Positions 1 through 64,000 of a stretch of DNA of 64,000 bases are shown here, piece after piece. The stretch covers positions 910,774 to 974,773 of the forward strand of contig CAWBDZ010000011.1 in assembly GCA_963787665.1 (NCBI GenBank), in the 5' to 3' direction. Numbering within the stretch: the first letter of the stretch is position 1; the number at the start of each line of letters is the position of its first letter. Position numbers and translations under genes: made by a program. Below the pieces are notes generated by a model. The model searched no databases. It had not been told where the DNA came from and was given only the letters and a program-made list of their open reading frames with translations. The DNA comes from an uncultured Actinomycetota bacterium. Lineage in GTDB: Bacteria > Actinomycetota > Actinomycetes > Streptosporangiales > Streptosporangiaceae.

Positions 1-252
1 CAGCGTCAGCTGCGCCCCCAGCCCGAGCGCAGTGAGCGTTCGGGTTAGGTCCTGTTGCCAGCGCGTCGTACCGGCCTGTGTCGCGCCGTGCTCCAGATAG
101 GCCGCGGCGGCGGCCAGTCGGTGGGCCCGGTCGCTGCGCTGGTTGTGGGCTTCGACGAGGTAGCCCGCGGCCGTCGCCCCGGCGGCGAGCAGGACCAGCG
201 CGAGCACGCAGACGGCCAGCGCGACGCGAACCGAGGCGCGGAGACGTCTCAT
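1..252 (-). CDS. sensor histidine kinase, N-terminal fragment (continues past window start)
   Basis: Reverse-strand ATG at 250-252 overlaps (ATGA) the stop of the upstream response regulator. Translation MRRLRASVRVALAVCVLALVLLAAG... looks like an N-terminal TM anchor. There is no stop before the window edge, so it is absent from the ORF track. Confidence 0.5.
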   Translation of the reverse strand, partial: MRRLRASVRVALAVCVLALVLLAAGATAAGYLVEAHNQRSDRAHRLAAAAAYLEHGATQAGTTRWQQDLTRTLTALGLGAQLTL

Positions 253-979
253 CCCACGACGTTGTGCGCAAGACCGCCGTCGAACCGGTAGCCGGCACCC
301 CAGACGGTGACGATGTACCGGGGATCGGCCGGGTTGTTCTCGATCTTCTCCCGCACCCGGCTGACGTAGACCGAGACCGCGCTGCGATCACCGTGGCTTC
401 CCCACACCAGCTCGAAAAGATGCTCGCGGCTGAATACCTGGCGCGGATGCTGACGAACACCCGGAGCAATTCGAACTCGCGGGCGGTCATCCGCACCAGC
501 TTGCCGGCCACGAGGACCTCGTGCGCGCCGAGATCAACCTCAAGGCCGCCGAAGCGAAGCCGCCCCTGGCCGCGACCCGCGCTTGACCGGCGCAAGACGG
601 CTTTGACGCGGGCGACGACCTCCGCTGGGGTCACAGACTTGACGATGTAGTCGTCGGCACCGAGCCCGAGCCCGCGTAGCTTGTCGGCGTCGCCGTCGCG
701 GGCGCTCAGGAACAGGACCGGGACGTCGGAGGCGGAGCGGACGTCCCGGCAGAGGTCGAAGCCCGAGGCGCCCGGCAGCATCACGTCGAGCAGCACGCAG
801 TCCGGCGCCGTCCGGAGCGCCACTACCGCCTCTTCGGCGTCGACGGCGAGCACGACGCGAAAACCGCCCGCCTCCAGGAAATCCCGCATCAGCGCGGCGA
901 TCTCGGGCTCGTCCTCCACGACGAGCACAAGCGGCCCGGCCGAGTCCGAGACTGCGCGCACCAGCACAGTCTCGCTCAC
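249..979 (-). pseudogene. OmpR/PhoB-family response regulator with apparent 1-nt frameshift near 446-455
   Basis: Hand translation from GTG (977-979; alternative ATG at 1064-1066): VSETVLVRAVSDSAGPLVLVVEDEPEIAALMRDFLEAGGF...LLDVMLPGASGFDLC...ADDYIVKSVTPAEVVARVKAVLRR...MTAREFELLRVFV. A second frame then gives HPRQVFSREHLFELVWGSHGDRSAVSVYVSRVREKIENNPADPRYIVTVWGAGYRF and the stop at 249-251. One missing base in gtcagc(c)atccg restores the winged-helix domain. Confidence 0.75.
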
Positions 980-1256
980 CGACGCCGCCGGAACGCCGAT
1001 ATTCGCGGTTTCTTCGAAGCTCGTTCGCACTAGGTCGAACTCCCCGGCCAACCATGAAGAGGACATCGAGCACGACCGACAGCCTCAATCCACGCCGGCT
1101 ACGCGGCTTCATTGCCTCGGCTGTCGGCGGTTGGCCAGTTCCGGTGCCGGCCCATCAACAGCAGGCTGAACTCTGACGGCAAGACGACGACAGCAAGTCA
1201 AAAGGAGTAGCGATGGCACTGCTTGCAAACCTCCGGCTTGAAGGCTGCAGCCAGCG

Positions 1257-2728
1257 ATGAGTGAACACCCCTCGCTACCACGGGCCGACCATCAGATCTC
1301 CCGTCGGAGCCTGCTCCGGGGCGGAGTGGCCGCAACGGCCCTGGCGGCGCTCCCCTCCTGCGACAACGCAGGATCACCACAGAACACAGAGTCACCGCAC
1401 AGCGCAGAGTCACCGCACAGCGCAGAATCTCCGCACAGCGCAGAGTCTCCACAGAGCCCGGGACTACCAGCGGGGTCGGACCGAACGTCCGCGTCAGTCA
1501 CGACCGCTACCGGGACCATGTCGGCCCGTCGGTCGCAGTCAACCCCCGCGACCCTCGCCAGCTCCTAGTCGCCTGTCAGGCCTCACCCGCGACCCCTGAG
1601 TTGATCGTGACCTACCTCTCCTTTGACGGAGGTATGAGCTGGCAGAACGCTGGCCTGCCACCGCAGCCGGAGGCAGGGCCGGCTGGCGACGACGTGACCG
1701 CCGCCTTCGATGCCTACGGCCGCGGCTATATCTGCGCCACGCGCTCCGGTCACGGCTCCAACCTCAACCCCGCCAATCCCGACGCCAACCGCGCTGTGTA
1801 CGTCTGGCGGACCGACGACGGCGGGCGCAGCTTCCCGGCACCGGTGACCGTTGTGCAGGGACAGTATTGCGATCACCCCTGGGTGGCCACCGGCCAAGGC
1901 CAGACCTCGGCGGGCCACGATGTCTACGTCGCCTGGGGCGCCGGCGACTCGCACACGGCTCTCGACCTCGCGCGCTCCAGCGATGGTGGGCAAAGCTTCG
2001 CGCCACCGCGCAGAATCCTCGCGGAGGCCAGGGTCCCCTCGCTGGTGAGCGCAGGCCCCCAGCTCGCCACCGGACCGCATGGCCTCGTCTGCGCCGTCTG
2101 CGACTGGACAACCCAGCAGGATTCGTCCGGAGACATGGTCGGCCAGGTCGTTGCCGTCTGCTCGACCGATGCGGGACATAGCTTCGACGCGCCGGTCCAT
2201 CTGGGATCAGAATCGTCGGTCATCGCACTACCCGGCCGCGTCAGGCCCAACAGTGGCCCAACGGTGGCCGCCTCTCCCATGGGCGACGCCCTCTACGTCG
2301 CGTTCCCCAAACACCGGCCTGGAGCCACGCACTCCGACATCTTGGTAACAGCTTCCAGCGACCGCGGCCGGACCTGGAGCAAGGCAGTGGCCGCGACACC
2401 CGACGACGGGGTGATCTACTTCCAGCCCAACCTGGCCGTCGACGCGGCGGGCCGGGTCGCGATCTCCGCCTTCGCCCTGGCCAACGGCCGCATCAACGAA
2501 GTCCTGCTCCTCTCGCGGCCTCGGGAGCTCCGCTTTCGCCCACCGCTGCGGGTGACGACCGCACGCTTCGACCCCCTCGACGCGACGACGGCCTCCCGCG
2601 GGAAGTACGGCGCCTGGTGGATCGGCGACTGGCAGGGCATCGCCACCGGCGCGGGGGCCATCCATCTCGTGTGGAACGGCACCCGCACGGGGAAGCTGGC
2701 TCTCTTCGCGGCAACGGTGCGGCCTTGA
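1257..2728 (+). pseudogene. BNR/Asp-box repeat (sialidase-like) lipoprotein, frameshifted between signal/repeat region and catalytic body
   Basis: Frame 0 (1257): Tat-like signal plus lipobox (SRRSLLRGGVAATALAALPSC), then the ESPHSA repeats. Frame 2 is open from 1265 to 2728 with no start before 1601. It reads GPNVRVSHDRYRDHVGPSVAVNPRDPRQLLVACQ, then Asp-box motifs SFDGGMSW, TDDGGRSF, SSDGGQSF, STDAGHSF, SSDRGRTW. Confidence 0.75.
1389..1460 (+). repeat. 4 x 18-nt in-frame tandem repeat (gagtcaccgcacagcgca; ESPHSA x3 + ESPQSP)
   Basis: Read directly from the sequence. Units start at 1389, 1407, 1425 and 1443. Confidence 0.9.
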
Positions 2729-2800
2729 CACCGCTGTCGGCGGCACACCTGTCTGCGGCAAAGCTGTCCCTGGCACGGGGCGAACGCCACTACTTGCAGA

Positions 2801-3850
2801 TCACCACGAGTCACCGTAGAGCCGCCGCATAGCCGGCTCGCACACGCGGGTCAGTTCGCTGATCTGTTGTTGCGGCAGCGACTTCCAGCGGGGAGACCGG
2901 GGGGTTACCAGCCGCACGGCCCGATCGAGCCAGCGTGTGTCGGCGTACGGCAGATCAGCGAAGCGCGCGAGCTGCAGCAGGGCCTGCCTTGGCTCCGCGA
3001 CGAGGTCCTCGTAGCTAAGCTGGAGTACGCGCTCGGCTGGCAGGCTGACGAGAACATCAAGTGCGGGCATGATCATGTCGGACCAGAACTGCCCTGCTTC
3101 CGTCACCGGAGCCGCGAACCGCTCGAACGCCCCGCGATCGAATGTCTCGGGCATGAACGGTCGCAGATCGGGCGGCACCTGCGCTGGCGGTTTGGCATCG
3201 GCCAGGTAGAGCGACATGCCCAGGCGTGAGTACAACATCATCTCGACCGCGCCGAGCCGGTATAAGGGATGGCGGCTAAACGAGTAAGCACACTCGCGCC
3301 CGTCACGGTAGAGGTGCACGAATCTGGCATCGGGGAACGCGTCGGCGAGCTGGCTCATATACATCAGCGAGCTGCCCGAGCGCTCGACCCAGGCGCGCGC
3401 GCCGACGCGATCGCACAGCCACCCGAACAAGCGCCGGTGCTGAACTGCGGCAGAGGCTGGGGATAGGCCCGCGACGAAAGCCGCAGCCTCGTCGTAGAGC
3501 CCTTCGGGATCGTCGCTCAGATGCGGCAGCGCGGTAGTCAGGATCGGCGGGATGCCGGTAGCCGGGGTGAACCTGCTGCCCGGGCCCGGCACGTATAAGA
3601 ACTCCGGGACTCGCAAGCCGAGCTGGTATGCGTGTCTGAAGAACGTCCAGGGCTGGCTGAGCAGCCGCCAGTATCCCGCCGCGTCTAGTTCACCCGCCGG
3701 GAGGGGGTCGGGCATCAGCAGGGAGAGGAACTCCGACAAGCTCAGAACGTCCGGGTTCAGCCGGACCATGTTCGACAGCATCGTCGAGCCGCAGCGTCCG
3801 GTGGAAACGACGAACACACCCGGCCCGGCCGTCAGTGCCTCAGCGGTCAC
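2801..3850 (-). CDS. sulfotransferase family protein
   Basis: 349-aa ORF. N-terminal PAPS-binding P-loop-like motif VFVVSTGRCGSTMLSNMV, plus a later RDGRECAYS-type 3'-PB region. Confidence 0.7.
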   Translation of the reverse strand: MTAEALTAGPGVFVVSTGRCGSTMLSNMVRLNPDVLSLSEFLSLLMPDPLPAGELDAAGYWRLLSQPWTFFRHAYQLGLRVPEFLYVPGPGSRFTPATGIPPILTTALPHLSDDPEGLYDEAAAFVAGLSPASAAVQHRRLFGWLCDRVGARAWVERSGSSLMYMSQLADAFPDARFVHLYRDGRECAYSFSRHPLYRLGAVEMMLYSRLGMSLYLADAKPPAQVPPDLRPFMPETFDRGAFERFAAPVTEAGQFWSDMIMPALDVLVSLPAERVLQLSYEDLVAEPRQALLQLARFADLPYADTRWLDRAVRLVTPRSPRWKSLPQQQISELTRVCEPAMRRLYGDSW

Positions 3851-3969
3851 AGCAAAATCGCTCCTGCAGGACAGCGCGTTCCGAGAAAAGTAGCGCCGCC
3901 CTCACCCAGCATGCCGGGCGGGCACTCAAAACAGGTCCAGAATCCGTCAGCGATGTGTACGCGGCTAGC

Positions 3970-4812
3970 ATGGCTGGCGTGCCCGCCCACTGGCGCCGGG
4001 CCGCTGAGCTTGAGATAACGAGCTCGGCCAACCCCCGGATCAAGCAGCTCGTGGCGCTTCGGCGGCGCCGCGGCCGGGACCAGTCGGCCGGGACCCTGGT
4101 CGAAGGGCTCGCCGAGATCAGCCTGGCGCTCGGCGCCGGGGTACGGCCGGAGGCGCTGTATTACTGCCCGGAGCTCGTGTCGCCGGAATCGCTGGCTATG
4201 ACCACGCAGGCGGCATCGGCGGGCGCCGAGATCATCCGGGTCAGCAAGCCGGTGTTCGAGAAGATCTCCTATCGTGACGGGCCGGACGGCTGGCTCGCTA
4301 TCGTGCCGCCGGTGCCAGACCGGCTCGACCAGCTCCGGCTGTCCGCGTCGCCACTCGTCCTTGTCTGCGCGGGCCTGGAGAAACCAGGGAATCTCGGGGC
4401 CATCCTGCGGACGGCGGACGCTGCTGGCCTGGATGCCGTCATCGCGGCGGACCCGGTGACCGACTGGGCAAACCCGAACGTCGTGCGGGCCAGCAAGGGA
4501 ACGGTGTTCTCGGTGCCAGTCGCGTCGGCATCCACGCCGGACACGCTGGCTTGGATCAGCGATCACGGGCTGCAGATCGTCGCGGCGACGCCAGCCGCGA
4601 AGCAACTGGTAACCGGCGCTGACCTGACCGGTCCCACCGTCATCGCGGTCGGCGCCGAGCAGGCCGGGCTCAGTGATGAATGGCTGCGGCATGCTGACGT
4701 CAGGGTGCGGATTCCGATGTTCGGGCTGGCTGACTCGCTGAACGTGTCGACTTCGGCCGCGATCATCGCCTACGAGGCAGTGCGCCAGCGCCTGGCCGTT
4801 CGGCAACCTTAG
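3970..4812 (+). CDS. TrmH/SpoU-family RNA 2'-O-methyltransferase
   Basis: SpoU motifs LEKPGNLGAILRTADAAGLDAVI, VIAVGAEQAGLSDEWL, IPMFGLADSLNVSTSAAIIAYE. The in-frame ATG at 3970 is preferred because the track start 3835 overlaps the divergent sulfotransferase start. Confidence 0.8.
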   Translation: MAGVPAHWRRAAELEITSSANPRIKQLVALRRRRGRDQSAGTLVEGLAEISLALGAGVRPEALYYCPELVSPESLAMTTQAASAGAEIIRVSKPVFEKISYRDGPDGWLAIVPPVPDRLDQLRLSASPLVLVCAGLEKPGNLGAILRTADAAGLDAVIAADPVTDWANPNVVRASKGTVFSVPVASASTPDTLAWISDHGLQIVAATPAAKQLVTGADLTGPTVIAVGAEQAGLSDEWLRHADVRVRIPMFGLADSLNVSTSAAIIAYEAVRQRLAVRQP

Positions 4813-4826
4813 AGAGCAGGCAGCCT

Positions 4827-6095
4827 TTGCATCCGATAGATCTCACGCTCCTGCCGCTGACCACCAAGCTGAACGACAACGGCGCCGTAGACGTTGGCGG
4901 CATGGACCTTCTGACGATCGCGCGGGATTTCGGCACGCCGGTATTCGTCTACGACGTCGAGCACCTTCGGCTAAACCTGACGCGAGCCAGGGATATTTTC
5001 GGCGACGGCGTCGCCTATGCGACCAAGGCCTTCCATTGCAAGTCCCTGGCGAGGCTCGCCTATGACAGCGGAATGTCGCTCGACGTCTCAACTGCGGGTG
5101 AGTACTACGTGGCCAGGGCCGCGGGCGTGCCACCAAGCAAGCTCGTGCTCCACGGCAACAATAAGACCCGGCAGGAACTAGAACGTGCCGTAACCGAAGG
5201 TGTGCAGTGGATAGTCCTCGATAGCTTCGATGACATCAACCGCGCCGCGGCAGTAGCCGCGGAGCTCCGGAAGCCCGCCGGGGTGCTTATCCGGGTCAAT
5301 CCTGGCGTCGAGGTTCACACCCACAGTTTCCTCGCCACCGGGAACCGGGAATCGAAATTCGGCTTCCCGCTGTGGACCGGCGATGCCCAGGCCGCGGTGG
5401 ATAGGGTGCGCGAATCGCAGTGGCTTGACTTTCTCGGGCTCCACATCCACGTGGGCAGCCTGGTGTTCGCGATCGGGACCTTCCTGTCGGCGCTGGATTC
5501 CGTGCTGGACTTCGTGCTTGCGGTCGATCCCGAGATATTCGTGGTGGGTGGCGGGCTCGGCGTCCGGTACCTCGGCACAGATGAAGCGCCCAGCTTGGAA
5601 GAGTGGGGTCAGGCGATCCTGAAGCGCTGCCAGGAGGCCGGCGTTCGAGCTCGCGTGCTGGCAGAGCCGGGCCGGTCGATTGTCGCGGCCACCGCCGTCA
5701 CCTTGTACACGGTGGGCAGCGTTGCGACGAAAGACAGGACGACGTATGTCGCTGTCGATGGGGGCATGAGTGACAACCCCAGGCCGCTGCTTTATGACAG
5801 CGGCTACGAGGCCTTCCTCCCGCGCGCGCCTGAAGCGGTCCGGGACATGGCGGTTACCATTGTGGGCCGCCATTGCGAATCCGGCGATACCTTGGTCCGC
5901 GATGGCATGCTGCCGTCCTCGGTCGGCATCGGGGACATCGTCTGCACGCCCGTTACCGGCGCTTACGGCTATTCCATGGCGTCCAACTACAACATGATGC
6001 CCCGGCCCGCGGTTGTCTGGGTGGATCGCGGGCAGGCAGCTGTCGTGATACGCCGCGAGACGCTGGACGACCTGCTCAGCTGCGATCTGGGCTGA
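4827..6095 (+). CDS. lysA: diaminopimelate decarboxylase (PLP, fold III)
   Basis: 422 aa. Motifs YATKAF, HGNNK, GGGLGVRY, EPGRSIVA, DGGMSDN, GRHCESGD. C-terminus RPAVVWVDRGQAAVVIRRETLDDLLS is typical of actinobacterial LysA. Confidence 0.85.
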   Translation: MHPIDLTLLPLTTKLNDNGAVDVGGMDLLTIARDFGTPVFVYDVEHLRLNLTRARDIFGDGVAYATKAFHCKSLARLAYDSGMSLDVSTAGEYYVARAAGVPPSKLVLHGNNKTRQELERAVTEGVQWIVLDSFDDINRAAAVAAELRKPAGVLIRVNPGVEVHTHSFLATGNRESKFGFPLWTGDAQAAVDRVRESQWLDFLGLHIHVGSLVFAIGTFLSALDSVLDFVLAVDPEIFVVGGGLGVRYLGTDEAPSLEEWGQAILKRCQEAGVRARVLAEPGRSIVAATAVTLYTVGSVATKDRTTYVAVDGGMSDNPRPLLYDSGYEAFLPRAPEAVRDMAVTIVGRHCESGDTLVRDGMLPSSVGIGDIVCTPVTGAYGYSMASNYNMMPRPAVVWVDRGQAAVVIRRETLDDLLSCDLG

Positions 6096-6170
6096 GGCCT
6101 GCGGCTCGGAGGTCGCCCCTGGGTCGGCCTAAGTTGAACGAAGCGCCCTCGGTCAGGTAAGCAAGGCCTC

Positions 6171-7430
6171 ATGCCTGATCTGTCTCTGCTGCCGCCCACG
6201 GCCGCCATCGATGGCGACGACCTGCGGATCGCGGGTTGCTCGCTGACCGAGATCGCCGGGGAATTCGGCACGCCCGCCTACGTCATCGACGAGACGTCGC
6301 TGCGAGCCAGGGCCCGCGCTTACCTGACCGGCCTGGTGAGCCGCCATGCCCGCGGTCGGGTCTGCTTCGCGATGAAGTCGTTCCCGTCACCGTCGATGGT
6401 GTCTGTCCTGACCAGTGAGGACCTCGGGCTCGATGTGGTCGGCGGGGGCGAGCTCCGGCTCGGACTGGCGGGTGGCGCAGACCCGCGCGGCATTGTCATG
6501 CACGGCAACGCGAAGACCGACGCAGACATCCAGGCGGCGCTTGACGCGCGCATCGCATACATCGTGATCGACGGCTTCGACGACATTGACAGAATCGCCG
6601 CGCTGGCTCGCCGCAAGACGCCGGTGCTGCTGCGGGTCAGCCCGGGCATCGAGTCGGCGACCCATGCGGCCCTCGCGACCGGAGGGAAGTCAGCCAAGTT
6701 CGGCGTGCCGGTAGAGCAGGTCCCGGCCGCTATCGCCCGGATGCGAGCCGCGCCCATGATCGACTTGCGCGGTCTGCATGCACACATCGGATCGCAGATC
6801 CTCAACCTCGACCAGTTCGAGGCCGAGGTGGCCGCGCTCGCCGCGCTGGGCGACTTCGAGGTCTACAACCTCGGCGGCGGCCTGGGCGTTCGCTACGAGC
6901 CCGGCGACGTGGCGCCAGCCATCGATGATTACCTGGACCGGTTGGTAACGGCCGCTCATCGCCAGCTGGGCACGGGAGTCGAGCTGATAGTCGAGCCAGG
7001 CCGTTCGCTCGTCGCCCCAGCAGGCCTGACGCTGTACCGCGTCGTCACCGTGAAGCAGGCCGGGCAGTTGCATGTGGCTGTCGACGGCGGCATGGGCGAC
7101 AACCTGGAGCACTCGCTCTACGGCCAGCGCTTCACACCGCTGGTAGTCGGCCGGTGGGACCAGCCCGACGTCACCGCCGACCTGGTGGGGCGGCATTGCG
7201 AGGCAGGCGACATCGTCACGCCGCAGGTCCGGCTGAGCAGCCCTCAGGTCGGCGACCTGGTCGTGGTCCCCGTTACCGGTGCCTACTGCTTCACCATGGC
7301 CAACAACTACAACGCGGCGCTGCGGCCGCCGGTCATCTACTGTGCCGACGGTAACGCCCGCCTGGGCGTCCGCCGGGAGACGCTAGCGGAGTTGCTGGCG
7401 CGGGAGGTGGACTTGGTGACGGGCGGTTAG
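6171..7430 (+). CDS. diaminopimelate decarboxylase paralog (PLP, fold III)
   Basis: 419 aa. Motifs FAMKSF, HGNAK, HAHIGSQI, GGGLGVRY, EPGRSLVA, DGGMGDN, GRHCEAGD. Lies in tandem with the previous LysA-like gene. Confidence 0.8.
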   Translation: MPDLSLLPPTAAIDGDDLRIAGCSLTEIAGEFGTPAYVIDETSLRARARAYLTGLVSRHARGRVCFAMKSFPSPSMVSVLTSEDLGLDVVGGGELRLGLAGGADPRGIVMHGNAKTDADIQAALDARIAYIVIDGFDDIDRIAALARRKTPVLLRVSPGIESATHAALATGGKSAKFGVPVEQVPAAIARMRAAPMIDLRGLHAHIGSQILNLDQFEAEVAALAALGDFEVYNLGGGLGVRYEPGDVAPAIDDYLDRLVTAAHRQLGTGVELIVEPGRSLVAPAGLTLYRVVTVKQAGQLHVAVDGGMGDNLEHSLYGQRFTPLVVGRWDQPDVTADLVGRHCEAGDIVTPQVRLSSPQVGDLVVVPVTGAYCFTMANNYNAALRPPVIYCADGNARLGVRRETLAELLAREVDLVTGG

Positions 7431-7933
7431 CTGCCGCCGACGCCAAGCGCGGTCAGCAGGACGAAGGTTAAGGTGGCAGCCGCGAAAGCGCCGTGCGCGA
7501 TAACCACCGGCAGCGGGAAGTTGCGCTCGGGCGGTCCCTCGGTTGCCGGCCTGGTGGCGACGGCCAGGCCGCCACGCTGGTCAACCAGGCTCAAATGGGC
7601 TCTGGCCATGCCTGGCCGGCCGGCGCCCGGTACAGACCGGTAGGCCCGGTACACGCCGACCCAGCGGATCGCCATGACGATGCCGAGCGTGGCCGCGAGG
7701 CACAAAGCGACCGCTGCCGTCCAGGCGAGCCGATCCTGGTCGAAGATCAGGTAACCGGCCCATACCAGCAGGCCGCCGCCAGCCAGCAGCACGTGACTGG
7801 CCAGGACGAGCGGCGGCAGCCTGGTTGCCGACACTGACTGGAAGTCCTTGTCGTATTCGATCAGCCATATCGACAGCAGGTACAGCCCGCCGCCGGCGGT
7901 AGTGATCCAGAGGGCAATTGCGATCAGGCTCAT
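7427..7933 (-). CDS. integral membrane protein, unknown function
   Basis: Several hydrophobic helices (MSLIAIALWITTAGGGLYLLSIWLI..., LPPLVLASHVLLAGGGLLVWAGYLIF, AVALCLAATLGIVMAI, VVIAHGAFAAATLTFVLLTALGV). Internal ATG preferred over the 7984 start. Confidence 0.55.
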   Translation of the reverse strand: MSLIAIALWITTAGGGLYLLSIWLIEYDKDFQSVSATRLPPLVLASHVLLAGGGLLVWAGYLIFDQDRLAWTAAVALCLAATLGIVMAIRWVGVYRAYRSVPGAGRPGMARAHLSLVDQRGGLAVATRPATEGPPERNFPLPVVIAHGAFAAATLTFVLLTALGVGGS

Positions 7934-8084
7934 GAGGTCCCCTGTGGGCGCGACAACGGCGGCTGGCGCACCGCCGGACCGCATCGACGAGAACCGCCTG
8001 TCTCCTACACGTAGACAGCGCCCGCGTAGTTCACCACTGAAGCTCCGGATTTACCGCATCTGCGGCACGGGCAGGCCTGGCTAA

Positions 8085-9233
8085 TCACCGGCCCTGGCGG
8101 CCGAGCACGAGCACGCCTGAGGTGGCGAACATGCCCCCGTTCCCCACGATCACGCTGATGTCTGCGCCCGGAACCTGCGCGGCGGCTTCGCCCCGGATCT
8201 GCCGGACGCCCTCTTGGATAGCAAACATTCCGTACATACCGGTGTGCGTATACGACATGCCGCCGCCATTGGTGTTGAGCGGCAGAACGCCGCCCGGCTC
8301 GGTATTCCCGTCCGAGATGAAAGCGCCTGCCTCGCCTTTCGCGGTGAAGCCGAGCGCCTCCAGGGCGTAGATCGGTACATGTGCGAACGCGTCGTAGACC
8401 ATCAGGTGGCGGACGTCCGCGGTGCTGATGCCAGCCTCGGCGAACGCGGCCTGCCCGGCGAGCCGGAACGCCTGTGATTCGGTGAAGTCCACCATTTGCG
8501 AGATCATCGGCGTCTCCGCCGACTCCCCGGTGCCGAGCACGTGCACGGCCGGCTTCGGGAAGTCGGGCTCGCGGTCCGCTGACGTCACGATGAGCGCGCC
8601 GCCGCCGTCAGTGACCAGGCAGCATTCCAGCAGGTGGAACGGGTAAGCGACCAGTCGTGAGGCCAGCACGTCATCGACGGTGATCAGGTCGCGGAACATA
8701 GCGCGCGGGTTCCGGGCGGCCCATTTGCGCTGCGCCACCGCGACGTAGGCGAGTTGCTCATGAGTCAGCCCGTATTCCTTCATGTAGCGGAGCACCGGGA
8801 TCGTGAAAGCGGTGGTTGGGCCGGCCGTGCCGAACGGGGCCTCGAACTGGCCGGGAATCGACGAGGCACCACGAGGAAACGGGGTCGCGCCGACCCGGGA
8901 GCGGCCCGATTCGCCGTGTGTGATCAACACGGTCTTCACGTAGCCCGCCCGGATCGCTGCCGCCGCGTGCCGGACATGCAAGAGGAACGAGGTCCCGCCC
9001 ACACCGGTGCCGTCCATCCAGGCCGGGGTGATGCCGAGCGCGTGCGCGATCTGGACAGGGCCGGGCGCGTTGACAGTGGCGATGCCGTCGATATCGCGCA
9101 TGGTCAGCCCGGCGTCGGCGACCGTATTGACCGCGGCTTCCAGATGCAGCTGGAGAGTGGACTTGCCGGGCAGCTTCCCGATCTCGTCGGTCTCGGCGGC
9201 CCCCGCGATGATGACGCCCTGGTCCCGGCTCAT
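8085..9233 (-). CDS. SCP-x/lipid-transfer-protein-type thiolase
   Basis: 382 aa with thiolase-like fold features (GVGGTSF, CLVTDGGGALIV, NTNGGGMSY). 4-nt overlap with the upstream DUF35 gene. Confidence 0.8.
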   Translation of the reverse strand: MSRDQGVIIAGAAETDEIGKLPGKSTLQLHLEAAVNTVADAGLTMRDIDGIATVNAPGPVQIAHALGITPAWMDGTGVGGTSFLLHVRHAAAAIRAGYVKTVLITHGESGRSRVGATPFPRGASSIPGQFEAPFGTAGPTTAFTIPVLRYMKEYGLTHEQLAYVAVAQRKWAARNPRAMFRDLITVDDVLASRLVAYPFHLLECCLVTDGGGALIVTSADREPDFPKPAVHVLGTGESAETPMISQMVDFTESQAFRLAGQAAFAEAGISTADVRHLMVYDAFAHVPIYALEALGFTAKGEAGAFISDGNTEPGGVLPLNTNGGGMSYTHTGMYGMFAIQEGVRQIRGEAAAQVPGADISVIVGNGGMFATSGVLVLGRQGR

Positions 9234-9646
9234 GCGCCGGCTCCGGCGGGCGCGAACAGCGGCAGGCTTATCTCGCCGCGCTGCTCGAACGTCACCTGCA
9301 ATTCCATGTCCAGGACTAGGTCCTCCGGCGTGTTCGGGATGCCGATGATGTTCGTCATCATCCGTGGTCCCTCGGCGAGCTCGACGACCGCGATCGCGTA
9401 GGGTCCGTCGTCCTCGAAGCCGCGCGCGGGCCGGTGGTTAATGACATAGGAGTAGAGCGTGGCCCGGCCGCTGGCGGCGAACCACTCGACTTTGGTGGAG
9501 CCGCAGGCCGGGCAGACCGGCCTGGGATAGAAGTAGGGCTTGCCGCAGTCGAGGCAGCGCTGTAGGCGGAGTTCACCGCGGGCACAGCCGTCCCAGAACG
9601 GCTGGGTTTCTGGCGTTGGCTCGGGGACAGCCTTGCTTGTCGGCAT
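9230..9646 (-). CDS. Zn-ribbon/OB-fold protein (DUF35), thiolase partner
   Basis: 138 aa. CLDCGKPYFYPRPVCPACG zinc ribbon followed by an OB-fold region. Canonical pairing with an SCP-x thiolase. Confidence 0.8.
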   Translation of the reverse strand: MPTSKAVPEPTPETQPFWDGCARGELRLQRCLDCGKPYFYPRPVCPACGSTKVEWFAASGRATLYSYVINHRPARGFEDDGPYAIAVVELAEGPRMMTNIIGIPNTPEDLVLDMELQVTFEQRGEISLPLFAPAGAGA

Positions 9647-9654
9647 CGGCGCGG

Positions 9655-10548
9655 TCAGCCCTGCCTGCCGGGCTGGGGCTTGAAAGACCGCTCGACCTGC
9701 GCCGCGAGGCTATCGAGGTCCCACGGCTGCTGGCCGATCAGCCGGACCACCGGAGCCGGGTTGTTGTAGAGCGACACTTCATAGCCGGAGGAGTGCACGA
9801 TCCGGCCGGTCAGCCAGCCGGACCGCTCGCTGGCGAGGTAAGCGACGACGGTCGCGACGTTGTCAGGTGACCACTCGTCGGTGAAGGGACCGCCGCTGCG
9901 GCGACGCTCGGTCGGCACGGAGTCCGTCATCCGGGTGGCCGCGCCTGGCGAGACCGCGTTGGCCGTGACGCCGTACTTGCCAAGCGAGTTCGCGCACGAC
10001 CAGGTCAGGCCCACGATGCCCATCTTGGCGGCAGCGTAGTTCGGCTGGCCGGGCGCGCCGTGCAGCCCCGAAACGGACGTGAAGTTGATGATGCGGTTCT
10101 GCGCATGCTCCTCGCGCAGCGAGCGCCAGTGAGCGGCGGCGAACTTGGACGTGTTGAAAGTGCCCCTCAGGTGCACCCTGATGACGTCATCCCACTCCTG
10201 CTCGGACATGTTGAAGATCATCCGGTCGCGCAGGATGCCAGCCACGTTGACCAGGACGTCGAGGCGGCCGAACTCGCTGATAGCGGTCTTGATCAGGTCC
10301 TCGGCGGCCGCGTGATCAGAGACATCTGCAGCGTTGGCTATCGCCTTGCCGCCGCCGGTAGTGATCTCGGTGACCACTTGACTGGCTGGTCCGGCGTCGC
10401 TGCCCGAGCCGTCGACGTTGCCACCGAGGTCATTCACTACGACGCTCGCGCCCTCGCGCGCCAGTAGCAGCGCGGTCGACCTGCCGATGCCGCGGCCGGC
10501 CCCGGTAACGATCGCGACCCGTCCGTCCAGGCTGCTCATGCAGCTCAC
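9655..10548 (-). CDS. SDR-family oxidoreductase (3-hydroxyacyl-CoA dehydrogenase-like)
   Basis: GRVAIVTGAGRGIGRSTAL Rossmann motif, NVAGI, and a YAAAKMG catalytic YxxxK. Confidence 0.8.
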   Translation of the reverse strand: MSCMSSLDGRVAIVTGAGRGIGRSTALLLAREGASVVVNDLGGNVDGSGSDAGPASQVVTEITTGGGKAIANAADVSDHAAAEDLIKTAISEFGRLDVLVNVAGILRDRMIFNMSEQEWDDVIRVHLRGTFNTSKFAAAHWRSLREEHAQNRIINFTSVSGLHGAPGQPNYAAAKMGIVGLTWSCANSLGKYGVTANAVSPGAATRMTDSVPTERRRSGGPFTDEWSPDNVATVVAYLASERSGWLTGRIVHSSGYEVSLYNNPAPVVRLIGQQPWDLDSLAAQVERSFKPQPGRQG

Positions 10549-10580
10549 CCGACCTTCCTTCTAGTCAAGATGCCCGATAC

Positions 10581-10595
10581 TAGAACGCTCTTCTG
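10581..10595. promoter_or_regulatory. candidate TetR-type operator TAGAACGCTCTTCTG (TAGAA-N5-TTCTx)
   Basis: Lies in the SDR/TetR divergent intergenic region. Same architecture as the sites at 15334-15348 and 21819-21833. Confidence 0.45.
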
Positions 10596-10623
10596 AAATT
10601 ATCCATGCGAGGGTATCGTCCAG

Positions 10624-10661
10624 CTACGTAGATGCAATCTACGTAGACCGGATCTACGTAG
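10624..10661. promoter_or_regulatory. three copies of palindrome CTACGTAG phased every 15 bp
   Basis: Copies at 10624-10631, 10639-10646 and 10654-10661. The last copy ends 14 nt before the TetR ATG at 10675. Confidence 0.5.
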
Positions 10662-10674
10662 GCGGTGAGCCCAG

Positions 10675-11307
10675 ATGGCTGAGCCGCAGGCGCGGAGGCC
10701 AGGCAGCAACTCCTGGCAGTGGGGGCGCACTGCGCAGACACAGCGTGCGCTGCTGGACGCGGCACGCGAGGTCTTCACCCGGCAGGGGTTCGCCGACGCC
10801 AGCATCGCGGACGTGGTCGAGCGGGCCGGGTCCAGCGTAGGCAGCCTGTATCACCACTTCGGCGGCAAGAGCGAGCTGTTCCTAGCGCTCTGGCAGGAGC
10901 ATCAGCTGGCCTATGAGCAGGCTGCCAGCACAGCGGTGGCCACTGCCAGGCAGTCGGGTGTCAGCGATCCCGCCAAGCTGTTCGCGGCCGGTGCCCGCGC
11001 CTTCCTCGAGGGCAGCTGGCAGCGGCGGGACCTGGCGCTGCTGTTCTCAGCAGGCGATGGGCCACCGGGTTTTGAGGTCATGCGGCGGCAGCGCGGACAT
11101 GACTGGGTCCGCCAGAACGACGCGCTGCTGCGGCTGCCTGACACTTCGCTTGACCGGCTCTACGCGGCGGTGCTCACGTCACTAATCGCTGAAGGTGCCC
11201 GCGAAGTCGCCGCCGCGAAGACGAGGGCACAAGCCACCCGGATTATCGAGGCGGTCATCGAGTACGTGGCCCGGATGATGGCCGGCGGCCCGGCCAGGCC
11301 GGACTGA
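10675..11307 (+). CDS. TetR/AcrR-family transcriptional regulator
   Basis: 210 aa. N-terminal HTH: TQRALLDAAREVFTRQGFADASIADVVERAGSSVGSLYHHFGGKSELF. Confidence 0.85.
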   Translation: MAEPQARRPGSNSWQWGRTAQTQRALLDAAREVFTRQGFADASIADVVERAGSSVGSLYHHFGGKSELFLALWQEHQLAYEQAASTAVATARQSGVSDPAKLFAAGARAFLEGSWQRRDLALLFSAGDGPPGFEVMRRQRGHDWVRQNDALLRLPDTSLDRLYAAVLTSLIAEGAREVAAAKTRAQATRIIEAVIEYVARMMAGGPARPD

Positions 11308-11317
11308 CCTCGGTTGC

Positions 11318-11638
11318 TCAGACGGCCGGGTGCCAGCCAAGGCCGATGCACCCGACGACGCGTTCATAGGGCAGGCCGGCCCGGTCGGTGAGCACTCGGA
11401 CGCCGTCCTGCGGCCCGGCGAAGACGAAGAGCAGAACCTCGTCTTCGGGCACTAGCAGCGAGCCGAGGAACTTGACCTGGGCCAGATCCGGTTGCCCGAG
11501 TTCGGAGATGATGCGCAATCCCATCTCGGCCGCGTCGGCGGCGGTAACCCCTGGCACCAGGCACTCGGTGATGTGCCAAGCCGGGGCTGGAGCCGGATGG
11601 CCTGCGGCCGGCTCCGGCCTGGGCTTTGAGGTCGTCAT
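11318..11638 (-). CDS. small hypothetical protein (possibly DUF4242-like)
   Basis: Internal ATG gives MTTSKPRPEPAAGHPAPAPAWHITECLVPGVTAADAAEMGLRIISELG...VLLFVFAGPQDGVRVLTDRAGLPYERVV. The upstream part of the 198-aa track ORF is Arg-rich and reads out of character. Confidence 0.4.
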   Translation of the reverse strand: MTTSKPRPEPAAGHPAPAPAWHITECLVPGVTAADAAEMGLRIISELGQPDLAQVKFLGSLLVPEDEVLLFVFAGPQDGVRVLTDRAGLPYERVVGCIGLGWHPAV

Positions 11639-11664
11639 GGCGAGGCGCCGTTCGCGTCGGACTG

Positions 11665-12153
11665 CTAACCGATCGCGGTGAGCACGATGGAGTGGGCCTG
11701 GGAGCCGCTGCCGAAGTCGTCGCAGCGGAAGCTGATCGTTGCCTTGTGCTTGACAGTTACCACGGCGCTGACCACGTTCACGCCGGCTGAGGTGCCACCC
11801 GATCCGCCTACCTTCGGCGACTGGAAGGCGCTGGTGTCCAGCAGCTTGCCGCCGTTGAAGACCGAGCAGCCGACGACGATGTTCGCTGACGTACTTGGGG
11901 TGCTGTCCGCCCACATCTTGGCCGAGATCAGCCAGCGGCCTGATCCCAGTGCGAGCCTGACGAGCGTCTTGTTCGCGTTGCTTAGCTTGACCGGGCCGGT
12001 CACGTGCGCCGACTTGATCTGGACTGCACTGCTGCTTGCGTTACTGCTTGCCCCGAAGGCCGGGCTGGCCGCAAGCGATAGCGAGATGACCAATGCGGCG
12101 GCGCCGCATGCTCCGGCCGCCACGGCGGCGCGGTTCCAGCTGTTCTTGCGCAT
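11665..12153 (-). CDS. secreted hypothetical protein
   Basis: 162 aa. Signal peptide MRKNSWNRAAVAAGACGAAALVISLSLAASPAFGA, then a beta-rich body. Confidence 0.55.
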   Translation of the reverse strand: MRKNSWNRAAVAAGACGAAALVISLSLAASPAFGASSNASSSAVQIKSAHVTGPVKLSNANKTLVRLALGSGRWLISAKMWADSTPSTSANIVVGCSVFNGGKLLDTSAFQSPKVGGSGGTSAGVNVVSAVVTVKHKATISFRCDDFGSGSQAHSIVLTAIG

Positions 12154-12236
12154 ATGCGACTCCCTGAGATCTGGCCTGTTGTGCCGGACGCTCTGAGGCT
12201 AGATTTCTGGTGATCGCAGCCGCATCGGGGAAAACC

Positions 12237-15017
12237 CTACGGTTGCGGCCCGGCTTCGGGCTGAGCCGCGTGCACACCGGCGTGGCCTGCTAGCTCGGTC
12301 CTGGATCTGACACCAAGCTTGCGATAAGCCCTGGAGAGATTGGCCTCCACGGTCTTGGCGGACAAGAACAGCTTCGCGGCTATCTCCGAGTTGCGCAGGC
12401 CGCCCGCAGCCAGTTCGGCGACCAGCTGCTCGGAGGCAGTCAGTTGGCCGCCGCTGCCCCGGCGCCCGTACGCCCGCCCGAGCTCGTCGCCCGCGAGGGC
12501 CGCCCACGCGGCTGCGCCGGCCGACTCGAACTGAGTGATGGCCTGGGTCAGATAATCCTGTGCGCGGTGCCGTTCGTTTCGGCGGCGGTAGAGCCGGCCG
12601 GCCGCCAGCAGCGTGCGGCCGCGCTCGGCTGGCATGTCGAGCGACCGGTGAGCGTCCAGTGCCCGCTCGTAGTCGGCAGCTGCCCGGTCAAGCTCGCCAC
12701 GGGCGGCATTAAGCAAGCCCCGGCACCTGGCGGAGACTGCGAGGATCCACGGGCGCGGCAGCGCCTCGGCCCGCGCCTCTAGCCGCTGCACAAGTGACTC
12801 CGCGCGGCCCAGCTCTCCTAGGCCGATCACGGCCTCAGCGTGGTCGGCCTGGAACCTGTTGGTGGCCGGCTCGCGGTTGTGCATCAGGTCCTCGATCTCG
12901 TTCGCGCGAGTTAGCTGCGCATCGGCGGCGGCCAGATTGCCTTCCGACAAGGCGACCAGGCCGAGCACCGCCCTGGCCATTCCTTCCAATATCAGGTCGG
13001 GGGGCGTGCCCAGCCGCCGGAGTACCTGCTCGCAGGCCGCCCGCGCCAAGCTCAGATCTCCCGCCTGTGCGCATACATAGCCCTTCGCGCACAGGGCCAT
13101 CTGGATATATGTCTCCTGTTCGGTCTGCTCCGCGAGGTCCAGCGCCTCGTCCGCGAGCTCTTTGGCGCGTTCCATCCGGCCGGTCATCGCCTCGATCCTG
13201 GACAGATGGGTGAGGACCCCGGTGACCGTCGCCTCGTCCCCCTTCTCGCGGAAGGCCCGGAGTATGTCGCGGAACCTGGCCCGCGCCATGTCGAAGTCGT
13301 CAAAGTTCCGCGCCCAGAACGCGGGCACGGTGCTCATCTCCCAGGCCGCCACATCGTGCTGCAGCTGCATGCCTTTCTCGATCGCGGCGTGGTCCGCGCC
13401 GTGTCCTGCGTAGAGCCGGAACAGCGCGAGGTTGTGCAGCGCGAAGCAGTACAGGACCGGGTCCTCGTGCTCGTCCAGCAAGGCAAGCGCGGCCTCGCCA
13501 TGCTGCACGGCGATGTCGGCGTCGTCACTCTGGGCCGCAATACGGGAATGGATCCGCGCCCGCAGGGCGTCCGTCTCGGCTTCTGCCAGCGCCTGGGTCA
13601 TGTGCGCGATGGCCATGTCGCCCTCGCCTTGCACCCAGACCACGCTGCCCAGCTCAAGCAGGACGCGGGCCCTGTCCTGCCCAGCCGGCAGGGACCGCAG
13701 CGAGCGCTCTAGCTCATGCCGTGCGCCCGTCGGATCGCCGGCGAAATATCGGCGCTCGGCCAGCTCCAGCTGACGGCGGACCAGGTTCTCCTGGTCGTCT
13801 GCGGAGGTCAGGCGGCAGGCTAGCGCTATCAGCTCGACTGCGGCGTCGGCTGCGCCGCGGGCTCCGGCCGCCGCAGCGGCACGATCCAGTGCCTCGGCGG
13901 TTTCGCGGTCTGGCCCGTCAGCGGCAATAGCCAGATGCCTGGCTCGCTCCTCCGGGCTCGTGGCCGAGCCAGCCAGCTCGCGGTGCAGGCTCCGGCGCGC
14001 GGCCTCGGTGAGCGCAGAGTACAGAGCCGACCCGTAGAGCGGGTGGGTGAACTCGACCCTATCGTCGGACTGCACCCGGACTATCCCGGCGCGCTCGGCC
14101 GGAGCCAGCGCTTCAAGGTCCAGGTCCAGTGCAGACGCACGAGACGATGCGGCGACTATTGCGAGCACGTGACGCGTCGTCCGAGGCAGCCGCCTCAGCC
14201 GCAACTGCGCCAGTTCGCGGTGGTCGTCCGGGACCGGGAGCGGCCGGCCGGGCGCGGGCACGCCTCGGCGGATGACCTCCCGGCCGATCTCAAGGGCATA
14301 GAACGGGTTGCCGCCGGCGGCCCGGTGGATCCGGGCCAGCACCGGGCGGGCGAACGACCTGCCAAGTGCTTGTTGGAACATCTGGTGCACGGCGGCCACG
14401 GTCAGCGGGCCGACCTGCTGACGCAGCTGCGCGGCGGAATCAACCGCCGACTCAAGCAGCGGCAGCGCGCCGTCCGCACGGCTGGTGGCGGCATCGGTGC
14501 GGATCGCGGCCACTATCTGCAGCCTGGGGCTGTCGAGCCGCCGGAGTGCGAAAGCAACCGCTCGTGCGGATGCCGGATCGAGCCACTGCGCGTCATCGAC
14601 CGCGATCAGCAACGGCTGCTCTAGCACGAGCGTGCCTAGTAGCGCGGTCAGGCCGGTACCGACAGCACGCGCGTCGAGATCGCCGTTACCAGCCTCCTCT
14701 CGCAGCAGGGCAACGAGCAGCGCGCGTCGCTGCGGCGTAGGCAGCTGGAGATATGCCGCCTCAGGCAGCGGTCGCAGCAGGTCAGCGAGGCCGACCAGCG
14801 GCAGCCCGGCGTCGGACGGTGCCGGGCGGCAAGACAGGACCTGCCAGTCCAGGCGCTCGGCCCGGTCAACAGCCGCGGACCAGAGCGTCGTTTTACCGAT
14901 CCCTGCCTCGCCTTCGATGAAGAATGCGCGGGCAGGAGTGCCAGGCTGGTCTGGTTGGCAGGCATGCAACCAGGCCTCGATCTGGTGCAGCTCAGCGTGC
15001 CTACCGAGGACGGCCAT
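12237..15017 (-). CDS. large ATP-binding LuxR-family (LAL/MalT-like) transcriptional regulator
   Basis: 926 aa. N-terminal Walker A FFIEGEAGIGKTTLW, a long TPR-like helical middle, and a C-terminal LuxR HTH LTASEQLVAELAAGGLRNSEIAAKLFLSAKTVEANLSRAYRKLGV. Confidence 0.85.
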   Translation of the reverse strand: MAVLGRHAELHQIEAWLHACQPDQPGTPARAFFIEGEAGIGKTTLWSAAVDRAERLDWQVLSCRPAPSDAGLPLVGLADLLRPLPEAAYLQLPTPQRRALLVALLREEAGNGDLDARAVGTGLTALLGTLVLEQPLLIAVDDAQWLDPASARAVAFALRRLDSPRLQIVAAIRTDAATSRADGALPLLESAVDSAAQLRQQVGPLTVAAVHQMFQQALGRSFARPVLARIHRAAGGNPFYALEIGREVIRRGVPAPGRPLPVPDDHRELAQLRLRRLPRTTRHVLAIVAASSRASALDLDLEALAPAERAGIVRVQSDDRVEFTHPLYGSALYSALTEAARRSLHRELAGSATSPEERARHLAIAADGPDRETAEALDRAAAAAGARGAADAAVELIALACRLTSADDQENLVRRQLELAERRYFAGDPTGARHELERSLRSLPAGQDRARVLLELGSVVWVQGEGDMAIAHMTQALAEAETDALRARIHSRIAAQSDDADIAVQHGEAALALLDEHEDPVLYCFALHNLALFRLYAGHGADHAAIEKGMQLQHDVAAWEMSTVPAFWARNFDDFDMARARFRDILRAFREKGDEATVTGVLTHLSRIEAMTGRMERAKELADEALDLAEQTEQETYIQMALCAKGYVCAQAGDLSLARAACEQVLRRLGTPPDLILEGMARAVLGLVALSEGNLAAADAQLTRANEIEDLMHNREPATNRFQADHAEAVIGLGELGRAESLVQRLEARAEALPRPWILAVSARCRGLLNAARGELDRAAADYERALDAHRSLDMPAERGRTLLAAGRLYRRRNERHRAQDYLTQAITQFESAGAAAWAALAGDELGRAYGRRGSGGQLTASEQLVAELAAGGLRNSEIAAKLFLSAKTVEANLSRAYRKLGVRSRTELAGHAGVHAAQPEAGPQP

Positions 15018-15253
15018 CAGCGTCAGAAGTAGCAGCGGGCGTTGCCACGGCCACTCCGCGAATTGCGGGACCCAGCGACATGGGCGGTAACGGCGGCAGG
15101 CCAGGTCGGCTGCGCTTCATGCGGGCCTCCATCTGGCCGCCAGCAACGGCTTACCGAGAAGCCAATAAGCCGCTGACGCAGACTATAGCCAACAAGTCGT
15201 CCCTGAATAAGGCGTTAGTGGCCGCTTGAACAGCGGAGACTGTTCTGTATGGC

Positions 15254-15304
15254 GCGGCACTGCCTTGACGGCGGCACTGCCTTGAGGGCGGCACTGCCTT
15301 GACA
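15254..15304. repeat. 3 x 17-bp perfect-core tandem repeat GCGGCACTGCCTTGA(nn)
   Basis: Units at 15254, 15271 and 15288, in the intergenic region between the LAL regulator and the fadE operon. Each unit contains TTGAC. Confidence 0.9.
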
Positions 15305-15333
15305 GCAGCAGCGCAGCCAGGATTTCATCGGTC

Positions 15334-15348
15334 TAGAACGTGATTCTA
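15334..15348. promoter_or_regulatory. candidate TetR-type operator TAGAACGTGATTCTA (extended palindrome CTAGAA-N5-TTCTAG)
   Basis: Lies 74 nt upstream of the fadE ATG at 15422. Shares TAGAA-N5-TTCTA with two other sites. Confidence 0.5.
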
Positions 15349-15421
15349 GGATTTGTCCATCGTCCAGCAGCCGGGCCGCAGCTGCGAGCTGGGCTCAGCC
15401 GGCGAAGCCGGGGAGGTTTCA

Positions 15422-16645
15422 ATGGATCTTGACCTTGGCCCGGAGATCGCGCAGTTCCGCGCTGAGTTGCGGGACTGGATAGCCGAGCACGCCCCGGCCG
15501 GCCTTGCTGAGCTGATCGACTGGAACAACGTCGTCACCACTGGTGGCTACGGCAGCGAGCGCCGGGCCGCCGCGGCTGCGCACCCGGCCTATGCGCAGTG
15601 GGAACGCGAACTGGCGCAAGCGCGGCTGATCTGCCCGCAGTGGCCCGAGAAATTCGGCGGCAAAGGCCTGGACGCGGTTCGCACCGCAATCTTCAACGAG
15701 GAGCTTTACCGGGCCGGCCTGCCTCGGGTGGTCCGGGGCATGGGCGAGAGCCTGGTCGGTCCGTCGATCATCGTGCACGGCACCCCTGAGCAGCAGACGC
15801 ATTTCCTGCCCAGGATCATCTCTGGCGATGACGTGTACTGCCAGGGATTCTCCGAGCCGGGCACCGGCTCCGATCTGGCCGGCCTGCAAACCAAGGGCGA
15901 GATCGACGGTGACGAGATTGTCATCACCGGGCAGAAGCTATGGACGTCCGGCGCGGCCAGGGCAAACAAGATGTTCGTCCTCTGCCGCACCGACCCGGAC
16001 GCCGAGAAGCACGCCGGCATCTCCTTCGTCCTGATCGACTTCACCGATCCCAGGGTCAGCTACCAACCGGTCCGGCAGATGTCTGGCGCGGCCGAGTTCT
16101 GCGAGGACTTCCTGGACGGCGTCCGGGCCCCGCTGTTCAACGTGATCGGGGGGCTGAACAACGGCTGGCGGGTGGCCATGACCACGCTCGGCTACGAGCG
16201 CGGTGGCAGTGCCACGATCTTGCACCTGAGTTACGAGCGGGAATTCTGGGAGCTAGCCGAGACCGCGCGCAAGCGTGGCAACAACACCGATCCGCTCATC
16301 CGCCAGCAGCTTGCCTGGGCCTACAGCCACGTGCAGCTGATGAGGTTCACTGGCCTGCGCACGCTGGCGCGGCTGGCTGAGGGCCGCCAGCCCGGCCCGG
16401 AAGCGTCGATTTCCAAGCTGTTCTGGAGCGAGTACCACAAGCGGCTTGGCGAGATCGCGATGGACATCGAGGGAACCGACGGCCTGGTCCGGCCCGCTGG
16501 CGATGGATACCAGACGTCCAATTGGCAGAACGTCTTCCTGTCCAGCCGGGCGGGCACCATTTACTCGGGCACCAGTGAGATCCAGCGCAACATCATCGCC
16601 GAGCGCGCCCTTGGGCTCCCCAAGGAGCCGCGGGTGCGGGCGTGA
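15422..16645 (+). CDS. acyl-CoA dehydrogenase
   Basis: ACAD domains (YCQGFSEPGTGSDLAG, GQKLWTSGA, IYSGTSEIQRNIIAE). The in-frame ATG at 15422 (MDLDLGPEIAQFRAELRDWI) is preferred to the track start 15353. Confidence 0.85.
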   Translation: MDLDLGPEIAQFRAELRDWIAEHAPAGLAELIDWNNVVTTGGYGSERRAAAAAHPAYAQWERELAQARLICPQWPEKFGGKGLDAVRTAIFNEELYRAGLPRVVRGMGESLVGPSIIVHGTPEQQTHFLPRIISGDDVYCQGFSEPGTGSDLAGLQTKGEIDGDEIVITGQKLWTSGAARANKMFVLCRTDPDAEKHAGISFVLIDFTDPRVSYQPVRQMSGAAEFCEDFLDGVRAPLFNVIGGLNNGWRVAMTTLGYERGGSATILHLSYEREFWELAETARKRGNNTDPLIRQQLAWAYSHVQLMRFTGLRTLARLAEGRQPGPEASISKLFWSEYHKRLGEIAMDIEGTDGLVRPAGDGYQTSNWQNVFLSSRAGTIYSGTSEIQRNIIAERALGLPKEPRVRA

Positions 16646-18864
16646 CCAGCGCGGACACGACCGCGCAGGCCGCCGCCGACGGGGCCGTGCGCGCAGCGAA
16701 CGCAGGCCCGGTCGCGACCCGGGCGGCCGCGCGCGTGCTCGTCACGCCGGACCGGCTGGCAGAGTTCTTCGCGCCGCGTAGCGTCGCAATGGTCGGAGCT
16801 TCGGAGAGCTCCGGCTGGTCCAGGTTCATCGTCGCGGCGAGCAGCGCGGTCGGCTTCACCGGCCCGTTGCTGCCGGTGCACCCGCGCCATCAGAGGATCT
16901 TCGGCCGGCCAGCGGCAGCCAGCCTGCGACACCTCGCCGAGCCGGCCGACCTGGCCTTCATCCTGGCTCCGACACAGGCCGTCGCGGGAGTGATCGAAGA
17001 CGCGGCCGCCGCCGGGGTGCGGAACGTGGTCGTCCTCGCCTCCGGTTACCGGGAGGCCGGCCCGGCTGGCCGGGCATTGGAGGACGATCTGGTAGCGGCA
17101 GCGGCCGGGCACGACATCGTGGTGCTCGGGCCGAATTGCCTCGGTTTCCTGAATACCGCCGCTCGCGCCGCTCCGTACGCGCTGACCGTGCCGCTCCCGC
17201 TGACGGCTGGGCCGGTTGGCATCGCGCTCCAGAGCGGTGCACTGGCCAGCGCGTTCCTGGCGTTCGCCCGGTCGCAGGCCATCGGCGTCAGCACCGTCGC
17301 CTCACTGGGTAACGAGGCGATGATCACTACTGCCGACATGCTCGATTACCTAGTCGCAGACGAGCAGACCAAGGTCATCTGCCTGTTCCTGGAGGAGATC
17401 GGGGACCCGGCGGCATTCAGCGCGGCGGCGCTGCGAGCCGACCGAGCAGGCAAGCCGATCGTCGCGCTCAAGGCCGGCGCCAGCCCTGCTGGCCAGCAGG
17501 CGGCGCTCGCGCATACCGGGGCCGTCGCCGGCAACGACGCTATCGTTGACGCCGCGCTGCGCCAGCTCAACGTGATCCGCGTTACCAGCATCGAGGAGTT
17601 GCTGAGCACTGCGGCGTTCCTCGGATACCAGCCCTGGCCGAAGGGTCGCCGGATGGGTGTGCTCACGGCCTCCGGCGGCGCCTGCGACATCATCGCCGAC
17701 AGGGCCAGCGCTGAGGGCATCGATATTCCGCCGTTCGCGCCGGAGACGGCGCAAGCCATCGCTGCGCACCTGCCGTCGTTCGCCGCCGCCCGCAACCCGT
17801 TGGACGTGACCGGGTACGTGCTGGCCAACGCCCGCAGCTCGCCGCTCACCGCGATCGATCACGCCCTCGACGCAGCCCTTGCCGATCCCGGCCTCGACTT
17901 CGTGATATTCACCGGGTTCACGGTCCCGGATACCCGGCCGCCGGACGACGCGATGGCTGAGCTGCTGGAGTCCAGGATTGACTGGCTGGCACGACGGGTG
18001 GCGTCGGCTCCGATACCGGCTGTACCGCTCGGCATGACGTGCACGGACATCAACGGGTACGCCCGGGACTTGCTGGGCAAGCACGACGTCCACTTGGTTG
18101 GCGGGATCGAGCTTGGCACCCGGGCGCTCGGCAACGCACTGCGCTGGCTGGAGCGACGCGGCACCGTGCGACCGCTACCCGGCCGGCCGGGCAGCCAGCC
18201 CGGCCAGGCGCGCGCGTGGGCTGAATCCCGTGCCCGCGACCTGCTAACAGCGGCTGGCATTCCGGTAGTGCCGGGCCGGGTGGCCCGATCGGCCGATGAC
18301 GCCGTGGCCGCGGCTCGCGACCTCGGCGTCCCGGTGGCGGTGAAGACCGCTGCTGCCGGGATCAGCCACAAGTCAGACATCGGCGGCGTCGTCCTTGGGC
18401 TGTCCGGGGATGCGGCTGTCCGGGACGGATATGCCCGGGTGGTGGCCGCCGCCGATGGCAAGGGTAACGACGTTCTCGTCACGGCTATGCGCACCGGAGG
18501 CGTCGAGGTGCTTGCGGGCGTGACCATGGACGCCGGCCTCGGGCCGGTGCTCGCGGTCGGGCTCGGGGGCATCTGGGTCGAAGTGCTGGGCGATACCAGC
18601 CTTCGCTTGCTGCCCGCCGGACCGGGCGAGGTCCGCCGTATGCTCGGCGAGCTACGCGGTCTGCCGCTGCTGCAAGGCGCGCGTGGCGGCATCGCAACAG
18701 ACCTGGACGCGCTCGCGCAGGTCATTGCCGGCATCGGCGAACTCGCTTGCGCACTGGATGGGCTTGAGGCCCTTGAAATTAATCCGCTATGGGTGTGCGG
18801 TGATCAGATCGAGGCGCTAGACGTCCTCGTCGTCGCCGCTGACGGAACGGAGTCGGACCGATGA
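16642..18864 (+). CDS. ADP-forming acyl-CoA synthetase (acetate--CoA ligase family; CoA-binding + ATP-grasp domains)
   Basis: 740 aa. PRSVAMVGASESSG CoA-binding start, GPNCLGF, LGNEA, then a C-terminal ATP-grasp region. GTGA overlap with the upstream fadE and ATGA overlap with the downstream fadE. Confidence 0.8.
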   Translation: MTSADTTAQAAADGAVRAANAGPVATRAAARVLVTPDRLAEFFAPRSVAMVGASESSGWSRFIVAASSAVGFTGPLLPVHPRHQRIFGRPAAASLRHLAEPADLAFILAPTQAVAGVIEDAAAAGVRNVVVLASGYREAGPAGRALEDDLVAAAAGHDIVVLGPNCLGFLNTAARAAPYALTVPLPLTAGPVGIALQSGALASAFLAFARSQAIGVSTVASLGNEAMITTADMLDYLVADEQTKVICLFLEEIGDPAAFSAAALRADRAGKPIVALKAGASPAGQQAALAHTGAVAGNDAIVDAALRQLNVIRVTSIEELLSTAAFLGYQPWPKGRRMGVLTASGGACDIIADRASAEGIDIPPFAPETAQAIAAHLPSFAAARNPLDVTGYVLANARSSPLTAIDHALDAALADPGLDFVIFTGFTVPDTRPPDDAMAELLESRIDWLARRVASAPIPAVPLGMTCTDINGYARDLLGKHDVHLVGGIELGTRALGNALRWLERRGTVRPLPGRPGSQPGQARAWAESRARDLLTAAGIPVVPGRVARSADDAVAAARDLGVPVAVKTAAAGISHKSDIGGVVLGLSGDAAVRDGYARVVAAADGKGNDVLVTAMRTGGVEVLAGVTMDAGLGPVLAVGLGGIWVEVLGDTSLRLLPAGPGEVRRMLGELRGLPLLQGARGGIATDLDALAQVIAGIGELACALDGLEALEINPLWVCGDQIEALDVLVVAADGTESDR

Positions 18865-19992
18865 TCCTTGGTGTGAGTGCCGAGCAGGAGGAACTTCGCG
18901 CCGCAGTCCGCCGGTTCCTGACCGACCGGGCACCGCTCACCACGGTGCGCGAGCTGATGGAGACTACTGACGGGCTGGACGCCGGCGTCTGGCGCCAGGC
19001 CGGGGAGCAGCTCGGCCTGCAGGGCATCGCGATCCCGGAAGAGTACGGCGGCGCCGGGTTCAGCTTCGCCGAGCAGGCCATCGTGCTCGAGGAACTCGGC
19101 GCCGCATTGTATGGCGGACCGTACCTGGCCAGTGCGGTGCTGGCGGCAACGGCGCTGCTGGCCAGCCCGGACGAGGGCGCAAGGAAAGTCTGGCTGCCTG
19201 GCATCGCCTCCGGCGAGCTGATCGCCACCTTGGCGTTCACCGAGGAGGACGGGTCCTGGGATCCGGACGCCATCGGGCTGACCGCGACATTGCACGGCGA
19301 CGGCTGGCGGCTGGACGGGCGCAAGAGCTTCGTGCTGGACGGCCACACGGCCGGGCTGATCCTCGTGGTCGCGCGCGCGGACGGTCAGCTGAGCCTGTTC
19401 GCCGTGCGGGATGATGCGGCGCAATCCGGATCCGAGGGCCTGACCCGCACGGCGCTGCCTACTCTGGACCAGACCAGGAAGCTGGCCAGGCTCGACTTCG
19501 CCGCCGTCCGCGCCACGCTGATCGGCGCCGTGGGCGACGGTGCGGCCGTGCTGGATCGCACCGCTAGATGTCGCGGCTATCGCGCTGGCAGCCGAGCAAC
19601 TTGGCGGTGCGCAGCGCGCGCTCGACATGACGGTGGAGTACCTGAAGGTCCGGCACCAGTTCGGCCGCCCCATCGGCAGCTTCCAGGCGCTGAAGCACCG
19701 CTGCGCTGACTTGCTGCTAGAGGTCGAGTCATTGCGCTCCGCCGTGCAGTACGCGGCGGCCGCAGTGGCCGAGAACTCCGCGGAGATACCGGTCGTTGCG
19801 TCCTTGGTCAAGGCGTACGCGTGCGAGGTCTACTTCCACGTCGCCGCGGAGAACATTCAGATGCACGGCGGCATCGGCTTCACCTGGGAACACGACGCGC
19901 ACCTGTACTTCAAGCGAGCCAAGTCCAGCGAGCTTTTCCTCGGCGACGCCAGCTACCATCGCGAGCACCTAGCCGCCCGCATCGGCCTGTAG
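18861..19992 (+). pseudogene. acyl-CoA dehydrogenase with apparent frameshift near 19557-19563
   Basis: The N-terminal ORF (18861..) is ACAD-like up to ...GAVGDGAAVLDRT. The +1 frame then continues LDVAAIALAAEQLGGAQRALDMTVEYLKVRHQFGRPIGSFQALKHRCAD...HGGIGFTWEHDAHLYFKRA to the stop at 19992. Confidence 0.8.
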
Positions 19993-19995
19993 TCG

Positions 19996-20190
19996 TCAGC
20001 GCGGCGGGTCGTCCGGCTTGTCGGTAAGGCGCGATCGGAGCTCATCGGCGAGGCCGGTCAGGTACGGGCGCAGCCGCACGATCTCGCTCGCGATGTCGGC
20101 AGCGGGGCGCCATGGCCGCCGCTGGCCTGCTTCCGCAGACTGCCGTTCCGCTAGCTGCTCATGAGGATCGAGGCGGGAGGGATCGCTCAT
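19996..20190 (-). CDS. small hypothetical protein
   Basis: 64-aa ORF filling an otherwise gene-free gap. No recognisable motif. Confidence 0.25.
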   Translation of the reverse strand: MSDPSRLDPHEQLAERQSAEAGQRRPWRPAADIASEIVRLRPYLTGLADELRSRLTDKPDDPPR

Positions 20191-20297
20191 CGCAGCAACG
20201 TAACAAGATCAGCTCGGTTGGTCTGGCTCCGACACGTGTTCTCTGGCCTCCGTAAAGCGATCATCGCGGTAGTCGCCGGTCACGGTAGGCCCAAATC

Positions 20298-20948
20298 TCA
20301 AGAAGGTTCGAGCTGGGACCGGGTTGTCGGACGGCGGGCGTAGCGGGGTGCGTGCGGCCGGTACTCGCCGGTGATCTTGGCCTGCGCGAGCGCGGCCAGG
20401 AACTCGCCTGGACCATCGAAGTCGGGCAGCTCAACGCAGGCGGCGCCGATCCCGTCGGGGTCGTGGGCATCGGATCCGGCCGCCCCCGGCAAGCCGTACC
20501 GGGTGGCAAGGGCGGCCGCCTGCTCGTTAAGAGCCTGGTCCTCGACCTTGGCGTTGAAGACCTCGATCACATCGGCCAGGCCGTCAGCGCAGAGCCGCTG
20601 CGCCTCGGGCCCCAGGCTAGAGCGGCCCGGATCAAATGGGTGCGGCAGATAGATCAATGCGCCCTGGGCGCGGATGCGGCCGACGACCTCGGCTAGCGGG
20701 AGCACGTACGGGATCCGCTCGGTAAGGAACAGCCCGATCACGTCGCCTTCGGAAGTCCTGATCTCCTCGCCGATGATGACGCGCGCGCCGATGTCGCGCG
20801 CTGCGGCCTCGACAGCGGCGGCTGTCACGTTGTGGTCGGTGATGCAGACGACATCGAGACGCTCTGTCTGGACCCGAGCGGCGAGCTGATCGATGGTCGT
20901 GATTGCGTCCCCGGATAGTGCGGTGTGCAGATGGCAGTCCATCCGCAC
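20298..20948 (-). CDS. PHP-domain metal-dependent phosphoesterase
   Basis: MRMDCHLHTALSGDA...VVCITDHNV...YLPHPFD...GSDAH: the PHP His/Asp motifs. Confidence 0.8.
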   Translation of the reverse strand: MRMDCHLHTALSGDAITTIDQLAARVQTERLDVVCITDHNVTAAAVEAAARDIGARVIIGEEIRTSEGDVIGLFLTERIPYVLPLAEVVGRIRAQGALIYLPHPFDPGRSSLGPEAQRLCADGLADVIEVFNAKVEDQALNEQAAALATRYGLPGAAGSDAHDPDGIGAACVELPDFDGPGEFLAALAQAKITGEYRPHAPRYARRPTTRSQLEPS

Positions 20949-20966
20949 CCATCCGTGCGCGGCCCA

Positions 20967-21767
20967 TCAGGCGGATGGCAACGGGACGCCTAGCTCGGCC
21001 AGCAGCTCTTGGGAGTAGGTAACTCGCCCGGTCAGGCCCTGCGGCTCACGGTGGCACAGCATCAGGGCTGCTTCGGCCATCACCGAGGCCGGCTCGGCGT
21101 TCGGGTCGTCGTCGCCGGTCGTGAGGTGGTGGAAGATGGTCCCCGGCGTCGGTACCACCTTGGTTGGCGACAGCGCGTTCACCGCGATGTTGTCTGGATA
21201 CAACTCCGCGGCCAGGCCAGTGGAGAACCGCTCAATCGCTGCCTTGCACATCCCGTACACGGTGCCGCCGCGCCCGGCAAATGGTCCCGGCGGGATGGCC
21301 GGATGGCGCGCCGCGATCGAGGAGATGTTCAGGATCCAGCCGCGCCCGCGCCCGCGCATGCCCGGCAGCACCAGCCTGGCCAGCTGGAACGGCGCCTCGA
21401 CCTGGATTGCGAACATCAGCGCGTACCGCTTCGGGGTGAAGTTCTCGACCCTGGTGAAGTAGGTGACGGCAGCGTTGTTAACCAGGATGTCGGGCGGGCC
21501 TAGCTCGCTGATCGTCTCGGCGACCAGGCGTTCCCGGTCCTCGGCCCGGGACAGATCCGCCGGGATGGCGATCGCTGTGCCGCCCGAGTCACGGATCTGG
21601 TCGGTGGTCTCGTTGATGGTGCCGCGAAGCGGAGAGCTGCCTGGCTCAACGGTCCGTGCGACGACCGCGACCGCCGCGCCCTCGGCCGCGAATCTTCTGG
21701 CGATCTCGGCTCCGATGCCGCGGCTTGCGCCGGTCACTATTGCCGTCCGGCCGTCGAGCAGACCCAT
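20967..21767 (-). CDS. SDR-family oxidoreductase
   Basis: GRTAIVTGASRGIGAEIA, NNAAV, YGMCKAA (YxxxK). Confidence 0.8.
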   Translation of the reverse strand: MGLLDGRTAIVTGASRGIGAEIARRFAAEGAAVAVVARTVEPGSSPLRGTINETTDQIRDSGGTAIAIPADLSRAEDRERLVAETISELGPPDILVNNAAVTYFTRVENFTPKRYALMFAIQVEAPFQLARLVLPGMRGRGRGWILNISSIAARHPAIPPGPFAGRGGTVYGMCKAAIERFSTGLAAELYPDNIAVNALSPTKVVPTPGTIFHHLTTGDDDPNAEPASVMAEAALMLCHREPQGLTGRVTYSQELLAELGVPLPSA

Positions 21768-21818
21768 CCGGGACCTCCCAGTGCTTGGCTATGAATCGCA
21801 CGCTATGGAGCGAAATAC

Positions 21819-21833
21819 TAGAAGCGTGTTCTA
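21819..21833. promoter_or_regulatory. candidate TetR-type operator TAGAAGCGTGTTCTA
   Basis: Lies in the divergent SDR (start 21767) / MaoC (start 21901) intergenic region. Third copy of TAGAA-N5-TTCTA. Confidence 0.5.
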
Positions 21834-21900
21834 CTAGGCCATTGGACCCAGCCGGCCTTCAGCTGTCAATGTGGTTGGCCGACCCGCCAGGAGGTAATCG

Positions 21901-22758
21901 ATGCCGCTCAATCACAGTCTCGTTGGCGTGCAGGGTCAGCCGCAGGAACGGTCCTGGACGTCGACCGATGCGCTGCTGTACGCGATCGGGGTCGGGGCTG
22001 GCCTGGGTGACCCGCTCAAGGAATTGGAGTTCACCACCGAGAACACCGCAGGCGTGCAGCAGCAGGTGCTGCCGACTTTCGGCGTGCTACTTGCGCAGGC
22101 GAGGCCGGCTGGCAACCTCGGCGACTTCGACCGGGCCATGCTGGTACACGCCGAGCAGTCCATCGAACTGCACAAGCCGCTGCCGGTCGAGGGCACCTTG
22201 CGGACCGCCTCGATGGTGACCGGCATCTACGACAAGGGCTCCGGCGCGCTCGTGGAGTCGGAGAACCAGGCGGCGGACGCGACTACCGGCGAGCCAGTGG
22301 TGACCACCCGGGCGAGTACTTTCATCCGCGGCGAAGGCGGGTTCGGCGGCGAGCGTGGCACCAGCGAATCGTGGGAACTGCCCGACCGGGCACCCGACCA
22401 CAAGGTTGTCCAGCAGACCAGGCCGGAGCAGGCCCTGCTCTACCGGCTCTCCGGTGACCGCAATCCGCTGCACGCCGATCCAGCTTTCGCTGCGCGGGGC
22501 GGTTTCAGCAGGCCGATCCTGCACGGCCTGTGCACCTATGGCTTCACTGGCCGTGCCTTGCTGCAGGAGCTATGCGGATCGGACCCGGCCAGGTTCATCG
22601 CCATGTCCGGCCGGTTCAGCCGTCCCGTACTGCCAGGCGAGGCGTTGGTGATCTCCATCTGGCTCGGTGCCAGCGGCACGGCGCAGTTCCAGACGGCGAA
22701 GGACGACGGCACAGTCGTCATCGACCGGGGCAGCGCCAGGTTCCGCGAGGCAGCATAG
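21901..22758 (+). CDS. MaoC-family double hot-dog (R)-specific enoyl-CoA hydratase
   Basis: 285 aa. YRLSGDRNPLHADPAFAARGGFSRPILHGLCTYG hydratase motif in the C-terminal half. Confidence 0.8.
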   Translation: MPLNHSLVGVQGQPQERSWTSTDALLYAIGVGAGLGDPLKELEFTTENTAGVQQQVLPTFGVLLAQARPAGNLGDFDRAMLVHAEQSIELHKPLPVEGTLRTASMVTGIYDKGSGALVESENQAADATTGEPVVTTRASTFIRGEGGFGGERGTSESWELPDRAPDHKVVQQTRPEQALLYRLSGDRNPLHADPAFAARGGFSRPILHGLCTYGFTGRALLQELCGSDPARFIAMSGRFSRPVLPGEALVISIWLGASGTAQFQTAKDDGTVVIDRGSARFREAA

Positions 22759-22794
22759 CGAGGCCGCCGGGCATCGGTCTGGCACGCTGGGACC

Positions 22795-24282
22795 GTGGAT
22801 GGTGATCTCAGCCAGTCGGTAACGACGATCCCGGACCCGGCAGTCGTCGTGCTCGTCGGGCCATCGGGAGCGGGGAAGTCGAGCTGGGCTGGCGAGCGCT
22901 ATCTGGCCCGCGAGATCATCTCGTCGGACCAGCTCCGCTCCGTGGTCGGCAGCGGCGAGAACGACCTGGACGCATCGGCAGACGCGTTCTCGCTGCTCGA
23001 CCAGATTGCGGCGGCGCGCGCTCGCAGGCGGCTGACCACTGTGATCGACACCCTCGGCCTGGATCCTGATCGCCGTCTCAGCTATCTCGCCCTGGCCAGG
23101 CGCGCTGGGTTGCCAGCCGTCGCCGTCCTTTTCGACACCGACCCGGCGCTATGCCGCGGGCGGAACCGCGAGCGCAGCCGGCCGGTGCCAGCCGTAGTCC
23201 TCGACGCGCAGCTGCGCAAGATGCCGGACATCGCCGGCCAGCTCGCGGACGAGGGCTGGGACCTGGTAGTGCGCCCGGCCGCAGGGCCGGCTGAGCCTGT
23301 GCACTCGCCGGGCAGCCGGCAGGCGGAAAGCGACCAGCGAGCCAGGCCCGCGCAGCTGGAGTTCATCTTGCAGATCTCGCGGTTCGGCTGGGGCGATGAC
23401 CCGGTCGGCTGGCTGAAGGCTGTGACGCTTGCGGCAGCCGACGCAGGCTTCGGGGGCATCGCGCTGATGGACCATCTCATCCAGATTCCCCAGGTCGGCC
23501 GCGCCTGGGAACCAATCCCGGAGCCATGGGTCACCCTCGGCCTGCTGGCCGGACTCGACACCAGGCTCCGGCTTGGCACCCTGTGCACCCCGGTTACATT
23601 TCGCGCTCCGGGGCTGCTGGCCAAGACCGCCGCCACCTTGGACGCGCTGACCGCGGGGCGTACGTTCTGCGGCATCGGGGCCGGCTGGTGGGACCGGGAA
23701 CACGACGCGTTCGGGCTGGCGTTCCCGCCGCCGGCCGAGCGCCTCGACCGGCTTGAAATGGCGATCGAGACGATGCGAGCGCTCTGGCAGCCGGGCACCA
23801 AGGCTTACGCGGGGGAGCGGGTGAGCCTGCCCGAGACCACCTGCTATCCGCGTCCGGCCGGCCCGATACCGATCATCGTCGGCGGCAACGGAGAACGCCG
23901 CACGTTGCGAATCGCCGCAAGGCTCGGTGACGGCTGCAACCTGCCTTCGCAACTGGAGGTACTGGACCGCAAGCTGGCGGTGCTGCGCGCGCACTGCCTG
24001 GCTGCAGACCGGGATCCGGCCGAGGTCGCCGTTACCGTGCTGGACGTGCCGGTCGTCGGGAGCGATCGCGAGCAGGTCGCCCGGCTGGTCGAGGTGCTGC
24101 GCGGCCGGACCAGTGCCGCGGCGTTCGCGCGCGGTCACCACGCCGGAGTTGCGGGGGATCATGTCGGCCGTTACCGGCTGCTGGCCGAACGCGGAGTAAG
24201 CACCGTTTTCCTGGCACTGCCTGACCTGGCGGGTCCGGCGGACGTTGCCCGGCTCGCGCCGATCGTCAGCGCGTTCGGCTGA
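22795..24282 (+). CDS. fusion protein: N-terminal P-loop kinase-like (AAA_33/polynucleotide-kinase-like) domain + C-terminal LLM-class (luciferase-like, probably F420-dependent) oxidoreductase
   Basis: 495-aa single ORF. VVVLVGPSGAGKSSWA Walker A in about the first 170 aa. Then a TIM-barrel LLM region (GFGGIALMDHL..., RLRLGTLCTPVTFRAPGLLAKTAATLDALTAGRTFCGIGAGWW, IIVGGNGERRTLRIAARLGDGCN). Confidence 0.7.
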   Translation: MDGDLSQSVTTIPDPAVVVLVGPSGAGKSSWAGERYLAREIISSDQLRSVVGSGENDLDASADAFSLLDQIAAARARRRLTTVIDTLGLDPDRRLSYLALARRAGLPAVAVLFDTDPALCRGRNRERSRPVPAVVLDAQLRKMPDIAGQLADEGWDLVVRPAAGPAEPVHSPGSRQAESDQRARPAQLEFILQISRFGWGDDPVGWLKAVTLAAADAGFGGIALMDHLIQIPQVGRAWEPIPEPWVTLGLLAGLDTRLRLGTLCTPVTFRAPGLLAKTAATLDALTAGRTFCGIGAGWWDREHDAFGLAFPPPAERLDRLEMAIETMRALWQPGTKAYAGERVSLPETTCYPRPAGPIPIIVGGNGERRTLRIAARLGDGCNLPSQLEVLDRKLAVLRAHCLAADRDPAEVAVTVLDVPVVGSDREQVARLVEVLRGRTSAAAFARGHHAGVAGDHVGRYRLLAERGVSTVFLALPDLAGPADVARLAPIVSAFG

Positions 24283-24310
24283 GCTGCGGCGCTGGCCGTA
24301 CTGTAGGTAT

Positions 24311-24817
24311 ATGGCTGAGGCAGCGGACGAGCAGGCCGGCGAGCCCGAGTATGTTCTGCCGGCCATCCCGGTGTCGGCTGGTGCGCTGATCTTTGACGGG
24401 ACCGGGCGCCTGCTCATCCTGAACCCGACCTACAAATCGGGCTGGACGATTCCGGGCGGCGTCATGGAGGCCGACGGCGAGACGCCATGGCAGGCATGCC
24501 AGCGCGAGGTGCTGGAGGAAACCGGGCTGACGGTCACCGGCGCACGGCTTGCGTGCGTCGATTTCCGGCCGCCGCGCGACGGCAACCAAGGTGGGGTCCG
24601 GTTCCTGTTCGACTGCGGCGTGCTCGACGACGGGTTGCTGACCGACATAGCGCTGCAGGCTGAGGAGGTGTCGCAGTATCGGCTGGCGCCGGTGTCCGAC
24701 GCGCTGCACCTGCTGCGGGGACCTATCCGGCGGCGGGTCAGTGCGGCCCTGGATAGTGATCACCGGACCGTTTACCTCGAAGACGGGCGACCGGTGGCAG
24801 CGGTACTCGCGGGCTAG
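24311..24817 (+). CDS. NUDIX hydrolase
   Basis: Nudix box GGVMEADGETPWQACQREVLEETGL. In-frame ATG 24311 preferred to the track start 24245. Confidence 0.8.
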   Translation: MAEAADEQAGEPEYVLPAIPVSAGALIFDGTGRLLILNPTYKSGWTIPGGVMEADGETPWQACQREVLEETGLTVTGARLACVDFRPPRDGNQGGVRFLFDCGVLDDGLLTDIALQAEEVSQYRLAPVSDALHLLRGPIRRRVSAALDSDHRTVYLEDGRPVAAVLAG

Positions 24818-24852
24818 CTAGGTTGTCGCGTCAGTTACGAGCCTTTGGTGGC

Positions 24853-25455
24853 CTACCGGTGCGCGGCCGCTGCCCGATGCTTGCTGAGCGAATGCGTAAC
24901 CGAGGCGATGAGGATTGCCTTGACCGAATCCCGCCTGCGGGCGTCGCAGACCAGCACGGGCACGTCGGAATCGAGGTCAAGGGCGTCTCGGATCGTCTCG
25001 GCATCGTAGGATGGCGTGCCGTCGAACTCGTTGGCCGCGACGACGAACGGAGTTTGCCGCCGCTCGAAATAGTCGACGGAGGAGAAACAGTCGGCAAGGC
25101 GCCTGGTGTCAGCTAGCACCACCGCGCCGAGCGCGCCGACAGCTAGCTCGTCCCACATGAACCAGAAGCGCTCCTGGCCAGGCGTGCCGAACAAGTACAG
25201 CACGACTCCGCTCGGAAACGTGATGCGGCCAAAGTCCATGGCCACCGTGGTTGTTGCCTTCTGATCCACCGCGGCCGTGTCGTCGATCCCGGCTCCCGCC
25301 TCGCTGAGCAGTTCCTCCGTACGCAGTGGCCGAACCTCGCTGATCGCACCTACGAGCGTGGTCTTGCCCACGCCAAAGCCCCCCGCGATCAGGATTTTCG
25401 TAACGACCGGCACAGCCGCGGCTCCGGCCACGGCCTCATAGCGCCCGGAGTCCAT
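24853..25455 (-). CDS. cvnD: conservon small Ras-like GTPase (CvnD-type ATP/GTP-binding protein)
   Basis: KILIAGGFGVGKTTLV (P-loop), LFGTPGQERF (switch II), VVAANEFD. Last gene of the four-gene conservon. Confidence 0.8.
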   Translation of the reverse strand: MDSGRYEAVAGAAAVPVVTKILIAGGFGVGKTTLVGAISEVRPLRTEELLSEAGAGIDDTAAVDQKATTTVAMDFGRITFPSGVVLYLFGTPGQERFWFMWDELAVGALGAVVLADTRRLADCFSSVDYFERRQTPFVVAANEFDGTPSYDAETIRDALDLDSDVPVLVCDARRRDSVKAILIASVTHSLSKHRAAAAHR

Positions 25456-25807
25456 CGAGCACGCTCCTCAATACGGTTTCGTCTGAGCTGTCCGCCCCGG
25501 CCCGGCCGACGACGGTTACGACGCCTCGTTCCAGCAGGTCGCCGAGCAGCACCCGGACGACACCGAGTGGCAGGTCTATCTCGGACGCGAGATCCGCAAC
25601 CGCCGTCGGAGCACGGCACAGGCTAAGCAGGCGCCGGTGCTCAGGTCCGAAACCGCCAGCATCGACCAGGAGCGGCCCGGCCGCCGACACCTGGTCGATG
25701 AGGCTGAGCCCAGCGCCGGACGGCCGCGTCCTGCCGCGCGTCAGCGCATAGGGTCGGACGACCGGGCCGGCATCCCGGTCGAGCCACCTGTCTTCACCAT
25801 GGATCAT
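25436..25807 (-). CDS. cvnC: DUF742 protein (CvnC-type)
   Basis: 123 aa. VRPYALTRGRTRP motif and a C-terminal HTH-like LPLGVVRVLLGDLLERG. Confidence 0.75.
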   Translation of the reverse strand: MIHGEDRWLDRDAGPVVRPYALTRGRTRPSGAGLSLIDQVSAAGPLLVDAGGFGPEHRRLLSLCRAPTAVADLASEIDLPLGVVRVLLGDLLERGVVTVVGRAGADSSDETVLRSVLDGLRAL

Positions 25808-26241
25808 TCCATCAGCCGTTCCACTGCCCCCACGGCGACTGCTGCGGCCCTCGGGTTCGCGGACAAGTACTGACCAAGGCGTTTGACGAGCATGGCCATC
25901 TCATAAACGACCAGGCCATGGTCTGCCTCCGCCGGGCACAGCGCTGCAAGGCAGCTGCCCTGTCCAGCCGCCATGACGAACAGCAGCGCCGTGTCCATCT
26001 GAACAATTGCCTGGCGAGCTTCGCCGCCATGAAAGCGGAGCGCTGCGCCGCGCGCGAGGCTCTGCAGGCCGGCCGCCACGGCAGCCATGTGCTCAGCATC
26101 CTCGCGAGACAAGCCCCGCGACGCGCCGAGGGTGAGGCCGTCACGAGAGAGCAGAACTGCCTGGCTAATCCCGCTCACCCGCTGCACTAGGTCGTCGAGC
26201 ACCCAGTTCATTGTCGCCGTGAATCCCCCCTGCTCCATCAC
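25804..26241 (-). CDS. cvnB: roadblock/LC7 domain protein (CvnB-type)
   Basis: 145 aa. VSGISQAVLLSRDGLTLGAS...AAVAAGLQSLARGA is roadblock-like. 4-nt overlaps with both neighbours. Confidence 0.75.
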   Translation of the reverse strand: MMEQGGFTATMNWVLDDLVQRVSGISQAVLLSRDGLTLGASRGLSREDAEHMAAVAAGLQSLARGAALRFHGGEARQAIVQMDTALLFVMAAGQGSCLAALCPAEADHGLVVYEMAMLVKRLGQYLSANPRAAAVAVGAVERLME

Positions 26242-28862
26242 TGTCCCCCGTCGTCCTCCGGCCAGACGGTCAGGTCCGGATTTCCGGCCGGTGACGGCCA
26301 GGGCTCGCCGGCCCGCGGCGGCCAGGATTCAGCAGCGGATGCCGGCCAGGATTCGTCGACTGGCGCATCAGTCGTCTCGGCGAGTTCCAGCCCGAATTGC
26401 AAGGACTGCACGAGTGCGCGAGTGTCGGCCGGATTCGGCCCATCGGGCGCCATGCCGTCACCGTTATTGGCCTCGCTCGCGATCACCTGTGCATCTCCGC
26501 TGAGGTCGCGAACGTCGGTTTTGAGCTGTGGCGCGAGGCTGGCCTGCCGGACCCGGCGCGGTAGCCATGGCTTGTTCGACTCGGTTACCGCGCTCGTCCG
26601 CCATACCGACGAGTCCGACGAGGTGGAATCATCGTCTGCCGTGACATGGCGCGTGAGCTGGCCGTTGCCCGCAGCGGGCGCAGGCTCGGCAGTGCCGTTG
26701 GCCGGTATCTCGGTCCCCATGACATCGACAGGCTGCAGGCCTGAGTCGCTATGCCGCGCGTGGGCGTCTGCGCCAACTGGCTCTCGGCCGTTGGCAACGG
26801 TCTCATGATCGGTGCCGACGTAGTCGCGGTCGTAACCGGCAGTTTCCTGGCCACTGCCGGCGGCGAGCTCGTGACCATTGCCGGGCAGCTCCCTACCGCT
26901 GCTGATCAGCTCCCGGCCGTTGCCGACGACACTCACGTCGGGCGCGACAGTTCCGCGGCCGTCGCTCACAGCCATGATCTGATGTGGCAGCAGCACGATG
27001 GCCGAGGTCCCGCCGTACGGAGACGTCCGCAACGTGGTCCTGATGTGGTGCTTGCCGGCTATCTGGCCCACCACGAACAGGCCCAGCTGGTTGCTGTTGG
27101 CGATATCGAACTCGGGCGGGTTTGCGAGCCGCTCGTTGATCGCAGCCAGCTCCTCCTCGCCGATGCCGATGCCGCGGTCGTCGATCTCCACCGCGAAACC
27201 GTTCGCCACGCGCTCGGCCCTGATAGTGACTTCGGTACTCGGCGGCGAGCATGTCGTGGCGTTCTCTATGAGCTCAGCGAGCAAGTGAATCACATCGGCC
27301 ACCGCGGACCCGATCACTGCATCCTGCGATGCACAGATCACCGCGACGCGCTTATAGTCCTCCACCTCCGCGATCGCGCCGCGCAACACGTCCATGACCG
27401 GGACGGGCTCACGCCACCCGCGCGCGGGCGTCGCGCCCGACAAAATGATGAGGCCCTCGGCGTGCCGACGCATCCGAGTCGTGAGATGGTCGAGCTGGAA
27501 CAGTTCGTCCAGCGTCTCCGGCTCGCTCGACCTGCGCTCCATCCCGTCCAGTAGCGTCAGTTGCCGGTGCAGCAGCGACTGGCTGCGCCAGGCCAGGTTG
27601 CGGAACACCTGAGCGACGCTAGCCCGCAGCCGGGCCTGGCCGACGGCCGCCTCGACGGCGGTGCGCTGCACGGACGAGAACGCCGCAGCTACCCTGGCCG
27701 TCTCCGCGATCCGCCCTTCGGCCGGCGGCGCCGCTTCGGCAGCCAGGTCCACGTCGTCGCCACGGCTCAGCCGGGCGACCACCCGCGGCAGCCTTTCCTC
27801 GGCTAGGTCTAGGGCCGCGTGTTGCAGGCCGGTGAGATCCCGGCTGATTCGGCGCCCGAATCGCACCATGAGGAAAATCGACAGTACGACGGCGAGCAGT
27901 CCGGCACCGCCCGCCAGCCCTACCTCCAAGAGCAGGCGATTACCGATCTGCGTGCCCAGGCTGGAAAGAGCAAAGCGATCTTGTACCTCAGCGGTCTCGT
28001 ATTCCTTGAACAGGGCAGAAGCGCCCAGGCCAAATGCCAGCGCACCGGGGACGGGGCGGTTACTCCCGATGCTGTCAACTATGCCTGCCTCAAGCGCCGC
28101 GAAGCGTCGATAAGCCTGCGAGGCCTGGGCGCGCTGGAAGCCGGAGCCGAGGCTGGGGTCCAGTTCCCTGAGTGCATCAGCCATCAGATACTGCCGGGTG
28201 GCGGCGGTCTGCGCGAACAGAATGCGCTCGGTCTTGCCCATCCGGCCCCCCGACAAGATGGCGCCCGTGACGAGGGTCACCTCGCGGCTGGCCAACTCCA
28301 CCGCACGCCCGGCCTCCACGCTGGCGGCCGCCTGCAGGTAGAGCGGCGTGTCGTTGACCACGACCAGATCGGCGTAGAGATTGAACTCTGCGTCTATTAT
28401 GCCGTTATAGTCCTTAAAAGCAGTAATAGCTGGGATAGTTCCCGCTTCCACCGTACGACGGATCCCGTAGAGCAATGCAAGCTGCCGGTTGAAATCCGCT
28501 AGCGCCGGCCGGGCGGTCGGCACGATCGACGGGCCGGAGGACATGCCCGTCCGCAATGAACTGACAGCCGCGTCGGTTGCCCGTTGCTGTGCCAGGTAGG
28601 CGTGATCTGAGCCGTGACGTCCGGTGCTGAGCCAGTCATACGCTTGCAACCGCTCCTGAGCCAGCTGCGAGAAAAGGCTCTGCGCCCAGCCGCCGTAGAG
28701 GCGGTCCCCGGTATTGAAGCTGTGCTCCCGGAGAGCGTTCGACACGGTGACGCTGGCGGCAAATCCCCACAGGCCAAGCAGTGAGGCGAGCGGGACGATG
28801 AAGATAGTGGTGAGCAGGACCCGGATCGACCGCTGACGCTTCCTGCGGATCTGCGGGGACAT
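26238..28862 (-). CDS. cvnA: conservon sensor histidine-kinase-like protein (CvnA-type; nitrate/nitrite-sensing-like N-domain, HAMP, HATPase_c)
   Basis: 874 aa. N-terminal TM helix, second TM + HAMP, HATPase motifs (LLAELIENATTCSP, DDRGIGIG, GLFVVGQIAGKH), and a low-complexity C-terminal tail. Confidence 0.8.
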   Translation of the reverse strand: MSPQIRRKRQRSIRVLLTTIFIVPLASLLGLWGFAASVTVSNALREHSFNTGDRLYGGWAQSLFSQLAQERLQAYDWLSTGRHGSDHAYLAQQRATDAAVSSLRTGMSSGPSIVPTARPALADFNRQLALLYGIRRTVEAGTIPAITAFKDYNGIIDAEFNLYADLVVVNDTPLYLQAAASVEAGRAVELASREVTLVTGAILSGGRMGKTERILFAQTAATRQYLMADALRELDPSLGSGFQRAQASQAYRRFAALEAGIVDSIGSNRPVPGALAFGLGASALFKEYETAEVQDRFALSSLGTQIGNRLLLEVGLAGGAGLLAVVLSIFLMVRFGRRISRDLTGLQHAALDLAEERLPRVVARLSRGDDVDLAAEAAPPAEGRIAETARVAAAFSSVQRTAVEAAVGQARLRASVAQVFRNLAWRSQSLLHRQLTLLDGMERRSSEPETLDELFQLDHLTTRMRRHAEGLIILSGATPARGWREPVPVMDVLRGAIAEVEDYKRVAVICASQDAVIGSAVADVIHLLAELIENATTCSPPSTEVTIRAERVANGFAVEIDDRGIGIGEEELAAINERLANPPEFDIANSNQLGLFVVGQIAGKHHIRTTLRTSPYGGTSAIVLLPHQIMAVSDGRGTVAPDVSVVGNGRELISSGRELPGNGHELAAGSGQETAGYDRDYVGTDHETVANGREPVGADAHARHSDSGLQPVDVMGTEIPANGTAEPAPAAGNGQLTRHVTADDDSTSSDSSVWRTSAVTESNKPWLPRRVRQASLAPQLKTDVRDLSGDAQVIASEANNGDGMAPDGPNPADTRALVQSLQFGLELAETTDAPVDESWPASAAESWPPRAGEPWPSPAGNPDLTVWPEDDGGQ

Positions 28863-29359
28863 AACTCTCCTTCTGCGGCTTCGCCCGCGGTGATTGTGTT
28901 CCGCGTGCTAGTGCTCATCGCCGAGGTTGCCCACTGCCGCCGCCCCGCGGCGATCACGCCTGGCCTCCGGGCGAAGCGCCAGGACGCAATTGCGCAACGC
29001 AAAAATGGGCGCCACCGCTGGCCAGACGGCATTGCGCCCGATTGAGGTCTTGCCATTGCTGCACATTGCACTGGGCCATTCCGCTCATACACGTTTGGTC
29101 AGTATGGAACAGGTTGAACAGCCGCAAGAAGGCTAACACCATCTGAAAAGTCTTTTGCGTCCTTTGTTGAAGAACCAGTGACCAAACAAACACCGTCTCG
29201 CCGCGGCGCATCGTGACGGCCGGAACGCCTATACCAATGCAAAGGCTGATTTTGGCGGCACGCGTACCGCGTGAGGCAGGCGTGCGACCGCCGGTACGAG
29301 ATCGGCTCCCGGAGTAGGCGGGAACGGCGGCCAAATCCGCCCGGCGGTACCTTGTCCGG

Positions 29360-30478
29360 ATGGCCACATTCATCAGCCGGCTGCCCTACAGCGGCGACGG
29401 CATCCGGCTGGCTGTGAAGGATCTCATCGACGTGGCCGGCGTACCCACAACGGCGGGCAGCCGCGCTGTGGCGCAGGCTGCCGGGCCGGCCGAGCGGGAC
29501 GCGCCCTGCATGGCCGGCGCGCGGGCCGCGGGCGCGCTGATTGTCGGCAAGGCCAACCTGTACGAGCTGGCGTTCGGCGCGTCCGGAGTGAATGAGTATT
29601 TCGGCACTCCGGTCAACCCAGTCGGTCCGGGCCTGGTCCCCGGCGGTTCGTCGAGCGGATCCGCGGTAGCCGTCGCCGCGGGCGATGCGGACGTCGCCTA
29701 CGGCTCGGACACCGGCGGCTCGATCCGGGTGCCGGCTGCGTTTTGCGGCGTGACCGGCCTGAAGACCACGCATGGCAGAATCTCGCTCGCCGGCGTCTGG
29801 CCGCTGGCACCTAGCCTGGACACAGTCGGCCCGATGGCCCGCGACGTTGCCGGCGTCGTGACCGGCATGAGATTCCTCGAGCCGGGATTCACGCTGGATG
29901 CCGCGCCTGCCGTGCGCATCGGCCGCATCCGGCCGGACGGCTACCTAGTGGACAGTGCCATCGACGACGCGGTAGATGCCGCGCTCATGCGCACGGGCGT
30001 GGCGGTGACCGAGGCCGGTTTGCCCGGCTGGCCGGCCGCCCGAGAGACCTGCGGAGTCATTCTCGACTCGGAGGCGGTCGAGTCAAACAGGTTGCTCCTG
30101 GCCGACCCTGCCCGCAAGGACATGCTAGGCGCCGAGGTGCGGTCCAGGCTCGACGCGGCTGCAACAGTGACCGCCGGGCAGCTTGCGGCAGCGCGAGCCG
30201 CGCAGCCCCGGTGGCGTGCGGCGATGGCGGCGGCCCTGCGTCAGGTTGATGTGCTCGCGCTGCCGACGGTCCCCTTCTTCCCGCCGCCGCTAGCCGAGGC
30301 AGGCGGCCACCATTACACCGCCTTCACCAACCCCGTGAATCTCGCGGGCTTCCCGGCAATCGCACTGCCAGTCCCGAGCGGCGGCCCGCTGCCCGCGAGT
30401 CTGCAGCTAATCGGACCGCCCAATAGCGAAGCGATGCTGCTCGCAACTGCTTCCGTCATTGAGTCAGCGGTCGCTTAA
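29360..30478 (+). CDS. amidase (amidase-signature family)
   Basis: AS signature [48 protein letters not shown]. Confidence 0.85.
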
Positions 30479-31152
30479 GGCAGCTTCCAGTCCAATGGCT
30501 GCGCGCCTTGCTGCTTGAGTAGCTGGTCCGCGTGACTGAATGGCCGGGAGCCGAAGAAGCCGCGGTCGGCCGACATCGGGCTCGGGTGCGCGGACTGAAT
30601 CGTCGGCGTGCTGCCAAGCAGCGGCGCGAGATTGCGGGCGTCGTTACCCCACAAAATGGCGACAAGCGGACCGCCGCGCTCGGCAAGCGCCCGGATCGCC
30701 TGCTCCGTCACTTGTTCCCAGCCCTTCCCGCGATGCGAGCCGGGGTTACCCGGCTGCACCGTCAGCACTCTGTTCAGCAGCATCACGCCGCGCTCGCTCC
30801 ACGGGCTGAGGTCCCCGGTCGACGGTCGCGGATACCCGAGGTCCGCGGTGTACTCCTTGAAGATGTTGACCAGGCTGCCAGGAAGGCGGCGAACCTCCGG
30901 CGCGACCGAGAAGCTAAGGCCGACGGGGTGCAGAGGTGTCGGGTACGGATCCTGGCCGACGATCAGCACTCGTACGCCGGCGAGCGGCTGACGGAACGCG
31001 CGCAAGATGTTAGCGCCGGCTGGCAGGTAACTGCGGCCCGCCGCGATCTCGGCACGCAGAAAGTCACCGAGTTCAGTGATCCGGCCTTCGACCGGCTTGA
31101 GCGCCTCTGCCCAGTCCGGTGCCACGAGGTCGGTGAGGGACCGTGCCGCCAT
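30475..31152 (-). CDS. ung: uracil-DNA glycosylase (family 1)
   Basis: GQDPYPTP water-activating loop, GVMLLN, and the HPSPMSA Leu-intercalation-loop region. Confidence 0.85.
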
Positions 31153-31275
31153 GTCAGCCCACTTTAGGGGAGAGCCTCAATGGGCGGCCGGACCTTTGGG
31201 TGGCCGCGCTTGGGCACATGGGCAAATCTTGAGCTTCGCAGTTCCGACGTTCAGCATCCGTGCCAGGATTCGGCA

Positions 31276-32373
31276 ATGCGAGCGTTTACCGGACATTTTG
31301 TGAGTCAGACGGGCCAGCGGAGCGTCGCCGCGACGTTGCTCGCACTCTGCGTCGGGGGCTGCGCCATTTCGTATGCCAGCGCCACGGCGGCCCGGCAGCT
31401 GACCAAAGCGAGCGGGTCGCCCGTGCTTGCGACCCCGGTGCCAGGAGCGCCACGGTGCCCGATGTTCCCCGCGGATAATGTCTGGAATACGAACATCGCC
31501 AAGTTGCCGGTTAACAAGCACAATGCCGCCTGGCTAGCGAGCATGGACTCGGCCAGAACTTACCTGCACCCGGACTTTGGTCCTGATCCAGGCGGCTATC
31601 CGTACGGGATTCCGTACAGCATTGTCACCAGCAAGCACAGGCTGGTCAGAATCAAGTTCACCTATGCCAGCGAGAGCAACAAAGGACCGTACCCGTTTGG
31701 TCCGGATACCCGGATCGAAGGCGGCAAGAACGCGGGCGGCGACCGGCACGCGATCATGGTGAACGCCAGCACATGCACGCTCTACGAGCTGTGGGATGCC
31801 CGCTACTCGGCGAAGGGTTCCACCGCGGGGTCAGGCGCCATCTGGCACCTGAAGTCGAATGCGCTGCGGCCTGCGGGCTGGACCTCGGCCGACGCGGCCG
31901 GTTTGCCGATCCTGCCGGGATTGCTGAACTTCGCCCAGGTCCGGGCAGCGGTTCGGACCGGCCGGCCTATCACGCATGCGATCAGGTTCACCGCAGCGAC
32001 TACCAGGTCGTCTTATCTCTGGCCGGCCCGGCATCAGGCAGGCTCTGGTTTGAGCATGAGGCTGCCGCCGATGGGCGCCAGGTTCCGGCTGAAGGCAAGC
32101 TTCAAGGTGGCACGATTCTGCCGGAACTCAGCGCCGTATTGCCGTGACGCCAAGGCCGTACTGACCGAAATGAAAAACTACGGCCTGATCCTCGCCGACA
32201 ATGGCAGCAATTGGTATTTCCAGGGGAGCGCCTTTCCGCGCTGGCCGGACGCGCTCGTGTCGCTGCTCAAGGGCATCCCGGCCAGGGACTTTCAGGCAGT
32301 AGATGAATCCTGCCTCATGGCGGCGCGCAACTCCGGTGAGGCCCGGGCAAAGCCAGGCTGTCCTACCGGCTGA
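31276..32373 (+). CDS. secreted/lipoprotein-like hypothetical protein
   Basis: In-frame ATG 31276 gives MRAFTGHFVSQTGQRSVAATLLALCVGGCAISYASA (signal/lipobox-like). About 330-aa body with coding-type codon usage and no motif I can name. Confidence 0.55.
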   Translation: MRAFTGHFVSQTGQRSVAATLLALCVGGCAISYASATAARQLTKASGSPVLATPVPGAPRCPMFPADNVWNTNIAKLPVNKHNAAWLASMDSARTYLHPDFGPDPGGYPYGIPYSIVTSKHRLVRIKFTYASESNKGPYPFGPDTRIEGGKNAGGDRHAIMVNASTCTLYELWDARYSAKGSTAGSGAIWHLKSNALRPAGWTSADAAGLPILPGLLNFAQVRAAVRTGRPITHAIRFTAATTRSSYLWPARHQAGSGLSMRLPPMGARFRLKASFKVARFCRNSAPYCRDAKAVLTEMKNYGLILADNGSNWYFQGSAFPRWPDALVSLLKGIPARDFQAVDESCLMAARNSGEARAKPGCPTG

Positions 32374-32613
32374 CCAGAGGAACAACAAGGCAGGCGTCGG
32401 CCGCGTTGCCGCGGTGGCATGGGTAGTGGTTCGCGCCTGGAGTCGGGTGCGCAGCGCCGATATGTCGCGGCGCTCGACTGACTGCTCATGGTTGAGCGCC
32501 GATATCTGACGGGACGCCTTAGCCGCCTCTGAGTGCTGGACGACCGCCGTAATGATGCTGGTACCAAGGGCCGCTACCGCCAGTACGGCCACCACCGTGA
32601 GGACCTTGTACAT
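32128..32613 (-). CDS. small membrane-anchored hypothetical protein (3' end uncertain)
   Basis: N-terminus MYKVLTVVAVLAVAALGTSIITAVV plus a coiled-coil-like segment. Beyond about residue 80 the ORF runs antisense into the 31276-32373 gene, so the true stop may be missed or the gene may be shorter. Confidence 0.3.
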   Translation of the reverse strand: MYKVLTVVAVLAVAALGTSIITAVVQHSEAAKASRQISALNHEQSVERRDISALRTRLQARTTTHATAATRPTPALLFLWSAGRTAWLCPGLTGVARRHEAGFIYCLKVPGRDALEQRHERVRPARKGAPLEIPIAAIVGEDQAVVFHFGQYGLGVTAIRR

Positions 32614-32779
32614 TCTGGCCCGCCCAATTCGCCTGCAGTCGTGCTCCTAAGACGGAGCTGTCCTTTTAAGAATGGGACCGTCCCATTAGTATTCGGCCGT
32701 CACGGCGCGGCCGTTACGTCGCTGTTTGACGCGGTCCGTTCGGCGTGCCCTGGTCAGGACTGGGGGTCAGGGCCGGGGG

Positions 32780-34231
32780 TCAGGGCCGGGGACCTGGAGC
32801 GTCTCCCTGGGCGCGAGCCGCCTTCCAGGTATCAGTTCGCGCGGCGATGTAGTTCTGGAGGTCGGCCGCGGTGTGCTGATTGGCCAGCAGCGGCGCGTGC
32901 TCCAGCTGGTTCAGCGGGACCTGAAGGTCGGAGATCTGCTGGGCGTGCAGTTGAAGCAGATGCGAGACCTCGCCGGCGGCCGGGTTAGCGCCCGATGACG
33001 TGGGAGCCACGACCCCGGCTAGCGGGTCGTCGGTTCTCGGGGTGGTCAGGGTCAGAACCCCGCCGAGATCTGGCGCTGCCTGGTCGCGTGCGGTGAGGGC
33101 GGGCATTCCCCAGCGCAGCTCTATCGTCTTGAGCACGGAGGTGTGGTCGATCGGGGTGCCGCCATCCGGAATCCGGTAGATAGTGCCGGCCGGGATCAGC
33201 GGCGATACCAGCACGGCCGGCACGCGTACGCCGAACCGTTTGAAATCAAATCCGAACTCGCCGGGCGTGTTGTCTGGGGGCGTGGCACCGGCAGGCGGCG
33301 GCACGTGGTCGTAGCATCCGCCATGCTCATCGTAGCTAATGACGAGCAATGTCTGATTCCAGCCAGGACCGCTGCGAAGTGCCTGGTACACCTGCTGGAT
33401 GAATGCTTCGCCAAGCGCGACGTCATAGTTCGCATGCTGGCTGTTGCCCGTTGATCCCCAGCTCGGCTCCAGGAACGAGTAAGCGGCTAGATTCCCGGCC
33501 TGAGCATCAGCCTGAAAGTCAGCGAACTTGCCGAAGCAGGCCTCTGGCGCACTCATCGTGTCGGGGAAAGTCGCGCGAGTGAGCGCCTCAGCATCGCATC
33601 CGTACATCTTCCAGCTCACGTTGTGCGCGGCCATGAGGCCGAAGATGCTTTGCACCGTGTAAGAGCAGGTGGCGTCGTTCAAGTGGCCCTGGCTCGTGCC
33701 CGCGCAGGCGAACGCGCGGTTGGGGAAGGTCTCGGTGGGCACCGAGCTGTACCAGTGATCGCATACCGCGAAGCCGCGTGCCAACCCGGACAGGACCGGC
33801 AGAGCCGAGGGCGGGAAGATCCCCATGATCGCAGCCGGGGTCGTCCCCGCCTGGACGCTACGTCCACATCGCTGGTCGTAGCTGATCGCTGCGGCGAAAT
33901 TCGTCACGAAGCCGCCGTTGGTGGCCGCTGGCGGTACTGGCGCGCTGCCGGTGCCAAAAAGCTGCGAATTGGTATTGGCATAGCCTTCGCCTGGATCGGC
34001 GCCAGGCATGAAATAGGCACCAGGACTGGATGCGGCGATCTGGAATACGGTCACCGGCTTGCCGTCGGTGCCAATATTGAACTCGGTCCCGAGCAAGCCC
34101 TCGAAGGGCTGGCCATTCGGCCCGGTTTTGCCGGGATAAAGGAAACCCAGCATATGATCGAAGGACCGGTTTTCTAGCATCAGCTGCACGATGTGCTCGA
34201 TCTGACCGAGTTGGTTGGTTGGCATCCCCAT
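32780..34231 (-). CDS. phosphoesterase-family protein (phospholipase C / acid phosphatase AcpA-like)
   Basis: IEHIVQLMLENRSFDHMLG signature near the N-terminus and VISYDEHGGCYDHVPPP further on. In-frame ATG 34231 preferred to 34411. Confidence 0.75.
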   Translation of the reverse strand: MGMPTNQLGQIEHIVQLMLENRSFDHMLGFLYPGKTGPNGQPFEGLLGTEFNIGTDGKPVTVFQIAASSPGAYFMPGADPGEGYANTNSQLFGTGSAPVPPAATNGGFVTNFAAAISYDQRCGRSVQAGTTPAAIMGIFPPSALPVLSGLARGFAVCDHWYSSVPTETFPNRAFACAGTSQGHLNDATCSYTVQSIFGLMAAHNVSWKMYGCDAEALTRATFPDTMSAPEACFGKFADFQADAQAGNLAAYSFLEPSWGSTGNSQHANYDVALGEAFIQQVYQALRSGPGWNQTLLVISYDEHGGCYDHVPPPAGATPPDNTPGEFGFDFKRFGVRVPAVLVSPLIPAGTIYRIPDGGTPIDHTSVLKTIELRWGMPALTARDQAAPDLGGVLTLTTPRTDDPLAGVVAPTSSGANPAAGEVSHLLQLHAQQISDLQVPLNQLEHAPLLANQHTAADLQNYIAARTDTWKAARAQGDAPGPRP

Positions 34232-34573
34232 ATGCTGATGGATGTCAGCATGGATGTCAGCGTTTCTTTCAAGGATTCCGGGATAAGCGCCGCGCCATTT
34301 CCGGGCTGACCCGGATAAACCGGTGCTGGCCTGCCGCAACGCCGGGACCGGCCTGCGGGCTGTCGCCCGCGCGGCGGCTACGGTGGCCGGGCCGCCGCGG
34401 GGCATGATCACTGCGCGGGTGTCGTGGAGCTAGCATGCAGAGGGAGCAGGATGTCGCCCGTAATGAGTAAAATTGTGCGATCGGCTTGCTTGCCGGAGTG
34501 GCAGGTAGGCTGCGGAACCTGGAAGCTGACCCGCTGAGCCTGACGGCTCCAGGCAGGCAATGCGGAGGACGAG

Positions 34574-35356
34574 ATGGCGCTTCGAGAGCGGGGGCTGACC
34601 GGGCGAGCGGTGGAGTTGCCGGAGCCCTGGCGTTCGGCGGCCCTGACGATCGTGCTGCCGACCTACAACGAGGCGGCCAACCTGCCAGTGATAGTTGAGG
34701 CGCTGTTCGCGCTGCCGCTGACCGGCCTGCGGATCCTAGTGGCCGATGACAACTCGCCGGACGGCACCGGCGCCATCGCCGACGAGCTCGCAGCGAACTA
34801 TGGCGCCGACCGGATGACCGTCGTGCACCGGCCGGGCAAGCAAGGGCTCGGTCGCGCGTACGTCGATGGCATGACGCGGGCGCTGGAGGCTGGCGCGGAG
34901 TTCGTGGTCCAGATGGATAGCGACCTGTCCCACGCGCCGGAGTACCTCCCGCAGATGCTTGGCGCGCTGCTAGCCACCGACGCTGACGTTGTCATCGGCT
35001 CTCGCTACGTCTGTGGCGCCAGCCTCGCCAGCGAATGGGCGTGGCACCGCAAGGCACTGTCGGGATTCGCCAACATGTACGTGCGGGTACTGCTGCGGCT
35101 GGGCGTCCGTGACGTCACGGCCGGATTCAAGCTGTGGCGGAGCTCGGCCCTGACCGCGATCGACGTAGCCAGCGTCCGCAGTAACGGCTACAGCTTCCAG
35201 GTCGAGATGAACTACCGCAGCGTCCAGCACGGGCTGAAGATCGTCGAGGTGCCCATCCATTTCGCGGATCGGCGCGAGGGCGAGAGCAAGATGAGCCTGA
35301 AAGTACAGCTCGAATCCGCGATGATGCCGCTGTCACTGCGCCGCCGCGCCCGATAG
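34574..35356 (+). CDS. ppm1: polyprenol-phosphate mannosyltransferase (GT2, Ppm1/Dpm1-like)
   Basis: [33 protein letters not shown] (DxD region), GYSFQVE. Confidence 0.8.
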
Positions 35357-35385
35357 CGGGTCGCAGGGCTTCCCGAACCATGCCA

Positions 35386-35420
35386 GCGCCCCGGCGGTCA
35401 GGGACCGACCACCGGGGCGC
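35386..35420. terminator. GC-rich inverted repeat (GCGCCCCGG-N17-CCGGGGCGC) between convergent ppm1 and lon
   Basis: Perfect 9-bp arms at 35386-35394 and 35412-35420. No T-tract, which is common in high-GC actinobacteria. Confidence 0.35.
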
Positions 35421-35446
35421 CGCTCTAACCGCTCAGCGCAGCAGGG

Positions 35447-37831
35447 CTAAGCCGCCACGGCTGAGCGCGCTATTGCCGGTTCCAGCGCCAGCTGGAGCAC
35501 CTCGCGGACATCGGTGACCGCGTGGATGCTCAGCGCCTCGCGGACCTTCTCTGGCACATCCTCCAGATCCGGCTCGTTGCGCTTGGGGATCAGCACGGTA
35601 GAGATTCCGGCGCGGTGTGCGGCCAGCAGCTTCTGCTTCAGCCCGCCGATCGGCAACACCCGCCCGGTCAGCGAGACCTCGCCGGTCATCGCGACATCCG
35701 ACCTGACCAGCCGCCCCGAGAGCAGCGACGCCAGCGCCGTCGTCATCGTGACGCCCGCACTGGGGCCATCCTTTGGCACCGCACCGGCCGGTACGTGCAC
35801 ATGCACGCCGCGGTCCTTCAGGTCGCCAACCGGCAGCTCGAGTTCGGCACCATGCGAGCGCAGGTAAGACAGCGCTATCTGGGCCGACTCCTTCATCACC
35901 TCACCGAGCTGGCCGGTCAGGGTCACGCCGGTCGTGCCCGTCTCCGGGTCGGCCAGTGAGGCCTCGATGAACAGCACGTCGCCGCCGGTACCGGTGACCG
36001 CCAGGCCGGTAGCCACGCCGGGGACCGCGGTCCGCTCGGCCGACTCCGGCGTGTGCCGGGGATGGCCGAGGTAGCCGACCAGGTCGTCAGCGTCCACAGT
36101 GACCGGCGTCTGGGCGGTACCAGACTCAGCCTGCGCGGCGATCTTCCGCAGCACCCTGGCGACGGTCCGCTCCAGCGAACGGACGCCCGCCTCCCGGGTG
36201 TACTCCGCTGCGATCCGCCTGAGCGCATCGTCGGTGAAGGTCACTTCGTCGGCCTCCAGGCCCGCACGGTCCAGCTGGCGAGGCAGCAGGTGGCTGCGAG
36301 CGATCGTGACCTTCTCGTCCTCGGTGTAGCCGTCCAGCGTGAGTAGCTCCATCCGGTCGAGCAGCGGAGCCGGGATGGCGTCGGCCACGTTCGCGGTGGC
36401 GATGAACAGAACGTCGGACAGGTCCAGCTCAACCTCGAGGTAGTGATCGCGGAACGTATGGTTCTGCGCTGGGTCGAGCACCTCGAGCAGGGCCGCGGTC
36501 GGGTCGCCACGGTAGTCGGCTCCGAGTTTGTCGACTTCGTCGAGCAGGACCACTGGGTTCATGGATCCGGCCTCAGTCACAGCGCGGACGATACGGCCCG
36601 GCAGCGCGCCGACGTAGGTACGCCGGTGGCCGCGGATTTCCGCCTCATCACGGATGCCGCCGAGCGAGACCCGGGCGAACTTGCGACCCATTGCCCGGGC
36701 GACAGATTCACCGAGCGACGTCTTGCCCACGCCTGGCGGACCGGCCAGCGCGAGCACGGCGCCACTACGGCGGCCGCCGACCAGCGACAGACCGCGGTCT
36801 GATCGCCGCTTCCGAACGGCCAGGTACTCGACGATCCGGTCCTTCACGTCGTCCAGCCCGGAGTGATCGGCATCCAGCACGGCCCGCGCGCCGGTGATGT
36901 CGTAGGCATCCTCGGACCGGACGTTCCACGGCACTTCCAGCAGGGTGTCGAGCCAGGTCCGGATCCAGCCGCCCTCAGGCGATTGGTCAGAGCCGCGCTC
37001 CAGCTTGGCGGCTTCCTTCAGCGCTGCCTCGCGCACCTTCTCTGGCAGGTCGGCAGCCTCGATCCTGGCCCGGTAGTCCTCTTCCTCAGAGGCGGGCTTG
37101 CCGTCCAGCTCAGCCAGTTCCTTGCGGATGGCGGCGAGCTGCTGGCGCAGCAGGAACTCACGCTGCTGCTTCTCCATGCCCTCCTTGACGTCGTTGCTGA
37201 TGGTCTCCGCGACGTCAAGTTCGGCTAGGTGGTCACGAGCCCAGCCGACCAGCAGCTCAAGCCGCGTCTGCGGGTCCATTGTCTCCAGCAGCTGGCGGCG
37301 CTGGTCCAGGCTCAGGTAGCCGGCGTAGCCGGCGCTGTCGGCCAGCGCGGACGGATCGGTGATGCGCTGGACCACGTCGACGAACTGCCAGGCGCCGCGC
37401 TTCTGCAAGATTGCGGCTGCCAGGCCGCGGTACTCGCGGGCCAGCTCGGTGGCTTCTTTGCTCGGCTCGGGCTCGTCGATGACCTCGCCCTCGACCCACA
37501 GTGCCCGGCCGGGCCCGACGGTCCCGGTGCCGATTCGCACCCTGGCGATGCCGCGCACCACTGCCGCGTGCTCACCGCTGGGGAGACGGCCGACTTGCTC
37601 GATGACGGCCAGCGTGCCGACCGGGGAATAGCTGCCGTCCGGCCGCGGTACTAGGAGGATGTTCGCCTTGGCGTCGTCGCCCGCGGCGGCGGCCGCGAGC
37701 TGAGCCGCCTCGACCGCTGCCCGAGCGTCAGCCGCCGACAGGTCTAGCGGGACCACCATGGTCGGCAACACGACGTTGTCGTCCAGCGGCAGAACCGGTA
37801 GGGAAAGAGTCTCGGCCATGAAAAGGGTCAC
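35447..37831 (-). CDS. lon: ATP-dependent Lon protease (endopeptidase La)
   Basis: [18 protein letters not shown] Lon N-domain, Walker [21 protein letters not shown], and protease motif [14 protein letters not shown]. The start may instead be the ATG at 37819. Confidence 0.92.
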
Positions 37832-38059
37832 TTCCCGAAGCGTAGGGACTAGGTTGTTTACCTGATTACAGGGCTACAAGCAGGCTTGGAGCTTATTTGT
37901 TCCCCGGCTGGTAGAGCGTTCGCCGGGGCGGACACCAAGCCCGATCCCCGACACTGCGCCATATATCCGCTTTGTTACCGTTCTCAAAACGCTCTTTCCG
38001 AGCGGCCGATCACGGGCGACGATGGAGGCCAGGGTCCTGCCGCGTAGATATGAGGTCTG

Positions 38060-39322
38060 ATGGCCACCGATGTCCAGCCGCAGAATGCCCGGATCTGGCT
38101 GACCTTCCGCGAGTCGTCGTCAGCGACCAAGACCATCCTGGCCGGAGTTTTCGTGAACCGGCTGGGCGGCTTCCTGACCGTGTTCCTGGTGCTCTACATG
38201 GTGGCCAAGGGGTACTCCGTCGAGCAGGCGACGGCTGGCCTCGGCGTATACGGCGCTGGCGCAGTGGTCGGCCTGCTGATCGGCTCGATGCTCGCGGACC
38301 GGCTTGGCGCGCGGGTCGCAACCGTGATCAGCATGGGCGGCCTCGGAGTGCTGACAACCGGACTGCTGTACCTGCCCAGCTATTACCTGCTGCTGGCTGC
38401 CCTGCTCCTGAACGGCCTCGTCGGCCGCATCTACCGCCCGGCCTCGGCGACGCTGCTCTCCGACCTGACGCCGCCGGATCGCCAGGTGATGATCTTCGCC
38501 ATGTACAGGTTCGCGTTAAATGTCGGTGCCACCGCAGCGCCGCTGATCGGCTTCGCGCTGTACAGCCTCGGTCATCACGAGTTCACGCTGCTGTTCTGGG
38601 CCGACGGGATGACTTCGGCGGCTTATGCGGTGCTGGCTGCGGTCGCGCTGCCGCGCCACGAGCGCCGCGCGGCGGACGAGAAGAAGGGGCAGGTCAAGGC
38701 CAGCCGTTTCCTGATACCGAGGGACGCGCGCTACGGGCTGTACCTGATCGGAACGCTTCTCAGTGTTGCGGTCTACGTGCAGTACCAGTCGACGTTGCCG
38801 CTCGACGTGCGCGCCGCCGGAGTGGCGCTCTTCTGGTACACCCTCGTGGTCGCGATCAACGGAGGCATCGTGATCGCTCTCGAGCTGCTGGTGACCAAGA
38901 CGTCGCAAAAGTGGCCAATCCGGCTGACGATCGCGAGCTCGCTGCTCTTGATCGGGGCCGGCGTGGCTGTCTACGGCCTCCCGCTCGGCCCGGCGATTCT
39001 TATCATCGGCACCCTGATCTGGAGCCTCGGCGAGATCCTCGGCGGCCCGGCGACCTTCGCGTACGCGGCGATGGCGGGCACGGCGCAGCAGAAGAGCCGT
39101 TATATCGGCAGTTTCCAGTTCATGTTCGGCGCCGGGACGGCGCTTGGCCCGGTGGCCGGAGGTGTGCTGTTCACGCATCTGGGTCACCGAGTATGGCCAC
39201 TGATCGCGATCGCCGAAATGGTGGCACTGGCCCTCATGGCGACGGGTATCCGCAGTCCCCGGCCAGTGGCGTCGCCGGAAGCAGGCGGCGCGCTGACATC
39301 AACCGGGCCGACCCAGGCATAG
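38060..39322 (+). CDS. MFS transporter (candidate exporter of adjacent cluster)
   Basis: 420 aa, about 12 hydrophobic helices, MFS loop motif LADRLGAR. Confidence 0.8.
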   Translation: MATDVQPQNARIWLTFRESSSATKTILAGVFVNRLGGFLTVFLVLYMVAKGYSVEQATAGLGVYGAGAVVGLLIGSMLADRLGARVATVISMGGLGVLTTGLLYLPSYYLLLAALLLNGLVGRIYRPASATLLSDLTPPDRQVMIFAMYRFALNVGATAAPLIGFALYSLGHHEFTLLFWADGMTSAAYAVLAAVALPRHERRAADEKKGQVKASRFLIPRDARYGLYLIGTLLSVAVYVQYQSTLPLDVRAAGVALFWYTLVVAINGGIVIALELLVTKTSQKWPIRLTIASSLLLIGAGVAVYGLPLGPAILIIGTLIWSLGEILGGPATFAYAAMAGTAQQKSRYIGSFQFMFGAGTALGPVAGGVLFTHLGHRVWPLIAIAEMVALALMATGIRSPRPVASPEAGGALTSTGPTQA

Positions 39323-39338
39323 CTCAGCCAGCCGCTGG

Positions 39339-40395
39339 TCACCAGCCAGCTATTTCCAGAGCCCCGCGCTGGCTGGCGGCCAGTACCGTCTTGGCCGAAC
39401 TGCCAGAGCCGCCGGTGAAGGTCAGCAGCGACCTGCCCGCGCCTGGTACCGAACGCAGCGACAGGATCGGCGGGTCGCAGAAGCAATCGACAGCACTCGT
39501 CCGGGCTCGCACAGCCCCGAGGCGCAGCCGCGGGAAGCATTCGGCGGCCAGCTGGCCCGCCCGCACGTGCACGGCGGGCATAATGGCCGCGCAGCCAGCG
39601 GCCGCACCCCACTCCCTGACCGGCACGCCGAGGGTGATGCCACCGCCCGGCAGCGGCTTGCCGTAGAGCCCGGTTCGCCCGTCGGTGAAGGCAGGAGGCC
39701 GCCACGGGCCGGCGTCGTAGCTGCTGAACTGAATGGACCTGGTCCGGTAGGCCGGAGCCGGGTAGCCGATGCGGTGCAGCAGGTCGTGGTGTCCATGCGC
39801 CGGCGGCCAGTACCAGCACGTCGTGCTCGCCGTCGATATCTTCGGCCCGCCAGCGCACTCCGCCTTCAGCGCGGACGGTAGCCTCGGTCAGGCCGGCCAG
39901 CTTGACGCGAGTGCGCGGCCGGTCGACGAGGTCAGCGATGAGCGCGTCCCTGAGCCCACCGGGCGACACCGATCCGGCCTGCCGCTCGACAACTGCCGCG
40001 CCGTCGCCGCCGGCCCAGCACTGGCCGTCCGCCGTGCTGCCGAAGGCCTCGGCCGCCGACAGCACAGTTGCGGATCCCGGCAGGGCCCGCTCGATCTCGC
40101 CAACCTGATCCGTCAGGTCGGCGGCGTCGTCCCGCACATACGCGAAGCTGGCTTGCCGGAAGCCTGCCCAGCGCCGCAGCACCTGGCTGGCGAGCAGCTC
40201 GGCCATGCTCGCGATGGCCAGTTCCCGCTGCGCCGCGAGGGTCTCGTACGCCCGCACGGCACCACCAGAGGCGGAGGTTGCGTCCCTTGCGCGGTGCCGC
40301 CCGGTGACCAGATCGACGGTGATGCCAGCGAGCTGCGCCAGCCGCCACGCCAGGGCCGCGCCAGCCAGCCCGCCGCCGGCGACGCATACTCGCAT
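39339..40395 (-). pseudogene. FAD-dependent (DAO/glycine-oxidase-type) oxidoreductase with apparent frameshift near 39783-39808
   Basis: N-terminus MRVCVAGGGLAGAALAWRL (GxGxxG) ...HDVLVLAAGAWT. The neighbouring frame then continues HHDLLHRIGYPAPAYRTRSIQFSSYDAGPWRPPAFTDGRTGLYGKPLPGGGITLGVPVREWG...DCFCDPPILSLRSVPGAGRSLLTFTGGSGSSAKTVLAAS to the stop at 39339-39341. The remainder of the 403-aa track ORF is Arg-rich nonsense. Confidence 0.75.
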
Positions 40396-41852
40396 CAGGC
40401 GCCGGCCGGGTGGCCCGGGGGAGCGCCAGCAGACCCCGGTTCGGCCTCGTGGAAGCAGCAGCTGGCTGCCGCGCCACTGGTCATATTGAGTACGCCGGCG
40501 TCCAGGTCTGGCGTCCCGCGCAGCCGCATCCCGCCGTATCCGCTGGCAGCGAGGTAGGCGCCCCAGATCAGCAGCAATGGCTGCGGACCGTCGTCCGCGG
40601 GAAACAGCTCAGGAACCGGCCGGACACGCTGTTGCAAAACGAACGAGCCGGTCATCGCCGCGGCCAGCTGGCTGTCCCAGTCATCTGGGTCGGTGAGCCA
40701 GCCGGGCACCACCCCGATCCCGCCATGCAAGGCTGTGGGTTTGAGTACTAGTTCGGAACGGTTAGCGCAGGCGTATTCGGTCAGCTCGACTTGCTCGCTG
40801 TTGACGCTCACCGGTCCGGGACGCATCATTCGGGTCCAGGGCAGCAACCGGTCCAGGCTTGCCAGTTCGGCAGCGCTGCACAGATGACGGTTGGCCTCGT
40901 CCGATAGCAATGCCAGCGCCCCTTTGGATGCATAGAGCTGGGAGTCCATTGGCGTGAAGATCTGCACTTCGCCGCGTTCGGCAGCACGCAGTACTGGGTC
41001 GATGAGCGCGGGCCCGTCCGGGTCAAGCAGGTCCTCGATGAGGAAGATGCGGTAAATCACGTCGATCGGCCGCCGGCCCAGCCAGACCCGGCGATCGTGC
41101 ACTGCCAGTTCGCCCAGGTGGCACGGAACCAAGTCGATGCCGTAGCCGGCATACACCCGGGCGCTGGTGCGCAGGACGGCCTTCCAGGTGTCGATCGTGC
41201 CGGGCCAATCGACGGCGGCGATCAGCCTTCCGTCACCTGCGCTGCCGCCGGTTTCGGCGAAGATCGTCCCGGCGGTCTCCGCGAGAGTGTCTGTGTAGGT
41301 GAGGCCGTGCGCCGCAACGAACTCCGCGATCACGGGATGCGCGAGGCATGCCCGGTTGAGCATGACGTTGTCGCCGCCGCCAACCGAGCTGCCAATGTTG
41401 ACCTCCATCAGCTTGAAGCCGGTGTCGTCAAGGTAAAGGTCGCCGCGCGCCATCTTGGTCGGCGTTGCACTTTGGGTGCGCATGATGGCAGTGACCTGCA
41501 CGTCGGTCATTCCGACCGCCCTGGCGAAGGCGGCGACGTCGCCGCCGAACAGGCGCTCGGGCAGTGCCGTCAGCGCGGCGTGCAGGTTCTGCAAGTCCGC
41601 CGTTAGCCGCGTCTTCTCGGCGTAGCCGAGGAAGGACGGCCGGCTCAGGCAGCGGTCGAAGAAGGTGGTCGCGGCGAGGTCCGTTGTGCTGCGGGCTACC
41701 TCCAGCAGCTCGCCAGCCCGCATTCCTCGCCTCGCCACCTCCTTGAGATACAGCTCCACCAGCTCGTCATGGATCATGTAGTGCTGCCCTTCGCGGGAGT
41801 GTGCCTTGCGGCGCGGCAGGCCGGCAACGGCCCCGGCCGGCGTGCGGGTCAT
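40395..41852 (-). CDS. ATP-grasp-fold ligase-like protein (glutathionylspermidine-synthase / circularly permuted ATP-grasp-like), function unknown
   Basis: About 485 aa. ARGDLYLDDTGFKLMEVNIGSSVGG and SELVLKPTALHGGIGVVPG resemble pre-ATP-grasp/ATP-grasp segments. Start either ATG 41850-41852 (ATGA overlap with the upstream gene) or ATG at about 41777 (MIHDELVELYL). Its stop shares 1 nt with the start of the flavoprotein gene. Confidence 0.5.
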   Translation of the reverse strand: MTRTPAGAVAGLPRRKAHSREGQHYMIHDELVELYLKEVARRGMRAGELLEVARSTTDLAATTFFDRCLSRPSFLGYAEKTRLTADLQNLHAALTALPERLFGGDVAAFARAVGMTDVQVTAIMRTQSATPTKMARGDLYLDDTGFKLMEVNIGSSVGGGDNVMLNRACLAHPVIAEFVAAHGLTYTDTLAETAGTIFAETGGSAGDGRLIAAVDWPGTIDTWKAVLRTSARVYAGYGIDLVPCHLGELAVHDRRVWLGRRPIDVIYRIFLIEDLLDPDGPALIDPVLRAAERGEVQIFTPMDSQLYASKGALALLSDEANRHLCSAAELASLDRLLPWTRMMRPGPVSVNSEQVELTEYACANRSELVLKPTALHGGIGVVPGWLTDPDDWDSQLAAAMTGSFVLQQRVRPVPELFPADDGPQPLLLIWGAYLAASGYGGMRLRGTPDLDAGVLNMTSGAAASCCFHEAEPGSAGAPPGHPAGA

Positions 41853-43177
41853 GTCGCGGCAGCTGCTGCCGCGGTTGGCGCGGCGGCTCCGGGCCCGGAA
41901 TGCTGCCATGGCATGGCGGTCTTCGTGAGCGGCTGCCCAGCGAGCTTGACGTCGATCCGCTCGGCGAATTCCTCCAGCGTCCGCTTCACGGCGCTGAAAG
42001 ACGGGCCGATCACGATGAGAAAGCCGAGGATGTTGTTGCCATGCGGCGGCCGCAGGATGACGTCGCCAGGACTGGCGGTGATCTTCGCCATCAGGGTCAG
42101 TTCAGATTCGCTGACCTCAGGAGGCACCGAGACGAACTCCAATTCACCCTCGTCGCAGATCAGGCAGGTGCCCATCATGTGCACGCCCGTCGGCCGGTAG
42201 TGGCTGACCCTGGGCCGGACGCCGCGTGCCACATCCATGACGGCTCGGATGGGACAGTAGTCGGCAGTGGCGCGAGCGACCAGGTCAAGCCCGCCGCCAC
42301 CCGGCCGGATCGCGATCTCCAGCAGATGCGGCTCACCGTGGTGGTACCGGATCTCGGCATGCAGGACGCTTCGCCTGATGCCTTGCGCGTGCGCCGCGGC
42401 CTTGACGATCGCGTGAATCTTTGCCAGCTCACCGGCACTCAGCGAGGTGGGCGCCTGGTGCACGTCGTCGTCGAAAGTCTCGCCCTCGAGTGTGACGCGG
42501 TCTACGGCCGAGCCCAGATAGACCTCGTCGTCCCAGGCCAGCGCTTCGAACAGGTACTCCGAACCAGCCAGGAACGACTCGATCATCAGGCCGCCCGGCC
42601 CGATGTCGATGCCCTCGGCCTCGGCAAGCAGGGTGGGCATGTGCTGGATACCCTCGATCGCGTCCTGGTACCTGACAGCGAGCATGGCCTCGTCGTCCAC
42701 CCGGAAGACAAAACTGCTGGCTGCGCCGAGAGTCGGCTTCAGGACCACCGGGTAGCCGAACTCTCGCGCCGTCGCCGCCGCCTCGGCGAGGCTGGTGACA
42801 TGGCGGAATCGCGGATGGGCAGCGCCCGCCCGCTCGTGCGCCTGGCGCATGAGCAGCTTGTTGCGGCTTCGTTGGGCAGCTTCCAGCCCGACACCTGGCA
42901 ACCTCAGCGCGTCCGCAACCACCGCGACGGCGGCGACCGCGGCTTCGGCGAACGTGAAGACACCGTCGAAATGCTCTTCAGCGTGCCAAGCCCTGGCGGC
43001 CGCGACGATGTCGTCGATCCGCTGGGATCCGACGATCCTGTACCTCTCCGCCGGCCAGTAGTCCGCCTCGCCAAGGCCATTGAGCACGAACAGGTCGGCG
43101 CCAAAGTCCCTGACCTGTTCGTAGCGAGACAGATGCACGTGGCCGCGCTGGCGGGCCTCGATGGCAAGTAACTTCAT
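41849..43177 (-). CDS. ATP-grasp domain protein (L-amino-acid-ligase-like)
   Basis: RNKLLMRQAHERAG, FGYPVVLKPTLGAASSFVFRV, LMIESFLAGSEY, LLEIAIRPGGGG. ATG 43175-43177 is preceded by GGAGGGA. Confidence 0.8.
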   Translation of the reverse strand: MKLLAIEARQRGHVHLSRYEQVRDFGADLFVLNGLGEADYWPAERYRIVGSQRIDDIVAAARAWHAEEHFDGVFTFAEAAVAAVAVVADALRLPGVGLEAAQRSRNKLLMRQAHERAGAAHPRFRHVTSLAEAAATAREFGYPVVLKPTLGAASSFVFRVDDEAMLAVRYQDAIEGIQHMPTLLAEAEGIDIGPGGLMIESFLAGSEYLFEALAWDDEVYLGSAVDRVTLEGETFDDDVHQAPTSLSAGELAKIHAIVKAAAHAQGIRRSVLHAEIRYHHGEPHLLEIAIRPGGGGLDLVARATADYCPIRAVMDVARGVRPRVSHYRPTGVHMMGTCLICDEGELEFVSVPPEVSESELTLMAKITASPGDVILRPPHGNNILGFLIVIGPSFSAVKRTLEEFAERIDVKLAGQPLTKTAMPWQHSGPGAAAPTAAAAAAT

Positions 43178-43270
43178 GACTCCCTCCGCTCCGGACTGAG
43201 GCTCGGGCTCCGCTGGCATGAGCCACGCACTTGCGCGTTTGCGGCAAGCGGCGACGGCACGGCCGCCAGG

Positions 43271-43660
43271 TCAGGACGTGGCGGTGCCGTCAGCGATCGC
43301 CGACTTGTCATGACGGGTGCCGAACTGACTGGCCAGGTCGGCATCCCACCACACGCTGAAGAACTGGAAGTCGTCTGTGCCGGCGTTGATGAGCTGATGA
43401 TTGCGACCCGGCGGGAAGTGCACGAGGTCACCAGGCAGGAACGGGGCGCGCTCGCCTTCTGATTCCAGCTCGCCCTCGCCCGACACGGCAAGGAAGATCT
43501 CGTACTCGTGGTGCGCGTGCGGGTCGGTCGCGCCGCCGGGCTCGATGACGCAGAACGCTCCCTCGAACGGCGCATTGAGCGCGGCCCACGGCATCAGCCG
43601 CTGGACCTGCACGCCGTATTCGGACGGCATATTCGCGCGGTCAAGCCGGTGAATTTCCAT
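43271..43660 (-). CDS. stand-alone cupin-domain protein
   Basis: 129 aa. Both cupin motifs are intact: GGATDPHAHHEYEIFLAVSG (G-x5-HxH-x3-E-x6-G) and GDLVHFPPGRNHQLIN (G-x5-PxG-x2-H-x3-N). Confidence 0.85.
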   Translation of the reverse strand: MEIHRLDRANMPSEYGVQVQRLMPWAALNAPFEGAFCVIEPGGATDPHAHHEYEIFLAVSGEGELESEGERAPFLPGDLVHFPPGRNHQLINAGTDDFQFFSVWWDADLASQFGTRHDKSAIADGTATS

Positions 43661-43675
43661 GACATGCTCCGATGG

Positions 43676-45073
43676 CTAGGCGGTGGCGGCCGTCGCGGCC
43701 GCCGGGGCACTGGTTAAGTTCGGGCTGGCCGACTGCGGCATGGCTATCGCCGGGTCGGCCGAGGCGTGGCCGTCGCTGGCGGCGTTGCCGTTGGCGCGGT
43801 CGAGCGCGGTTTCGGCTGCCCGACGTGCGAGGATGTCATCGACTATCTCGCCCGCCCGGACGGCGAGCACGCTTATCAGCGAGTCGGCGATGCCATGCGT
43901 ATCCTCATTGACTCCCTGCAGATAGCAGCCCGCGCGCACCGATGGCGGTGTGATCATCCGGTATGCGCGGCTGACTTCGATCTCCTCGACACCGCACGCA
44001 CTGGCCGCACAGAGAGCGAGTGGCGGCATCCGTGATTCGAAGCCAGTGCCCAGCATGACCAGGTCGCACTGGTGTTCCCGGTCGGTGCCAGTCATCTGGT
44101 CACGGAGGCTGAGTACGACTTCGCCGTGCCGCATGACGGCGTCGGTTACGTCGGCCATGGTGATCATGGACAAGCGTTGCTGGCCGGTAAGCTTCTCCAG
44201 GTACATCTGCCGGAACAACGTGTCGAGCATCTCCGGGGTAACGCCCGCATAGTTGGTCTTGCGCATGGCGTGCAGTACCTGCTTCCGGACGTCAGCAGGT
44301 GCCGCGAAGAATTTATCCGTATAAGACGGGAAATAAAGCTCGTTAGTGAACTTGCTGGTCTGGTAGTAATCCAGGCCTATGGTTCGCATGACCATCGCGC
44401 ACTGCGACTTTGGCATTCGCTGGTGCGTCTCCCAGAGCATCTCAGCGGCACTCTCCGCGGCGCCGACCACGACCACGCGCAACGCCGCTTCTGGGTCGAT
44501 GTCGGCCACCCGGGCCGAGTACTCCGTGCTGTGGATGACGCGCTCAGCCGGCAGCCGGCGGAACGTTTCCGGCACGTGCGCTTCGCGGCCGGCCCCGACC
44601 ACCAACGTCTTGGCACCGATCGTCGACCCGTCAGCCATGGTGACCAGCCAGCCAGTAATCGTGTCGGCGCCAGAATTGACCGCCTCAATCCGCGCGCACT
44701 TGCGGCCGTACTGGATGCTCACCTTCTCCAGCGACTGGGCAACCCAGCTCAGGTATGCCGATATCTCTAACCGGAACGGCAGGAAGCTGGCCATGTTCAC
44801 GAAATCGTGCAGGCGGCCTTCAGAGTGCAGGTAGTTCACGAACGAGAACCTGCTCAGCGGGTTGCGCATCGTCACGAGGTCCTTGATGAAGGAGACCTGA
44901 CTCTGCGTCCAGGGCAGTAGCATGCCGCGTTGCCAGGCGACGCCATCATGCTGCTCGATGATCAGGGTGTGCTTCGCGAGATCGGCAGGAGCCATTTCCT
45001 CGATTGCGACGGCAAATGCCAGATTAGAAGGCCCGGCACCGATCGCTAGGATCTCGACTTGCTGATGATTCAC
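43676..45073 (-). CDS. L-lysine N6- / L-ornithine N5-monooxygenase family flavoprotein (IucD/PvdA/SidA type)
   Basis: 465 aa. EILAIGAGPSNLAFAVAI (FAD), VVVVGAAESAAEM (NADPH), DLVMLGTGF. Lies 15 nt upstream of the cupin gene. Confidence 0.85.
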   Translation of the reverse strand: MNHQQVEILAIGAGPSNLAFAVAIEEMAPADLAKHTLIIEQHDGVAWQRGMLLPWTQSQVSFIKDLVTMRNPLSRFSFVNYLHSEGRLHDFVNMASFLPFRLEISAYLSWVAQSLEKVSIQYGRKCARIEAVNSGADTITGWLVTMADGSTIGAKTLVVGAGREAHVPETFRRLPAERVIHSTEYSARVADIDPEAALRVVVVGAAESAAEMLWETHQRMPKSQCAMVMRTIGLDYYQTSKFTNELYFPSYTDKFFAAPADVRKQVLHAMRKTNYAGVTPEMLDTLFRQMYLEKLTGQQRLSMITMADVTDAVMRHGEVVLSLRDQMTGTDREHQCDLVMLGTGFESRMPPLALCAASACGVEEIEVSRAYRMITPPSVRAGCYLQGVNEDTHGIADSLISVLAVRAGEIVDDILARRAAETALDRANGNAASDGHASADPAIAMPQSASPNLTSAPAAATAATA

Positions 45074-45200
45074 AGCAGTAACTGCCTCTCGCGTGATGGA
45101 TTCCAGTTGCTGGGTGAGTAACTGGCGGACGGGTTCCGGGCAAGTGGCAGCCGCCCGCCTGGGCGGCGCGCCACGGCTGGGTTCGGCGGCCCGGGCAGGT

Positions 45201-46514
45201 TCATGACGACCCGCCGAGGCCGGCCACTGGTTGGTCGGCCGCCCGGATGGTCAGGGCAGCGCTCGCCGCGTCGAGCGCGTGCAGGCAATCGGCGGTTGTC
45301 TGGGCGACGGCCGTTGCCATCGCGATCCGCCCGGACATCGTGCCTTTAGGGGGCGGTGACTTCACATCGCCTGGCTTGGCGAGCACGATCGTCAGGTCGG
45401 CGGCGGGCGGCAGGCCGGCGGTGCCGAACCCGATCTCGCCGATCGTGGTGTCGTCGCTGGCCACGTAGAAGAAGCGCACGGCGCCCACCAGCTGGCGGTC
45501 GGCCTTCAGTTCTGGCCGCTGACCGCATGCCACCGCGGCCGCGGCCAGTCCGGGATCGATGCCGGTTGCGCGCATGCCGAGGTACGGGATCAGGTCACCG
45601 CCCAGCCGGGCGTTCACCTCGATGAGCATCGGCCCGTCGGGCGTGAGCCTAAGCTCGGTATGAGTCATGCCGTCGGTAAAGCCCACCGCCGCATGTGCAT
45701 CTCGCAGCACCCGCAGCAGGTCAGCGTCGGCGAGCAGCGGATCACCGGCATCGACGATGTGGCCAACTTCCTCGAAGTAAGGCGGATAGCCGATCTGTTT
45801 GCGGGCCAGGAACATCGGCAGCACCTCGCCGTCGTAGACCGCGGCGTCCACGCTGACCTCCGGGCCGGTCACGTATCGCTCGATCAGGACGCCCGCGTCA
45901 TAGCGCCAGGACCCCGGTACAGCGTTGTCCCTGACGAACGGGAACCTTGCGGCAAGTTCCTCCGGCCCGTCCGCACGCACGACGCCGAGGCTGCCGCCCA
46001 TCGCCCTGGGCTTGAGCACTACCGGGTAGCCGATCTGATCAGCGGCTGCGAGTGCCGAATCTAGCTCGGCTACCAGGACTGACGTGGGCTGGGGTGCGCC
46101 GGCCGCAGACAGCGCACGCCGGGTCAGGTGCTTATCACGGCACCGCATTACCATGTCGGGGTCGCCGCCGGGCAGACCGAGCGCGGCAGCAACCTTTGCG
46201 CTTTGCAGAATGCGTGCCTCGTCCCAGCTCAGCACGCCGCTGACGGCCTGCGCGGCGGCGAGTCGCAGCGCTGCCGCGCACATCTCATCGGCGCCGATGG
46301 TGTCGGCCATGCCGTCCAGCACGGTCCAGCCATCGACGTAGCCGAGTTCCCAGCTCGGCTCCGCGCCGAGGAACAGGTGCACGCGGTACTGCGAACTGAT
46401 GGATCGCAGCAGGTACTCACGGTAGTTCCGGCCGCCAGTAGAGATCAGTAGCAGTAGCGGGCGGTTGTCGCTCGCTGCGGTGCGCAGACCCGCCGCCTGA
46501 CTCGCCTCGGTCAT
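45201..46514 (-). CDS. ATP-grasp domain protein (L-amino-acid-ligase-like)
   Basis: In-frame ATG 46512-46514 (MTEASQAAG...) overlaps (ATGA) the upstream stop. CRDKHLTRRALSAAG, IGYPVVLKPRAMGGSLGVVRA, VLIERYVTGPEVSVD, MLIEVNARLGGD. Confidence 0.8.
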   Translation of the reverse strand: MTEASQAAGLRTAASDNRPLLLLISTGGRNYREYLLRSISSQYRVHLFLGAEPSWELGYVDGWTVLDGMADTIGADEMCAAALRLAAAQAVSGVLSWDEARILQSAKVAAALGLPGGDPDMVMRCRDKHLTRRALSAAGAPQPTSVLVAELDSALAAADQIGYPVVLKPRAMGGSLGVVRADGPEELAARFPFVRDNAVPGSWRYDAGVLIERYVTGPEVSVDAAVYDGEVLPMFLARKQIGYPPYFEEVGHIVDAGDPLLADADLLRVLRDAHAAVGFTDGMTHTELRLTPDGPMLIEVNARLGGDLIPYLGMRATGIDPGLAAAAVACGQRPELKADRQLVGAVRFFYVASDDTTIGEIGFGTAGLPPAADLTIVLAKPGDVKSPPPKGTMSGRIAMATAVAQTTADCLHALDAASAALTIRAADQPVAGLGGSS

Positions 46515-46855
46515 TGCGCGATCTCCTCGATCCGCGACACGCCAGTGTCCCCATCCAGCCGCTGCCAGTGCTCGACCAGCACGATCCGGCCATCCGGCAG
46601 CATCTCTGGCGTACTCACGCAGCCGCCGGCAATCGTCGTACCGTTGGCCGTCACCATGCAGTAGGCGGCGTCGATGACGCCATCGGGCCTGCAGGTACCG
46701 ACCAGCCGGCCAGCCCGGACCGCCGAGCCGGAGAAGTCCGCCCACACCAGGTCGCCTGCCTGGTGGTACTGACCTACCGATGTCCAGGTCCCGTCCGGGC
46801 CGGGCTGGTCGCCCGCTGGCCGGAACCAGCGTCCGCCATAGCTGATCGGTGACAT
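46511..46855 (-). CDS. small conserved beta-barrel (lipocalin-like) protein; from memory, this family is often annotated as 'N-acetylglutamate synthase'
   Basis: MSPISYGGRWFRPAGDQ...VGQYHQAGDLVWADFSGSAVRAGRLVGTCRPDGVIDAAYCMVTANGTTIAGGCVSTPEMLPDGRIVLVEHWQRLDGD. Pattern recalled from about 110-aa bacterial proteins. Start chosen at ATG 46855 because upstream codons have atypical low GC3. Confidence 0.45.
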   Translation of the reverse strand: MSPISYGGRWFRPAGDQPGPDGTWTSVGQYHQAGDLVWADFSGSAVRAGRLVGTCRPDGVIDAAYCMVTANGTTIAGGCVSTPEMLPDGRIVLVEHWQRLDGDTGVSRIEEIAQ

Positions 46856-46974
46856 GGCTACATCGCCGATTGAACCTGTCATGGCCTGCTCTGGTGCGCT
46901 GGCGTCGGCCTGCAGATCATCGTTGACCTTTCCTTCGTCCGCGTTAGTACCTGGCAACTCACCGAAAACGTCCG

Positions 46975-48345
46975 TCAGAGGCCCAACACCACCGGATCCG
47001 GTTTCCGGCCGGCCAGCGCCGCCAGCGCTGCCGAACTCGTTCCGGCCCCGGCTGCCAGGGCACCAAGTAAGCAACGGACGGCGAGCGCCGAATCGAATCC
47101 GGCCAGCTGGAGCGCGCGCTCGGCTCGTTCGAGCTCGGCGGGCGCTAGCTCTGGCGGTCGGCCCGGTCCGGCCGGCAGCTCGCCGCGAAGCAATGGTCCG
47201 ACGTACTCGCAGAAGGCCAGGTAGGACTCCCGGGTGAAGTCGCTCTCGTACCGGTCCGGACGGTCGAAGGACAAGTAGAGCCGGACGAGCTCGGGATCCT
47301 CGGTGGCCAGGAATTCATTTGCCCACAGCGCATGATTACGGCTGGTGGAGAACTTCTGGCCGTCCAGCAGGTACAGCTCGTTGACAGTTGCCCCGCGCAG
47401 CAGCGGCCTGCTGACTCCGGCGGCGGCAAGAATCGCCGGGTACAAGACCGTGAAGTAGAACGCGTTGTCGATGCCGTTGAAATGCCATACGCCGTCGACA
47501 TCATCGAAGGCCCCGATGCGTGCTGCGAGCGTGTCGGCGTCGGGCCGCAGTGCCTTGGCCGGACCGTATATGTAGCTCAGCCCCAGCTCGGTCGGGAAAT
47601 CCAGGCGCAGGCCGGCCAGGTCCTCGTCGCATTCGATGCCCCAGTTGGTGGGGTAGGCGACCGGATAATCCGGCAGCGGGTTGTCGAGGTAATGCGCCAG
47701 GAAGGCCCGGACCCTAGGCGGCAGGTCGGCCAGTTGCCACTCGGCCACAAGGTTCGCGCGGTAATCCTCGAGCGGCAGCACCGGCACGCGGAGCGTCATC
47801 GGCCGCGGGCTGCCGCCACACCATGCGCAGCTGGGATCGATCAGCAACTCGGATGAGGTGAAAGCGCCGCATGGCTCACATGAAAGGCCGTTGGCGCCGC
47901 TGCCGCAGATAGGACACTTGCCGACGACGTAGGCATGGTGCAAGGTGCGGCCGCAGTCGGCGCACTCGTGCATCGTGACCTCTCGGATCGACAGTGCGCC
48001 GCGGGCCATGAGCTCGGCCAGCATGCCGAGCGCTGCCCGTTCGAACTTCGGATCCTGCGGGTCGAGGAAGACGTCGTAGCCAATGCCCGCGAGCTCGAAC
48101 GCCGTTGCTATCTGGCCGCGGAACTTCGCGACCATCTCGACGGGGTCGACGCCAAGGAATTCCGCCTTGAGGTGCACGAAATTCGGATGGACATCAATGC
48201 CTGCCAATGTGAGCACGCGCTCCCCGCGGGATCTGGCGGCTCGGGCCGCGATGTCGGCCGCCAGATACGGACCTGACAAATGACCGATATGCAGCGGACC
48301 GTTGACTGTAGGCTGCGGGATGACGATTACAGTCACGCCTGTCAC
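46975..48345 (-). CDS. methionyl-tRNA-synthetase-like class I ligase paralog (catalytic domain only)
   Basis: 456 aa. HIGH motif (NGPLHIGHLSG), MetRS-type Zn knuckles (CADCG...CPICG...CEPCG...CAWCG), degenerate KMSKS (KFSTSRN). Too short to carry a full anticodon-binding/C-terminal domain. GTG start preceded by GGGAAGGGAGA. Confidence 0.8.
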   Translation of the reverse strand: MTGVTVIVIPQPTVNGPLHIGHLSGPYLAADIAARAARSRGERVLTLAGIDVHPNFVHLKAEFLGVDPVEMVAKFRGQIATAFELAGIGYDVFLDPQDPKFERAALGMLAELMARGALSIREVTMHECADCGRTLHHAYVVGKCPICGSGANGLSCEPCGAFTSSELLIDPSCAWCGGSPRPMTLRVPVLPLEDYRANLVAEWQLADLPPRVRAFLAHYLDNPLPDYPVAYPTNWGIECDEDLAGLRLDFPTELGLSYIYGPAKALRPDADTLAARIGAFDDVDGVWHFNGIDNAFYFTVLYPAILAAAGVSRPLLRGATVNELYLLDGQKFSTSRNHALWANEFLATEDPELVRLYLSFDRPDRYESDFTRESYLAFCEYVGPLLRGELPAGPGRPPELAPAELERAERALQLAGFDSALAVRCLLGALAAGAGTSSAALAALAGRKPDPVVLGL

Positions 48346-49054
48346 GGTGTCTCCCTTCCCGCTGCCAGGATGGCCACTGCATCCGTCCCGGCGTTGGGCG
48401 CATTAGTCGAGCCTCCATTGGCTCGTGACTTATCCCGGGGAACTAGCAAAATAAGCGCGCTTGCGCCGAACACCAAACGCGCGGGAACGGCCACGGTGGT
48501 CAGACCGTTGAACGTGGGTCACATTCGCTCGGTCAGCATGACAGCCTGTCGGGACGCCTAGCAGCACTCACGTGAATGGCAGAGCCACCACTCCCCTCAG
48601 TCGCACTTGGCGAGCGCGTCGTATTACAAATCGGTGAAGATCGAGTTCGTTTGGGAGTCTACGACGCCATTCGAGTCCTGCCAAGCCCCTGATTAGCAGC
48701 CAATCCTGTCCAGTCGCAGTGGCATCAACGGATGCATTGGTCCGATTAATTTTCTTCAGCGTCTCGTTGCCTCTTGCGGCAACGTCTGTCACAAGAGTTT
48801 GCAGACCATCTTGGCATTGCGGCGAGCAGCGACGGCGGTTAGCCTTCTCGCAGAATGGCTGCAAGGCCGGGCGTCTTGCCGTGGCCACAGCCGGTAGCGA
48901 CGCTGCTGCCCGGAAGGGGTGGTGCAGGCAACCGCCGGAGAACGGGTAGTCAAGAACGTTCGGAATGGGCAGTGACGGAATGCCGCACGGCCTGCCCTGC
49001 ACTATATCCAAGTGCTTTAAGCGCCAGCTCGCCGGAGAAGTCAAGGAGGCCTGG
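48346..49054. promoter_or_regulatory. about 700-bp comparatively AT-rich divergent intergenic region between the two cluster operons
   Basis: No ORF with genome-typical GC3. Visibly lower GC (e.g. ccgattaattttcttcagcg). Flanked by outward-facing starts at 48345 (-) and 49055 (+). Confidence 0.6.
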
Positions 49055-49771
49055 GTGAGTCACGCAGATTCGGCCCGAGACGCTGCTGCCATTCCATTGT
49101 GGAATGACGCCTACGATCAGGCTCACCTGCAGGACCATGAGAATCTGTGGGGGGACCCGCCGGTTCCGTTCGCATTGACGGCGGCGCAGTTGTTCGCCAC
49201 CGGTGCCGCTGCTGTGATTATCGACTTGCCATGCGGTGACGGCCGGAACCTGCCGCCCCTAGCCGACGGCGCACCTATTGTGCTAGCGGGCGACACCTCG
49301 GTCAAGGCGATGGTCATTGCCGAAGGCGTGACGAACCGGGCTGGCATCAGGCACAAGGTGGTCTTCACCAGGACTGACGTCTTCGCCACTGGACTGCTCG
49401 ATGATTCCGTGGATGGCGTCTTCTGCTGGGACCTGCTTGGTCATCTGACCAACGCCGCTGATGCGCTTCGCGAGCTGTACAGGATCACTCGGCCAGGCGG
49501 CTGCATTGTGGCCAACATGTGGACCATGAACGACTGCCAGACTTCCGACCCGAATATCCGGGAAATCGCGCCGAAGGAATATATCGATCATTTCGACTTT
49601 TACTGCAGGTTCTACGATCGAGACGACATTACGGGGCTACTGGCGTCGGTCGGGATGACCGCCGAGTCGGTGGCGGTGTCCGCCTGGCGGGAGCCAGGTC
49701 ACGCGGACTACCGGACGTACGAGCACGATCACGAGAGCCTGGTCTTCGTCATCAGGAAGCCCAGGATCTGA
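49055..49771 (+). CDS. class I SAM-dependent methyltransferase
   Basis: VIIDLPCGDGRN (motif I), DGVFCWDLLGHL, RPGGCIV. GTG 49055 is preceded by AAGGAGG at optimal spacing (the track start 48965 is unlikely). Confidence 0.8.
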   Translation: MSHADSARDAAAIPLWNDAYDQAHLQDHENLWGDPPVPFALTAAQLFATGAAAVIIDLPCGDGRNLPPLADGAPIVLAGDTSVKAMVIAEGVTNRAGIRHKVVFTRTDVFATGLLDDSVDGVFCWDLLGHLTNAADALRELYRITRPGGCIVANMWTMNDCQTSDPNIREIAPKEYIDHFDFYCRFYDRDDITGLLASVGMTAESVAVSAWREPGHADYRTYEHDHESLVFVIRKPRI

Positions 49772-49822
49772 AGGCCGGCGCGAAAAGGGCTGAACACTAG
49801 GCATGAGAGAAGTCTGACGACG

Positions 49823-50824
49823 GTGGGCGCGCGTGATCTCCGGCCGGCCGATGGTGACGAAGGTTATCGGACACGGCAGTTTGGCGTCGGGATCGGCTAT
49901 GCCCCGGCCCACCACGGCGAACTGCTGCAGGGCATCTTCGATGATGGTGCGGGGCACCTGCGCCGGGCGCTTGTCACCTTGCCGCAGCGGGGGCGGGGTA
50001 GCCGCGCGGTGTTCAGGCCGAGCGGGAATCACTGGGGCGTTGTCGGAACGCCGGAACTTGTGAAGGTGAGGCGCGCGGCGGTACTCGCGCTGCGCGAGTT
50101 CGCCACCCACCCGGCCCCGGTCAAGGGCGGCCAGATCGAGATCATCAGGGACTTCCCGCTGGGCGTGGGGATGGGCTCGTCGACCAGTGACGTCACCGCG
50201 ACGATCCGCGCGGTTGCTGATTTCCACGGTGTCATGCTGTCGCGCGAAGAAGTTGGCCGGCTGGCTGTGCTGGCTGAGGTTGCCTCGGACTCGATCATGA
50301 TCGATGACCGTGTCGTGCTTTTCGCCCACCGCGACGGGCAGGTACTGGAGACGTTCGGTCACCGGCTGCCGTCCATGATCGTCGTTGGTTGCGATACCCA
50401 GCCAGGATCGGTCGTCGACACTCTCGGCCTGCAGCAGGCTGACTACAGCAGCCGGGAAGTGGGAGCTTTTCAGGTCTTGCGTGGTGCGATCCGGCGAGCA
50501 ATCGCGACCGAGGATGTGGCGCTGCTGGGCCGGGTGACGACGGCAAGCGCCCGTATCAACCAGCGATTCCTGGCCAAGCCCGCGCTGGAGACCCTGCTCG
50601 AGCTGAACCTTCGGCTCGGCGGCTGCGGCATCCAGGTCGCGCATAGCGGCACTGTAGCCGGGCTGATCTTCGACTCGAGGCTGCCCGGAATCGAGGCCAC
50701 GGTCGAGCGCTGCGTCACGGGTATCAACGAGATTGGCCTCGCGATGACCGCGGTGATCAGTCCGCAGCCTGCAGCGGGCGGCAGCGCGCCGCCAGTGCCG
50801 GTCACTGCGATGGTGTCGGCGTGA
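49823..50824 (+). CDS. GHMP-family kinase (PduX/L-threonine-kinase-like)
   Basis: 333 aa. N-terminal APAHHGELLQG and GHMP motif II PLGVGMGSSTSDVTA. Confidence 0.7.
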   Translation: MGARDLRPADGDEGYRTRQFGVGIGYAPAHHGELLQGIFDDGAGHLRRALVTLPQRGRGSRAVFRPSGNHWGVVGTPELVKVRRAAVLALREFATHPAPVKGGQIEIIRDFPLGVGMGSSTSDVTATIRAVADFHGVMLSREEVGRLAVLAEVASDSIMIDDRVVLFAHRDGQVLETFGHRLPSMIVVGCDTQPGSVVDTLGLQQADYSSREVGAFQVLRGAIRRAIATEDVALLGRVTTASARINQRFLAKPALETLLELNLRLGGCGIQVAHSGTVAGLIFDSRLPGIEATVERCVTGINEIGLAMTAVISPQPAAGGSAPPVPVTAMVSA

Positions 50825-51924
50825 TGAGCATCAGAACTAGCTACGCCGAAGCCACTGACGCCTATCAGCTGCCGCGTCTGATCAGGTTGACCGCCAATCT
50901 CTATGCCGCCAGCTTCACCTTGATGAAGATGATCCCGGCCCGTTACATCCTGCGCCAGGCCGCAGCTCTCGGGACGCTGGAACCAGGCGCGGTCATCACG
51001 GAGACAACCTCGGGCACCTTCGGGCTCGCACTGGCGATGCAAGCCGTGCATATGGGCCACCCCCTGATCCTGGTCAGCGATCCCGTCATCGACGAGCGGC
51101 TTTACCGCAGGCTGACTGACCTGGGTGCAGTCGTGGACCGGGTGCCCGCCTCGGCGAGTGCGATGGCCGGCGGGTTCCAGGCCGCGCGCCTGCAGCGGCT
51201 TGCCGAGATACGCGCGGAGCACGAGCTCACTTTCTGCCCCGAGCAGTACTCGAATCCGGATAACCCGCGCTCGTACGCCACTGTCGCCGAGCTGTTCCTG
51301 GAATGCCTGGGTCAGGTCGACTGCATGGTGGGCCCGGTCGGATCTGGCGGCTCCATGTGCGGGACGGTGACCGCACTGCGATCCATCATTCCGGAGTGCC
51401 GCGCCATCGGGGTCGATACTCACGGGAGTGTGCTATTCGGACACGCCGACGGCCCGCGTGAACTGCGCGGAATGGGCATGAGCCTGATGCCAGCCAACTT
51501 GGATCACCGGGTCTTCGACAGCGTGCACTGGTGCGCGCCCGGGCCGGCTTATCTGGCCACCCGGCAGTTGCACCGCCAGCACGCGCTGTTCATGGGACCG
51601 TCCAGCGGCGCCGCCTACCTGGTGGCTCTGTGGTGGGCGAACGCCAACCCGGGTGCCGTCACCGTGGTCATGCTGCCCGACGAGGGATACCGCTACCAGG
51701 ACACCGTCTATGACGACGAATGGCTGCGGGCGCACGGACACACTGATCAGCCGCTGCCGGCCGACCCGGTGACCGTCGCCGATCCGGCCCGGCCGGAAGG
51801 CAACTGGACCGAGTACAACTGGGCACGCCGCTCATACGCCCAGGTGCTCGCAGCGCAGGCCGAGCGGTTGGGCGCTCAGATTGCCGACAGCGAACCGGTC
51901 GCGGGCCAGGTGAGCGCGCGTTGA
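50821..51924 (+). CDS. PLP-dependent fold-type II enzyme (cysteine synthase / SbnA-like beta-replacement enzyme)
   Basis: 367 aa. FTLMKMIPA (candidate PLP Lys), ETTSGTFGLALA, GPVGSGGSMCG, GPSSGAAY. Overlaps both neighbours by 4 nt. Confidence 0.75.
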   Translation: MMSIRTSYAEATDAYQLPRLIRLTANLYAASFTLMKMIPARYILRQAAALGTLEPGAVITETTSGTFGLALAMQAVHMGHPLILVSDPVIDERLYRRLTDLGAVVDRVPASASAMAGGFQAARLQRLAEIRAEHELTFCPEQYSNPDNPRSYATVAELFLECLGQVDCMVGPVGSGGSMCGTVTALRSIIPECRAIGVDTHGSVLFGHADGPRELRGMGMSLMPANLDHRVFDSVHWCAPGPAYLATRQLHRQHALFMGPSSGAAYLVALWWANANPGAVTVVMLPDEGYRYQDTVYDDEWLRAHGHTDQPLPADPVTVADPARPEGNWTEYNWARRSYAQVLAAQAERLGAQIADSEPVAGQVSAR

Positions 51925-53420
51925 CGGGGACCGGACGGCTGCTGGGTGAACTCGGGCCGTGGACCCAGCGCGTCGTCTATGGCGAGCTAACTCAGGCCGA
52001 CATCGATGCTGAACTGCCGCTGATGGTGCAGGTCGATCAGGCGCATCTGGTCATGCTCGCGGAGCAGGAGCTTATCCCGGCGGCAGCCGCTGCGGATTTG
52101 CTGCGCTGCATTGACGCGCTAGCGGCGCAGCGGTTCGCACCGCTGCTTCAACGGCCAGCGCCGCGCGGCCTCTATCTCATGTACGAGGGCTACCTCATCG
52201 AGCAACTCGGCGCCGACATCGGCGGCGTGCTGCACTCCGGCCGGTCCCGGAACGATCTGAAGGCAACGATCACGAGCCTGCGACTTCGGGCCTGGCTGCT
52301 GGGTTTCACTGCGCAGGCAGTCCGGCTCGAGGCGGTGCTGCTGTCCAGGGCCCGGGCCTACCGGGCGATCGTGATGCCTGCCTACACCCACTTCCAGGCA
52401 GCGATGCCAGTCACCTATGGCTACTACCTGCTCGGGATAGCTATCGCGCTCGGCCGTGAGATCGACGCGCTGCAATCTGCCGCGGCGGGTCTGCAGGCCA
52501 GTCCGCTCGGCGCGGCGGCTGTGGCCGGCACCGATCTGCCGATCGACGCCGGTCGCACGGCACGGCTGCTCGGATTCTCCGGCCCGCATGGCCACGCGCT
52601 GGATGCCGTGGCGAGCAGGGATGTACCGCTGCGGCTACTCGCCGCTGCCACCGGGGCGGGAATCGTGCTGAGCCGCCTGGCGACCGACCTCCAGCTATGG
52701 AGCACATTTGAATTCGGCCTGATCAGCTTTCCGGACCGGCTAGTCGGCGGCAGTTCTGCGATGCCGCAGAAGCGCAACGCTTTCCTGCTCGAGCATGTCA
52801 AGGCGAAGGTGGGTCACGCTCTTGGTGCCTGGGCCGGCGCTGCGGCGATGATGGCAGCCGCGCCGTTCACGAACTCGATCGAGGTCGGCACCGAAGCGAT
52901 GGCCGGCATCTGGCCCGGCCTGCTAGCCGCAGAGCAGAGCGTGCTGCTTGGTCAGGTGCTCGTGAGCGGCGCCCGGCCCGCTGCGGCTCGCATGATGCAG
53001 CGTGCCCAGACAGGGTTCACCACCGCGACGGCGGTGGCCAACCGCCTGGTCCGCTGCGGCGTCCCCTTCCGCACTGCGCACCACATGGTCGGTGACGCGG
53101 TGCGTCAGGCGGTGGAAGCCGGTTCGACCGAGCTGGCTGACTTCGGCCCGCCAGGCTGGCTGGACCGGATCGAGCTAGCCGATCTTGATTTGCCATCGGT
53201 TGTCCGCGCGCACGTGCACGGCGGCGGTCCGGGCGCGTTCGCTGACTTGTTCAGTAACGCTGTGCAGGCGTGGACGCATCACCATGACTGGCTGAACGCG
53301 TGGCGAGCGAACGACGTCGCGGCGGGAACGATGCTTGCCGCGGCCGTCCAGCAGTTGTCCGGCAGCCTTCTTCGATCGGCTGAGCCTGAGGTCGCCGCTG
53401 ACCGGGAGCGCGCGCGGTGA
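51921..53420 (+). CDS. argininosuccinate-lyase-like (fumarase/aspartase superfamily) lyase
   Basis: 499 aa. HSGRSRNDLKAT, MPAYTHFQAAMPVT, GGSSAMPQKRN signature, and GVPFRTAHHMVGDAV, which closely parallels the E. coli ArgH segment GVPFREAHHIVGEAV. Confidence 0.8.
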   Translation: MTGTGRLLGELGPWTQRVVYGELTQADIDAELPLMVQVDQAHLVMLAEQELIPAAAAADLLRCIDALAAQRFAPLLQRPAPRGLYLMYEGYLIEQLGADIGGVLHSGRSRNDLKATITSLRLRAWLLGFTAQAVRLEAVLLSRARAYRAIVMPAYTHFQAAMPVTYGYYLLGIAIALGREIDALQSAAAGLQASPLGAAAVAGTDLPIDAGRTARLLGFSGPHGHALDAVASRDVPLRLLAAATGAGIVLSRLATDLQLWSTFEFGLISFPDRLVGGSSAMPQKRNAFLLEHVKAKVGHALGAWAGAAAMMAAAPFTNSIEVGTEAMAGIWPGLLAAEQSVLLGQVLVSGARPAAARMMQRAQTGFTTATAVANRLVRCGVPFRTAHHMVGDAVRQAVEAGSTELADFGPPGWLDRIELADLDLPSVVRAHVHGGGPGAFADLFSNAVQAWTHHHDWLNAWRANDVAAGTMLAAAVQQLSGSLLRSAEPEVAADRERAR

Positions 53421-54676
53421 CGTCAGGCTGGTTCGTGCTCGTGGAGAGCAACACCACCGGGTCAGGCAGGCTGTTCTGCGAACGCGCTCGCAAGCTCGGG
53501 CTCGTTCCGGTCATGCTCGCTCGCGATCCGGGCAGGTATCCGTACCTACGCCGGGACGCCATCGAAGGGCGGCTAGCCGACACCGCCGACCCGGATGCGC
53601 TGCTGGCGGCCTGCGCGAAGCTCGGCGGCCGGATCGCTGGGGTCACGAGCAGCTCGGAATACTTCATCGGGATAGCGGCGCAGGTCGCCCGGTCGCTCGG
53701 GCTGCCGCACCCCGACCCGGCCGCCATCGCGTGCTGCCGGGATAAGCAAGCACAGCGAACCCGGTTCCGCCGAGCCGGCCTGCCGTGCCCGGCGTACGAA
53801 GCCGCGAGCACCGCCAAAGATGCCGTCGCCACGGCGCGCCGGATTGGGCTGCCGGTCGTGGTCAAGCCGATAGCCGGATCCGGCTCAGTGGGCGTGCGGC
53901 TTTGTGCGAGCCTGGCCGATGTCGCAGCGGCGGCCGGCCACGTTCTCGGCTCCGATGCTGCCGCGTTAGGCCTTCCGCCGCAGGGATCGGTGCTGGTAGA
54001 GCAATTGCTTGACGGGCCGGAGTATTCGGCCGAGGTGCTCGGTGGCGAACTGGTAGGCATCACCCGGAAGTGGCTGGGACCGTTGCCTTACTTCGTCGAG
54101 ATCGGCCATGACTTTCCGGCACCGCTGCTGCCTGCGGAGCAGACGCTGATCCGGCATGCTGCGCTGGCTGGGCTGCACGCCGTGGGCCTGAACTCTGGCG
54201 CTGCTCACATTGAGCTGCGACGCACTTCGAGCGGCCCGGTCATCGTGGAGATCAATCCGCGGCTGGCCGGAGGCATGATCCCGCGCGCGGTGCAGGAAGC
54301 CACCGGCATCGACATGATCCACCATGTGGTTGCGCAAGCGGCTGGTGTCACCGATCCGCCAGCGCCGACCAGATCCGCAGCGGCTTCGATCCGGTTCCTG
54401 ACCGCGCAAACAACGGGCCGGCTGGCGGCCATCACCGGGATTGAGCTGGCACGGCAGTTGCCCGGGGTCGTCGAGGTGGGCCTCACCTGCGAGATCGGGC
54501 AGCCGGTAGAGGTGCGGCACTCCTTCTCCGACCGTCTCGGATACGTGATCGCGGCGGCAGATTCCGGGCCAGCCGCGGCGCGCGCCGCCGAAGCAGGGCT
54601 GGCCGCATTGGACGCGCAGATCGCGCCGACCGACTCCGGCTACTCCCGCGCGCGGGCGCGGGCGGTGCGACCATGA
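53417..54676 (+). CDS. ATP-grasp domain protein (L-amino-acid-ligase-like)
   Basis: 419 aa. CRDKQAQRTRFRRAG, IGLPVVVKPIAGSGSVGVRL, VLVEQLLDGPEYSAEV, VIVEINPRLAGG. Confidence 0.8.
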   Translation: MTSGWFVLVESNTTGSGRLFCERARKLGLVPVMLARDPGRYPYLRRDAIEGRLADTADPDALLAACAKLGGRIAGVTSSSEYFIGIAAQVARSLGLPHPDPAAIACCRDKQAQRTRFRRAGLPCPAYEAASTAKDAVATARRIGLPVVVKPIAGSGSVGVRLCASLADVAAAAGHVLGSDAAALGLPPQGSVLVEQLLDGPEYSAEVLGGELVGITRKWLGPLPYFVEIGHDFPAPLLPAEQTLIRHAALAGLHAVGLNSGAAHIELRRTSSGPVIVEINPRLAGGMIPRAVQEATGIDMIHHVVAQAAGVTDPPAPTRSAAASIRFLTAQTTGRLAAITGIELARQLPGVVEVGLTCEIGQPVEVRHSFSDRLGYVIAAADSGPAAARAAEAGLAALDAQIAPTDSGYSRARARAVRP

Positions 54677-56577
54677 CGCGGCTCACGACGGCGCCTGTTT
54701 CGGTGGCGATCATCGGCCTGGGCTCGCGCGGGCTCAGCGTGCTCGAGCGGATCGTGACGCTTGCCCGGCTGGGCGGACTGGCGCCGGGCCAGGTCCAGGT
54801 CGAGGTCATCGACCCGGCCTGCACCGGCGCGGGTGTGCATGATCTCAGCCAGCCCGACTATCTCCTGCTCAACACCACTTGCTCGCAGGTTTCGATGTTT
54901 CCCGATTCGTGCACGGTGGGAGCAGACACCGGTTCGGCCGGGCCGAGCCTGCATGCCTGGGTTGCCGAGCGGGGACTCCGGCTGGCAGCAGACGGCTATA
55001 CGGTCGGCCAGACCGGCCGGCCGATCAGGCCGACCGACTTCCTGCCGCGCCGCCTGCTCGGCGAATATCTCAGCTGGTTCTTCGGCCAACTGCGCGCGCA
55101 GGCGGCCGGCCACGTACTGCTGAACATGCACGCAGCGACCGCGGTTGACCTTTCGCCTGCAGCTGACGACAGGCTGTTGGTCAGCTTGTCGGACGGCAGC
55201 TGCGTTCAGGCGAGCCAGGTGTTCCTCACCACCGGTTACACGCCGAACAGCACTGCGCGTGGTCGGTCCGCTCCTCCGCGCCTGATCGCTGAGCCGTACC
55301 CGTTGCCTGAGCGCCTTGCTGGCCTGGCAGCTGGCCAGCCGGTCGCCGTCGCCGGATTCGGCCTGTCGGCGATGGACGTGATGTCGTGCCTGACCGTCGG
55401 CCGTGGTGGTCGATTCGTCAACCGCGACGGCAGCCTTGAATACCTGCCAAGCGGGCACGAGCCCGCGCTGCTGATGTACTCGCGCTCTGGCATACCGTGC
55501 CGGGCCAGGCCGCAGGTTGTCGAGTTCGGGCCGAAGTATGAGCCGCTGGCTTTCACGTCGGCCGGCATCGATGCCGTGCGGGCCCGGCGGCGCGGCCCGC
55601 TCGATTTCGATGCTGACGTGCTGCCCCTGATTCTCGCTGAAATGCGGATCGCCTATCGCCGGTGCCAGGCGCGATGCGCGGGCGGCGACGCCGAGGTGGC
55701 TCTCGACCGAGCGCTCGGCCGGGCAAGTGGCGGTACGGACCTGGCCCGGCTGACGGCCGCGCTCGACGAGATGGACGCGCGGCTAGGGAGATTCGACGCG
55801 GCCGCCACATTAGACGGATCAGCCGGGATGGACCTGGCCGACGCGGCGGCCTATCAGCGCTGGCTGTCGGGCTATGTGTCGGCCGACCTGGCCGAGGGCC
55901 TGTCTGGATTCGCGGGCAGTCCGGTGAAGGCGGCCCTGGACGTGCTGCGGGAGCTGCGCGACACATTCCGGTACGCGGTGGACTTCGGCGGTCTGACGCC
56001 AGCGTCGCTCGACGAGTTCACCAGGCGCACGATACCGGCAGTGAACCGGGCGGTCGTCGGGCCACAATATGAGCGGCATCTTGAGCTCCTCGCGTTGCTA
56101 GCGGCTGGAGTTGCCCGCGTGCCGTTCGGCCCGGCACCTGAGGTAAGGCTGAATCGTGACGCGTGCCGCTGGACGATCCGCGCGACGCGGCTGCGCTCGG
56201 CGTACTCCGCCGAGGTTGACTGGCTCGTTGCAGCCCAGGTCCCGCTGCCGGCGGTTGCCTCATCTGCGAGCCCGCTGCTGGCCTCGCTGCATCGCAAAGG
56301 CTGGATCCGGCCGCACCGGGCGGATAGCACTCTGGTGCGCGGCATCGATATTGACCGCGACCAGCATCCCATTGACGCGGGCGGCGTCCCTGACCACCGG
56401 ATCTGGGTGCTGGGGCCGCTCTGCGAGGGAGCCACTTTCTACAACAACCTGGTCCCATCGCCGAAGATGGCATCGCGGCCGGTCTTCGACGCGCACCGTT
56501 GCGTGAATGCCATGCTCACGGCCAGCCAGTGGCAGCCCGACCGGAAGAGCGACGCGCTCCGCCAGCCCATCGGGTGA
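54673..56577 (+). CDS. FAD/NAD(P)-binding flavoprotein (PF13454-type; possible amine/aspartate N-oxygenase)
   Basis: 634 aa. N-terminal VAIIGLGSRGLSVLERIV dinucleotide fold and a second Rossmann segment VAVAGFGLSAMDV. ATGA overlap with the upstream ATP-grasp gene. Confidence 0.65.
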   Translation: MTRLTTAPVSVAIIGLGSRGLSVLERIVTLARLGGLAPGQVQVEVIDPACTGAGVHDLSQPDYLLLNTTCSQVSMFPDSCTVGADTGSAGPSLHAWVAERGLRLAADGYTVGQTGRPIRPTDFLPRRLLGEYLSWFFGQLRAQAAGHVLLNMHAATAVDLSPAADDRLLVSLSDGSCVQASQVFLTTGYTPNSTARGRSAPPRLIAEPYPLPERLAGLAAGQPVAVAGFGLSAMDVMSCLTVGRGGRFVNRDGSLEYLPSGHEPALLMYSRSGIPCRARPQVVEFGPKYEPLAFTSAGIDAVRARRRGPLDFDADVLPLILAEMRIAYRRCQARCAGGDAEVALDRALGRASGGTDLARLTAALDEMDARLGRFDAAATLDGSAGMDLADAAAYQRWLSGYVSADLAEGLSGFAGSPVKAALDVLRELRDTFRYAVDFGGLTPASLDEFTRRTIPAVNRAVVGPQYERHLELLALLAAGVARVPFGPAPEVRLNRDACRWTIRATRLRSAYSAEVDWLVAAQVPLPAVASSASPLLASLHRKGWIRPHRADSTLVRGIDIDRDQHPIDAGGVPDHRIWVLGPLCEGATFYNNLVPSPKMASRPVFDAHRCVNAMLTASQWQPDRKSDALRQPIG

Positions 56578-56586
56578 TGTCCGGGA

Positions 56587-56648
56587 CTGGCCACTGCCCT
56601 GCTGGCCACTGTCCCTGCTGGCCGCTGTCCCTGCTGGCAGCAGTCCTG
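56587..56648. repeat. 4 x 15-16-bp imperfect tandem repeat CTGGCCACTG(T)CCCTG
   Basis: Units at 56587, 56602, 56618 and 56634, in the gap between the flavoprotein stop (56577) and the HipA-like start (56696). Confidence 0.85.
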
Positions 56649-56695
56649 GCCGGCTGGCACCCGGCGTAAGCTGCGGCCTTGTGCTTCCCCAAGTG

Positions 56696-57517
56696 ATGGC
56701 GACCAGGTATGTGACGCCGCTGCGCGAGGGCGGGTCGCTGCCGGCGGTGATGGAAGCCGACGACCTTGGCACCTACGTGGTGAAGTTCCGCGGGGCTGGT
56801 CAGGGCTTGAAGGCCTTGATCGCGGAGATCATCTGTGCGGCACTGGCGCGAACCTGCGGCCTGCCGGTCCCAGATCTAGTCACGGTTGAGCTGGATCCGG
56901 CGATGGCGCCTGGGGAGCCGGACCAGGAGATCCAGGACCTGCTTCGGGCCAGCGGCGGCCTGAACCTGGGCGTGGACTTCCTGCCTGGTGCGCTGGACTT
57001 CGAGACTGGCGCCGAGACCGTGGCAGCTGGCCTTGCCGGGCAGATCATGTGGTTCGACGCCCTGGTCGGCAACGCTGACCGGTCGTGGCGTAATCCGAAC
57101 ATGCTGCTCTGGCACGGCAGGCTTTACCTGATCGACCACGGCGCGACGCTAACCTTCCAGCACCGGTGGGCCAGCGCGGCATCGGCGGCTGCCCGGCCCT
57201 ACGACGTTTCCGAGCATGCCCTGCTCGGCTGCGGGGCGCTGGTTGCCGACGCCGATGCCAGTCTTGCGCCGCGGCTCACCGAAGCGGCCTTGCGCTCGGC
57301 CGTGCACCAAGTGCCCGACGACTGGCTGACCGGAGAACCGGGCTTTGCCGATGCCGCGGCGCTGCGCAAGGCCTATGTCACGCAGCTGCGAGCGCGGCTA
57401 GCCGCCCGGCCCAGCTGGCTGCCGCCGCTGGCGGCGGCGGCGGAAGCTGGCCTGCGGGGCCCGGGCACCGGCCGGAGCGGCGGACCGGCCCGGCTGACTG
57501 GCGGAGCAGGCCTGTGA
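56696..57517 (+). CDS. HipA-like serine/threonine kinase-fold protein
   Basis: MATRYVTPLREGGSLPAVMEADDLGTYVVKFRGAGQG...FDALVGNADRSWRNPNMLLWHGRLYLIDHGA (kinase catalytic-loop/DxG-like). In-frame ATG 56696 preferred to the track start 56507. Confidence 0.6.
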   Translation: MATRYVTPLREGGSLPAVMEADDLGTYVVKFRGAGQGLKALIAEIICAALARTCGLPVPDLVTVELDPAMAPGEPDQEIQDLLRASGGLNLGVDFLPGALDFETGAETVAAGLAGQIMWFDALVGNADRSWRNPNMLLWHGRLYLIDHGATLTFQHRWASAASAAARPYDVSEHALLGCGALVADADASLAPRLTEAALRSAVHQVPDDWLTGEPGFADAAALRKAYVTQLRARLAARPSWLPPLAAAAEAGLRGPGTGRSGGPARLTGGAGL

Positions 57518-57906
57518 CCGGCCAGCATCCATTCGAATACGCGGTCCTGCGCGTTGTGCCGCGGGTCGACCGCGGCGAGGCGATGAACGCCGGAATACTC
57601 CTTTACTGTCGGCCGCTGCGCTACCTGAAGGCATGGATCGAGCTGGATACCGACCGTCTTCAGGCGCTCGACCCAGCCGCGGACGTCGACGGCATCGAGC
57701 GGGCGCTGGCCGGCATCGTCGCGGTCTGCTCGCAGGATCCGGCGGCTGGCCAGGCTGGGCTGCAGGACATCGGGCGCAGGTTCGGCTGGCTCACGGCGCC
57801 GCGCAGCACGGTGGTGCAACCGGGGCCCGTTCACACAGGGCTGACCAGCGACCCCGACGCCGCCGCAGAGAGCCTGTTGCGCGCGCTGGTACGGCGGCCT
57901 GGCTGA
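57514..57906 (+). CDS. DUF3037-like protein
   Basis: GTG 57514 overlaps (GTGA) the upstream stop. FEYAVLRVVPRVDRGEAMNAGILLYC resembles the DUF3037 N-terminal signature as I recall it. Confidence 0.5.
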   Translation: MTGQHPFEYAVLRVVPRVDRGEAMNAGILLYCRPLRYLKAWIELDTDRLQALDPAADVDGIERALAGIVAVCSQDPAAGQAGLQDIGRRFGWLTAPRSTVVQPGPVHTGLTSDPDAAAESLLRALVRRPG

Positions 57907-58111
57907 ACGGGACGCTAACCACCGCCTACCGAAGTCCGCAAGATGGGCGGCGACCTCGCAGTACAGCACCGCCCCATGGGCCAGGACCGAGGGCCGGCTC
58001 CGCGCGCGCATCGCTAAGCTTGGACAACGTAACGGCCCTGGCAGTCAGCGAGGTCAGCTCACTCGCTGACGGCTTTCCCCCGCCGGGGTGGGTGGAGGGG
58101 AGCAGGCTGCG

Positions 58112-59464
58112 ATGCAGGAAACGAGCGCGCCGGACAGAGGGCAGCCGGTAGCCAGGGTGCGCGGCGGCGGCGATCGCGAGCCACTGAAGGTGGCACTGCT
58201 CGGATGCGGAGTCGTCGGGTCGCAGGTGTACCGGCTGCTGACCGAGCAATCGGCCGACCTGAAGGCCAGAGCTGGCGCGCCGCTGGAAATCGTAGGCGTG
58301 GCAGTTCGGGATCTTGACGGGGCCCGTGCCGTGCCAGTGGCGCCCGGGTTGCTAACTACCGACGGCCTAGAGCTGGTAACCAGGCCGGACGTCGACATCG
58401 TGATCGAGCTGATTGGCGGCATCGAGCCCGCCAGGACGCTGCTGCTGGCGGCGCTCAGCGCGGGTAAGTCGGTCGTCACCGCCAACAAGGCGCTGGTTGC
58501 GTCGGATCGCGCCGTGCTGCACAAGACGGCGAGCCAGGCGGGCGCCGACCTGTACTACGAGGGCGCGGTGGCGGGGGCGATACCGCTGTTGCGCCCGCTA
58601 CGCGAGTCGCTGGCGGGCGACGAGGTCAAGCGGGTGCTTGGCATCGTCAACGGCACGACGAACTTCATTCTCGACAAGATGGATACATCCGGCGCGGACT
58701 TCAGCACCGCGCTGGCTGAGGCTCAAGCGCTGGGCTATGCCGAGGCTGACCCCACCGCGGACGTCGCTGGTTTCGATGCAGCGTCCAAGGCGGCCATCCT
58801 GGCCAGCATCGCGTTCCACACCGAGGTCACCGCCGACGACGTGTACAGGGAGGGCATCCTGTCGGTCACCGCGGCCGATATCGCCAGCGCGAGGGCCCTG
58901 GGCTGCGTGGTCAAGCTGCTGGCCATCTGTGAGCGGGCCAACGGCGGCATCTCGGCCAGAGTGCACCCGGCCATGATCCCGCGTACGCATCCGCTCGCGG
59001 CCGTGCGCGAGGCCTACAACGCAGTCTTTATCGAGGCGGAGTCGGCTGGCAGGCTTATGTTCTACGGGGCTGGGGCAGGCGGGCAGCCGACCGCCAGCGC
59101 TGTCCTCGGCGACATCGTCGCGATCGCCAGGAACCTGCTGGCCGGGCTGCGCGGTCCCGACTCCTCCACCTACGCGCAGCTGCCGCTGGTTCCGATCGGT
59201 GACGCCCGCACCAGCTACTACGTGCAGCTGGACGTGGCCGACCGGCCGGGCGTGCTGGCGCCGGTCGCGGATGCGTTCGCCCAGCAGGGCGTGTCGATAA
59301 AGGCGGTCAGGCAGGAAGGCCGGGGCGAGGACGCGAACCTCATCATCATGACGCACGTGGCCAGGGAGGCTGCGCTGGCCAAGACCGTGGCATTGCTCGG
59401 CGCGATGGAGGCGGTGCGGAACGTTGACAGCGTGATGCGCGTCGAGGCGCTGGAGGGCGAGTGA
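58112..59464 (+). CDS. hom: homoserine dehydrogenase
   Basis: [18 protein letters not shown] fold, [26 protein letters not shown], and a C-terminal ACT domain. ATG 58112 follows GGAGGGGAG. Confidence 0.9.
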
Positions 59465-60537
59465 ACGGCGCGATGACCAGGTCCAAGCCCTGGCGGGGCG
59501 TCATCGCCGAGTACCGGTCCAGCCTCCCGGTCCCCGACGGGGTGCCGGTCGTCTCACTCGGTGAGGGCGGCACGCCGCTGCTGCCCGCGCCAGTGCTCTC
59601 GGAGCTGACCGGCTGCTCGGTGTACCTGAAGGTCGAAGGGATGAACCCCACCGGATCCTTCAAGGACCGAGGCATGACGGTGGCGGTCACGCTGGCGGCC
59701 AGCCGGGGGGCGACCACGGTGATCTGCGCGTCCACTGGCAACACCAGCGCGAGCGCGGCCGCTTACGCGGCCAGGGCCGGCCTCGCCTGCGCGGTACTTG
59801 TGCCCAAAGGCAGCGTGGCGGTTGGCAAGCTGGCCCAGGCGCTCGCCCACGGGGCGCGCTTGCTCCAGGTCGACGGCAACTTTGACGATTGCCTGGAGCT
59901 AGTACGGAAGATCGCGGCCGACTACCCTGTCGCGCTGGTGAACTCGGTGAATACCGAACGGCTGCAAGGCCAGAAGACGGCTTCGTTCGAGATCGTGGAC
60001 GCGCTCGGCGACGCTCCGGATGTGCATTGCCTCCCAGTGGGCAACGCGGGCAACATCGCCGCATACTGGCTCGGTTACCGTGAATACCAGGTCGATGGCA
60101 AGACCCCGAAGACGCCGCGAATGCTCGGCTTCCAGGCAGCAGGCGCCGCCCCGATCGTGGCCGGGCGCCCCGTGGTTGACCCCGTTACCATCGCCACGGC
60201 TATCAGGATTGGTAACCCGGCGTCATGGCATCTGGCCGAGGAAGCGCGCGCAGAATCCGGCGGGCTGATCGGCTCGGTGACCGACGAGCAGATCCTGGCT
60301 GCCTACCGGCTGCTCGCCCAGCGAGAAGGCGTGTTTGGCGAGCCCGCCTCGGCCGCCGGCGTGGCTGGCTTGCTGCAGGCGCGCGCCGAGGGCAGCGTTG
60401 CCGCCGGTTCAGTAGTTGTGTGCACCATCACCGGGCACGGGCTGAAGGACCCTGATACCGCGGTCGCGGGCGTGACCGTTCCGGCGACCGTAGCGGTCGA
60501 CGTAGGTGCGGCAGCGGCGGCGCTGAACTTGCGATGA
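59461..60537 (+). CDS. thrC: threonine synthase
   Basis: [17 protein letters not shown] (PLP Lys), [20 protein letters not shown]. 4-nt overlaps with hom and thrB. Confidence 0.9.
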
Positions 60538-61553
60538 CCAATGGGGAGACCTGGCGCGACGGGCCCGTCACGATCCGTGTCCCAGCCACGAGCGCGAACC
60601 TCGGTCCCGGCTTCGACTCGCTGGGCCTGGCGCTGAGCCTGCACGACACCGTGCAAGCGCAGGTGCTGCCGGGTGGCCTCGATGTGCAGGTGGCCGGGGC
60701 AGGCGCCGGCGAGCTAGACCGCGGCGAGCGCCACCTAGTGGTTAGGGCCATGCGGGCGGCCTTCGCCGCGATCGGCGCTAAGCCGCCTGGCCTTTCGGTC
60801 CGCTGTCAGAACACGATCCCGCAGGGCTACGGCCTTGGCTCATCGGCGGCGGCGATCGTGGCGGGCCTGATCGCCGCTCGGACACTCGCCATCGGCGGCG
60901 AGAAGGCTGAGGTACTGCCGGACCAAGCGCTGTTCGAGTTGGCCTGCGAGCTGGAAGGCCATCCGGACAACGTGGCCGCGTGCCTATACGGCGGGCTAAC
61001 CGTCGCCTGGGAACCGGGCACCGACGGCAGCGGCAGCAGCAGTTTCAGCGGCCGCGGCGTCAGGGCCATAAGGCTGGTGCCGGTAGCCGGGCTCGCTCCG
61101 GTGCTCTGCATCCCGGCGGAGCCACTGCCGACGGTGGCAGCCCGGCAGGCGTTGCCCGCAGAGGTACCGCACGCCATCGCGGCAGACAACGCGGCCAGGG
61201 CGGCACTGCTGATCGCGGCCCTGACAGGCCGGCCGGACCTGCTGCTCGCGGGTACCGAGGACTTCCTGCACCAGCCTTATCGGGCCGCCTCGATGCCGGC
61301 CACCGCAGCGTTGATCGACCGATTGCGGGCGGCAGGGCTCGCGGCAGCCGTGTCGGGTGCCGGACCCGCCGTGCTGGTGCTCACCATGGCGGATCAGCGA
61401 CCCGGTGCCGCCGACGTGCGGACGCTCGCTGCGGAAACGGGTCCGGCCTGGCAGGTGCTGCCGCTGGCGGTTGACGCGGTCGGCGCAACTGTGCTGTCCG
61501 GTCCCGCAGGCCCCGGTCCCGCTCACGGCGCCAGCGGTCCCCCTCTCATCTGA
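60534..61553 (+). CDS. thrB: homoserine kinase
   Basis: [16 protein letters not shown] and GHMP motif [17 protein letters not shown]. Confidence 0.9.
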
Positions 61554-61627
61554 CAGCTTCTGTCGGCGGACGGCCATTGCGGCAGTCTCCCGCGTCAGTG
61601 GCAGCCGCCAGCCGCGATGATGGCGTC

Positions 61628-62926
61628 ATGTCTGCCAGTGGGCCGCACGGTACGGACGGCGCCGCCGCGCCACCTGAGCCAGCTCCACGGGTGTCGATCC
61701 CGGTTATCGCGCGCGAGTGGGGCCGGATCGGCATCACCGGCTTCGGCGGCCCGCCTGCCCACATTGCCCTGCTGCGAGAGCTTTGCGTGCGGCGCCATCA
61801 CTGGCTGGCAGAATCCGAGTTCGAGGACGGCATAGCGGCCACGTCCCTGCTGCCCGGGCCAGCCTCGACTCAGCTGGCGATCTTCTGCGCCTGGCGGCTG
61901 GCCGGCCCGCTGGGCGCGATCGTCGGCGGGCTGTGCTTCATCCTTCCCGGCCTGGTCATCATCCTTGGCCTGTCGGTGCTGTTCCTGGCGAAGTCACCGC
62001 CGGCCTGGGTGCGCGGGGCGGCAGCCGGAGCGGGCGCGGCGGTTCCCGCCGTCGCGATCAGCGCGGCAGTCGCGCTCATGCCCGCGAGCTGGCGGCGTGC
62101 CGGGCCGGTCTCGACGGCGCGATCCCGGTGGATTTGTTATCTGCTGGCCGGGGGCGTCGCGGCGAACCTGGCCGGCGAGTTCCTTGTCGCTGTGCTGCTG
62201 GCTTGCGGCCTGGCGGAATGGCTGGCCAGCCGCTCGTCGCCGTCCGCCAAGGCCAGGGCCAGTGGCGCTCCAGGCGCGGCCGAGCAGGCTGGCCAGTCCG
62301 ATACCGGGCCGGACAGCGGCGACGGCAGCGGCCGCGCCAGCGGGCGCATCGGCGGATTGCTGCTGCCACTGGCCGCGGGTGGCGCAGTAACCGCTGGCGT
62401 GTTCGGCTCGCTTGCCTGGGTCGCGATTAAGGTCGGAGCGCTGTCGTTCGGGGGCGGATTCGTGATCATCCCGCTGATGCAGCACGACGCTGTCCACACC
62501 TACCACTGGATGACCACCGCGCAATTCCTGAGCGCGGTGGCGCTCGGCCAGGTGACGCCCGGTCCCGTGGTGCAGACCGTGGCCGTGGTCGGCTATGCGG
62601 CCGCCGGACTGGCTGGCGGGCTGCTCGCCGCGGCCATCGCGTTCGCGCCGTCCTTTGTGTTCGTGCTGGCGGGCGGCCCGCGGTTCGACCGCTTCCGGCG
62701 TAGCGCGGCTGCTCAGGCGTTCCTTAGCGGCGCGGGCCCGGCAGCGGTCGGCGCGATCGCGGGCGCCGCCGTCACCTTGGGCCTGGGGCTGACCCAGCTT
62801 TGGCAGGTGGTAGTGCTGGCAGCTGTTGCGTGCTGGCTGCTACTGCTGCGGCGCGGTGTGGTCACCGCGATTCTGACGGCCGCCGGCATCGGCACCATCG
62901 TCGCGCTCGCCGGCGGCCTCACCTAG
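61628..62926 (+). CDS. chrA: chromate transporter (ChrA, two CHR domains)
   Basis: IGITGFGGPPAHIALLRE...LLPGPASTQL in the first half and SFGGGFVIIPLM...LGQVTPGPVV in the second. A TTG start at 61577 is also possible. Confidence 0.8.
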   Translation: MSASGPHGTDGAAAPPEPAPRVSIPVIAREWGRIGITGFGGPPAHIALLRELCVRRHHWLAESEFEDGIAATSLLPGPASTQLAIFCAWRLAGPLGAIVGGLCFILPGLVIILGLSVLFLAKSPPAWVRGAAAGAGAAVPAVAISAAVALMPASWRRAGPVSTARSRWICYLLAGGVAANLAGEFLVAVLLACGLAEWLASRSSPSAKARASGAPGAAEQAGQSDTGPDSGDGSGRASGRIGGLLLPLAAGGAVTAGVFGSLAWVAIKVGALSFGGGFVIIPLMQHDAVHTYHWMTTAQFLSAVALGQVTPGPVVQTVAVVGYAAAGLAGGLLAAAIAFAPSFVFVLAGGPRFDRFRRSAAAQAFLSGAGPAAVGAIAGAAVTLGLGLTQLWQVVVLAAVACWLLLLRRGVVTAILTAAGIGTIVALAGGLT

Positions 62927-63023
62927 GGCCGACTCTCCACACCGAAATTCCACGGCTGCGGCGGGTACGAGTCCGACAAATAGGGCGCTCAACGCCGCCG
63001 CCGGCGTGGAAAGTGGGAAATGA

Positions 63024-63710
63024 TCATGCTTCATACTCGTCGTGCAGACGCAGCCAGCTCATCGTCGGATCCTGCGGCCAGCCGTCGGGGGAATCCTCCC
63101 ATTGCTCCTGCCGACCGTACGGCGTCAGGTCTAGCAGGTTGAAGTCGAGCCTGAGCCGGTCAACCCCGCGTGCCGTGGTGAAGTAGGTGCGGAACACCTC
63201 ATCACCGTCCCGTAGCAGCACGCTGAGCCCGAAGGCGCTCAGGCCCATGTCGTCGTTGAAGTCGGTGCCGTCGCAGGAGTACCACGGCACGCCCCAGCCC
63301 ATTCGCTGGCGAAGCGGCTGGATCTCCCGCTGCGGCGCCGGCGCCATCAGGATCAGCCGGGTATTGCGCGCGCTGAGGTGCGGCTGCGCCTGGTTGTCCA
63401 GGTTGTCGGTGAAAGTGCAGCAGCCCCCGCACAGCCAATCCTGCCCGGGTTCGAGCATGAAGTGGTAGATGATCAGTTGCCGGTGGCCGTCGAACAGGTC
63501 CGCCAGTCCGACCTGGCTGCCGTCTGGCGCGGTGAACCGGTATTTGGCGGTGTCGAGTGCCACCATCGGCATCCTGCGCCGCTGCGCCGCGAGCGCGTCC
63601 AGCGCACGGGTGTGCTCCTTCTCCTTTACTAGCAGGGCCGAGCTGGCGGCTTGCCACTCCGCCGCCGAGACGACCGGTGGCCTGGTCATGCTGGTCGCGT
63701 GCTCGCTCAT
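63024..63710 (-). CDS. DUF899 thioredoxin-like protein
   Basis: 228 aa. WQAASSALLVKEKEHTRALDALAAQRRRMPMV and LIIYHFM...CGGCC are typical of DUF899. Confidence 0.7.
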   Translation of the reverse strand: MSEHATSMTRPPVVSAAEWQAASSALLVKEKEHTRALDALAAQRRRMPMVALDTAKYRFTAPDGSQVGLADLFDGHRQLIIYHFMLEPGQDWLCGGCCTFTDNLDNQAQPHLSARNTRLILMAPAPQREIQPLRQRMGWGVPWYSCDGTDFNDDMGLSAFGLSVLLRDGDEVFRTYFTTARGVDRLRLDFNLLDLTPYGRQEQWEDSPDGWPQDPTMSWLRLHDEYEA

Positions 63711-63746
63711 GGTGCTGTCTCCTTGGTCATAGTGCTCGCCCCCAGA

Positions 63747-63793
63747 GTTCCTTCAGGGAACCGACGCTACCACGGTTAGTTTCTTCAGGGAAC
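63747..63793. promoter_or_regulatory. two 15-bp palindromic boxes GTTCCTTCAGGGAAC / GTTTCTTCAGGGAAC, 32 bp apart
   Basis: Boxes at 63747-63761 and 63779-63793, in the DUF899/HxlR divergent promoter region. Confidence 0.45.
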
Positions 63794-63815
63794 CCAATGC
63801 GGTAGACTCGCTCAA

Positions 63816-64000
63816 ATGCAGCGCACAGACTTCGGTGAGATGGCCTGTTCGATCGCCCGGACGCTCGATGTGATCGGTGAGCCGTGGTCACCGTTGATCT
63901 TGCGGAACGTCTACATAGGGATTAGCCGGTTCGACCAGTTGCAGCAGAGCCTGGGCATTTCCCGCAAAGTGCTCGCGGAGCGGCTGAGGTGGCTGGTCCA
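63816..64000 (+). CDS. HxlR-type (MarR-like) transcriptional regulator, N-terminal fragment (runs off window end)
   Basis: MQRTDFGEMACSIARTLDVIGEPWSPLILRNVYIGISRFDQLQQSLGISRKVLAERLRWLV. CSIARTLDVIGEPWS is the HxlR signature. Confidence 0.75.
   Translation, partial: MQRTDFGEMACSIARTLDVIGEPWSPLILRNVYIGISRFDQLQQSLGISRKVLAERLRWLV

Follow-up and report, generated by a model that had tools for sequence, protein, structure and literature searches.

The locus examined here raises the question of whether a bacterium could build a natural product with a nitrogen-nitrogen bond from amino acids with neither an NRPS nor a PKS, and whether the genes that would do this are still in working order. Within the window, which is the whole 64,000-nucleotide stretch of DNA, the block at 38,060-56,577 was analysed by ORF calls, Pfam and NCBIfam profiles, and PDB/Foldseek comparisons. 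Judged from these comparisons, it is quite likely that the block is a functional-type cluster without NRPS or PKS, whose product would be a small, N-N-bonded, peptide-like metabolite that is built from amino acids and exported.

Layout of the locus

The ORF calls and the Pfam and NCBIfam profiles recovered the complete gene set claimed in the original prediction, in the predicted order and on the predicted strands. The genes form two divergent operons around a 709-bp spacer, and the transporter gene, lying end-to-end with the DAO gene, converges on the minus operon as described.

38060-39322, plus: MFS transporter (Pfam MFS_1, E 2e-34)
39339-40395, minus: DAO-family FAD oxidoreductase (Pfam DAO), candidate for the role of Spb39/Tri27/FuzF, hydrazino acid release
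40395-41777, minus: glutathione-synthetase/glutathionylspermidine-synthase-like ATP-grasp amide ligase (GSS-like ligase; from predicted structure; alternative start 41852)
41849-43177, minus: AG1, ATP-grasp of the L-amino-acid-ligase type (Pfam ATP-grasp_4 and LAL_C2)
43271-43660, minus: standalone zinc cupin, putative N-N-bond-forming component (Cupin_2, E 2e-16)
43676-45073, minus: Lys/Orn-type flavin-dependent N-hydroxylase, which would make the hydroxylamine partner (PF13434, E 3e-85)
45201-46514, minus: AG2, ATP-grasp ligase (Pfam ATP-grasp_4; N-terminal half of NF002563, 169 bits)
46511-46882, minus: avidin/calycin-like 8-stranded beta-barrel, 123 aa (precomputed Pfam PF26421; 100% match to P0137)
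46975-48345, minus: standalone MetRS-like protein, putative O-aminoacyl-hydroxylamine synthetase and large component of a hydrazine synthetase (Pfam tRNA-synt_1g, catalytic core only)
48346-49054, no strand: divergent promoter spacer (709 bp when counted to a methyltransferase start at GTG 49055; 60% GC)
49055-49771, plus: class I SAM-dependent methyltransferase (Pfam Methyltransf_11/25; alternative start ATG 48965)
49823-50824, plus: GHMP kinase, DabA-like Thr/Ser kinase (Pfam GHMP_kinases_N/C), first in a kinase-PLP-lyase order
50821-51924, plus: SbnA/CysK-family PLP beta-replacement enzyme, DabB-like (PALP, E 4e-31)
51921-53420, plus: argininosuccinate-lyase-like lyase, counterpart of the DabC C-terminal half, predicted to eliminate fumarate (Lyase_1 and ASL_C2)
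53417-54676, plus: AG3, ATP-grasp and counterpart of the DabC N-terminal half (NF002563 positions 3-396, 369 bits)
54673-56577, plus: CreE/FzmM-family flavin N-oxygenase (PF13454, E 6e-31)

The genes tile the interval, so that no carrier protein, NRPS or PKS could fit within 38,060-56,577, in agreement with their stated absence. Overlaps had been described at almost every junction. This applies to the plus operon, where four of the five junctions are 4-nt overlaps, but not to most of the minus operon, where two or three of seven overlap and the remainder are gaps of 15-127 bp; overall, about half of the junctions overlap. Likewise, the length of the proposed 700-bp AT-rich spacer stands, but its AT-richness is merely relative (60% GC against 67% for the cluster).

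The GTG start of the methyltransferase at 49055 is preceded by an AAGGAGG Shine-Dalgarno sequence. Alignments with homologues begin at residue 23 or beyond, in most cases at 26-33, and the orthologue at locus L065 is 238 aa long; depending on the start, the plus operon spans 48965/49055-56577. The spacer contains a promoter-like site, TTGGCA-17-TAGACT, at 48684-48656 on the minus strand, directed toward the hydrazine operon and invariant across the window and L001-L004. No family was matched in an Rfam search of the spacer.

The putative hydrazine-forming genes

The MetRS-like protein lacks an anticodon domain according to Pfam, and scored 184 with the NCBIfam metG model, far under the cut-off of 587. 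Its top PDB match was the hydrazine synthetase domain PyrN-C (9l8v/9vq4; E 3e-60, 36% identity), whereas the best true MetRS match was weaker (E 1e-41), which agrees with its earlier assignment as a hydrazine component rather than a housekeeping MetRS. When compared by the residue roles of PyrN-C (bioRxiv 10.1101/2025.08.22.671884), it keeps HIGH, KFSTx (as KFSTS), eight of eight zinc-knuckle cysteines, and T141, N143, D420, N421, N449 and Y452, including the catalytic Asp/Asn. Unlike in PyrN, Ser and Phe stand in place of the glutamate-binding R390 and R425, the side-chain pocket code starts Pro-Gln, the protein is shorter (456 aa) and the surrounding pathway differs; the two replacements and the Pro-Gln code make glutamate an unlikely substrate of this enzyme.

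The likeness to PyrN/PyrM of the pyrazomycin pathway extends to the cupin, in which H48, H50, E54 and H88 have spacing identical to the metal/Glu tetrad H50/H52/E56/H90 of PyrN. The PDB matches of the cupin were 4rd7 (E 5e-42), plu4264 (E 3e-26) and RHS1 (5UQP, E 6e-11). PyrN carries a His-His-Glu-His tetrad and RHS1 is a proven N-N-forming cupin (PMC8664883); the shared tetrad together with the RHS1 match supports the assignment of the cupin to the hydrazine machinery. As in the RHS1 system of Rhodococcus jostii, the hydrazine-synthetase components in the window are split and standalone. The hydroxylase and the DAO-type oxidase share the operon of the MetRS-like protein and the cupin and are conserved together with them. 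The hydrazine-machinery reading came through every sequence test that was run, and none of the refuting outcomes that were checked was seen. By sequence and predicted structure, the minus operon carries a putative hydrazine-synthetase cassette complete in its four parts.

Conservation of the block in related genomes extends to dozens of actinobacterial genomes. With close loci defined as those having the MetRS-like gene at >=60% identity, and partner genes counted within 10 kb, 42 were found across Streptosporangiaceae, Micromonosporaceae, Pseudonocardiaceae, Frankiaceae, Jatrophihabitantaceae and other families, the closest (L001) being a MAG labelled Streptosporangiaceae bacterium. The methyltransferase was present in 36/42, the PLP enzyme in 33/42, AG2 in 32/42 and the N-oxygenase in 30/42. 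Such recurrence across several actinobacterial families shows that the arrangement of the genes is not due to chance. There are two cluster architectures with non-orthologous hydroxylase/cupin pairs; the function has therefore been kept while the parts were swapped.

Three other readings of these genes were weighed. PF13434 hydroxylases commonly belong to siderophore pathways, and the nearest structures here are the lysine N6-monooxygenase MbtG (E 2e-71) and the ornithine enzyme PvdA (E 5e-68), with almost equal scores, as well as SidA; the N-hydroxylase and ATP-dependent ligases could then give N-hydroxy-amide iron ligands of a hydroxamate siderophore. We regard this as extremely improbable, as Pfam detected neither an IucA/IucC synthetase nor an acyltransferase or NRPS in the block, and no siderophore receptor or ABC importer either, and the hydroxylase is linked to a cupin and a MetRS-like protein that match proven N-N-forming enzymes. 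At 17 Kribbella-type loci, a MetRS-like gene of 50-55% identity has just two of these partners, the barrel and the GSS-like ligase, and the trio lies beside the housekeeping genes ispE, rsmA, rpfB, tatD and a true metG, and also ABC-F and EF-G/TetM-like genes. Because no hydroxylase, cupin or oxidase was found within 10 kb at these loci, the MetRS-like lineage may also work outside hydrazine formation; a hydroxylase and a cupin might lie elsewhere in the Kribbella genomes. It is however very unlikely that the trio in the window is itself a separate aminoacyl-transfer/ligation module that serves mainly another purpose than the N-N bond and to which hydroxylase, cupin and oxidase are an add-on. 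The Kribbella proteins are only 47-56% identical to those of the window and differ in the pocket (PP..HQNW against PQ..HPN[FY]), the window protein retains the hydroxylamine-contacting N143, D420 and N421, and the cupin and PF13434 hydroxylase accompany all orthologues of >=65% identity with long enough flanks on both sides. The last reading concerns the DAO gene, in which the Pfam match is limited to residues 2-206 because a 1-nt insertion near 39,785 shifts the second half into another frame. The insertion sits in the conserved GAWTP motif, not in a homopolymer run, and is unique to the window when compared with eight relatives; a true pseudogene would give no free hydrazino acid, leaving the cluster a decaying remnant with its pathway off or truncated. 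This is unlikely, though it deserves some weight. Both halves are stop-free in their own frames, the region has 89-91% DNA identity to intact orthologues, and the remaining 14 genes of the block are all intact. The gene is intact in one frame in L001 and L002, and the L037 orthologue matches the DAO profile over its full length. Comparable split matches were seen in related MAG assemblies (AG3 and the GSS-like ligase in L004, PF13454 in L012, the PLP enzyme in L029, ligases in L006 and L034); such indels therefore recur in these assemblies, and the frameshift is more likely an assembly error than the sign of a dead pathway.

Diamino-acid cassette, N-oxygenase and ligases

The original prediction matched the surrounding tailoring set to none of the characterised hydrazine clusters that it named; part of this set can be identified, as the kinase, PLP enzyme, ArgH-like lyase and one ATP-grasp correspond to the known DabABC 2,3-diamino-acid cassette (PMC10906522; NF002563). 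In dabABC, known from Burkholderia thailandensis, friulimicin and pacidamycin for (2S,3R)-2,3-diaminobutyrate or L-Dap, the genes follow a kinase-PLP-lyase order, and DabC is split into two proteins in other clusters (PMC10906522). The window has the same gene order and enzyme families. The lyase covers positions 410-885 of the DabC-type fusion model NF002563 (420 bits), so that together with AG3 it accounts for the fusion, while the PLP enzyme scored 199 bits with TIGR03945 (SbnA family), under the equivalog cut-off of 350. On this evidence the kinase, PLP enzyme, lyase and putative partner AG3 form a split DabABC cassette. Unlike dabABC, it feeds an NRPS-free pathway and shares its operon with a methyltransferase and an N-oxygenase, and in L065 the N-oxygenase (PF13454), not the lyase, carries the ATP-grasp half as a fusion partner.

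The N-oxygenase matches the L-aspartate N-hydroxylase of Streptomyces sp. V2 (8cp2) over its full length (E 2e-65, 35% identity). It has the fold, the length and the FAD/NADPH sites of CreE/FzmM of the nitrosuccinate/nitrite pathway, and the arginine cluster is mostly preserved; R13, N62, R266, R409, R412 and R416 are kept. In the triacsin cluster, a hydrazine synthetase occurs alongside homologues of CreE and CreD, and the ArgH-like lyase of the block shares the aspartase/fumarase superfamily with CreD. By analogy, the protein could be a genuine aspartate N-hydroxylase whose nitrite, formed via nitrosuccinate, is coupled to the hydrazine; the result would be a triazene, diazo, azide or N-nitroso group. 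This seems improbable to us. The sole lyase of the block is of the DabC/ArgH type, its nearest PDB entries being true ArgH proteins with CreD not among the matches, and Pfam detected no CreM/Tri17-type ATP-dependent nitrite-using ligase in the block. In the entry chamber N413 is replaced by Asp and R577 by Ser, R276 is altered, and R593 and R597 are lost; all orthologues with a readable position have Asp or Glu at 413 and Ser at 577, and an N413E mutant was made to block aspartate binding (PMC10404684). The fusion of AG3 to this enzyme in L065 also ties it to the Dab cassette. From its sequence, we place the protein in the CreE/FzmM family with an altered aspartate pocket.

By sequence or predicted structure, AG1, AG2 and the GSS-like enzyme are three amide- or hydrazide-forming ligases. 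AG1 best matched the L-amino-acid ligase BL00235 (E 2e-23) and BacD in the PDB, and accompanies the hydroxylase-cupin block in 16/16 type-A loci. AG2 is the ligase most constantly tied to the hydrazine cassette, and is also found in the minimal clusters L046 and L060. The GSS-like ligase (40395-41777) matched no Pfam or NCBIfam profile, and PF14403 was found in a few homologues; in Foldseek, its AlphaFold2 model (pLDDT 87) matched human glutathione synthetase (E 3e-16), the E-64 ligase Cp1B (9cjn) and the GspS-like 3n6x/YgiC, in support of the earlier "GSP-synthase-like" call. The small beta-barrel was also correctly foreseen (8 strands predicted, pLDDT 90.8), with avidins and nitrobindin as Foldseek matches (TM about 0.57). 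Its gene overlaps the AG2 start by 4 nt, and its family includes fusions with GNAT, racemase, methyltransferase, ACT and ATP-grasp domains. The barrel may be a ligand-binding helper of AG2; it is absent from some full clusters, such as L065.

Relation to known systems and predicted product

Microbispora fusca, the organism of the fuscazine (fuz) cluster, belongs to Streptosporangiaceae. In fuz, four hydrazine genes and two ATP-grasp ligases lead to a hydrazide tripeptide (Nat Chem 2026, PMC13149037). Compared by description, both systems are independent of NRPS and PKS, with a separate cupin and MetRS-like protein, a flavin N-hydroxylase, a flavin oxidoreductase, and ATP-grasp ligases that build a hydrazide/amide peptide. 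The tRNA-deacylase marker and Fe/2-oxoglutarate arginine hydroxylase of fuscazine are absent from the window, which in turn has the DabABC cassette, the CreE-family N-oxygenase, the glutathione-synthetase-like ligase, the methyltransferase and the avidin-like barrel. The claim of novelty holds in part: the cluster is uncharacterised, but the concept of NRPS-independent ATP-grasp ligases with a hydrazine synthetase has precedent in fuscazine (PMC13149037). The hydrazine synthetase family to which the MetRS-like protein and the cupin are related comprises PyrN/PyrM, RHS1, Spb38-40, Tri26-28, Apy9/11, AzsN and ThzN. Real and uncharacterised, the cluster is a good genome-mining lead from a soil actinobacterium.

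In the pathway that we propose, the PF13434 flavoenzyme would N-hydroxylate a diamino acid, with lysine N6 as the best guess, and the MetRS-like enzyme would adenylate an amino acid and esterify it onto the N-OH. The zinc cupin could convert this ester to a hydrazine by rearrangement, and the DAO-type oxidase would then remove the carrier amino acid to leave a free alpha-hydrazino acid. The Dab cassette would turn phospho-threonine into 2,3-diaminobutyrate, or phospho-serine into diaminopropionate, with aspartate as the nitrogen donor and fumarate leaving. The PF13454 N-oxygenase may act on the Dab-pathway amine, not on free aspartate. AG2 and the other ligases could link the hydrazino acid with the diamino acid and one or two further acids via hydrazide/amide bonds, in the manner of FuzC and FuzH in the fuscazine pathway, and the methyltransferase, the avidin-like barrel and an exporter would complete the set. 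The MFS transporter is the probable exporter of the product, and an MFS gene is found near the cluster in 20 of the 42 close loci.

Gene content and borders of the cluster

The window has a GC content of approximately 68%, and the interval 38,060-56,577 is tiled by long ORFs with a coding-type GC3 bias. By searching Pfam and NCBIfam, the gene list of the original prediction was reproduced gene for gene, with two divergent operons that include the ATP-grasp proteins AG1, AG2 and AG3. The proteins of approximately 460 aa and 123 aa gave no match in the Pfam/NCBIfam search.

Genes of the two operons, in operon order (minus strand from 48,345 down, plus strand from 48,965/49,055)
46975-48345, minus: MetRS-like protein
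46511-46882, minus: 123-aa protein (barrel)
45201-46514, minus: AG2, ATP-grasp protein
43676-45073, minus: PF13434 Lys/Orn N-monooxygenase (N-hydroxylase)
43271-43660, minus: Cupin_2 protein (cupin)
41849-43177, minus: AG1, ATP-grasp with L-amino-acid-ligase C-terminal domain
40395-41777, minus: protein of ~460 aa (GSS-like ligase)
39339-40395, minus: DAO-family flavoprotein
from 48,965/49,055, plus: class I methyltransferase, then GHMP kinase, SbnA-family PLP enzyme and ArgH-like lyase
53417-54676, plus: AG3, ATP-grasp protein
54673-56577, plus: PF13454 flavoprotein
convergent with the DAO gene: MFS transporter gene

The absence of a carrier protein, NRPS or PKS was confirmed, and the interval leaves no space for any. 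Start/stop overlaps of 1-4 nt had been described for almost every junction; they were found at four of the five plus-strand junctions but at only two or three of the seven on the minus strand. Similarly, the AT-rich spacer of 700 bp was correct in its length (709 bp) but is merely a mild dip in GC content (60% vs 67%).

Several blocks in the spacer (48346-49054) are invariant across the window and the related loci L001-L004, including a promoter-like TTGGCA-17-TAGACT on the minus strand (48684-48656), which would give the MetRS-like operon a leader of approximately 310 nt. No riboswitch or T-box was matched in the spacer with Rfam, either at the gathering threshold or at E 5 or better. The conserved blocks are confined to these four closest relatives and were not found in more distant ones.

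To the right, a HipA_2-like kinase ORF (56507-57517) starts within the 3' end of the N-oxygenase (PF13454) gene and is kept only in L001-L004. It is followed, within 58088-60537, by a homoserine dehydrogenase gene and an uncharacterised ORF (59461-60537), the latter presumably a thr-operon gene. These three genes look like the right border, lying outside the cluster. The left flank (1265-30478 and 35447-37831) contains ordinary mixed metabolism: a BNR-repeat protein, a sulfotransferase, an Orn/DAP decarboxylase, a short-chain dehydrogenase, a large LuxR-family STAND regulator (12237-15116), an acyl-CoA dehydrogenase, an NDP-forming acyl-CoA synthetase, a luciferase-like monooxygenase, an amidase and a Lon protease. 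The Lon protease, which is conserved in L001 and L004, is the left border.

The predicted hydrazine-forming machinery

The MetRS-like protein (456 aa) consists of the class I catalytic core alone (residues 7-374), without an anticodon-binding domain in Pfam, and scored at most 184 bits against the NCBIfam metG models, which have cut-offs of 336-633. Among all solved structures its best match was PyrN-C (9L8V/9VQ4; E 3e-60), the O-aminoacyl-hydroxylamine synthetase domain of the pyrazomycin hydrazine synthetase PyrN, with the best true MetRS at 1e-41. As the match to PyrN-C is better than that to every true MetRS, and neither a metG-level score nor an anticodon-binding domain was found, the proposal that this protein is part of a hydrazine machinery and not a housekeeping enzyme was supported.

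In the alignment with PyrN-C (36% identity), the HIGH motif, all eight zinc-knuckle cysteines, T141, N143, D420, N421, N449 and Y452 are retained, and the motif KFSTS is found where PyrN has KFSTG. Glutamate would be an unlikely substrate, because both of the arginines that grip the glutamate side chain in PyrN are replaced in the MetRS-like protein, by Ser257 and Phe298. The pocket (Pro-Gln ... His-Pro-Asn-Phe/Tyr ... Ser ... Tyr-Phe) fits none of the three codes compared, and substrate prediction from these published specificity codes (PyrN, AzsN and ThzN) named no amino acid. The same pocket is constant among the orthologues of at least 65% identity with readable positions, except for four, each differing at one position. 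Hydrazine synthetases are wanted as biocatalysts, and the cluster offers one with an unreported pocket.

In the cupin, His48, His50, Glu54 and His88 have a spacing equal to that of His50, His52, Glu56 and His90 in PyrN (a His-x-His-x3-Glu...His tetrad), of which Glu56 is essential (PMC8664883). The cupin also matches RHS1 from Rhodococcus jostii (5UQP; E 6e-11), a crystallised cupin that has been shown to form an N-N bond. Both the tetrad spacing and the RHS1 match agree with its predicted role as the N-N-forming component. The N-hydroxylase (PF13434, E 3e-85) is encoded 15 bp upstream of the cupin and is nearest to the lysine N6-monooxygenase MbtG, with ornithine enzymes scoring almost as well. 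It is co-conserved in 16 of the 16 loci with the same arrangement as the window (type A), while another PF13434 enzyme takes its place in the second arrangement (type B); its position beside the cupin and its co-conservation uphold it as the co-located source of hydroxylamine. Judged by sequence, the hydroxylase, MetRS-like protein, cupin and DAO-type oxidase of the window would constitute the four-part machinery of Spb38-40, Tri26-28 and FuzD-G.

The DAO gene (39339-40395, minus strand) carries one extra base near 39,785 compared to L001, within the conserved GAWTP motif (39,780-39,790), so that only one half of the annotated 403-aa ORF is authentic, the other being out-of-frame read-through. 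Taken at face value this would be a true pseudogene, which we consider unlikely. The extra base is missing from all eight relatives that align there, the gene is intact in relatives, and removing one base restores a reading frame of 351 aa. An assembly error is the likely explanation, because related MAG assemblies show split hits of this kind in further cluster genes. With tblastn, such hits were obtained in L004 (AG3 and the GSS-like gene), L012 (the PF13454 gene), L029 (the PLP enzyme), and L006 and L034 (ligases); they resemble frame changes, of which only that of AG3 in L004 was traced by hand, and indels look common in MAG assemblies of this sort.

The diamino-acid cassette, the N-oxygenase and a proposed pathway

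The NCBIfam model NF002563 describes an 890-residue 'ATP-grasp + argininosuccinate lyase' fusion, of which positions 410-885 are matched by the ArgH-like lyase (420 bits) and positions 3-396 by AG3 (369 bits). This fusion is DabC of the 2,3-diamino-acid operon dabABC, and DabC also occurs split into two proteins (PMC10906522). In the operon, the threonine kinase DabA is of the GHMP type, the PLP enzyme DabB, of the cysteine-synthase family, swaps the phosphate of O-phospho-Thr or O-phospho-Ser for the amine of L-aspartate, and DabC eliminates fumarate to give (2S,3R)-2,3-diaminobutyrate or L-Dap (PMC10906522). The GHMP kinase, PLP enzyme, lyase and AG3 genes of the window are adjacent and co-oriented, with junctions overlapping by 4 nt. 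Because the lyase and AG3 together cover the DabC fusion model and the DabA and DabB types are present, four of the six plus-strand genes can be assigned to the known DabABC cassette. The original prediction had placed the lyase and the kinase-PLP pair in an unrecognised tailoring set; with the NF002563 and Pfam matches, they belong to this cassette instead.

By analogy, the product of the cassette would be 2,3-diaminobutyrate or diaminopropionate, with aspartate as the nitrogen donor, and the dedicated kinase favours threonine and hence Dab (PMC10906522).

The PF13454 protein aligned over its full length with 8CP2, the L-aspartate N-hydroxylase of Streptomyces sp. V2 from the CreE/FzmM family (E 2e-65, 35% identity). 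Arg13, Asn62, Arg266, Arg409, Arg412 and Arg416 are retained, whereas Asn413 is changed to Asp, Arg577 to Ser and Arg276 to Lys, and Arg593 and Arg597 are lost, so that the aspartate entry-chamber set (R13, R276, N413, R416, R577) is incomplete. Position 413 is Asp or Glu, and position 577 is Ser, in every orthologue where these could be read. In the reference enzyme, the mutant N413E was designed so that steric hindrance and electrostatic repulsion would keep aspartate from binding (PMC10404684). Because of the acidic residue at 413 and Ser577, and the design of N413E to stop aspartate binding, we do not class the protein as an aspartate N-hydroxylase, and it probably no longer uses aspartate; a CreE-family enzyme that has probably given up this substrate is one of the things that the cluster offers.

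No CreD- or CreM-type partner was found in the cluster, in which the sole lyase is of the ArgH/DabC type. This lyase was considered as a CreD partner of the PF13454 enzyme and rejected, given its type and its joint coverage, with AG3, of the DabC fusion model; in the PDB search it was closest to true ArgH enzymes, and CreD was not among its matches.

In L065 (1312-4635, minus strand), AG3 and the PF13454 enzyme form a single protein of 1,107 aa, which is weak evidence of a functional link as adjacent overlapping genes fuse readily. The pocket changes and this fusion suggest that the PF13454 enzyme may oxidise an amine of the Dab pathway. The fuller idea, in which the CreE-family enzyme has been retargeted to a Dab-pathway intermediate and the cluster combines an alpha-hydrazine with an N-oxygenated neighbouring amine, is improbable in our view. 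If it were true, the enzyme could act on the N-alkyl-aspartate adduct or directly on the vicinal diamine, and the product could hold three nitrogens in a row or an N-N-N unit closed into a ring (triazene or 1,2,3-triazoline/triazole type). Alternatively, it could hold a hydrazide together with an N-hydroxy or diazeniumdiolate group. In either case, the synthesis would be free of nitrite, NRPS and PKS. In a related scenario, aspartate would carry the hydrazine as hydrazinosuccinate, from which the PLP enzyme and lyase could set the hydrazine on C-beta of Thr/Ser, giving a beta-hydrazino amino acid.

The remaining two proteins were approached through predicted structures. The model of the ~460-aa protein (pLDDT 87) has matches among eukaryotic-type glutathione synthetases (E 3e-16), as well as to the E-64 pathway ligase Cp1B and to GspS-like proteins, in line with its earlier description as a GSP-synthase-like ATP-grasp, and PF14403 is present in a few of its homologues. 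The 123-aa protein, whose gene overlaps AG2 by ATGA, is predicted to form an eight-stranded up-and-down barrel (pLDDT 90.8) that resembles avidins, nitrobindin and fatty-acid-binding proteins (TM ~0.57, weak E-values), and may be a small-ligand-binding helper domain. The family of this domain (precomputed PF26421) had 741 representatives at E 1e-3 or better in a profile search; the proteins examined (P0324-P0473, e.g. P0363, P0348, P0388, P0357 and P0336) included fusions with GNAT acetyltransferases, an Asp/Glu racemase, a SAM methyltransferase, ACT domains and an AG2 orthologue. Fusion to so many enzyme types suggests a general amino-acid or small-ligand-binding accessory, for which the cluster gives a first functional context.

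The established order of steps in the hydrazine-forming families would have a diamino acid hydroxylated, esterified, rearranged by the cupin to a hydrazine and released oxidatively as an alpha-hydrazino acid. In the diamino-acid families, the order is likewise established, and Thr/Ser would be phosphorylated by the kinase, undergo beta-replacement with Asp and lose fumarate, giving a 2,3-diamino acid. By analogy with fuscazine, AG2 (the constant ligase), AG1 and the GSS-like ligase could couple these units via hydrazide or amide bonds, possibly together with one or two more acids. The N-oxygenase would modify a Dab-pathway amine, the methyltransferase could cap a nitrogen or carboxylate, and the MFS protein would export the product.

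Relation to known systems and distribution

The nearest system in overall logic is the fuscazine cluster (fuz) of Microbispora fusca (PMC13149037), which shares the hydrazine cassette and at least two ATP-grasp ligases without NRPS or PKS. Compared by description, the window differs from fuz in having no tRNA-deacylase marker and no arginine hydroxylase within 38-57 kb, and the small protein it encodes is no deacylase like the fuz marker but an avidin-like barrel. The nearest enzyme relatives with structures are PyrN-C, RHS1, DabABC (via the family model) and the 8CP2 hydroxylase. Negamycin was considered as a model on account of its hydrazide, methyl and CreE features and was rejected, as the gene sets differ. 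In a literature search, no described cluster was found in which a hydrazine synthetase occurs alongside Dab or CreE-like genes, nor one uniting all three. The cluster family merges these three separately known toolkits (hydrazine synthetase, Asp-donor diamino-acid cassette and CreE-type N-oxygenase) into a compact pathway using ligases only. Few natural products contain an N-N bond, and those that do are often bioactive or of use as warheads.

The MetRS-like query retrieved 647 protein clusters at E 1e-20 or better among 8,000 candidates scored. Scanning one genome per species gave 64 loci, most of them from MAGs of uncultured actinobacteria, several apparently obtained in soil surveys; the closest relatives of the window are MAGs of Streptosporangiaceae and 'uncultured Actinomycetota'. 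The MetRS-like gene was at least 60% identical in 42 loci, the majority from MAGs, apparently of soil origin, of Streptosporangiaceae, Micromonosporaceae, Pseudonocardiaceae, Frankiaceae, Jatrophihabitantaceae, Sporichthyaceae and Nocardioidaceae; two cultured Longispora strains and Labedaea rhizosphaerae also belong to the 42. Within 10 kb of this gene, a methyltransferase was present in 36 of the 42, a PLP enzyme in 33, AG2 in 32 and the PF13454 enzyme in 30.

In type A (the architecture of the window; 16 loci), the genes run N-hydroxylase, cupin, AG1 and are invariably one block. Type B has the order cupin, MetRS-like, DAO, a different PF13434 hydroxylase (approximately 25% identical to that of the window), barrel and AG2. 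The possibility that these type-B relatives are without a cupin was considered and rejected: searching at low stringency and with Pfam revealed a standalone cupin, divergent in sequence (22-30% identical), directly upstream of the MetRS-like gene, in a different frame and therefore not fused to it. As the hydroxylase and cupin are swapped as a pair with all else kept, this argues that the function is under selection.

The full type-B version is carried by at least three cultured strains (Longispora sp. K20-0274, Longispora sp. NPDC051575 and Labedaea rhizosphaerae DSM 45361), making the product experimentally reachable; a literature search for products of Longispora or Labedaea found none. The cluster is a solid, widely distributed and experimentally reachable genome-mining lead, with no categorical surprise.

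More distant loci are without the Dab operon and retain the cupin, MetRS-like, DAO, hydroxylase, AG2 and MFS genes, and some of them add three ATP-grasp genes and an M20 peptidase. ATP-grasp-rich hydrazine clusters seem to be a wider actinobacterial theme. L046 (701-16094) has these six genes and no Dab operon, its cassette being preceded by three extra ATP-grasp genes, two esterases and an M20 peptidase. In L065, the barrel gene is absent, and AG2 is followed by a second ATP-grasp gene and an EryCIII-like glycosyltransferase gene.

The chief finding at odds with a purely 'hydrazine' role for the enzyme lineage is a group of 17 Kribbella-type loci (47-56% identity), in which only the GSS-like ligase, MetRS-like and barrel genes are found, among housekeeping genes. 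This trio (L045-L064, e.g. L056 1681-19793) has ABC-F and EF-G/TetM-like GTPase genes on one side and ispE-rsmA-rpfB-tatD-metG on the other, and in L050 a true MetRS of 600 aa is encoded approximately 5.6 kb from the MetRS-like paralogue. By analogy, the ribosome-protection-like neighbours might hint at a product that targets translation.

Follow-up and report, generated by a model that had tools for sequence, protein, structure and literature searches.

A stand-alone cupin and a methionyl-tRNA synthetase (MetRS)-like protein, encoded apart in the window (the whole stretch of 64,000 nucleotides that was analysed, from an uncultured actinobacterium of the Streptosporangiaceae), very probably constitute a natural two-protein hydrazine synthetase within a biosynthetic gene cluster (Table 1). 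This reading is supported because the best match of the MetRS-like protein is the C-terminal domain of PyrN (PyrN-C), and because the cupin matches other stand-alone cupins, including RHS1. The observations comprise domain identities, conserved catalytic motifs, a fold matching that of PyrN-C and a synteny that is kept across loci. The first-pass annotation had proposed a split synthetase whose two halves are encoded apart, beside an N-hydroxylase, and this assignment stands.

Table 1. Genes of the cluster, in order of their positions in the window
Feature	Position	Strand	Remarks
MFS transporter	38060..39322	plus	PF07690 2e-34; convergent with operon
DAO-family FAD oxidoreductase	39351..40395	minus	PF01266 2e-12, N-terminal half only; frame broken
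Glutathione-synthetase / glutathionylspermidine-synthetase-like (permuted ATP-grasp) ligase	40395..41777	minus	460 aa; by Foldseek
ATP-grasp L-amino-acid ligase 2	41849..43219	minus	PF13535 3e-14, LAL_C2 6e-10
Stand-alone N-N-forming-type cupin	43271..43660	minus	129 aa; Pfam Cupin_2 E 2e-16
Flavin-dependent lysine/ornithine N-monooxygenase	43676..45073	minus	465 aa; PF13434 3e-85
ATP-grasp ligase 1	45201..46514	minus	437 aa from ATG at 46514; PF13535 5e-16
Small conserved ORF	46511..46882	minus	123 aa; stop overlaps next gene's start
MetRS-like O-aminoacyl-hydroxylamine synthetase (stand-alone PyrN-C homologue, short-tail clade)	46975..48345	minus	456 aa; PF09334 1e-50
SAM-dependent methyltransferase	48965..49771	plus	PF08241 1e-12; first gene of divergent operon
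GHMP-family kinase	49823..50824	plus	PF00288 2e-12
SbnA-like PLP enzyme (beta-replacement type)	50821..51924	plus	TIGR03945 1e-58, below its cut-off
Argininosuccinate-lyase-like Lyase_1 enzyme	51921..53420	plus	PF00206 1e-34; PDB 2e9f 5e-60
ATP-grasp L-amino-acid ligase 3	53417..54676	plus	LAL_C2 8e-20, ATP-grasp_4 4e-17
Class B flavin N-oxygenase, L-aspartate N-hydroxylase relative (FzmM/CreE type)	54673..56577	plus	PDB 8cp2 2e-65, full length
HipA-like kinase	56507..57517	plus	PF20613 5e-18

The two halves of the probable synthetase

The translation of the cupin gene contains both metal-binding motifs in intact form, G42-x5-H48-x-H50-x3-E54-x6-G61 and G77-x5-P83-x-G85-x2-H88-x3-N92, as had been claimed for this 129-residue ORF. 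H48-x-H50-x3-E54 and H88 correspond to His50, His52, Glu56 and His90 of PyrN, the set of residues that has been mutated in PyrN and RHS1, and the protein thus combines the H(D)-x-H-x3-E and distal histidine signature of the zinc cupins with homology to PyrN-N and RHS1. Among its sequence matches in the PDB are 4rd7 (5e-42), 4mv2 (3e-26) and 5uqp, which is RHS1 (6e-11); the N-terminal cupin domains of fused hydrazine synthetases match with E values down to 1.5e-32, and all 120 nearest homologues are of stand-alone length (107-138 residues). An unrelated cupin had been named as a possible pitfall, yet the protein matches RHS1, and likewise the cupin domains of the fused synthetases, far better than it does sugar isomerases. 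The placement of the gene was also described correctly: it lies 15 nt downstream of the monooxygenase, whose ORF ends at 43676, and 3.3 kb (46975 - 43660) from the MetRS-like gene. The latter is the operon head, with only a divergent intergenic region upstream of it on the minus strand.

The MetRS-like protein has HIGH at residue 19, KFSTS at residue 331 and four CxxC motifs (residues 128, 144, 156 and 173), which bears out the ORF limits, the length and the zinc knuckles given earlier; the public annotation of an identical protein (P0001) has the same start and the same length. The description of KFSTS as a degenerate KMSKS has to be revised, since KFSTS is a family-wide signature, present in almost every one of the 150 top relatives. 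HIGH together with KFSTS, and a sequence nearer to PyrN-C than to MetRS (best PDB match 9l8v/9vq4 at 3e-60, best MetRS at 1e-41), characterise the class I core of the protein. Its AF2 model (pLDDT 87.5) has as top Foldseek match 9l8v, the PyrN C-terminal domain in Foldseek's naming (E 2.5e-29, TM 0.78-0.80).

Downstream of the lysine of KFSTS the protein extends for 125 residues, compared with 200-230 in most relatives, and the AF2 model of this tail consists only of short helices (372-386, 398-411, 419-431 and 439-445), with about 70 residues of the helical bundle remaining beyond the KFSTS domain. The gap of 460 nt behind the gene is occupied by a separate conserved small gene and not by a frameshifted tail. 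The short tail marks a small clade, and the view that the C-terminus is too short for a full anticodon-binding region proved right.

These data also bear on another reading, in which the protein would be a genuine methionyl-tRNA synthetase paralogue, kept for instance as a back-up or for resistance, and the cupin would have nothing to do with it. MetRS is the nearest family by Pfam and NCBIfam, and public annotations call homologues methionyl-tRNA synthetase. However, no NCBIfam score exceeds 184 bits, whereas the MetRS cut-offs are 336-633, PyrN-C beats every MetRS in sequence and fold, the motif is not KMSKS, the anticodon-binding helical bundle is incomplete, and in related loci the gene is always clustered with a cupin and an N-hydroxylase. 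The check for a true MetRS, which the first-pass annotation had suggested, hence speaks for the hydrazine synthetase, and we give the paralogue almost no credence.

A conserved and modular gene cluster

The same gene set co-occurs in the related loci that were fetched (L001-L006, L009 and L010), which speaks against a chance arrangement. Metagenome-assembled genomes (MAGs) with the set have been placed in Streptosporangiaceae, Jatrophihabitans, Pseudonocardiales and Sporichthyaceae; its module on the MetRS-like side also occurs in a Mycobacteriales MAG. The conserved cluster spans roughly 19 kb in genomes of uncultured soil actinobacteria and includes four ATP-grasp-type ligases, the SbnA-like enzyme and the relative of aspartate N-hydroxylases. 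The clade of the MetRS-like protein is populous: 648 proteins match at E 1e-10 or better, and the best 120 of them are at least 67% identical, every source-named one being from a MAG. In a survey of representatives, 61 of 143 were stand-alone.

The N-monooxygenase resembles MbtG lysine N6-monooxygenase (2e-71), PvdA (5e-68) and KtzI (4e-64) in the PDB, and its linkage to the cupin is kept in related loci. Together with the cupin and ligase 2, which accompanies the monooxygenase and this cupin lineage in every fetched locus that has them, it forms a block retained in L001-L006 and L010. In L001-L004, L009 and L010, ligase 1 (NCBIfam PRK02186, N-terminal half, 2e-49) adjoins the MetRS-like gene. 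Orthologues of the small ORF between these two genes are 71-89% identical in L001-L004 and 56-66% in L009 and L010; its homologues in the latter two loci carry a precomputed Pfam assignment to Avidin_like (PF26421), and Pfam scans of the ORF itself gave no match. The permuted ATP-grasp ligase had no Pfam or NCBIfam match either, PF14403 being found in two of its homologues, and was recognised by its AF2 model (pLDDT 92.3) with Foldseek matches to 8fbz (4e-17), 3n6x (2e-14) and 2io7. The MFS transporter, conserved in L001-L005 and L010, is probably the exporter.

In the divergent operon, homology of the methyltransferase begins near residue 26-31 (69-89% identity in L001-L005), the GHMP-family kinase is conserved in L001-L005 and L010, and the SbnA-like enzyme is conserved at 74-89% in related loci. 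The ArgH-like lyase scores 270 bits with TIGR00838 against a cut-off of 279.5. The FzmM-like N-oxygenase retains Arg13, Asn62, Arg266, Arg409, Arg412 and Arg416, and its substrate chamber is altered (Asn413 to Asp, Arg577 to Ser, Arg276 not kept). Compared with the aspartate-nitrosuccinate pathway (CreE/FzmM with CreD/FzmL), chamber residues are partly changed and the neighbouring lyase is ArgH-like. The HipA-like kinase, conserved in L001-L004 only and weakly in L001 (52% over 132 residues), probably marks the right edge of the cluster; hom-thrC-thrB lie beyond it.

Across related loci, the module with the ligase and the one with the hydroxylase and cupin recombine independently of each other. 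Locus L009 combines a member of the same MetRS-like clade with a cupin and a monooxygenase that share only 24-25% identity with their counterparts in the window, so that the hydroxylamine partner is not fixed within the clade.

One gene of the operon has an interrupted reading frame. A 1-nt insertion near 39780-39790 breaks the frame of the DAO-type gene, and the intact L001 orthologue aligns with it in frame -2 (40395-39715) and frame -3 (39815-39351). The gene is conserved in L001-L004, L009 and L010, with a different break in L004; in L005 no copy lies within 10 kb. The two breaks would fit a decaying, non-functional cluster in this genome. We consider decay unlikely, since the remaining genes are all unbroken and share 75-93% identity with their orthologues; moreover, the window looks metagenome-assembled, as is every named relative, and a single-base assembly error would be at least as probable as a real mutation.

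A putative pathway and its amino-acid partner

By analogy with the characterised PyrN, RHS1 and FuzD-G, from which the chemistry as far as the release of the hydrazino acid is taken, the presumed hydrazine synthetase and its neighbours may work as follows. The flavin monooxygenase would generate N6-hydroxylysine or, less likely, N5-hydroxyornithine. The MetRS-like protein would adenylate an amino acid independently of tRNA and transfer it to the N-OH oxygen, giving an unstable O-aminoacyl-hydroxylamine, and the free zinc cupin would take up this ester and rearrange it to form the N-N bond. An FAD oxidase, for which the DAO-type gene is a candidate, would then cut the lysine scaffold and so set free an alpha-hydrazino acid; this step is uncertain because the gene is frameshifted in the window and absent near L005. 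The four ATP-grasp-type ligases would incorporate the hydrazino acid in a product, a small peptide or hydrazide, to be exported by the MFS pump. The cluster product is probably a hydrazine or hydrazide peptide.

It is conceivable that the pair forms no hydrazine and that the O- or N-aminoacyl-hydroxylamine is used as such, for instance in a hydroxamate or valanimycin-like route, with a different role for the cupin. In the absence of the cupin the PyrN ester rearranges to an N-acyl hydroxamate shunt product, the distance between cupin and ligase, 3.3 kb here, reaches 9 kb in L010, and the cupin that accompanies the ligase clade in L009 is very different. But the cupin in the window is a member of the N-N-forming lineage with its catalytic residues intact, every fetched locus of the clade has a cupin, and cupins of this family act in trans and accept non-native partners. 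We therefore regard a route without hydrazine as very unlikely.

As to the substrates of the presumed hydrazine synthetase, PyrN Thr141, Asn143, Glu286, Asp420 and Asn421, which contact the adenylate, its alpha-groups and N6-OH-Lys, correspond to T13, N15, E157, D293 and N294 of the MetRS-like protein and are invariant across 67 clade members. Two usually conserved PyrN positions are changed (Gln182 to Pro54 and Glu284 to Ser155), which weighs against the assignment. The 11-residue amino-acid pocket, PQPTDPPLSNF, compared by sequence alignment and not by superposed structures, is invariant in the clade and equals none of 21 published pockets. Since the nearest published types are those for alanine, serine and glycine, the partner is likely to have a small side chain; we infer both partner and product. 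Possibly the cluster itself makes the partner, as a beta-substituted alanine that the neighbouring GHMP kinase and SbnA-like enzyme may supply. Taken together, the pocket might indicate an amino acid unrecorded for hydrazine synthetases, the 19-kb cluster a new N-N peptide scaffold, and the FzmM-like N-oxygenase with the ArgH-like lyase a second nitrogen-oxidation branch, a combination that we put forward only tentatively. If true, the second branch would recall triacsin biosynthesis, in which hydrazine chemistry is likewise paired with nitrite chemistry.

Known systems and significance

The first-pass annotation presented the split as unusual and as a new opening for mechanistic dissection, which does not hold, because such pairs have already been assayed. 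The RHS1 pair of Rhodococcus jostii RHA1, a natural stand-alone cupin and MetRS-like protein, was described and assayed in 2021, its cupin acting in trans on the O-aminoacyl-hydroxylamine (PMC8664883). As in the window, the two proteins are separate and clustered with a lysine N6-hydroxylase. However, the RHS1 cupin is distant from that in the window and has Asp for the first His, and the system uses glutamate with a pocket of PyrN type, unlike the one found here. Split pairs made up 21 of 28 systems tested in 2025 (bioRxiv 10.1101/2025.08.22.671884), and the separate proteins FuzE and FuzG followed with an in vitro reconstitution (PMC13149037, 2026). Afn8/9 is counted among the split forms as well, with the RHS1 pair and FuzE/G.

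In the fuscazine cluster of Microbispora fusca (FuzC-H), too, the monooxygenase adjoins the cupin and the MetRS-like enzyme is encoded apart; the cluster also shares with the window an FAD oxidoreductase and ATP-grasp ligases, the latter making the product, a hydrazide tripeptide (PMC13149037). This likeness is one of parts lists; gene order and accessory genes differ, and the window has neither the Fe/2OG dioxygenase nor the tRNA deacylase. FuzG uses arginine or 3-hydroxyarginine (PMC13149037), and a related Microbispora locus (L008) encodes a MetRS-like protein of 547 residues, only 31% identical to that in the window. The didomain enzymes PyrN, Spb40 and Tri28 have the same two catalytic modules and motifs, but fused via a helical linker, with a tail after KFSTS/KFSTG about 90 residues longer and with other pockets (SFPTVQALRNR for glutamate, the TPDQWMNH type for glycine). 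The frameshifted DAO-family gene is a candidate counterpart of the lysine-scaffold-cleaving FAD oxidase of HAA-type cassettes (Spb38-40, Tri26-28, FuzD-G), such as Spb39 or FuzF. Of the same short length is Micromonospora profunda WP_306272881, a stand-alone actinomycete enzyme (459 residues), which with the separate cupin WP_245241356 gave a product in E. coli, the amino acid being alanine (bioRxiv 10.1101/2025.08.22.671884, Suppl. Tables 4-5). Its pocket reads PPPTDQNMRNY instead of PQPTDPPLSNF; judging by length, we infer that it belongs to the same short-tail clade.

The split layout is already common and reconstituted in vitro, and novelty is limited to the amino-acid partner and the product; as trans-acting pairs have been purified and assayed, this enzyme adds nothing to the mechanism. 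Its value is that of a genome-mining lead, with an abundant clade, a pocket unlike published ones and a conserved cluster rich in ATP-grasp ligases, and the independent recombination of its ligase and hydroxylase-cupin modules is relevant to mix-and-match biocatalysis.

Identity of the ligase and the cupin

The first-pass annotation had read a cupin and a MetRS-like ligase encoded in one operon as a hydrazine synthetase split over two proteins, and our comparisons support that reading. The features on which it was built (the ORFs, the 15-nt spacing, the HIGH, CxxC and KFSTS motifs, and the cupin motifs) are all correctly placed. The ligase carries HIGH at residue 19, KFSTS at 331 and CxxC at 128, 144, 156 and 173; the four CxxC motifs agree with PyrN-C, the C-terminal MetRS-like half of the didomain hydrazine synthetase PyrN, for which two nested zinc clusters have been described. 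KFSTS had been taken for a degenerate KMSKS, but nearly all of the family has this motif.

A sequence search of the PDB puts 9L8V/9VQ4 closest to the ligase (E 3e-60), above all MetRS entries; Foldseek names 9L8V as PyrN-C. With the AlphaFold2 model of the ligase as query (pLDDT 87.5, pTM 0.89), Foldseek again places PyrN-C first (E 2.5e-29, TM 0.78-0.80). No NCBIfam MetRS model scores the ligase above 184 bits, whereas their cut-offs lie at 336-633. PyrN residues Thr141, Asn143, Glu286, Asp420 and Asn421, which bind the adenylate or N6-hydroxylysine, are kept in the ligase and invariant in its clade of close relatives, while two usually conserved positions are changed (Gln182 to Pro54, Glu284 to Ser155).

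The cupin has both classical motifs, H48-x-H50-x3-E54 and H88. Its nearest solved relatives are all stand-alone cupins: 4RD7 (5e-42), Plu4264 (3e-26) and RHS1/5UQP (6e-11), the last being the Rhodococcus jostii RHA1 enzyme shown to make the N-N bond (PMC8664883). All 120 nearest cupin relatives listed are likewise stand-alone. Among fused hydrazine synthetases the cupin matches the N-terminal domains, with E-values down to 1.5e-32. Sugar-isomerase cupins score about 1e-6 or worse. The MetRS scores and the cupin matches therefore leave the split-synthetase reading standing against the two sequence-based objections to it, namely that the ligase is a true MetRS or the cupin an unrelated one.

Split pairs and the short ligase tail

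The split had been regarded as unusual, but the literature and the family itself show that it is not. RHS1 was assayed in trans and gene pairs were tested (PMC8664883), albofungin Afn8/Afn9 is split, and the fuscazine cupin and MetRS-like proteins FuzE and FuzG of Microbispora fusca were purified separately and then reconstituted (PMC13149037). By our own count from the supplement of a 2025 study (bioRxiv 10.1101/2025.08.22.671884), 21 of the 28 systems tested have separate cupin and MetRS proteins. Our exhaustive family search matched 2531 proteins, and 143 full-length sequences were compared (138 best representatives and five from the window's own clade). The cupin is fused in 82 of the 143 and not in the other 61, and a neighbour-joining tree requires 22 or more switches between these conditions.

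The shortness of the ligase is real. Counted from the K of KFSTS, 125 residues remain up to its C-terminus, against 200-230 in most relatives. We considered a frameshift artefact, with the missing tail in the 460-nt gap behind the gene (46511-46975), and rejected it: the gap is occupied by a distinct, conserved gene for a 123-aa protein. Among the best 120 of 648 relatives nearly all are 440-480 aa long, and in the clade alignment invariant positions occur within the last 60 residues. The short-tail state forms a monophyletic group made up of the window's clade and the family representatives P0121, P0123, P0126 and P0122, the last a fused member of 565 aa. Alignment and model indicate that one helix following the KFSTS domain was lost, along with the distal bundle helices. 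A tail this short is compatible with activity, since a Micromonospora MetRS-like enzyme of 459 aa, whose cupin is a protein of its own, is active with alanine (bioRxiv 10.1101/2025.08.22.671884); from its length we infer that it belongs to the same clade.

The gene cluster and its relatives

The ligase and cupin genes belong to a single operon, all read in one direction between 48345 and about 39351, opposite a divergent operon. Promoter and terminator scans were uninformative. The intergenic region between the operons is of lower GC. Within it lies a 158-aa ORF, weakly conserved and lacking any family match; the region probably serves regulation and is not a gene. Beside hom-thrC-thrB, the cluster has a second GHMP kinase and a PALP-fold enzyme of its own.

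Features of the cluster and its surroundings
Feature	Position	Strand	Remarks
MetRS-like protein, 456 aa	46975-48345	-	operon gene 1; Pfam domain
Small ORF, 123 aa	46511-46882	-	operon gene 2
ATP-grasp ligase	45201-46514	-	operon gene 3; Pfam domain
Lysine/ornithine N-monooxygenase	43676-45073	-	operon gene 4; Pfam domain
Cupin, 129 aa	43271-43660	-	operon gene 5, 15 nt downstream of monooxygenase; Pfam domain
Second ATP-grasp ligase	41849-43219	-	operon gene 6; Pfam domain
460-aa protein	40395-41777	-	operon gene 7; glutathione-synthetase-like fold predicted
DAO-family FAD oxidoreductase	39351-40395	-	operon gene 8; Pfam domain; reading frame split
Intergenic region, ~700 nt	48346-49050		between the divergent operons
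158-aa ORF	48568-49044	-	intergenic
Methyltransferase, GHMP kinase, SbnA-like PLP enzyme, ArgH-like lyase			divergent operon
Third ATP-grasp ligase			divergent operon
634-aa flavoprotein	54673-56577	+	divergent operon
HipA-like kinase			divergent operon
Whole cluster	~38060-57517		on the left: MFS transporter, then lon
hom-thrC-thrB	58088-61553	+	right flank, immediately adjoining; housekeeping-looking

Neither the 460-aa nor the 123-aa protein has a Pfam or NCBIfam match of its own. For the conserved 460-aa protein, structure prediction gives with high confidence a glutathione/glutathionylspermidine synthetase fold (permuted ATP-grasp), which with the three ATP-grasp ligases makes four ATP-grasp-type ligases in all. 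Homologues of the 123-aa ORF carry Avidin_like (PF26421) in precomputed Pfam; its translation is coupled to that of the ATP-grasp gene, and the ORF accompanies the MetRS-like gene in related loci L001-L004, L009 and L010. Compared with intact orthologues in L001-L003, the DAO-family gene has one extra nucleotide near 39780-39790 that breaks its reading frame, through either an assembly error or a true lesion that makes it a pseudogene. In L004 the same gene is broken at a different place.

Over its full length the flavoprotein is homologous to L-aspartate N-hydroxylase (PDB 8CP2, E 2e-65), with a changed substrate chamber (Asn413 to Asp, Arg577 to Ser, Arg276 not kept). The ArgH-like lyase lies upstream of it, with only the third ATP-grasp gene between. 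The two may form a second nitrogen-oxidation branch in the cluster. That lyase and FzmM-like oxygenase act as a nitrite-generating pair was considered and set aside, since the residues for aspartate binding are retained only in part and the lyase resembles ArgH. The nitrosuccinate lyase CreD is probably nearer to the PurB/PcaB type.

The cluster is kept in uncultured Actinomycetota. L001-L004 are 75-93% identical, the Pseudonocardiales locus L006 is collinear, L005 (Jatrophihabitans) has the core genes with the monooxygenase-cupin-ligase block inverted, and in L010 (Sporichthyaceae) 9 kb separate cupin and ligase. L010 also encodes an AlaX-like tRNA_SAD protein (3268-4017) between an ATP-grasp ligase and the flavoprotein. 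Such tRNA deacylases serve to flag pathways for non-canonical amino acids; the window has none.

In L009, from a Mycobacteriales MAG (9636-13779), a cupin gene and a MetRS-like gene overlap at the start of the latter. The MetRS-like product is 70% identical to the window's ligase, whereas the cupin and a monooxygenase close by share only 24-25% identity with their counterparts. The partner module appears to have been swapped; ligase and hydroxylase-cupin modules hence recombine independently of each other. A locus reached through the cupin, L008 of Microbispora sp. ATCC PTA-5024 (8657-14982), holds a monooxygenase, a cupin, a 547-aa MetRS-like protein and TauD. Its cupin and monooxygenase are 55% and 54% identical to the window's, its long-tailed MetRS-like protein only 31%, and it proved to be a different cluster.

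The amino-acid partner

We read the ligase pocket at 11 published positions, with codes from PMC12376268 and the 2025 bioRxiv supplement, as P10 Q11 P12 T13 D51 P54 P251 L254 S257 N294 F298. Across 67 clade members ten positions do not vary and Q11 hardly does, and no identical pocket occurs among the 21 published ones or any other family representative. The pocket has neither the Arg pair of the glutamate and aspartate types nor the glycine-type Trp/Met pair; the nearest types are alanine/serine and alanine/glycine, e.g. PPPTDQPIQNY. Our tentative best guess from these residues is a partner whose side chain is small and neutral, or else a beta-substituted alanine made by the cluster.

Together, our data confirm the observation of separate cupin and ligase genes and support its functional reading, but not its novelty. 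The value of the locus lies in a substrate pocket unlike the published codes, and in a cluster that is widespread in uncultured Actinomycetota.

Follow-up and report, generated by a model that had tools for sequence, protein, structure and literature searches.

The dabABC architecture was characterized in 2024 in B. thailandensis E264, where the three proteins produce the (2S,3R)-2,3-diaminobutyrate (Dab) used in a C4-methyl monobactam (Li et al., iScience 2024; PMC10906522). DabA is an L-threonine kinase, DabB exchanges the phosphate of O-phospho-threonine for the amine of L-aspartate, and DabC releases fumarate to give 2,3-diaminobutyrate (PMC10906522). In this reference study DabA and DabC were not assayed in vitro, and no role was established for the ATP-grasp part of DabC, DabC-N (PMC10906522). 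According to the authors, other Dab operons encode DabC as separate N- and C-terminal proteins (PMC10906522). DabB also takes O-phosphoserine, and together DabB and DabC convert O-phosphoserine and aspartate into L-2,3-diaminopropionate (L-Dap), in vitro and in vivo; furthermore, in the accompanying survey the L-threonine kinase was a constant feature of Dab producers and was restricted to them (PMC10906522). Homologous sets exist for friulimicin (DabABC), pacidamycin (PacQST), napsamycin and mureidomycin, and in a lavendomycin-like cluster (LvdC-E), in which a triad of kinase, lyase and cysteine synthase has likewise been assigned to 2,3-diaminobutyrate.

The DNA analyzed here is a stretch of 64,000 nucleotides from an uncultured Actinomycetota bacterium (GCA_963787665.1, CAWBDZ010000011.1:910774-974773), referred to as the window. 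On its plus strand, the gene of a PduX-type GHMP kinase (49823-50824, 333 aa) is followed by that of a PLP enzyme of the CysK/SbnA superfamily (50821-51924, 367 aa). The junction reads gcGTGAtg, so that the GTG start of the PLP gene and the TGA stop of the kinase share 4 nt, in agreement with what had been reported from the sequence alone. An ATG one codon downstream is an alternative start for the PLP gene and would share 1 nt with the kinase stop; for the kinase, GTG 49823 is the sole in-frame start 5′ of its HHGELLQG motif. The earlier reading of the pair stopped two genes short, since a lyase gene (51921-53420, +) and an ATP-grasp gene (53417-54676, +) follow, both coupled by 4 nt, and a CreE-like flavoenzyme gene (54673-56577, +) ends the operon. 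The three start/stop overlaps located after the PLP gene are TTGA at 51921, GTGA at 53417 and ATGA at 54673. The kinase and PLP genes are therefore part of a five-gene translationally coupled string, and its four consecutive 4-nt overlaps, running from the kinase through the CreE-like gene, point to co-translation of the module. Neither tRNAs nor Rfam families were detected when the whole window was scanned.

The kinase contains the Pfam domains GHMP_kinases_N (E 1.7e-12) and GHMP_kinases_C. Residues 30-37 form HHGELLQG (GELLQG, 32-37), motif II is PLGVGMGSSTSDVTAT (residues 112-127, of which PLGVGMGSS occupies 112-120), and motif III is AHSGT (residues 273-277). These features bear out the PduX-like assignment of the sequence-only reading. 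GELLQG, PLGVGMGSS and AHSGT are conserved across the dab-type kinases compared; the first is common to the window kinase and to those of the dab-type operons of S. canus, M. japonicum and P. phymatum, and is absent from the window's own housekeeping ThrB. At the P. phymatum plasmid locus, the kinase adjoins a 541-aa PLP protein, and the annotation of the record is incomplete there. Homologues with 70-83% identity carry the JGI name 'protein involved in propanediol utilization', which corresponds to the PduX COG. By its motifs the kinase belongs to the PduX/COG4542 type, and it is predicted to be an L-threonine kinase as are PduX and BluE of cobalamin synthesis. With these it shares the GHMP fold, the extra N-terminal GELxQG motif and O-phospho-L-threonine as predicted product, a comparison made by motif and by the COG name of homologues. 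For the curated models, sequence similarity is too low to make a call. The ORFs scanned from 38 to 58 kb include neither a CobD/CobC threonine-phosphate decarboxylase nor cobalamin genes.

The PLP enzyme displays the fold-type II motifs announced earlier. It matches Pfam PALP (E 3.7e-31), and its candidate Schiff-base lysine, K36 in LMK, aligns with the PLP-lysine region of SbnA, CBS and CysK. Residues 63-68 read TSGTFG where CysK has TSGNTG, and they are complemented by a glycine loop, GSGGS (174-178), and by SSG (261-263). The best NCBIfam model is the SbnA family TIGR03945, at 198.7 bits against a cutoff of 349.95. The scores for CysK (125.9 bits, cutoff 350.95), CysM (89.7 bits, cutoff 394.2) and cysKM (131.6 bits, cutoff 344.15) are lower still, and the curated cutoffs for CysK, CysM, CBS and SbnA are all missed. 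The top PDB matches reach only 110-114 bits and comprise CBS, SbnA and CysK alike; DcsD (3X43) ranks below them with 83.6 bits. More than 1400 homologues were retrieved, the best 120 of them being 71-89% identical to the window enzyme; the copies of Streptomyces, Kitasatospora and Actinoplanes are 58-64% identical. Judged by these scores, the protein is a non-housekeeping relative of SbnA and CysK.

The window also encodes hom-thrC-thrB, 3.4 kb from the Dab locus, which lies upstream of them. This proximity, together with the JGI auto-annotation of the PLP-enzyme homologues as 'cysteine synthase', could suggest that the pair consists of housekeeping paralogues, a cysteine synthase and a kinase of the homoserine/threonine pathway. 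We give this explanation practically no weight. The CysK, CysM and CBS scores amount to about a third or less of their cutoffs, which speaks against the grouping with CysK/CysM that the sequence-only reading had considered. In addition, the kinase is only 24% identical to the window ThrB and has another N-terminal motif, and the hom-thrC-thrB adjacency is confined to the five closest relatives.

The two genes that follow the pair appear to encode the halves of DabC. The lyase, a member of the argininosuccinate-lyase family (Pfam Lyase_1 and ASL_C2), aligns with positions 410-885 of NCBIfam NF002563 (419.9 bits), while its score with the argH model, 270 bits, is slightly below cutoff. Its catalytic SS-loop, GGSSAMPQKRN, is intact. 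The ATP-grasp protein (Pfam ATP-grasp_4 and LAL_C2) covers positions 3-396 of the same NF002563 model (369.3 bits). Their sequences thus match the two halves of one fusion family, and the DabC-N partner is conserved and looks catalytically intact. Recognition of this family also explains what became of a further proposal, that the ATP-grasp protein closes a ring or forms a hydrazide in the manner of DcsG: it corresponds instead to the DabC-N half of NF002563.

Taken together, the region 49823-54676 is very probably a dab operon with dabC split in two, in the order dabA, dabB, dabC-C (lyase) and dabC-N (ATP-grasp). This assignment is based on the architecture, on the published description and on an uncharacterized proteobacterial operon, that of M. 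japonicum pMLa (kinase, PLP enzyme and fused ATP-grasp-lyase), which was used as a surrogate reference for the dab comparison. Identity with this dabABC-type operon is 30% for the kinase, 45% for the PLP enzyme, 43% for the lyase (against the C-terminal half of the fused protein) and 42% for the ATP-grasp protein (against its N-terminal half). As in B. thailandensis, the same four units (PduX-type GHMP kinase, CysK/SbnA-like PLP enzyme, argininosuccinate-lyase-like protein and ATP-grasp) are found in a tight operon, and the order kinase, PLP enzyme, DabC is kept. The window differs in having the lyase gene before the ATP-grasp gene, the reverse of the domain order in fused DabC, and in that its operon has no attached NRPS, its neighbors being a hydrazine synthetase, extra ATP-grasp ligases, a methyltransferase and the CreE-like N-oxygenase. 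The absence of an NRPS counts against the Dab reading, because all described Dab users have one. The kinase and PLP genes are most likely the first two genes of an already described four-part pathway, and the pair itself is ordinary. Recognizing the module as Dab predicts a vicinal-diamine building block in the product.

Homology and gene order suggest the following route. The GHMP kinase would phosphorylate L-threonine to O-phospho-L-threonine. The PLP enzyme would remove the phosphate to leave a PLP-bound aminocrotonate, to which the α-amine of L-aspartate would add at C3, giving N-(1-amino-1-carboxy-2-propyl)aspartate (ACPAA). The argininosuccinate-lyase-like protein would then split off fumarate from ACPAA to produce 2,3-diaminobutyrate, aspartate acting, as it does in the arginine and purine pathways, as a traceless donor of ammonia. 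The product probably has the (2S,3R) configuration because a threonine aldolase is not present. More tentatively, the diamino acid might serve as a building block for the surrounding NRPS-free cluster, which would also produce a hydrazine and link the pieces by means of its ATP-grasp ligases.

The acceptance of O-phosphoserine by DabB also counts against the Dab reading, since 2,3-diaminopropionate could then be the product. Such a serine version, in which O-phosphoserine and aspartate yield L-2,3-diaminopropionate, with a kinase that uses serine or is not required at all, has a precedent in the reaction catalyzed by DabB and DabC of B. thailandensis (PMC10906522), and substrate specificity cannot be revealed by sequence. 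It seems quite unlikely, however: O-phosphoserine is a primary metabolite for which a PduX-type kinase would be needless, the kinase is the hallmark of Dab producers in the reference survey (PMC10906522), and most of the loci that we examined have it together with the PLP gene.

SbnA and DcsD had been put forward as the closest precedents, a place that now falls to DabA/DabB (PMC10906522). SbnA/SbnB (staphyloferrin B), CmnB/CmnK and SulH/SulG (L-2,3-diaminopropionate) have in common with the window a fold-type II PLP enzyme for β-replacement, in which an amino-acid amine displaces the phosphate of an O-phospho-amino acid, and the SbnA family provides the best-scoring curated model, albeit far below its cutoff. 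In the SbnB route, however, the donor is glutamate and its skeleton is freed by oxidation and hydrolysis to 2-oxoglutarate, whereas the window lyase would free an aspartate skeleton as fumarate, and the window has a dedicated kinase. Between 38 and 58 kb, none of the ORFs scanned encodes an NAD-dependent dehydrogenase of the SbnB type (ornithine-cyclodeaminase fold). The D-cycloserine system DcsD/DcsG likewise combines, in one cluster, a CysK-family enzyme using a nitrogen/oxygen nucleophile with an ATP-grasp protein. The substrate of DcsD is, however, O-acetylserine and not a phospho-ester, the window ATP-grasp is a putative DabC-N orthologue within NF002563, and genes for a serine acetyltransferase or for hydroxyurea formation are not present beside the window Dab genes.

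The module was followed across 80 loci, ranging from Streptosporangiaceae and Jatrophihabitans MAGs to Streptomyces, Kitasatospora, Actinoplanes and Nocardia, in at least three cluster contexts. The lyase and ATP-grasp genes accompany the PLP gene in nearly all of them and the kinase gene in most; the gene order is kept in dozens of genomes. Conservation on this scale, of the PLP protein and of the order of the genes, goes well beyond what chance would produce. In about 45 genomes the module occurs without hydrazine genes nearby, nearly always with lyase and ATP-grasp and mostly with the kinase. In around 25 related loci the Dab genes co-occur with the hydrazine-synthetase set. The exception is locus L030, which has the kinase, the PLP enzyme and a CreE-like gene directly after the PLP gene but lacks lyase and ATP-grasp at that position; either the pathway there does not strictly depend on the lyase or the assembly of the contig is wrong. 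A Pfam scan revealed an A-T-TE protein in one Streptomyces locus, and a regular-expression search for NRPS motifs in the loci was both too strict and too noisy in high-GC DNA to carry a strong conclusion. These data extend the route from threonine to 2,3-diaminobutyrate to a large set of mostly uncultured Actinomycetota and show that clusters of widely differing type can take up the module. Automatic annotation misnames its genes as 'cysteine synthase', 'propanediol utilization protein' and 'argininosuccinate lyase'.

The nature of the nucleophile was evaluated by comparing per-position conservation between loci with and without hydrazine/CreE genes. The positions conserved in both groups number 136 in the PLP enzyme, 150 in the lyase and 89 in the ATP-grasp protein. 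Only one site in the three proteins separates the two groups consistently, namely M220 versus N, which belongs to the GxG loop of the PLP enzyme; the lyase has none. A re-purposing of the lyase as a CreD-type nitrosuccinate lyase was considered and rejected, with zero group-specific substitutions in its support.

This comparison bears on the proposal, made from the sequence alone, that the PLP enzyme transfers a hydrazine of the minus operon, for instance hydrazinoacetate, onto an O-phospho-amino acid, and that the ATP-grasp protein cyclizes or acylates the resulting β-hydrazino amino acid. A complete split hydrazine-synthetase set does lie divergently upstream and co-occurs with the Dab genes in the above-mentioned 25 or so loci, CysK-family enzymes such as DcsD are promiscuous towards nucleophiles, and the one group-specific residue falls in a loop of the PLP enzyme. 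Nevertheless, we consider a hydrazine nucleophile, for which the sequences offer no evidence, highly improbable. The lyase and ATP-grasp genes, and usually the kinase gene, stay with the PLP gene in the roughly 45 genomes devoid of nearby hydrazine genes, the conserved positions of the PLP enzyme are nearly the same in both groups, the lyase, which makes sense only for an aspartate adduct, is retained unchanged, and the neighboring ATP-grasp has the features of a DabC-N orthologue. Because the same residues are conserved with and without hydrazine genes and the module travels together, aspartate is most likely the nucleophile. Of the earlier proposal, then, β-replacement on an O-phospho-amino acid by a nitrogen nucleophile is the best supported type of chemistry; the hydrazine is replaced by the aspartate expected from the lyase gene that follows.

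The last gene of the plus operon, coupled by 4 nt to the ATP-grasp gene, encodes a flavin N-oxygenase of the CreE/FzmM type (Pfam NAD_binding_9). Its match to the L-aspartate N-hydroxylase 8CP2 (E 2e-65) is full-length, and the catalytic/dicarboxylate-binding arginine cluster is kept. Three residues are substituted: N413 by D430, R577 by S596 and R276 by K288. All 24 orthologues have D or E at the position of N413 and S at that of R577, and R276 varies among them. Aspartate hydroxylation is lost in the N413E mutant of the characterized aspartate N-hydroxylase. The operon resembles the CreE/CreD aspartate-nitrosuccinate pathway in ending with a full-length CreE-type flavoenzyme, but differs from it by the acidic residue and by the lack of a CreD partner: the only lyase among the scanned ORFs is DabC-C. 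A CreE-like gene is also found with the Dab module in locus L032, although the hydrazine synthetase is absent within 10 kb.

The remodeled substrate chamber could mean that the pathway is diverted at the ACPAA stage, and it was counted against the Dab reading. The CreE-like enzyme would N-oxygenate ACPAA, an N-alkyl-aspartate, or the diamino acid itself, and the lyase or nitrone hydrolysis would then deliver a 3-hydroxyamino (or further oxidized) aminobutyrate for N-N bond formation. The coupling of the gene to the Dab module, its occurrence with the module in L032 and L030, and the arginine cluster kept alongside an acidic residue at N413 and S at R577 are compatible with such a diversion, as are the behavior of the N413E mutant and the missing CreD-type lyase. 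The idea is purely inferential, and the evidence on the other side makes it unlikely: no change in the lyase is specific to the loci that have, or to those that lack, the CreE-like gene, the hydrazine synthetase has its own N-monooxygenase in the cluster, and the altered residues could be lineage drift in a true aspartate N-hydroxylase supplying nitrite.

The surroundings of the predicted dab operon are NRPS-free, with a split hydrazine synthetase, three ATP-grasp ligases, a methyltransferase and the CreE-like N-oxygenase, and they appear to be uncharacterized in searchable papers. A described cluster joining hydrazine synthetase/CreE genes with Dab genes was not found in the searchable literature, nor was a product for this combination with the ATP-grasp ligases and methyltransferase, which is where the larger opportunity lies. 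The proteins of the cluster are 60-90% identical across several families of actinomycetes. Cultured strains with genome assemblies have the cluster too, and the complete genome of one of them, Longispora sp. K20-0274, makes it experimentally tractable. As a doubtful but conceivable extension of the Dab reading, the module could, instead of supplying an NRPS, work within this widely conserved cluster of soil Actinomycetota so that the diamino acid or ACPAA is N-oxygenated by a re-purposed CreE-type enzyme (with its acidic residue at the N413 position) and joined by the ATP-grasp ligases with a hydrazine from the split hydrazine synthetase, leading to an undescribed N-N-rich small peptide or heterocycle.

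At the head of the plus operon is a SAM-dependent methyltransferase (48965-49771, +; Pfam Methyltransf_11/25), which is found together with the Dab genes in 26 of the 36 closest loci. The divergent operon on the minus strand resembles the hydrazine synthetases Spb38-40, Tri26-28 and PyrM/PyrN and the already documented split systems of PyrN-C and cupin, in that it contains an N-monooxygenase, a PyrN-C-like protein, a cupin and an FAD oxidase of the DAO type. The MetRS-like half (46975-48345, -; Pfam tRNA-synt_1g) is a standalone O-aminoacyl-hydroxylamine synthetase of the PyrN-C type, with PyrN-C (9L8V) as top PDB match (207 bits versus 146 bits for true MetRS). In PyrN, glutamate is bound by R390 and R425; the window protein has S and F in their places, which indicates that, in contrast to PyrN, the synthetase is not of the glutamate type. 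A hidden N-terminal cupin in the MetRS-like gene, suggested by the 630-aa ORF of Longispora, was rejected: the N-terminal 165 residues are an out-of-frame artefact. The cupin is a separate upstream gene in the Longispora variant, and no cupin remnant was found in the 620-bp gap upstream of the MetRS-like gene of the window. There, the N-N bond-forming half is a standalone cupin (43271-43660, -; Cupin_2, E 2e-16), adjoining the gene of a lysine/ornithine-type flavin N-monooxygenase (43676-45073, -; Lys_Orn_oxgnase, E 3e-85).

Two ATP-grasp ligases of the L-amino-acid-ligase type are encoded in the same operon. Ligase A (41849-43219, -; ATP-grasp_4, LAL_C2) travels with the cassette of cupin and N-monooxygenase. 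Orthologues of ligase B (45201-46745, -; ATP-grasp_4) are found in most of the closest loci with 57-87% identity. The true start of ligase B is probably near 46514, as inferred from GC3, where it is overlapped by the stop of a small conserved ORF of about 114 aa (46511-46855, -) without Pfam match; members of this ORF family occur in 13 of the 37 sequences compared and invariably stand beside ligase B. Further along are a conserved 504-aa protein (40395-41909, -), which has no Pfam, NCBIfam or PDB match and orthologues in 11 of the 37 sequences compared, and the DAO-family FAD oxidoreductase (39184-40395, -; Pfam DAO). By its position the latter is a candidate hydrazine-releasing oxidase with a role like that of Spb39/Tri27, and its orthologues adjoin the MetRS-like gene in the other cluster variant. 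An MFS transporter gene (38060-39322, +; MFS_1), co-occurring in 11 of the 37 sequences compared, is the likely left edge of the cluster.

The window DNA is high-GC and actinomycete in character. Among species-representative genomes a Streptosporangiaceae MAG comes nearest to it, with 89% identity in the PLP protein. The sequence-only reading had described a GHMP kinase translationally coupled to a PLP enzyme, and this outline was confirmed: the ORFs 49823-50824 and 50821-51924 are present and are joined by a GTGA start/stop overlap. The first contains both GHMP kinase domains, with HHGELLQG at residues 30-37 and GHMP motif II. The second has the domain content of a fold-type II PLP enzyme; its K36 aligns with the PLP lysine of SbnA, CBS and CysK, and the loop TSGTFG and the phosphate loop GSGGS were found.

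The PLP enzyme fell below every curated cutoff tested. It scored 199 bits with the SbnA family model (cutoff 350), 133 bits with the CBS model (cutoff 510), 126 bits with the CysK model (cutoff 351) and 90 bits with the CysM model (cutoff 394). Among solved structures, CBS, SbnA and CysK are about equally far (110-114 bits), and CmnB and DcsD are more distant (about 84 bits). More than 1400 close relatives exist in public data, the best 120 of which are 71-89% identical. Because the cutoffs are missed, the structures are distant and close relatives are numerous, the PLP enzyme is assigned from its sequence to a separate, well-populated clade nearest SbnA, and is predicted to be no housekeeping cysteine synthase.

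The same start/stop overlap joins three more genes after the PLP gene, which had been missed previously: an argininosuccinate-lyase-family protein (51921-53420, +), an ATP-grasp protein (53417-54676, +) and a 634-aa flavoprotein (54673-56577, +). The lyase, in which the catalytic loop GGSSAMPQKRN is intact, matches the C-terminal half of the 890-residue NCBIfam model NF002563 (positions 410-885, 420 bits), and the ATP-grasp protein matches its N-terminal half (positions 3-396, 369 bits). Since the two match the halves of one model, they correspond to a single protein in other organisms.

As judged from gene content, this architecture is that of the dabABC operon characterised by Li et al. 2024 (PMC10906522). 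There, DabA is an L-threonine kinase carrying the PduX/BluE motif IV, and DabB is a CysK-like PLP enzyme that, starting from O-phospho-threonine or O-phosphoserine, forms an aminoacrylate-type intermediate to which it adds L-aspartate, not L-glutamate. [quoted passage not shown] The same triad is in use in a lavendomycin-like cluster. The window kinase shares GELLQG and AHSGT with the other dab-type kinases, and GELLQG is absent from the housekeeping ThrB of the same window. The kinase and the PLP enzyme are consequently best described as a further, predicted DabA/DabB pair, i.e. one of known type. SbnA and DcsD had been put forward as known precedents; DabA/DabB is closer by architecture. The earlier suggestion was also that an ATP-grasp could form a hydrazide or a ring; the ATP-grasp partner here matches the DabC-N half.

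The distribution of these four genes (the Dab module) was studied by mapping the window proteins onto 80 fetched genomic loci that contain PLP enzyme relatives. The lyase and the ATP-grasp partner occur together with the PLP gene in nearly all of the 80 loci, and the kinase in most. The hosts comprise MAGs of Streptosporangiaceae, Jatrophihabitans, Pseudonocardiales and Micromonosporaceae as well as Streptomyces, Kitasatospora, Actinoplanes, Nocardia and others, and the non-Dab genes of the window cluster are limited to the 36 nearest loci. The S. canus module is accompanied by an ATP-grasp-A-T-TE protein and a TauD dioxygenase. The version on rhizobial plasmids comprises a kinase, a PLP enzyme and an ATP-grasp-lyase fusion; the window kinase, PLP enzyme, lyase and ATP-grasp partner are 30, 45, 43 and 42% identical, respectively, to this set.

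The sequence-only reading had offered the hypothesis that the pair could attach a hydrazine or another N-nucleophile to an amino-acid skeleton. Loci with and without the hydrazine/CreE genes were compared, a position being counted as conserved when the same residue occurred in at least 90% of both groups. By this measure 136 positions of the PLP enzyme, 150 of the lyase and 89 of the ATP-grasp protein are conserved across both groups, and the only consistent difference over the three proteins is M220 versus N in the GxG loop of the PLP enzyme. If the PLP enzyme had been recruited for hydrazine, its active-site loops should have changed, and where hydrazine genes are present the lyase should have been lost or have diverged; neither was seen. 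The simplest reading, which we hold to be quite probable, is that the Dab module would do the same job in all contexts, providing a vicinal diamino acid for which aspartate donates the nitrogen. The main uncertainty within this reading is the serine/2,3-diaminopropionate variant. The sequence-only interpretation is accordingly judged correct in its outline and mistaken on three points: the nucleophile, what the ATP-grasp does, and the nearest precedent.

Several individual arrangements were also recorded. The S. canus DSM 40017 locus (L048, 10001-19002) and about 40 other Streptomyces/Kitasatospora/Actinoplanes loci hold a compact conserved cluster of PLP enzyme, lyase, a roughly 1340-aa A-T-TE protein apparently with ATP-grasp fused at its N-terminus, GHMP kinase, TauD-family dioxygenase and ABC transporter. 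Operons of dabABC type occur on the symbiosis plasmids pMLa of M. japonicum (L082, 11878-16718) and pBPHY02 of P. phymatum (L081, 10996-13644), with many further matches on Sinorhizobium, Rhizobium and Bradyrhizobium plasmids; the P. phymatum PLP protein is annotated at 541 aa and is therefore possibly a fusion. In Micromonosporaceae MAG23 (L030, 7816-10800), alone among the related loci, the CreE-like gene comes straight after the PLP gene and the lyase and DabC-N ATP-grasp are missing at that position, which may reflect a genuine deletion, a relocation or an error of assembly. In 11 related loci (for instance L007, 13789-14532) the gene of an AlaX-like protein (tRNA_SAD, editing-domain type, about 247 aa) separates the DabC-N ATP-grasp gene from that of the CreE-like enzyme; the window is without it.

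The pair itself is of low-to-moderate interest; the surrounding genes, though apart from this finding, determine how interesting it is, and the cluster merits separate attention. No description of a cluster uniting a Dab module, a split hydrazine synthetase and a CreE-like enzyme was found in the literature searched. Among the carriers of the cluster are cultured strains, Longispora sp. K20-0274 and NPDC051575 (L027/L036). The minus-strand operon (39184-48345) encodes a standalone PyrN-C-type O-aminoacyl-hydroxylamine synthetase (the MetRS-like gene, 46975-48345; best PDB match 9L8V, 207 bits), a small conserved ORF, ATP-grasp B, a Lys/Orn N-monooxygenase, a standalone cupin, ATP-grasp A, a 504-aa protein and a DAO-type oxidase. 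The 504-aa protein and the two ATP-grasp genes, of L-amino-acid-ligase type, are interleaved with the hydrazine-synthetase set, and the operon amounts to a putative complete split hydrazine synthetase plus ligases. Since the glutamate-binding arginines of PyrN are replaced by S and F in the window protein, the amino acid activated is predicted not to be glutamate. The related loci fall into two variants that differ in their cupin and N-monooxygenase cassettes, each locus carrying one; both share a core of MetRS-like gene, methyltransferase, Dab module and CreE-like gene, and the DAO-type oxidase is present in both. The small ORF (about 114 aa, 46511-46855, -) is covered by the 5′ end of ATP-grasp B as that ORF was called mechanically. 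In a comparison of 37 sequences, 13 have a conserved copy, always just upstream of ATP-grasp B, and a Pfam search returned no match to it. The divergent intergenic region between the MetRS-like and methyltransferase genes (48346-48964) is unusually long, about 620 bp, and no remnant of the cupin gene that fills this position in the other variant is detectable there.

The flavoprotein (54673-56577, +), a CreE/FzmM-type flavin N-oxygenase coupled by 4 nt to the Dab module, shows a full-length alignment to the L-aspartate N-hydroxylase 8CP2 and retains the catalytic arginine cluster. The entry-chamber position N413 is D430 in the window and an acidic residue (D or E) in each of the 24 orthologues, S replaces R577, and the R276 position is variable among these orthologues. 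In the characterised L-Asp N-hydroxylase the N413E mutant has lost aspartate hydroxylation. Together with the lack of a CreD-type lyase in the window cluster, these changes suggest that it may act on a substrate other than free aspartate.

Between the cluster and the housekeeping hom-thrC-thrB operon lie a HipA_2-family kinase gene and a DUF3037 gene (56507-57906, +). Being common only to the four or five closest relatives, this pair is probably outside the biosynthetic cluster. The hom-thrC-thrB operon (58088-61553, +) follows immediately downstream of the cluster, an adjacency seen in the closest relatives alone (L001-L005); threonine supply thereby adjoins a threonine-consuming pathway, perhaps by coincidence.
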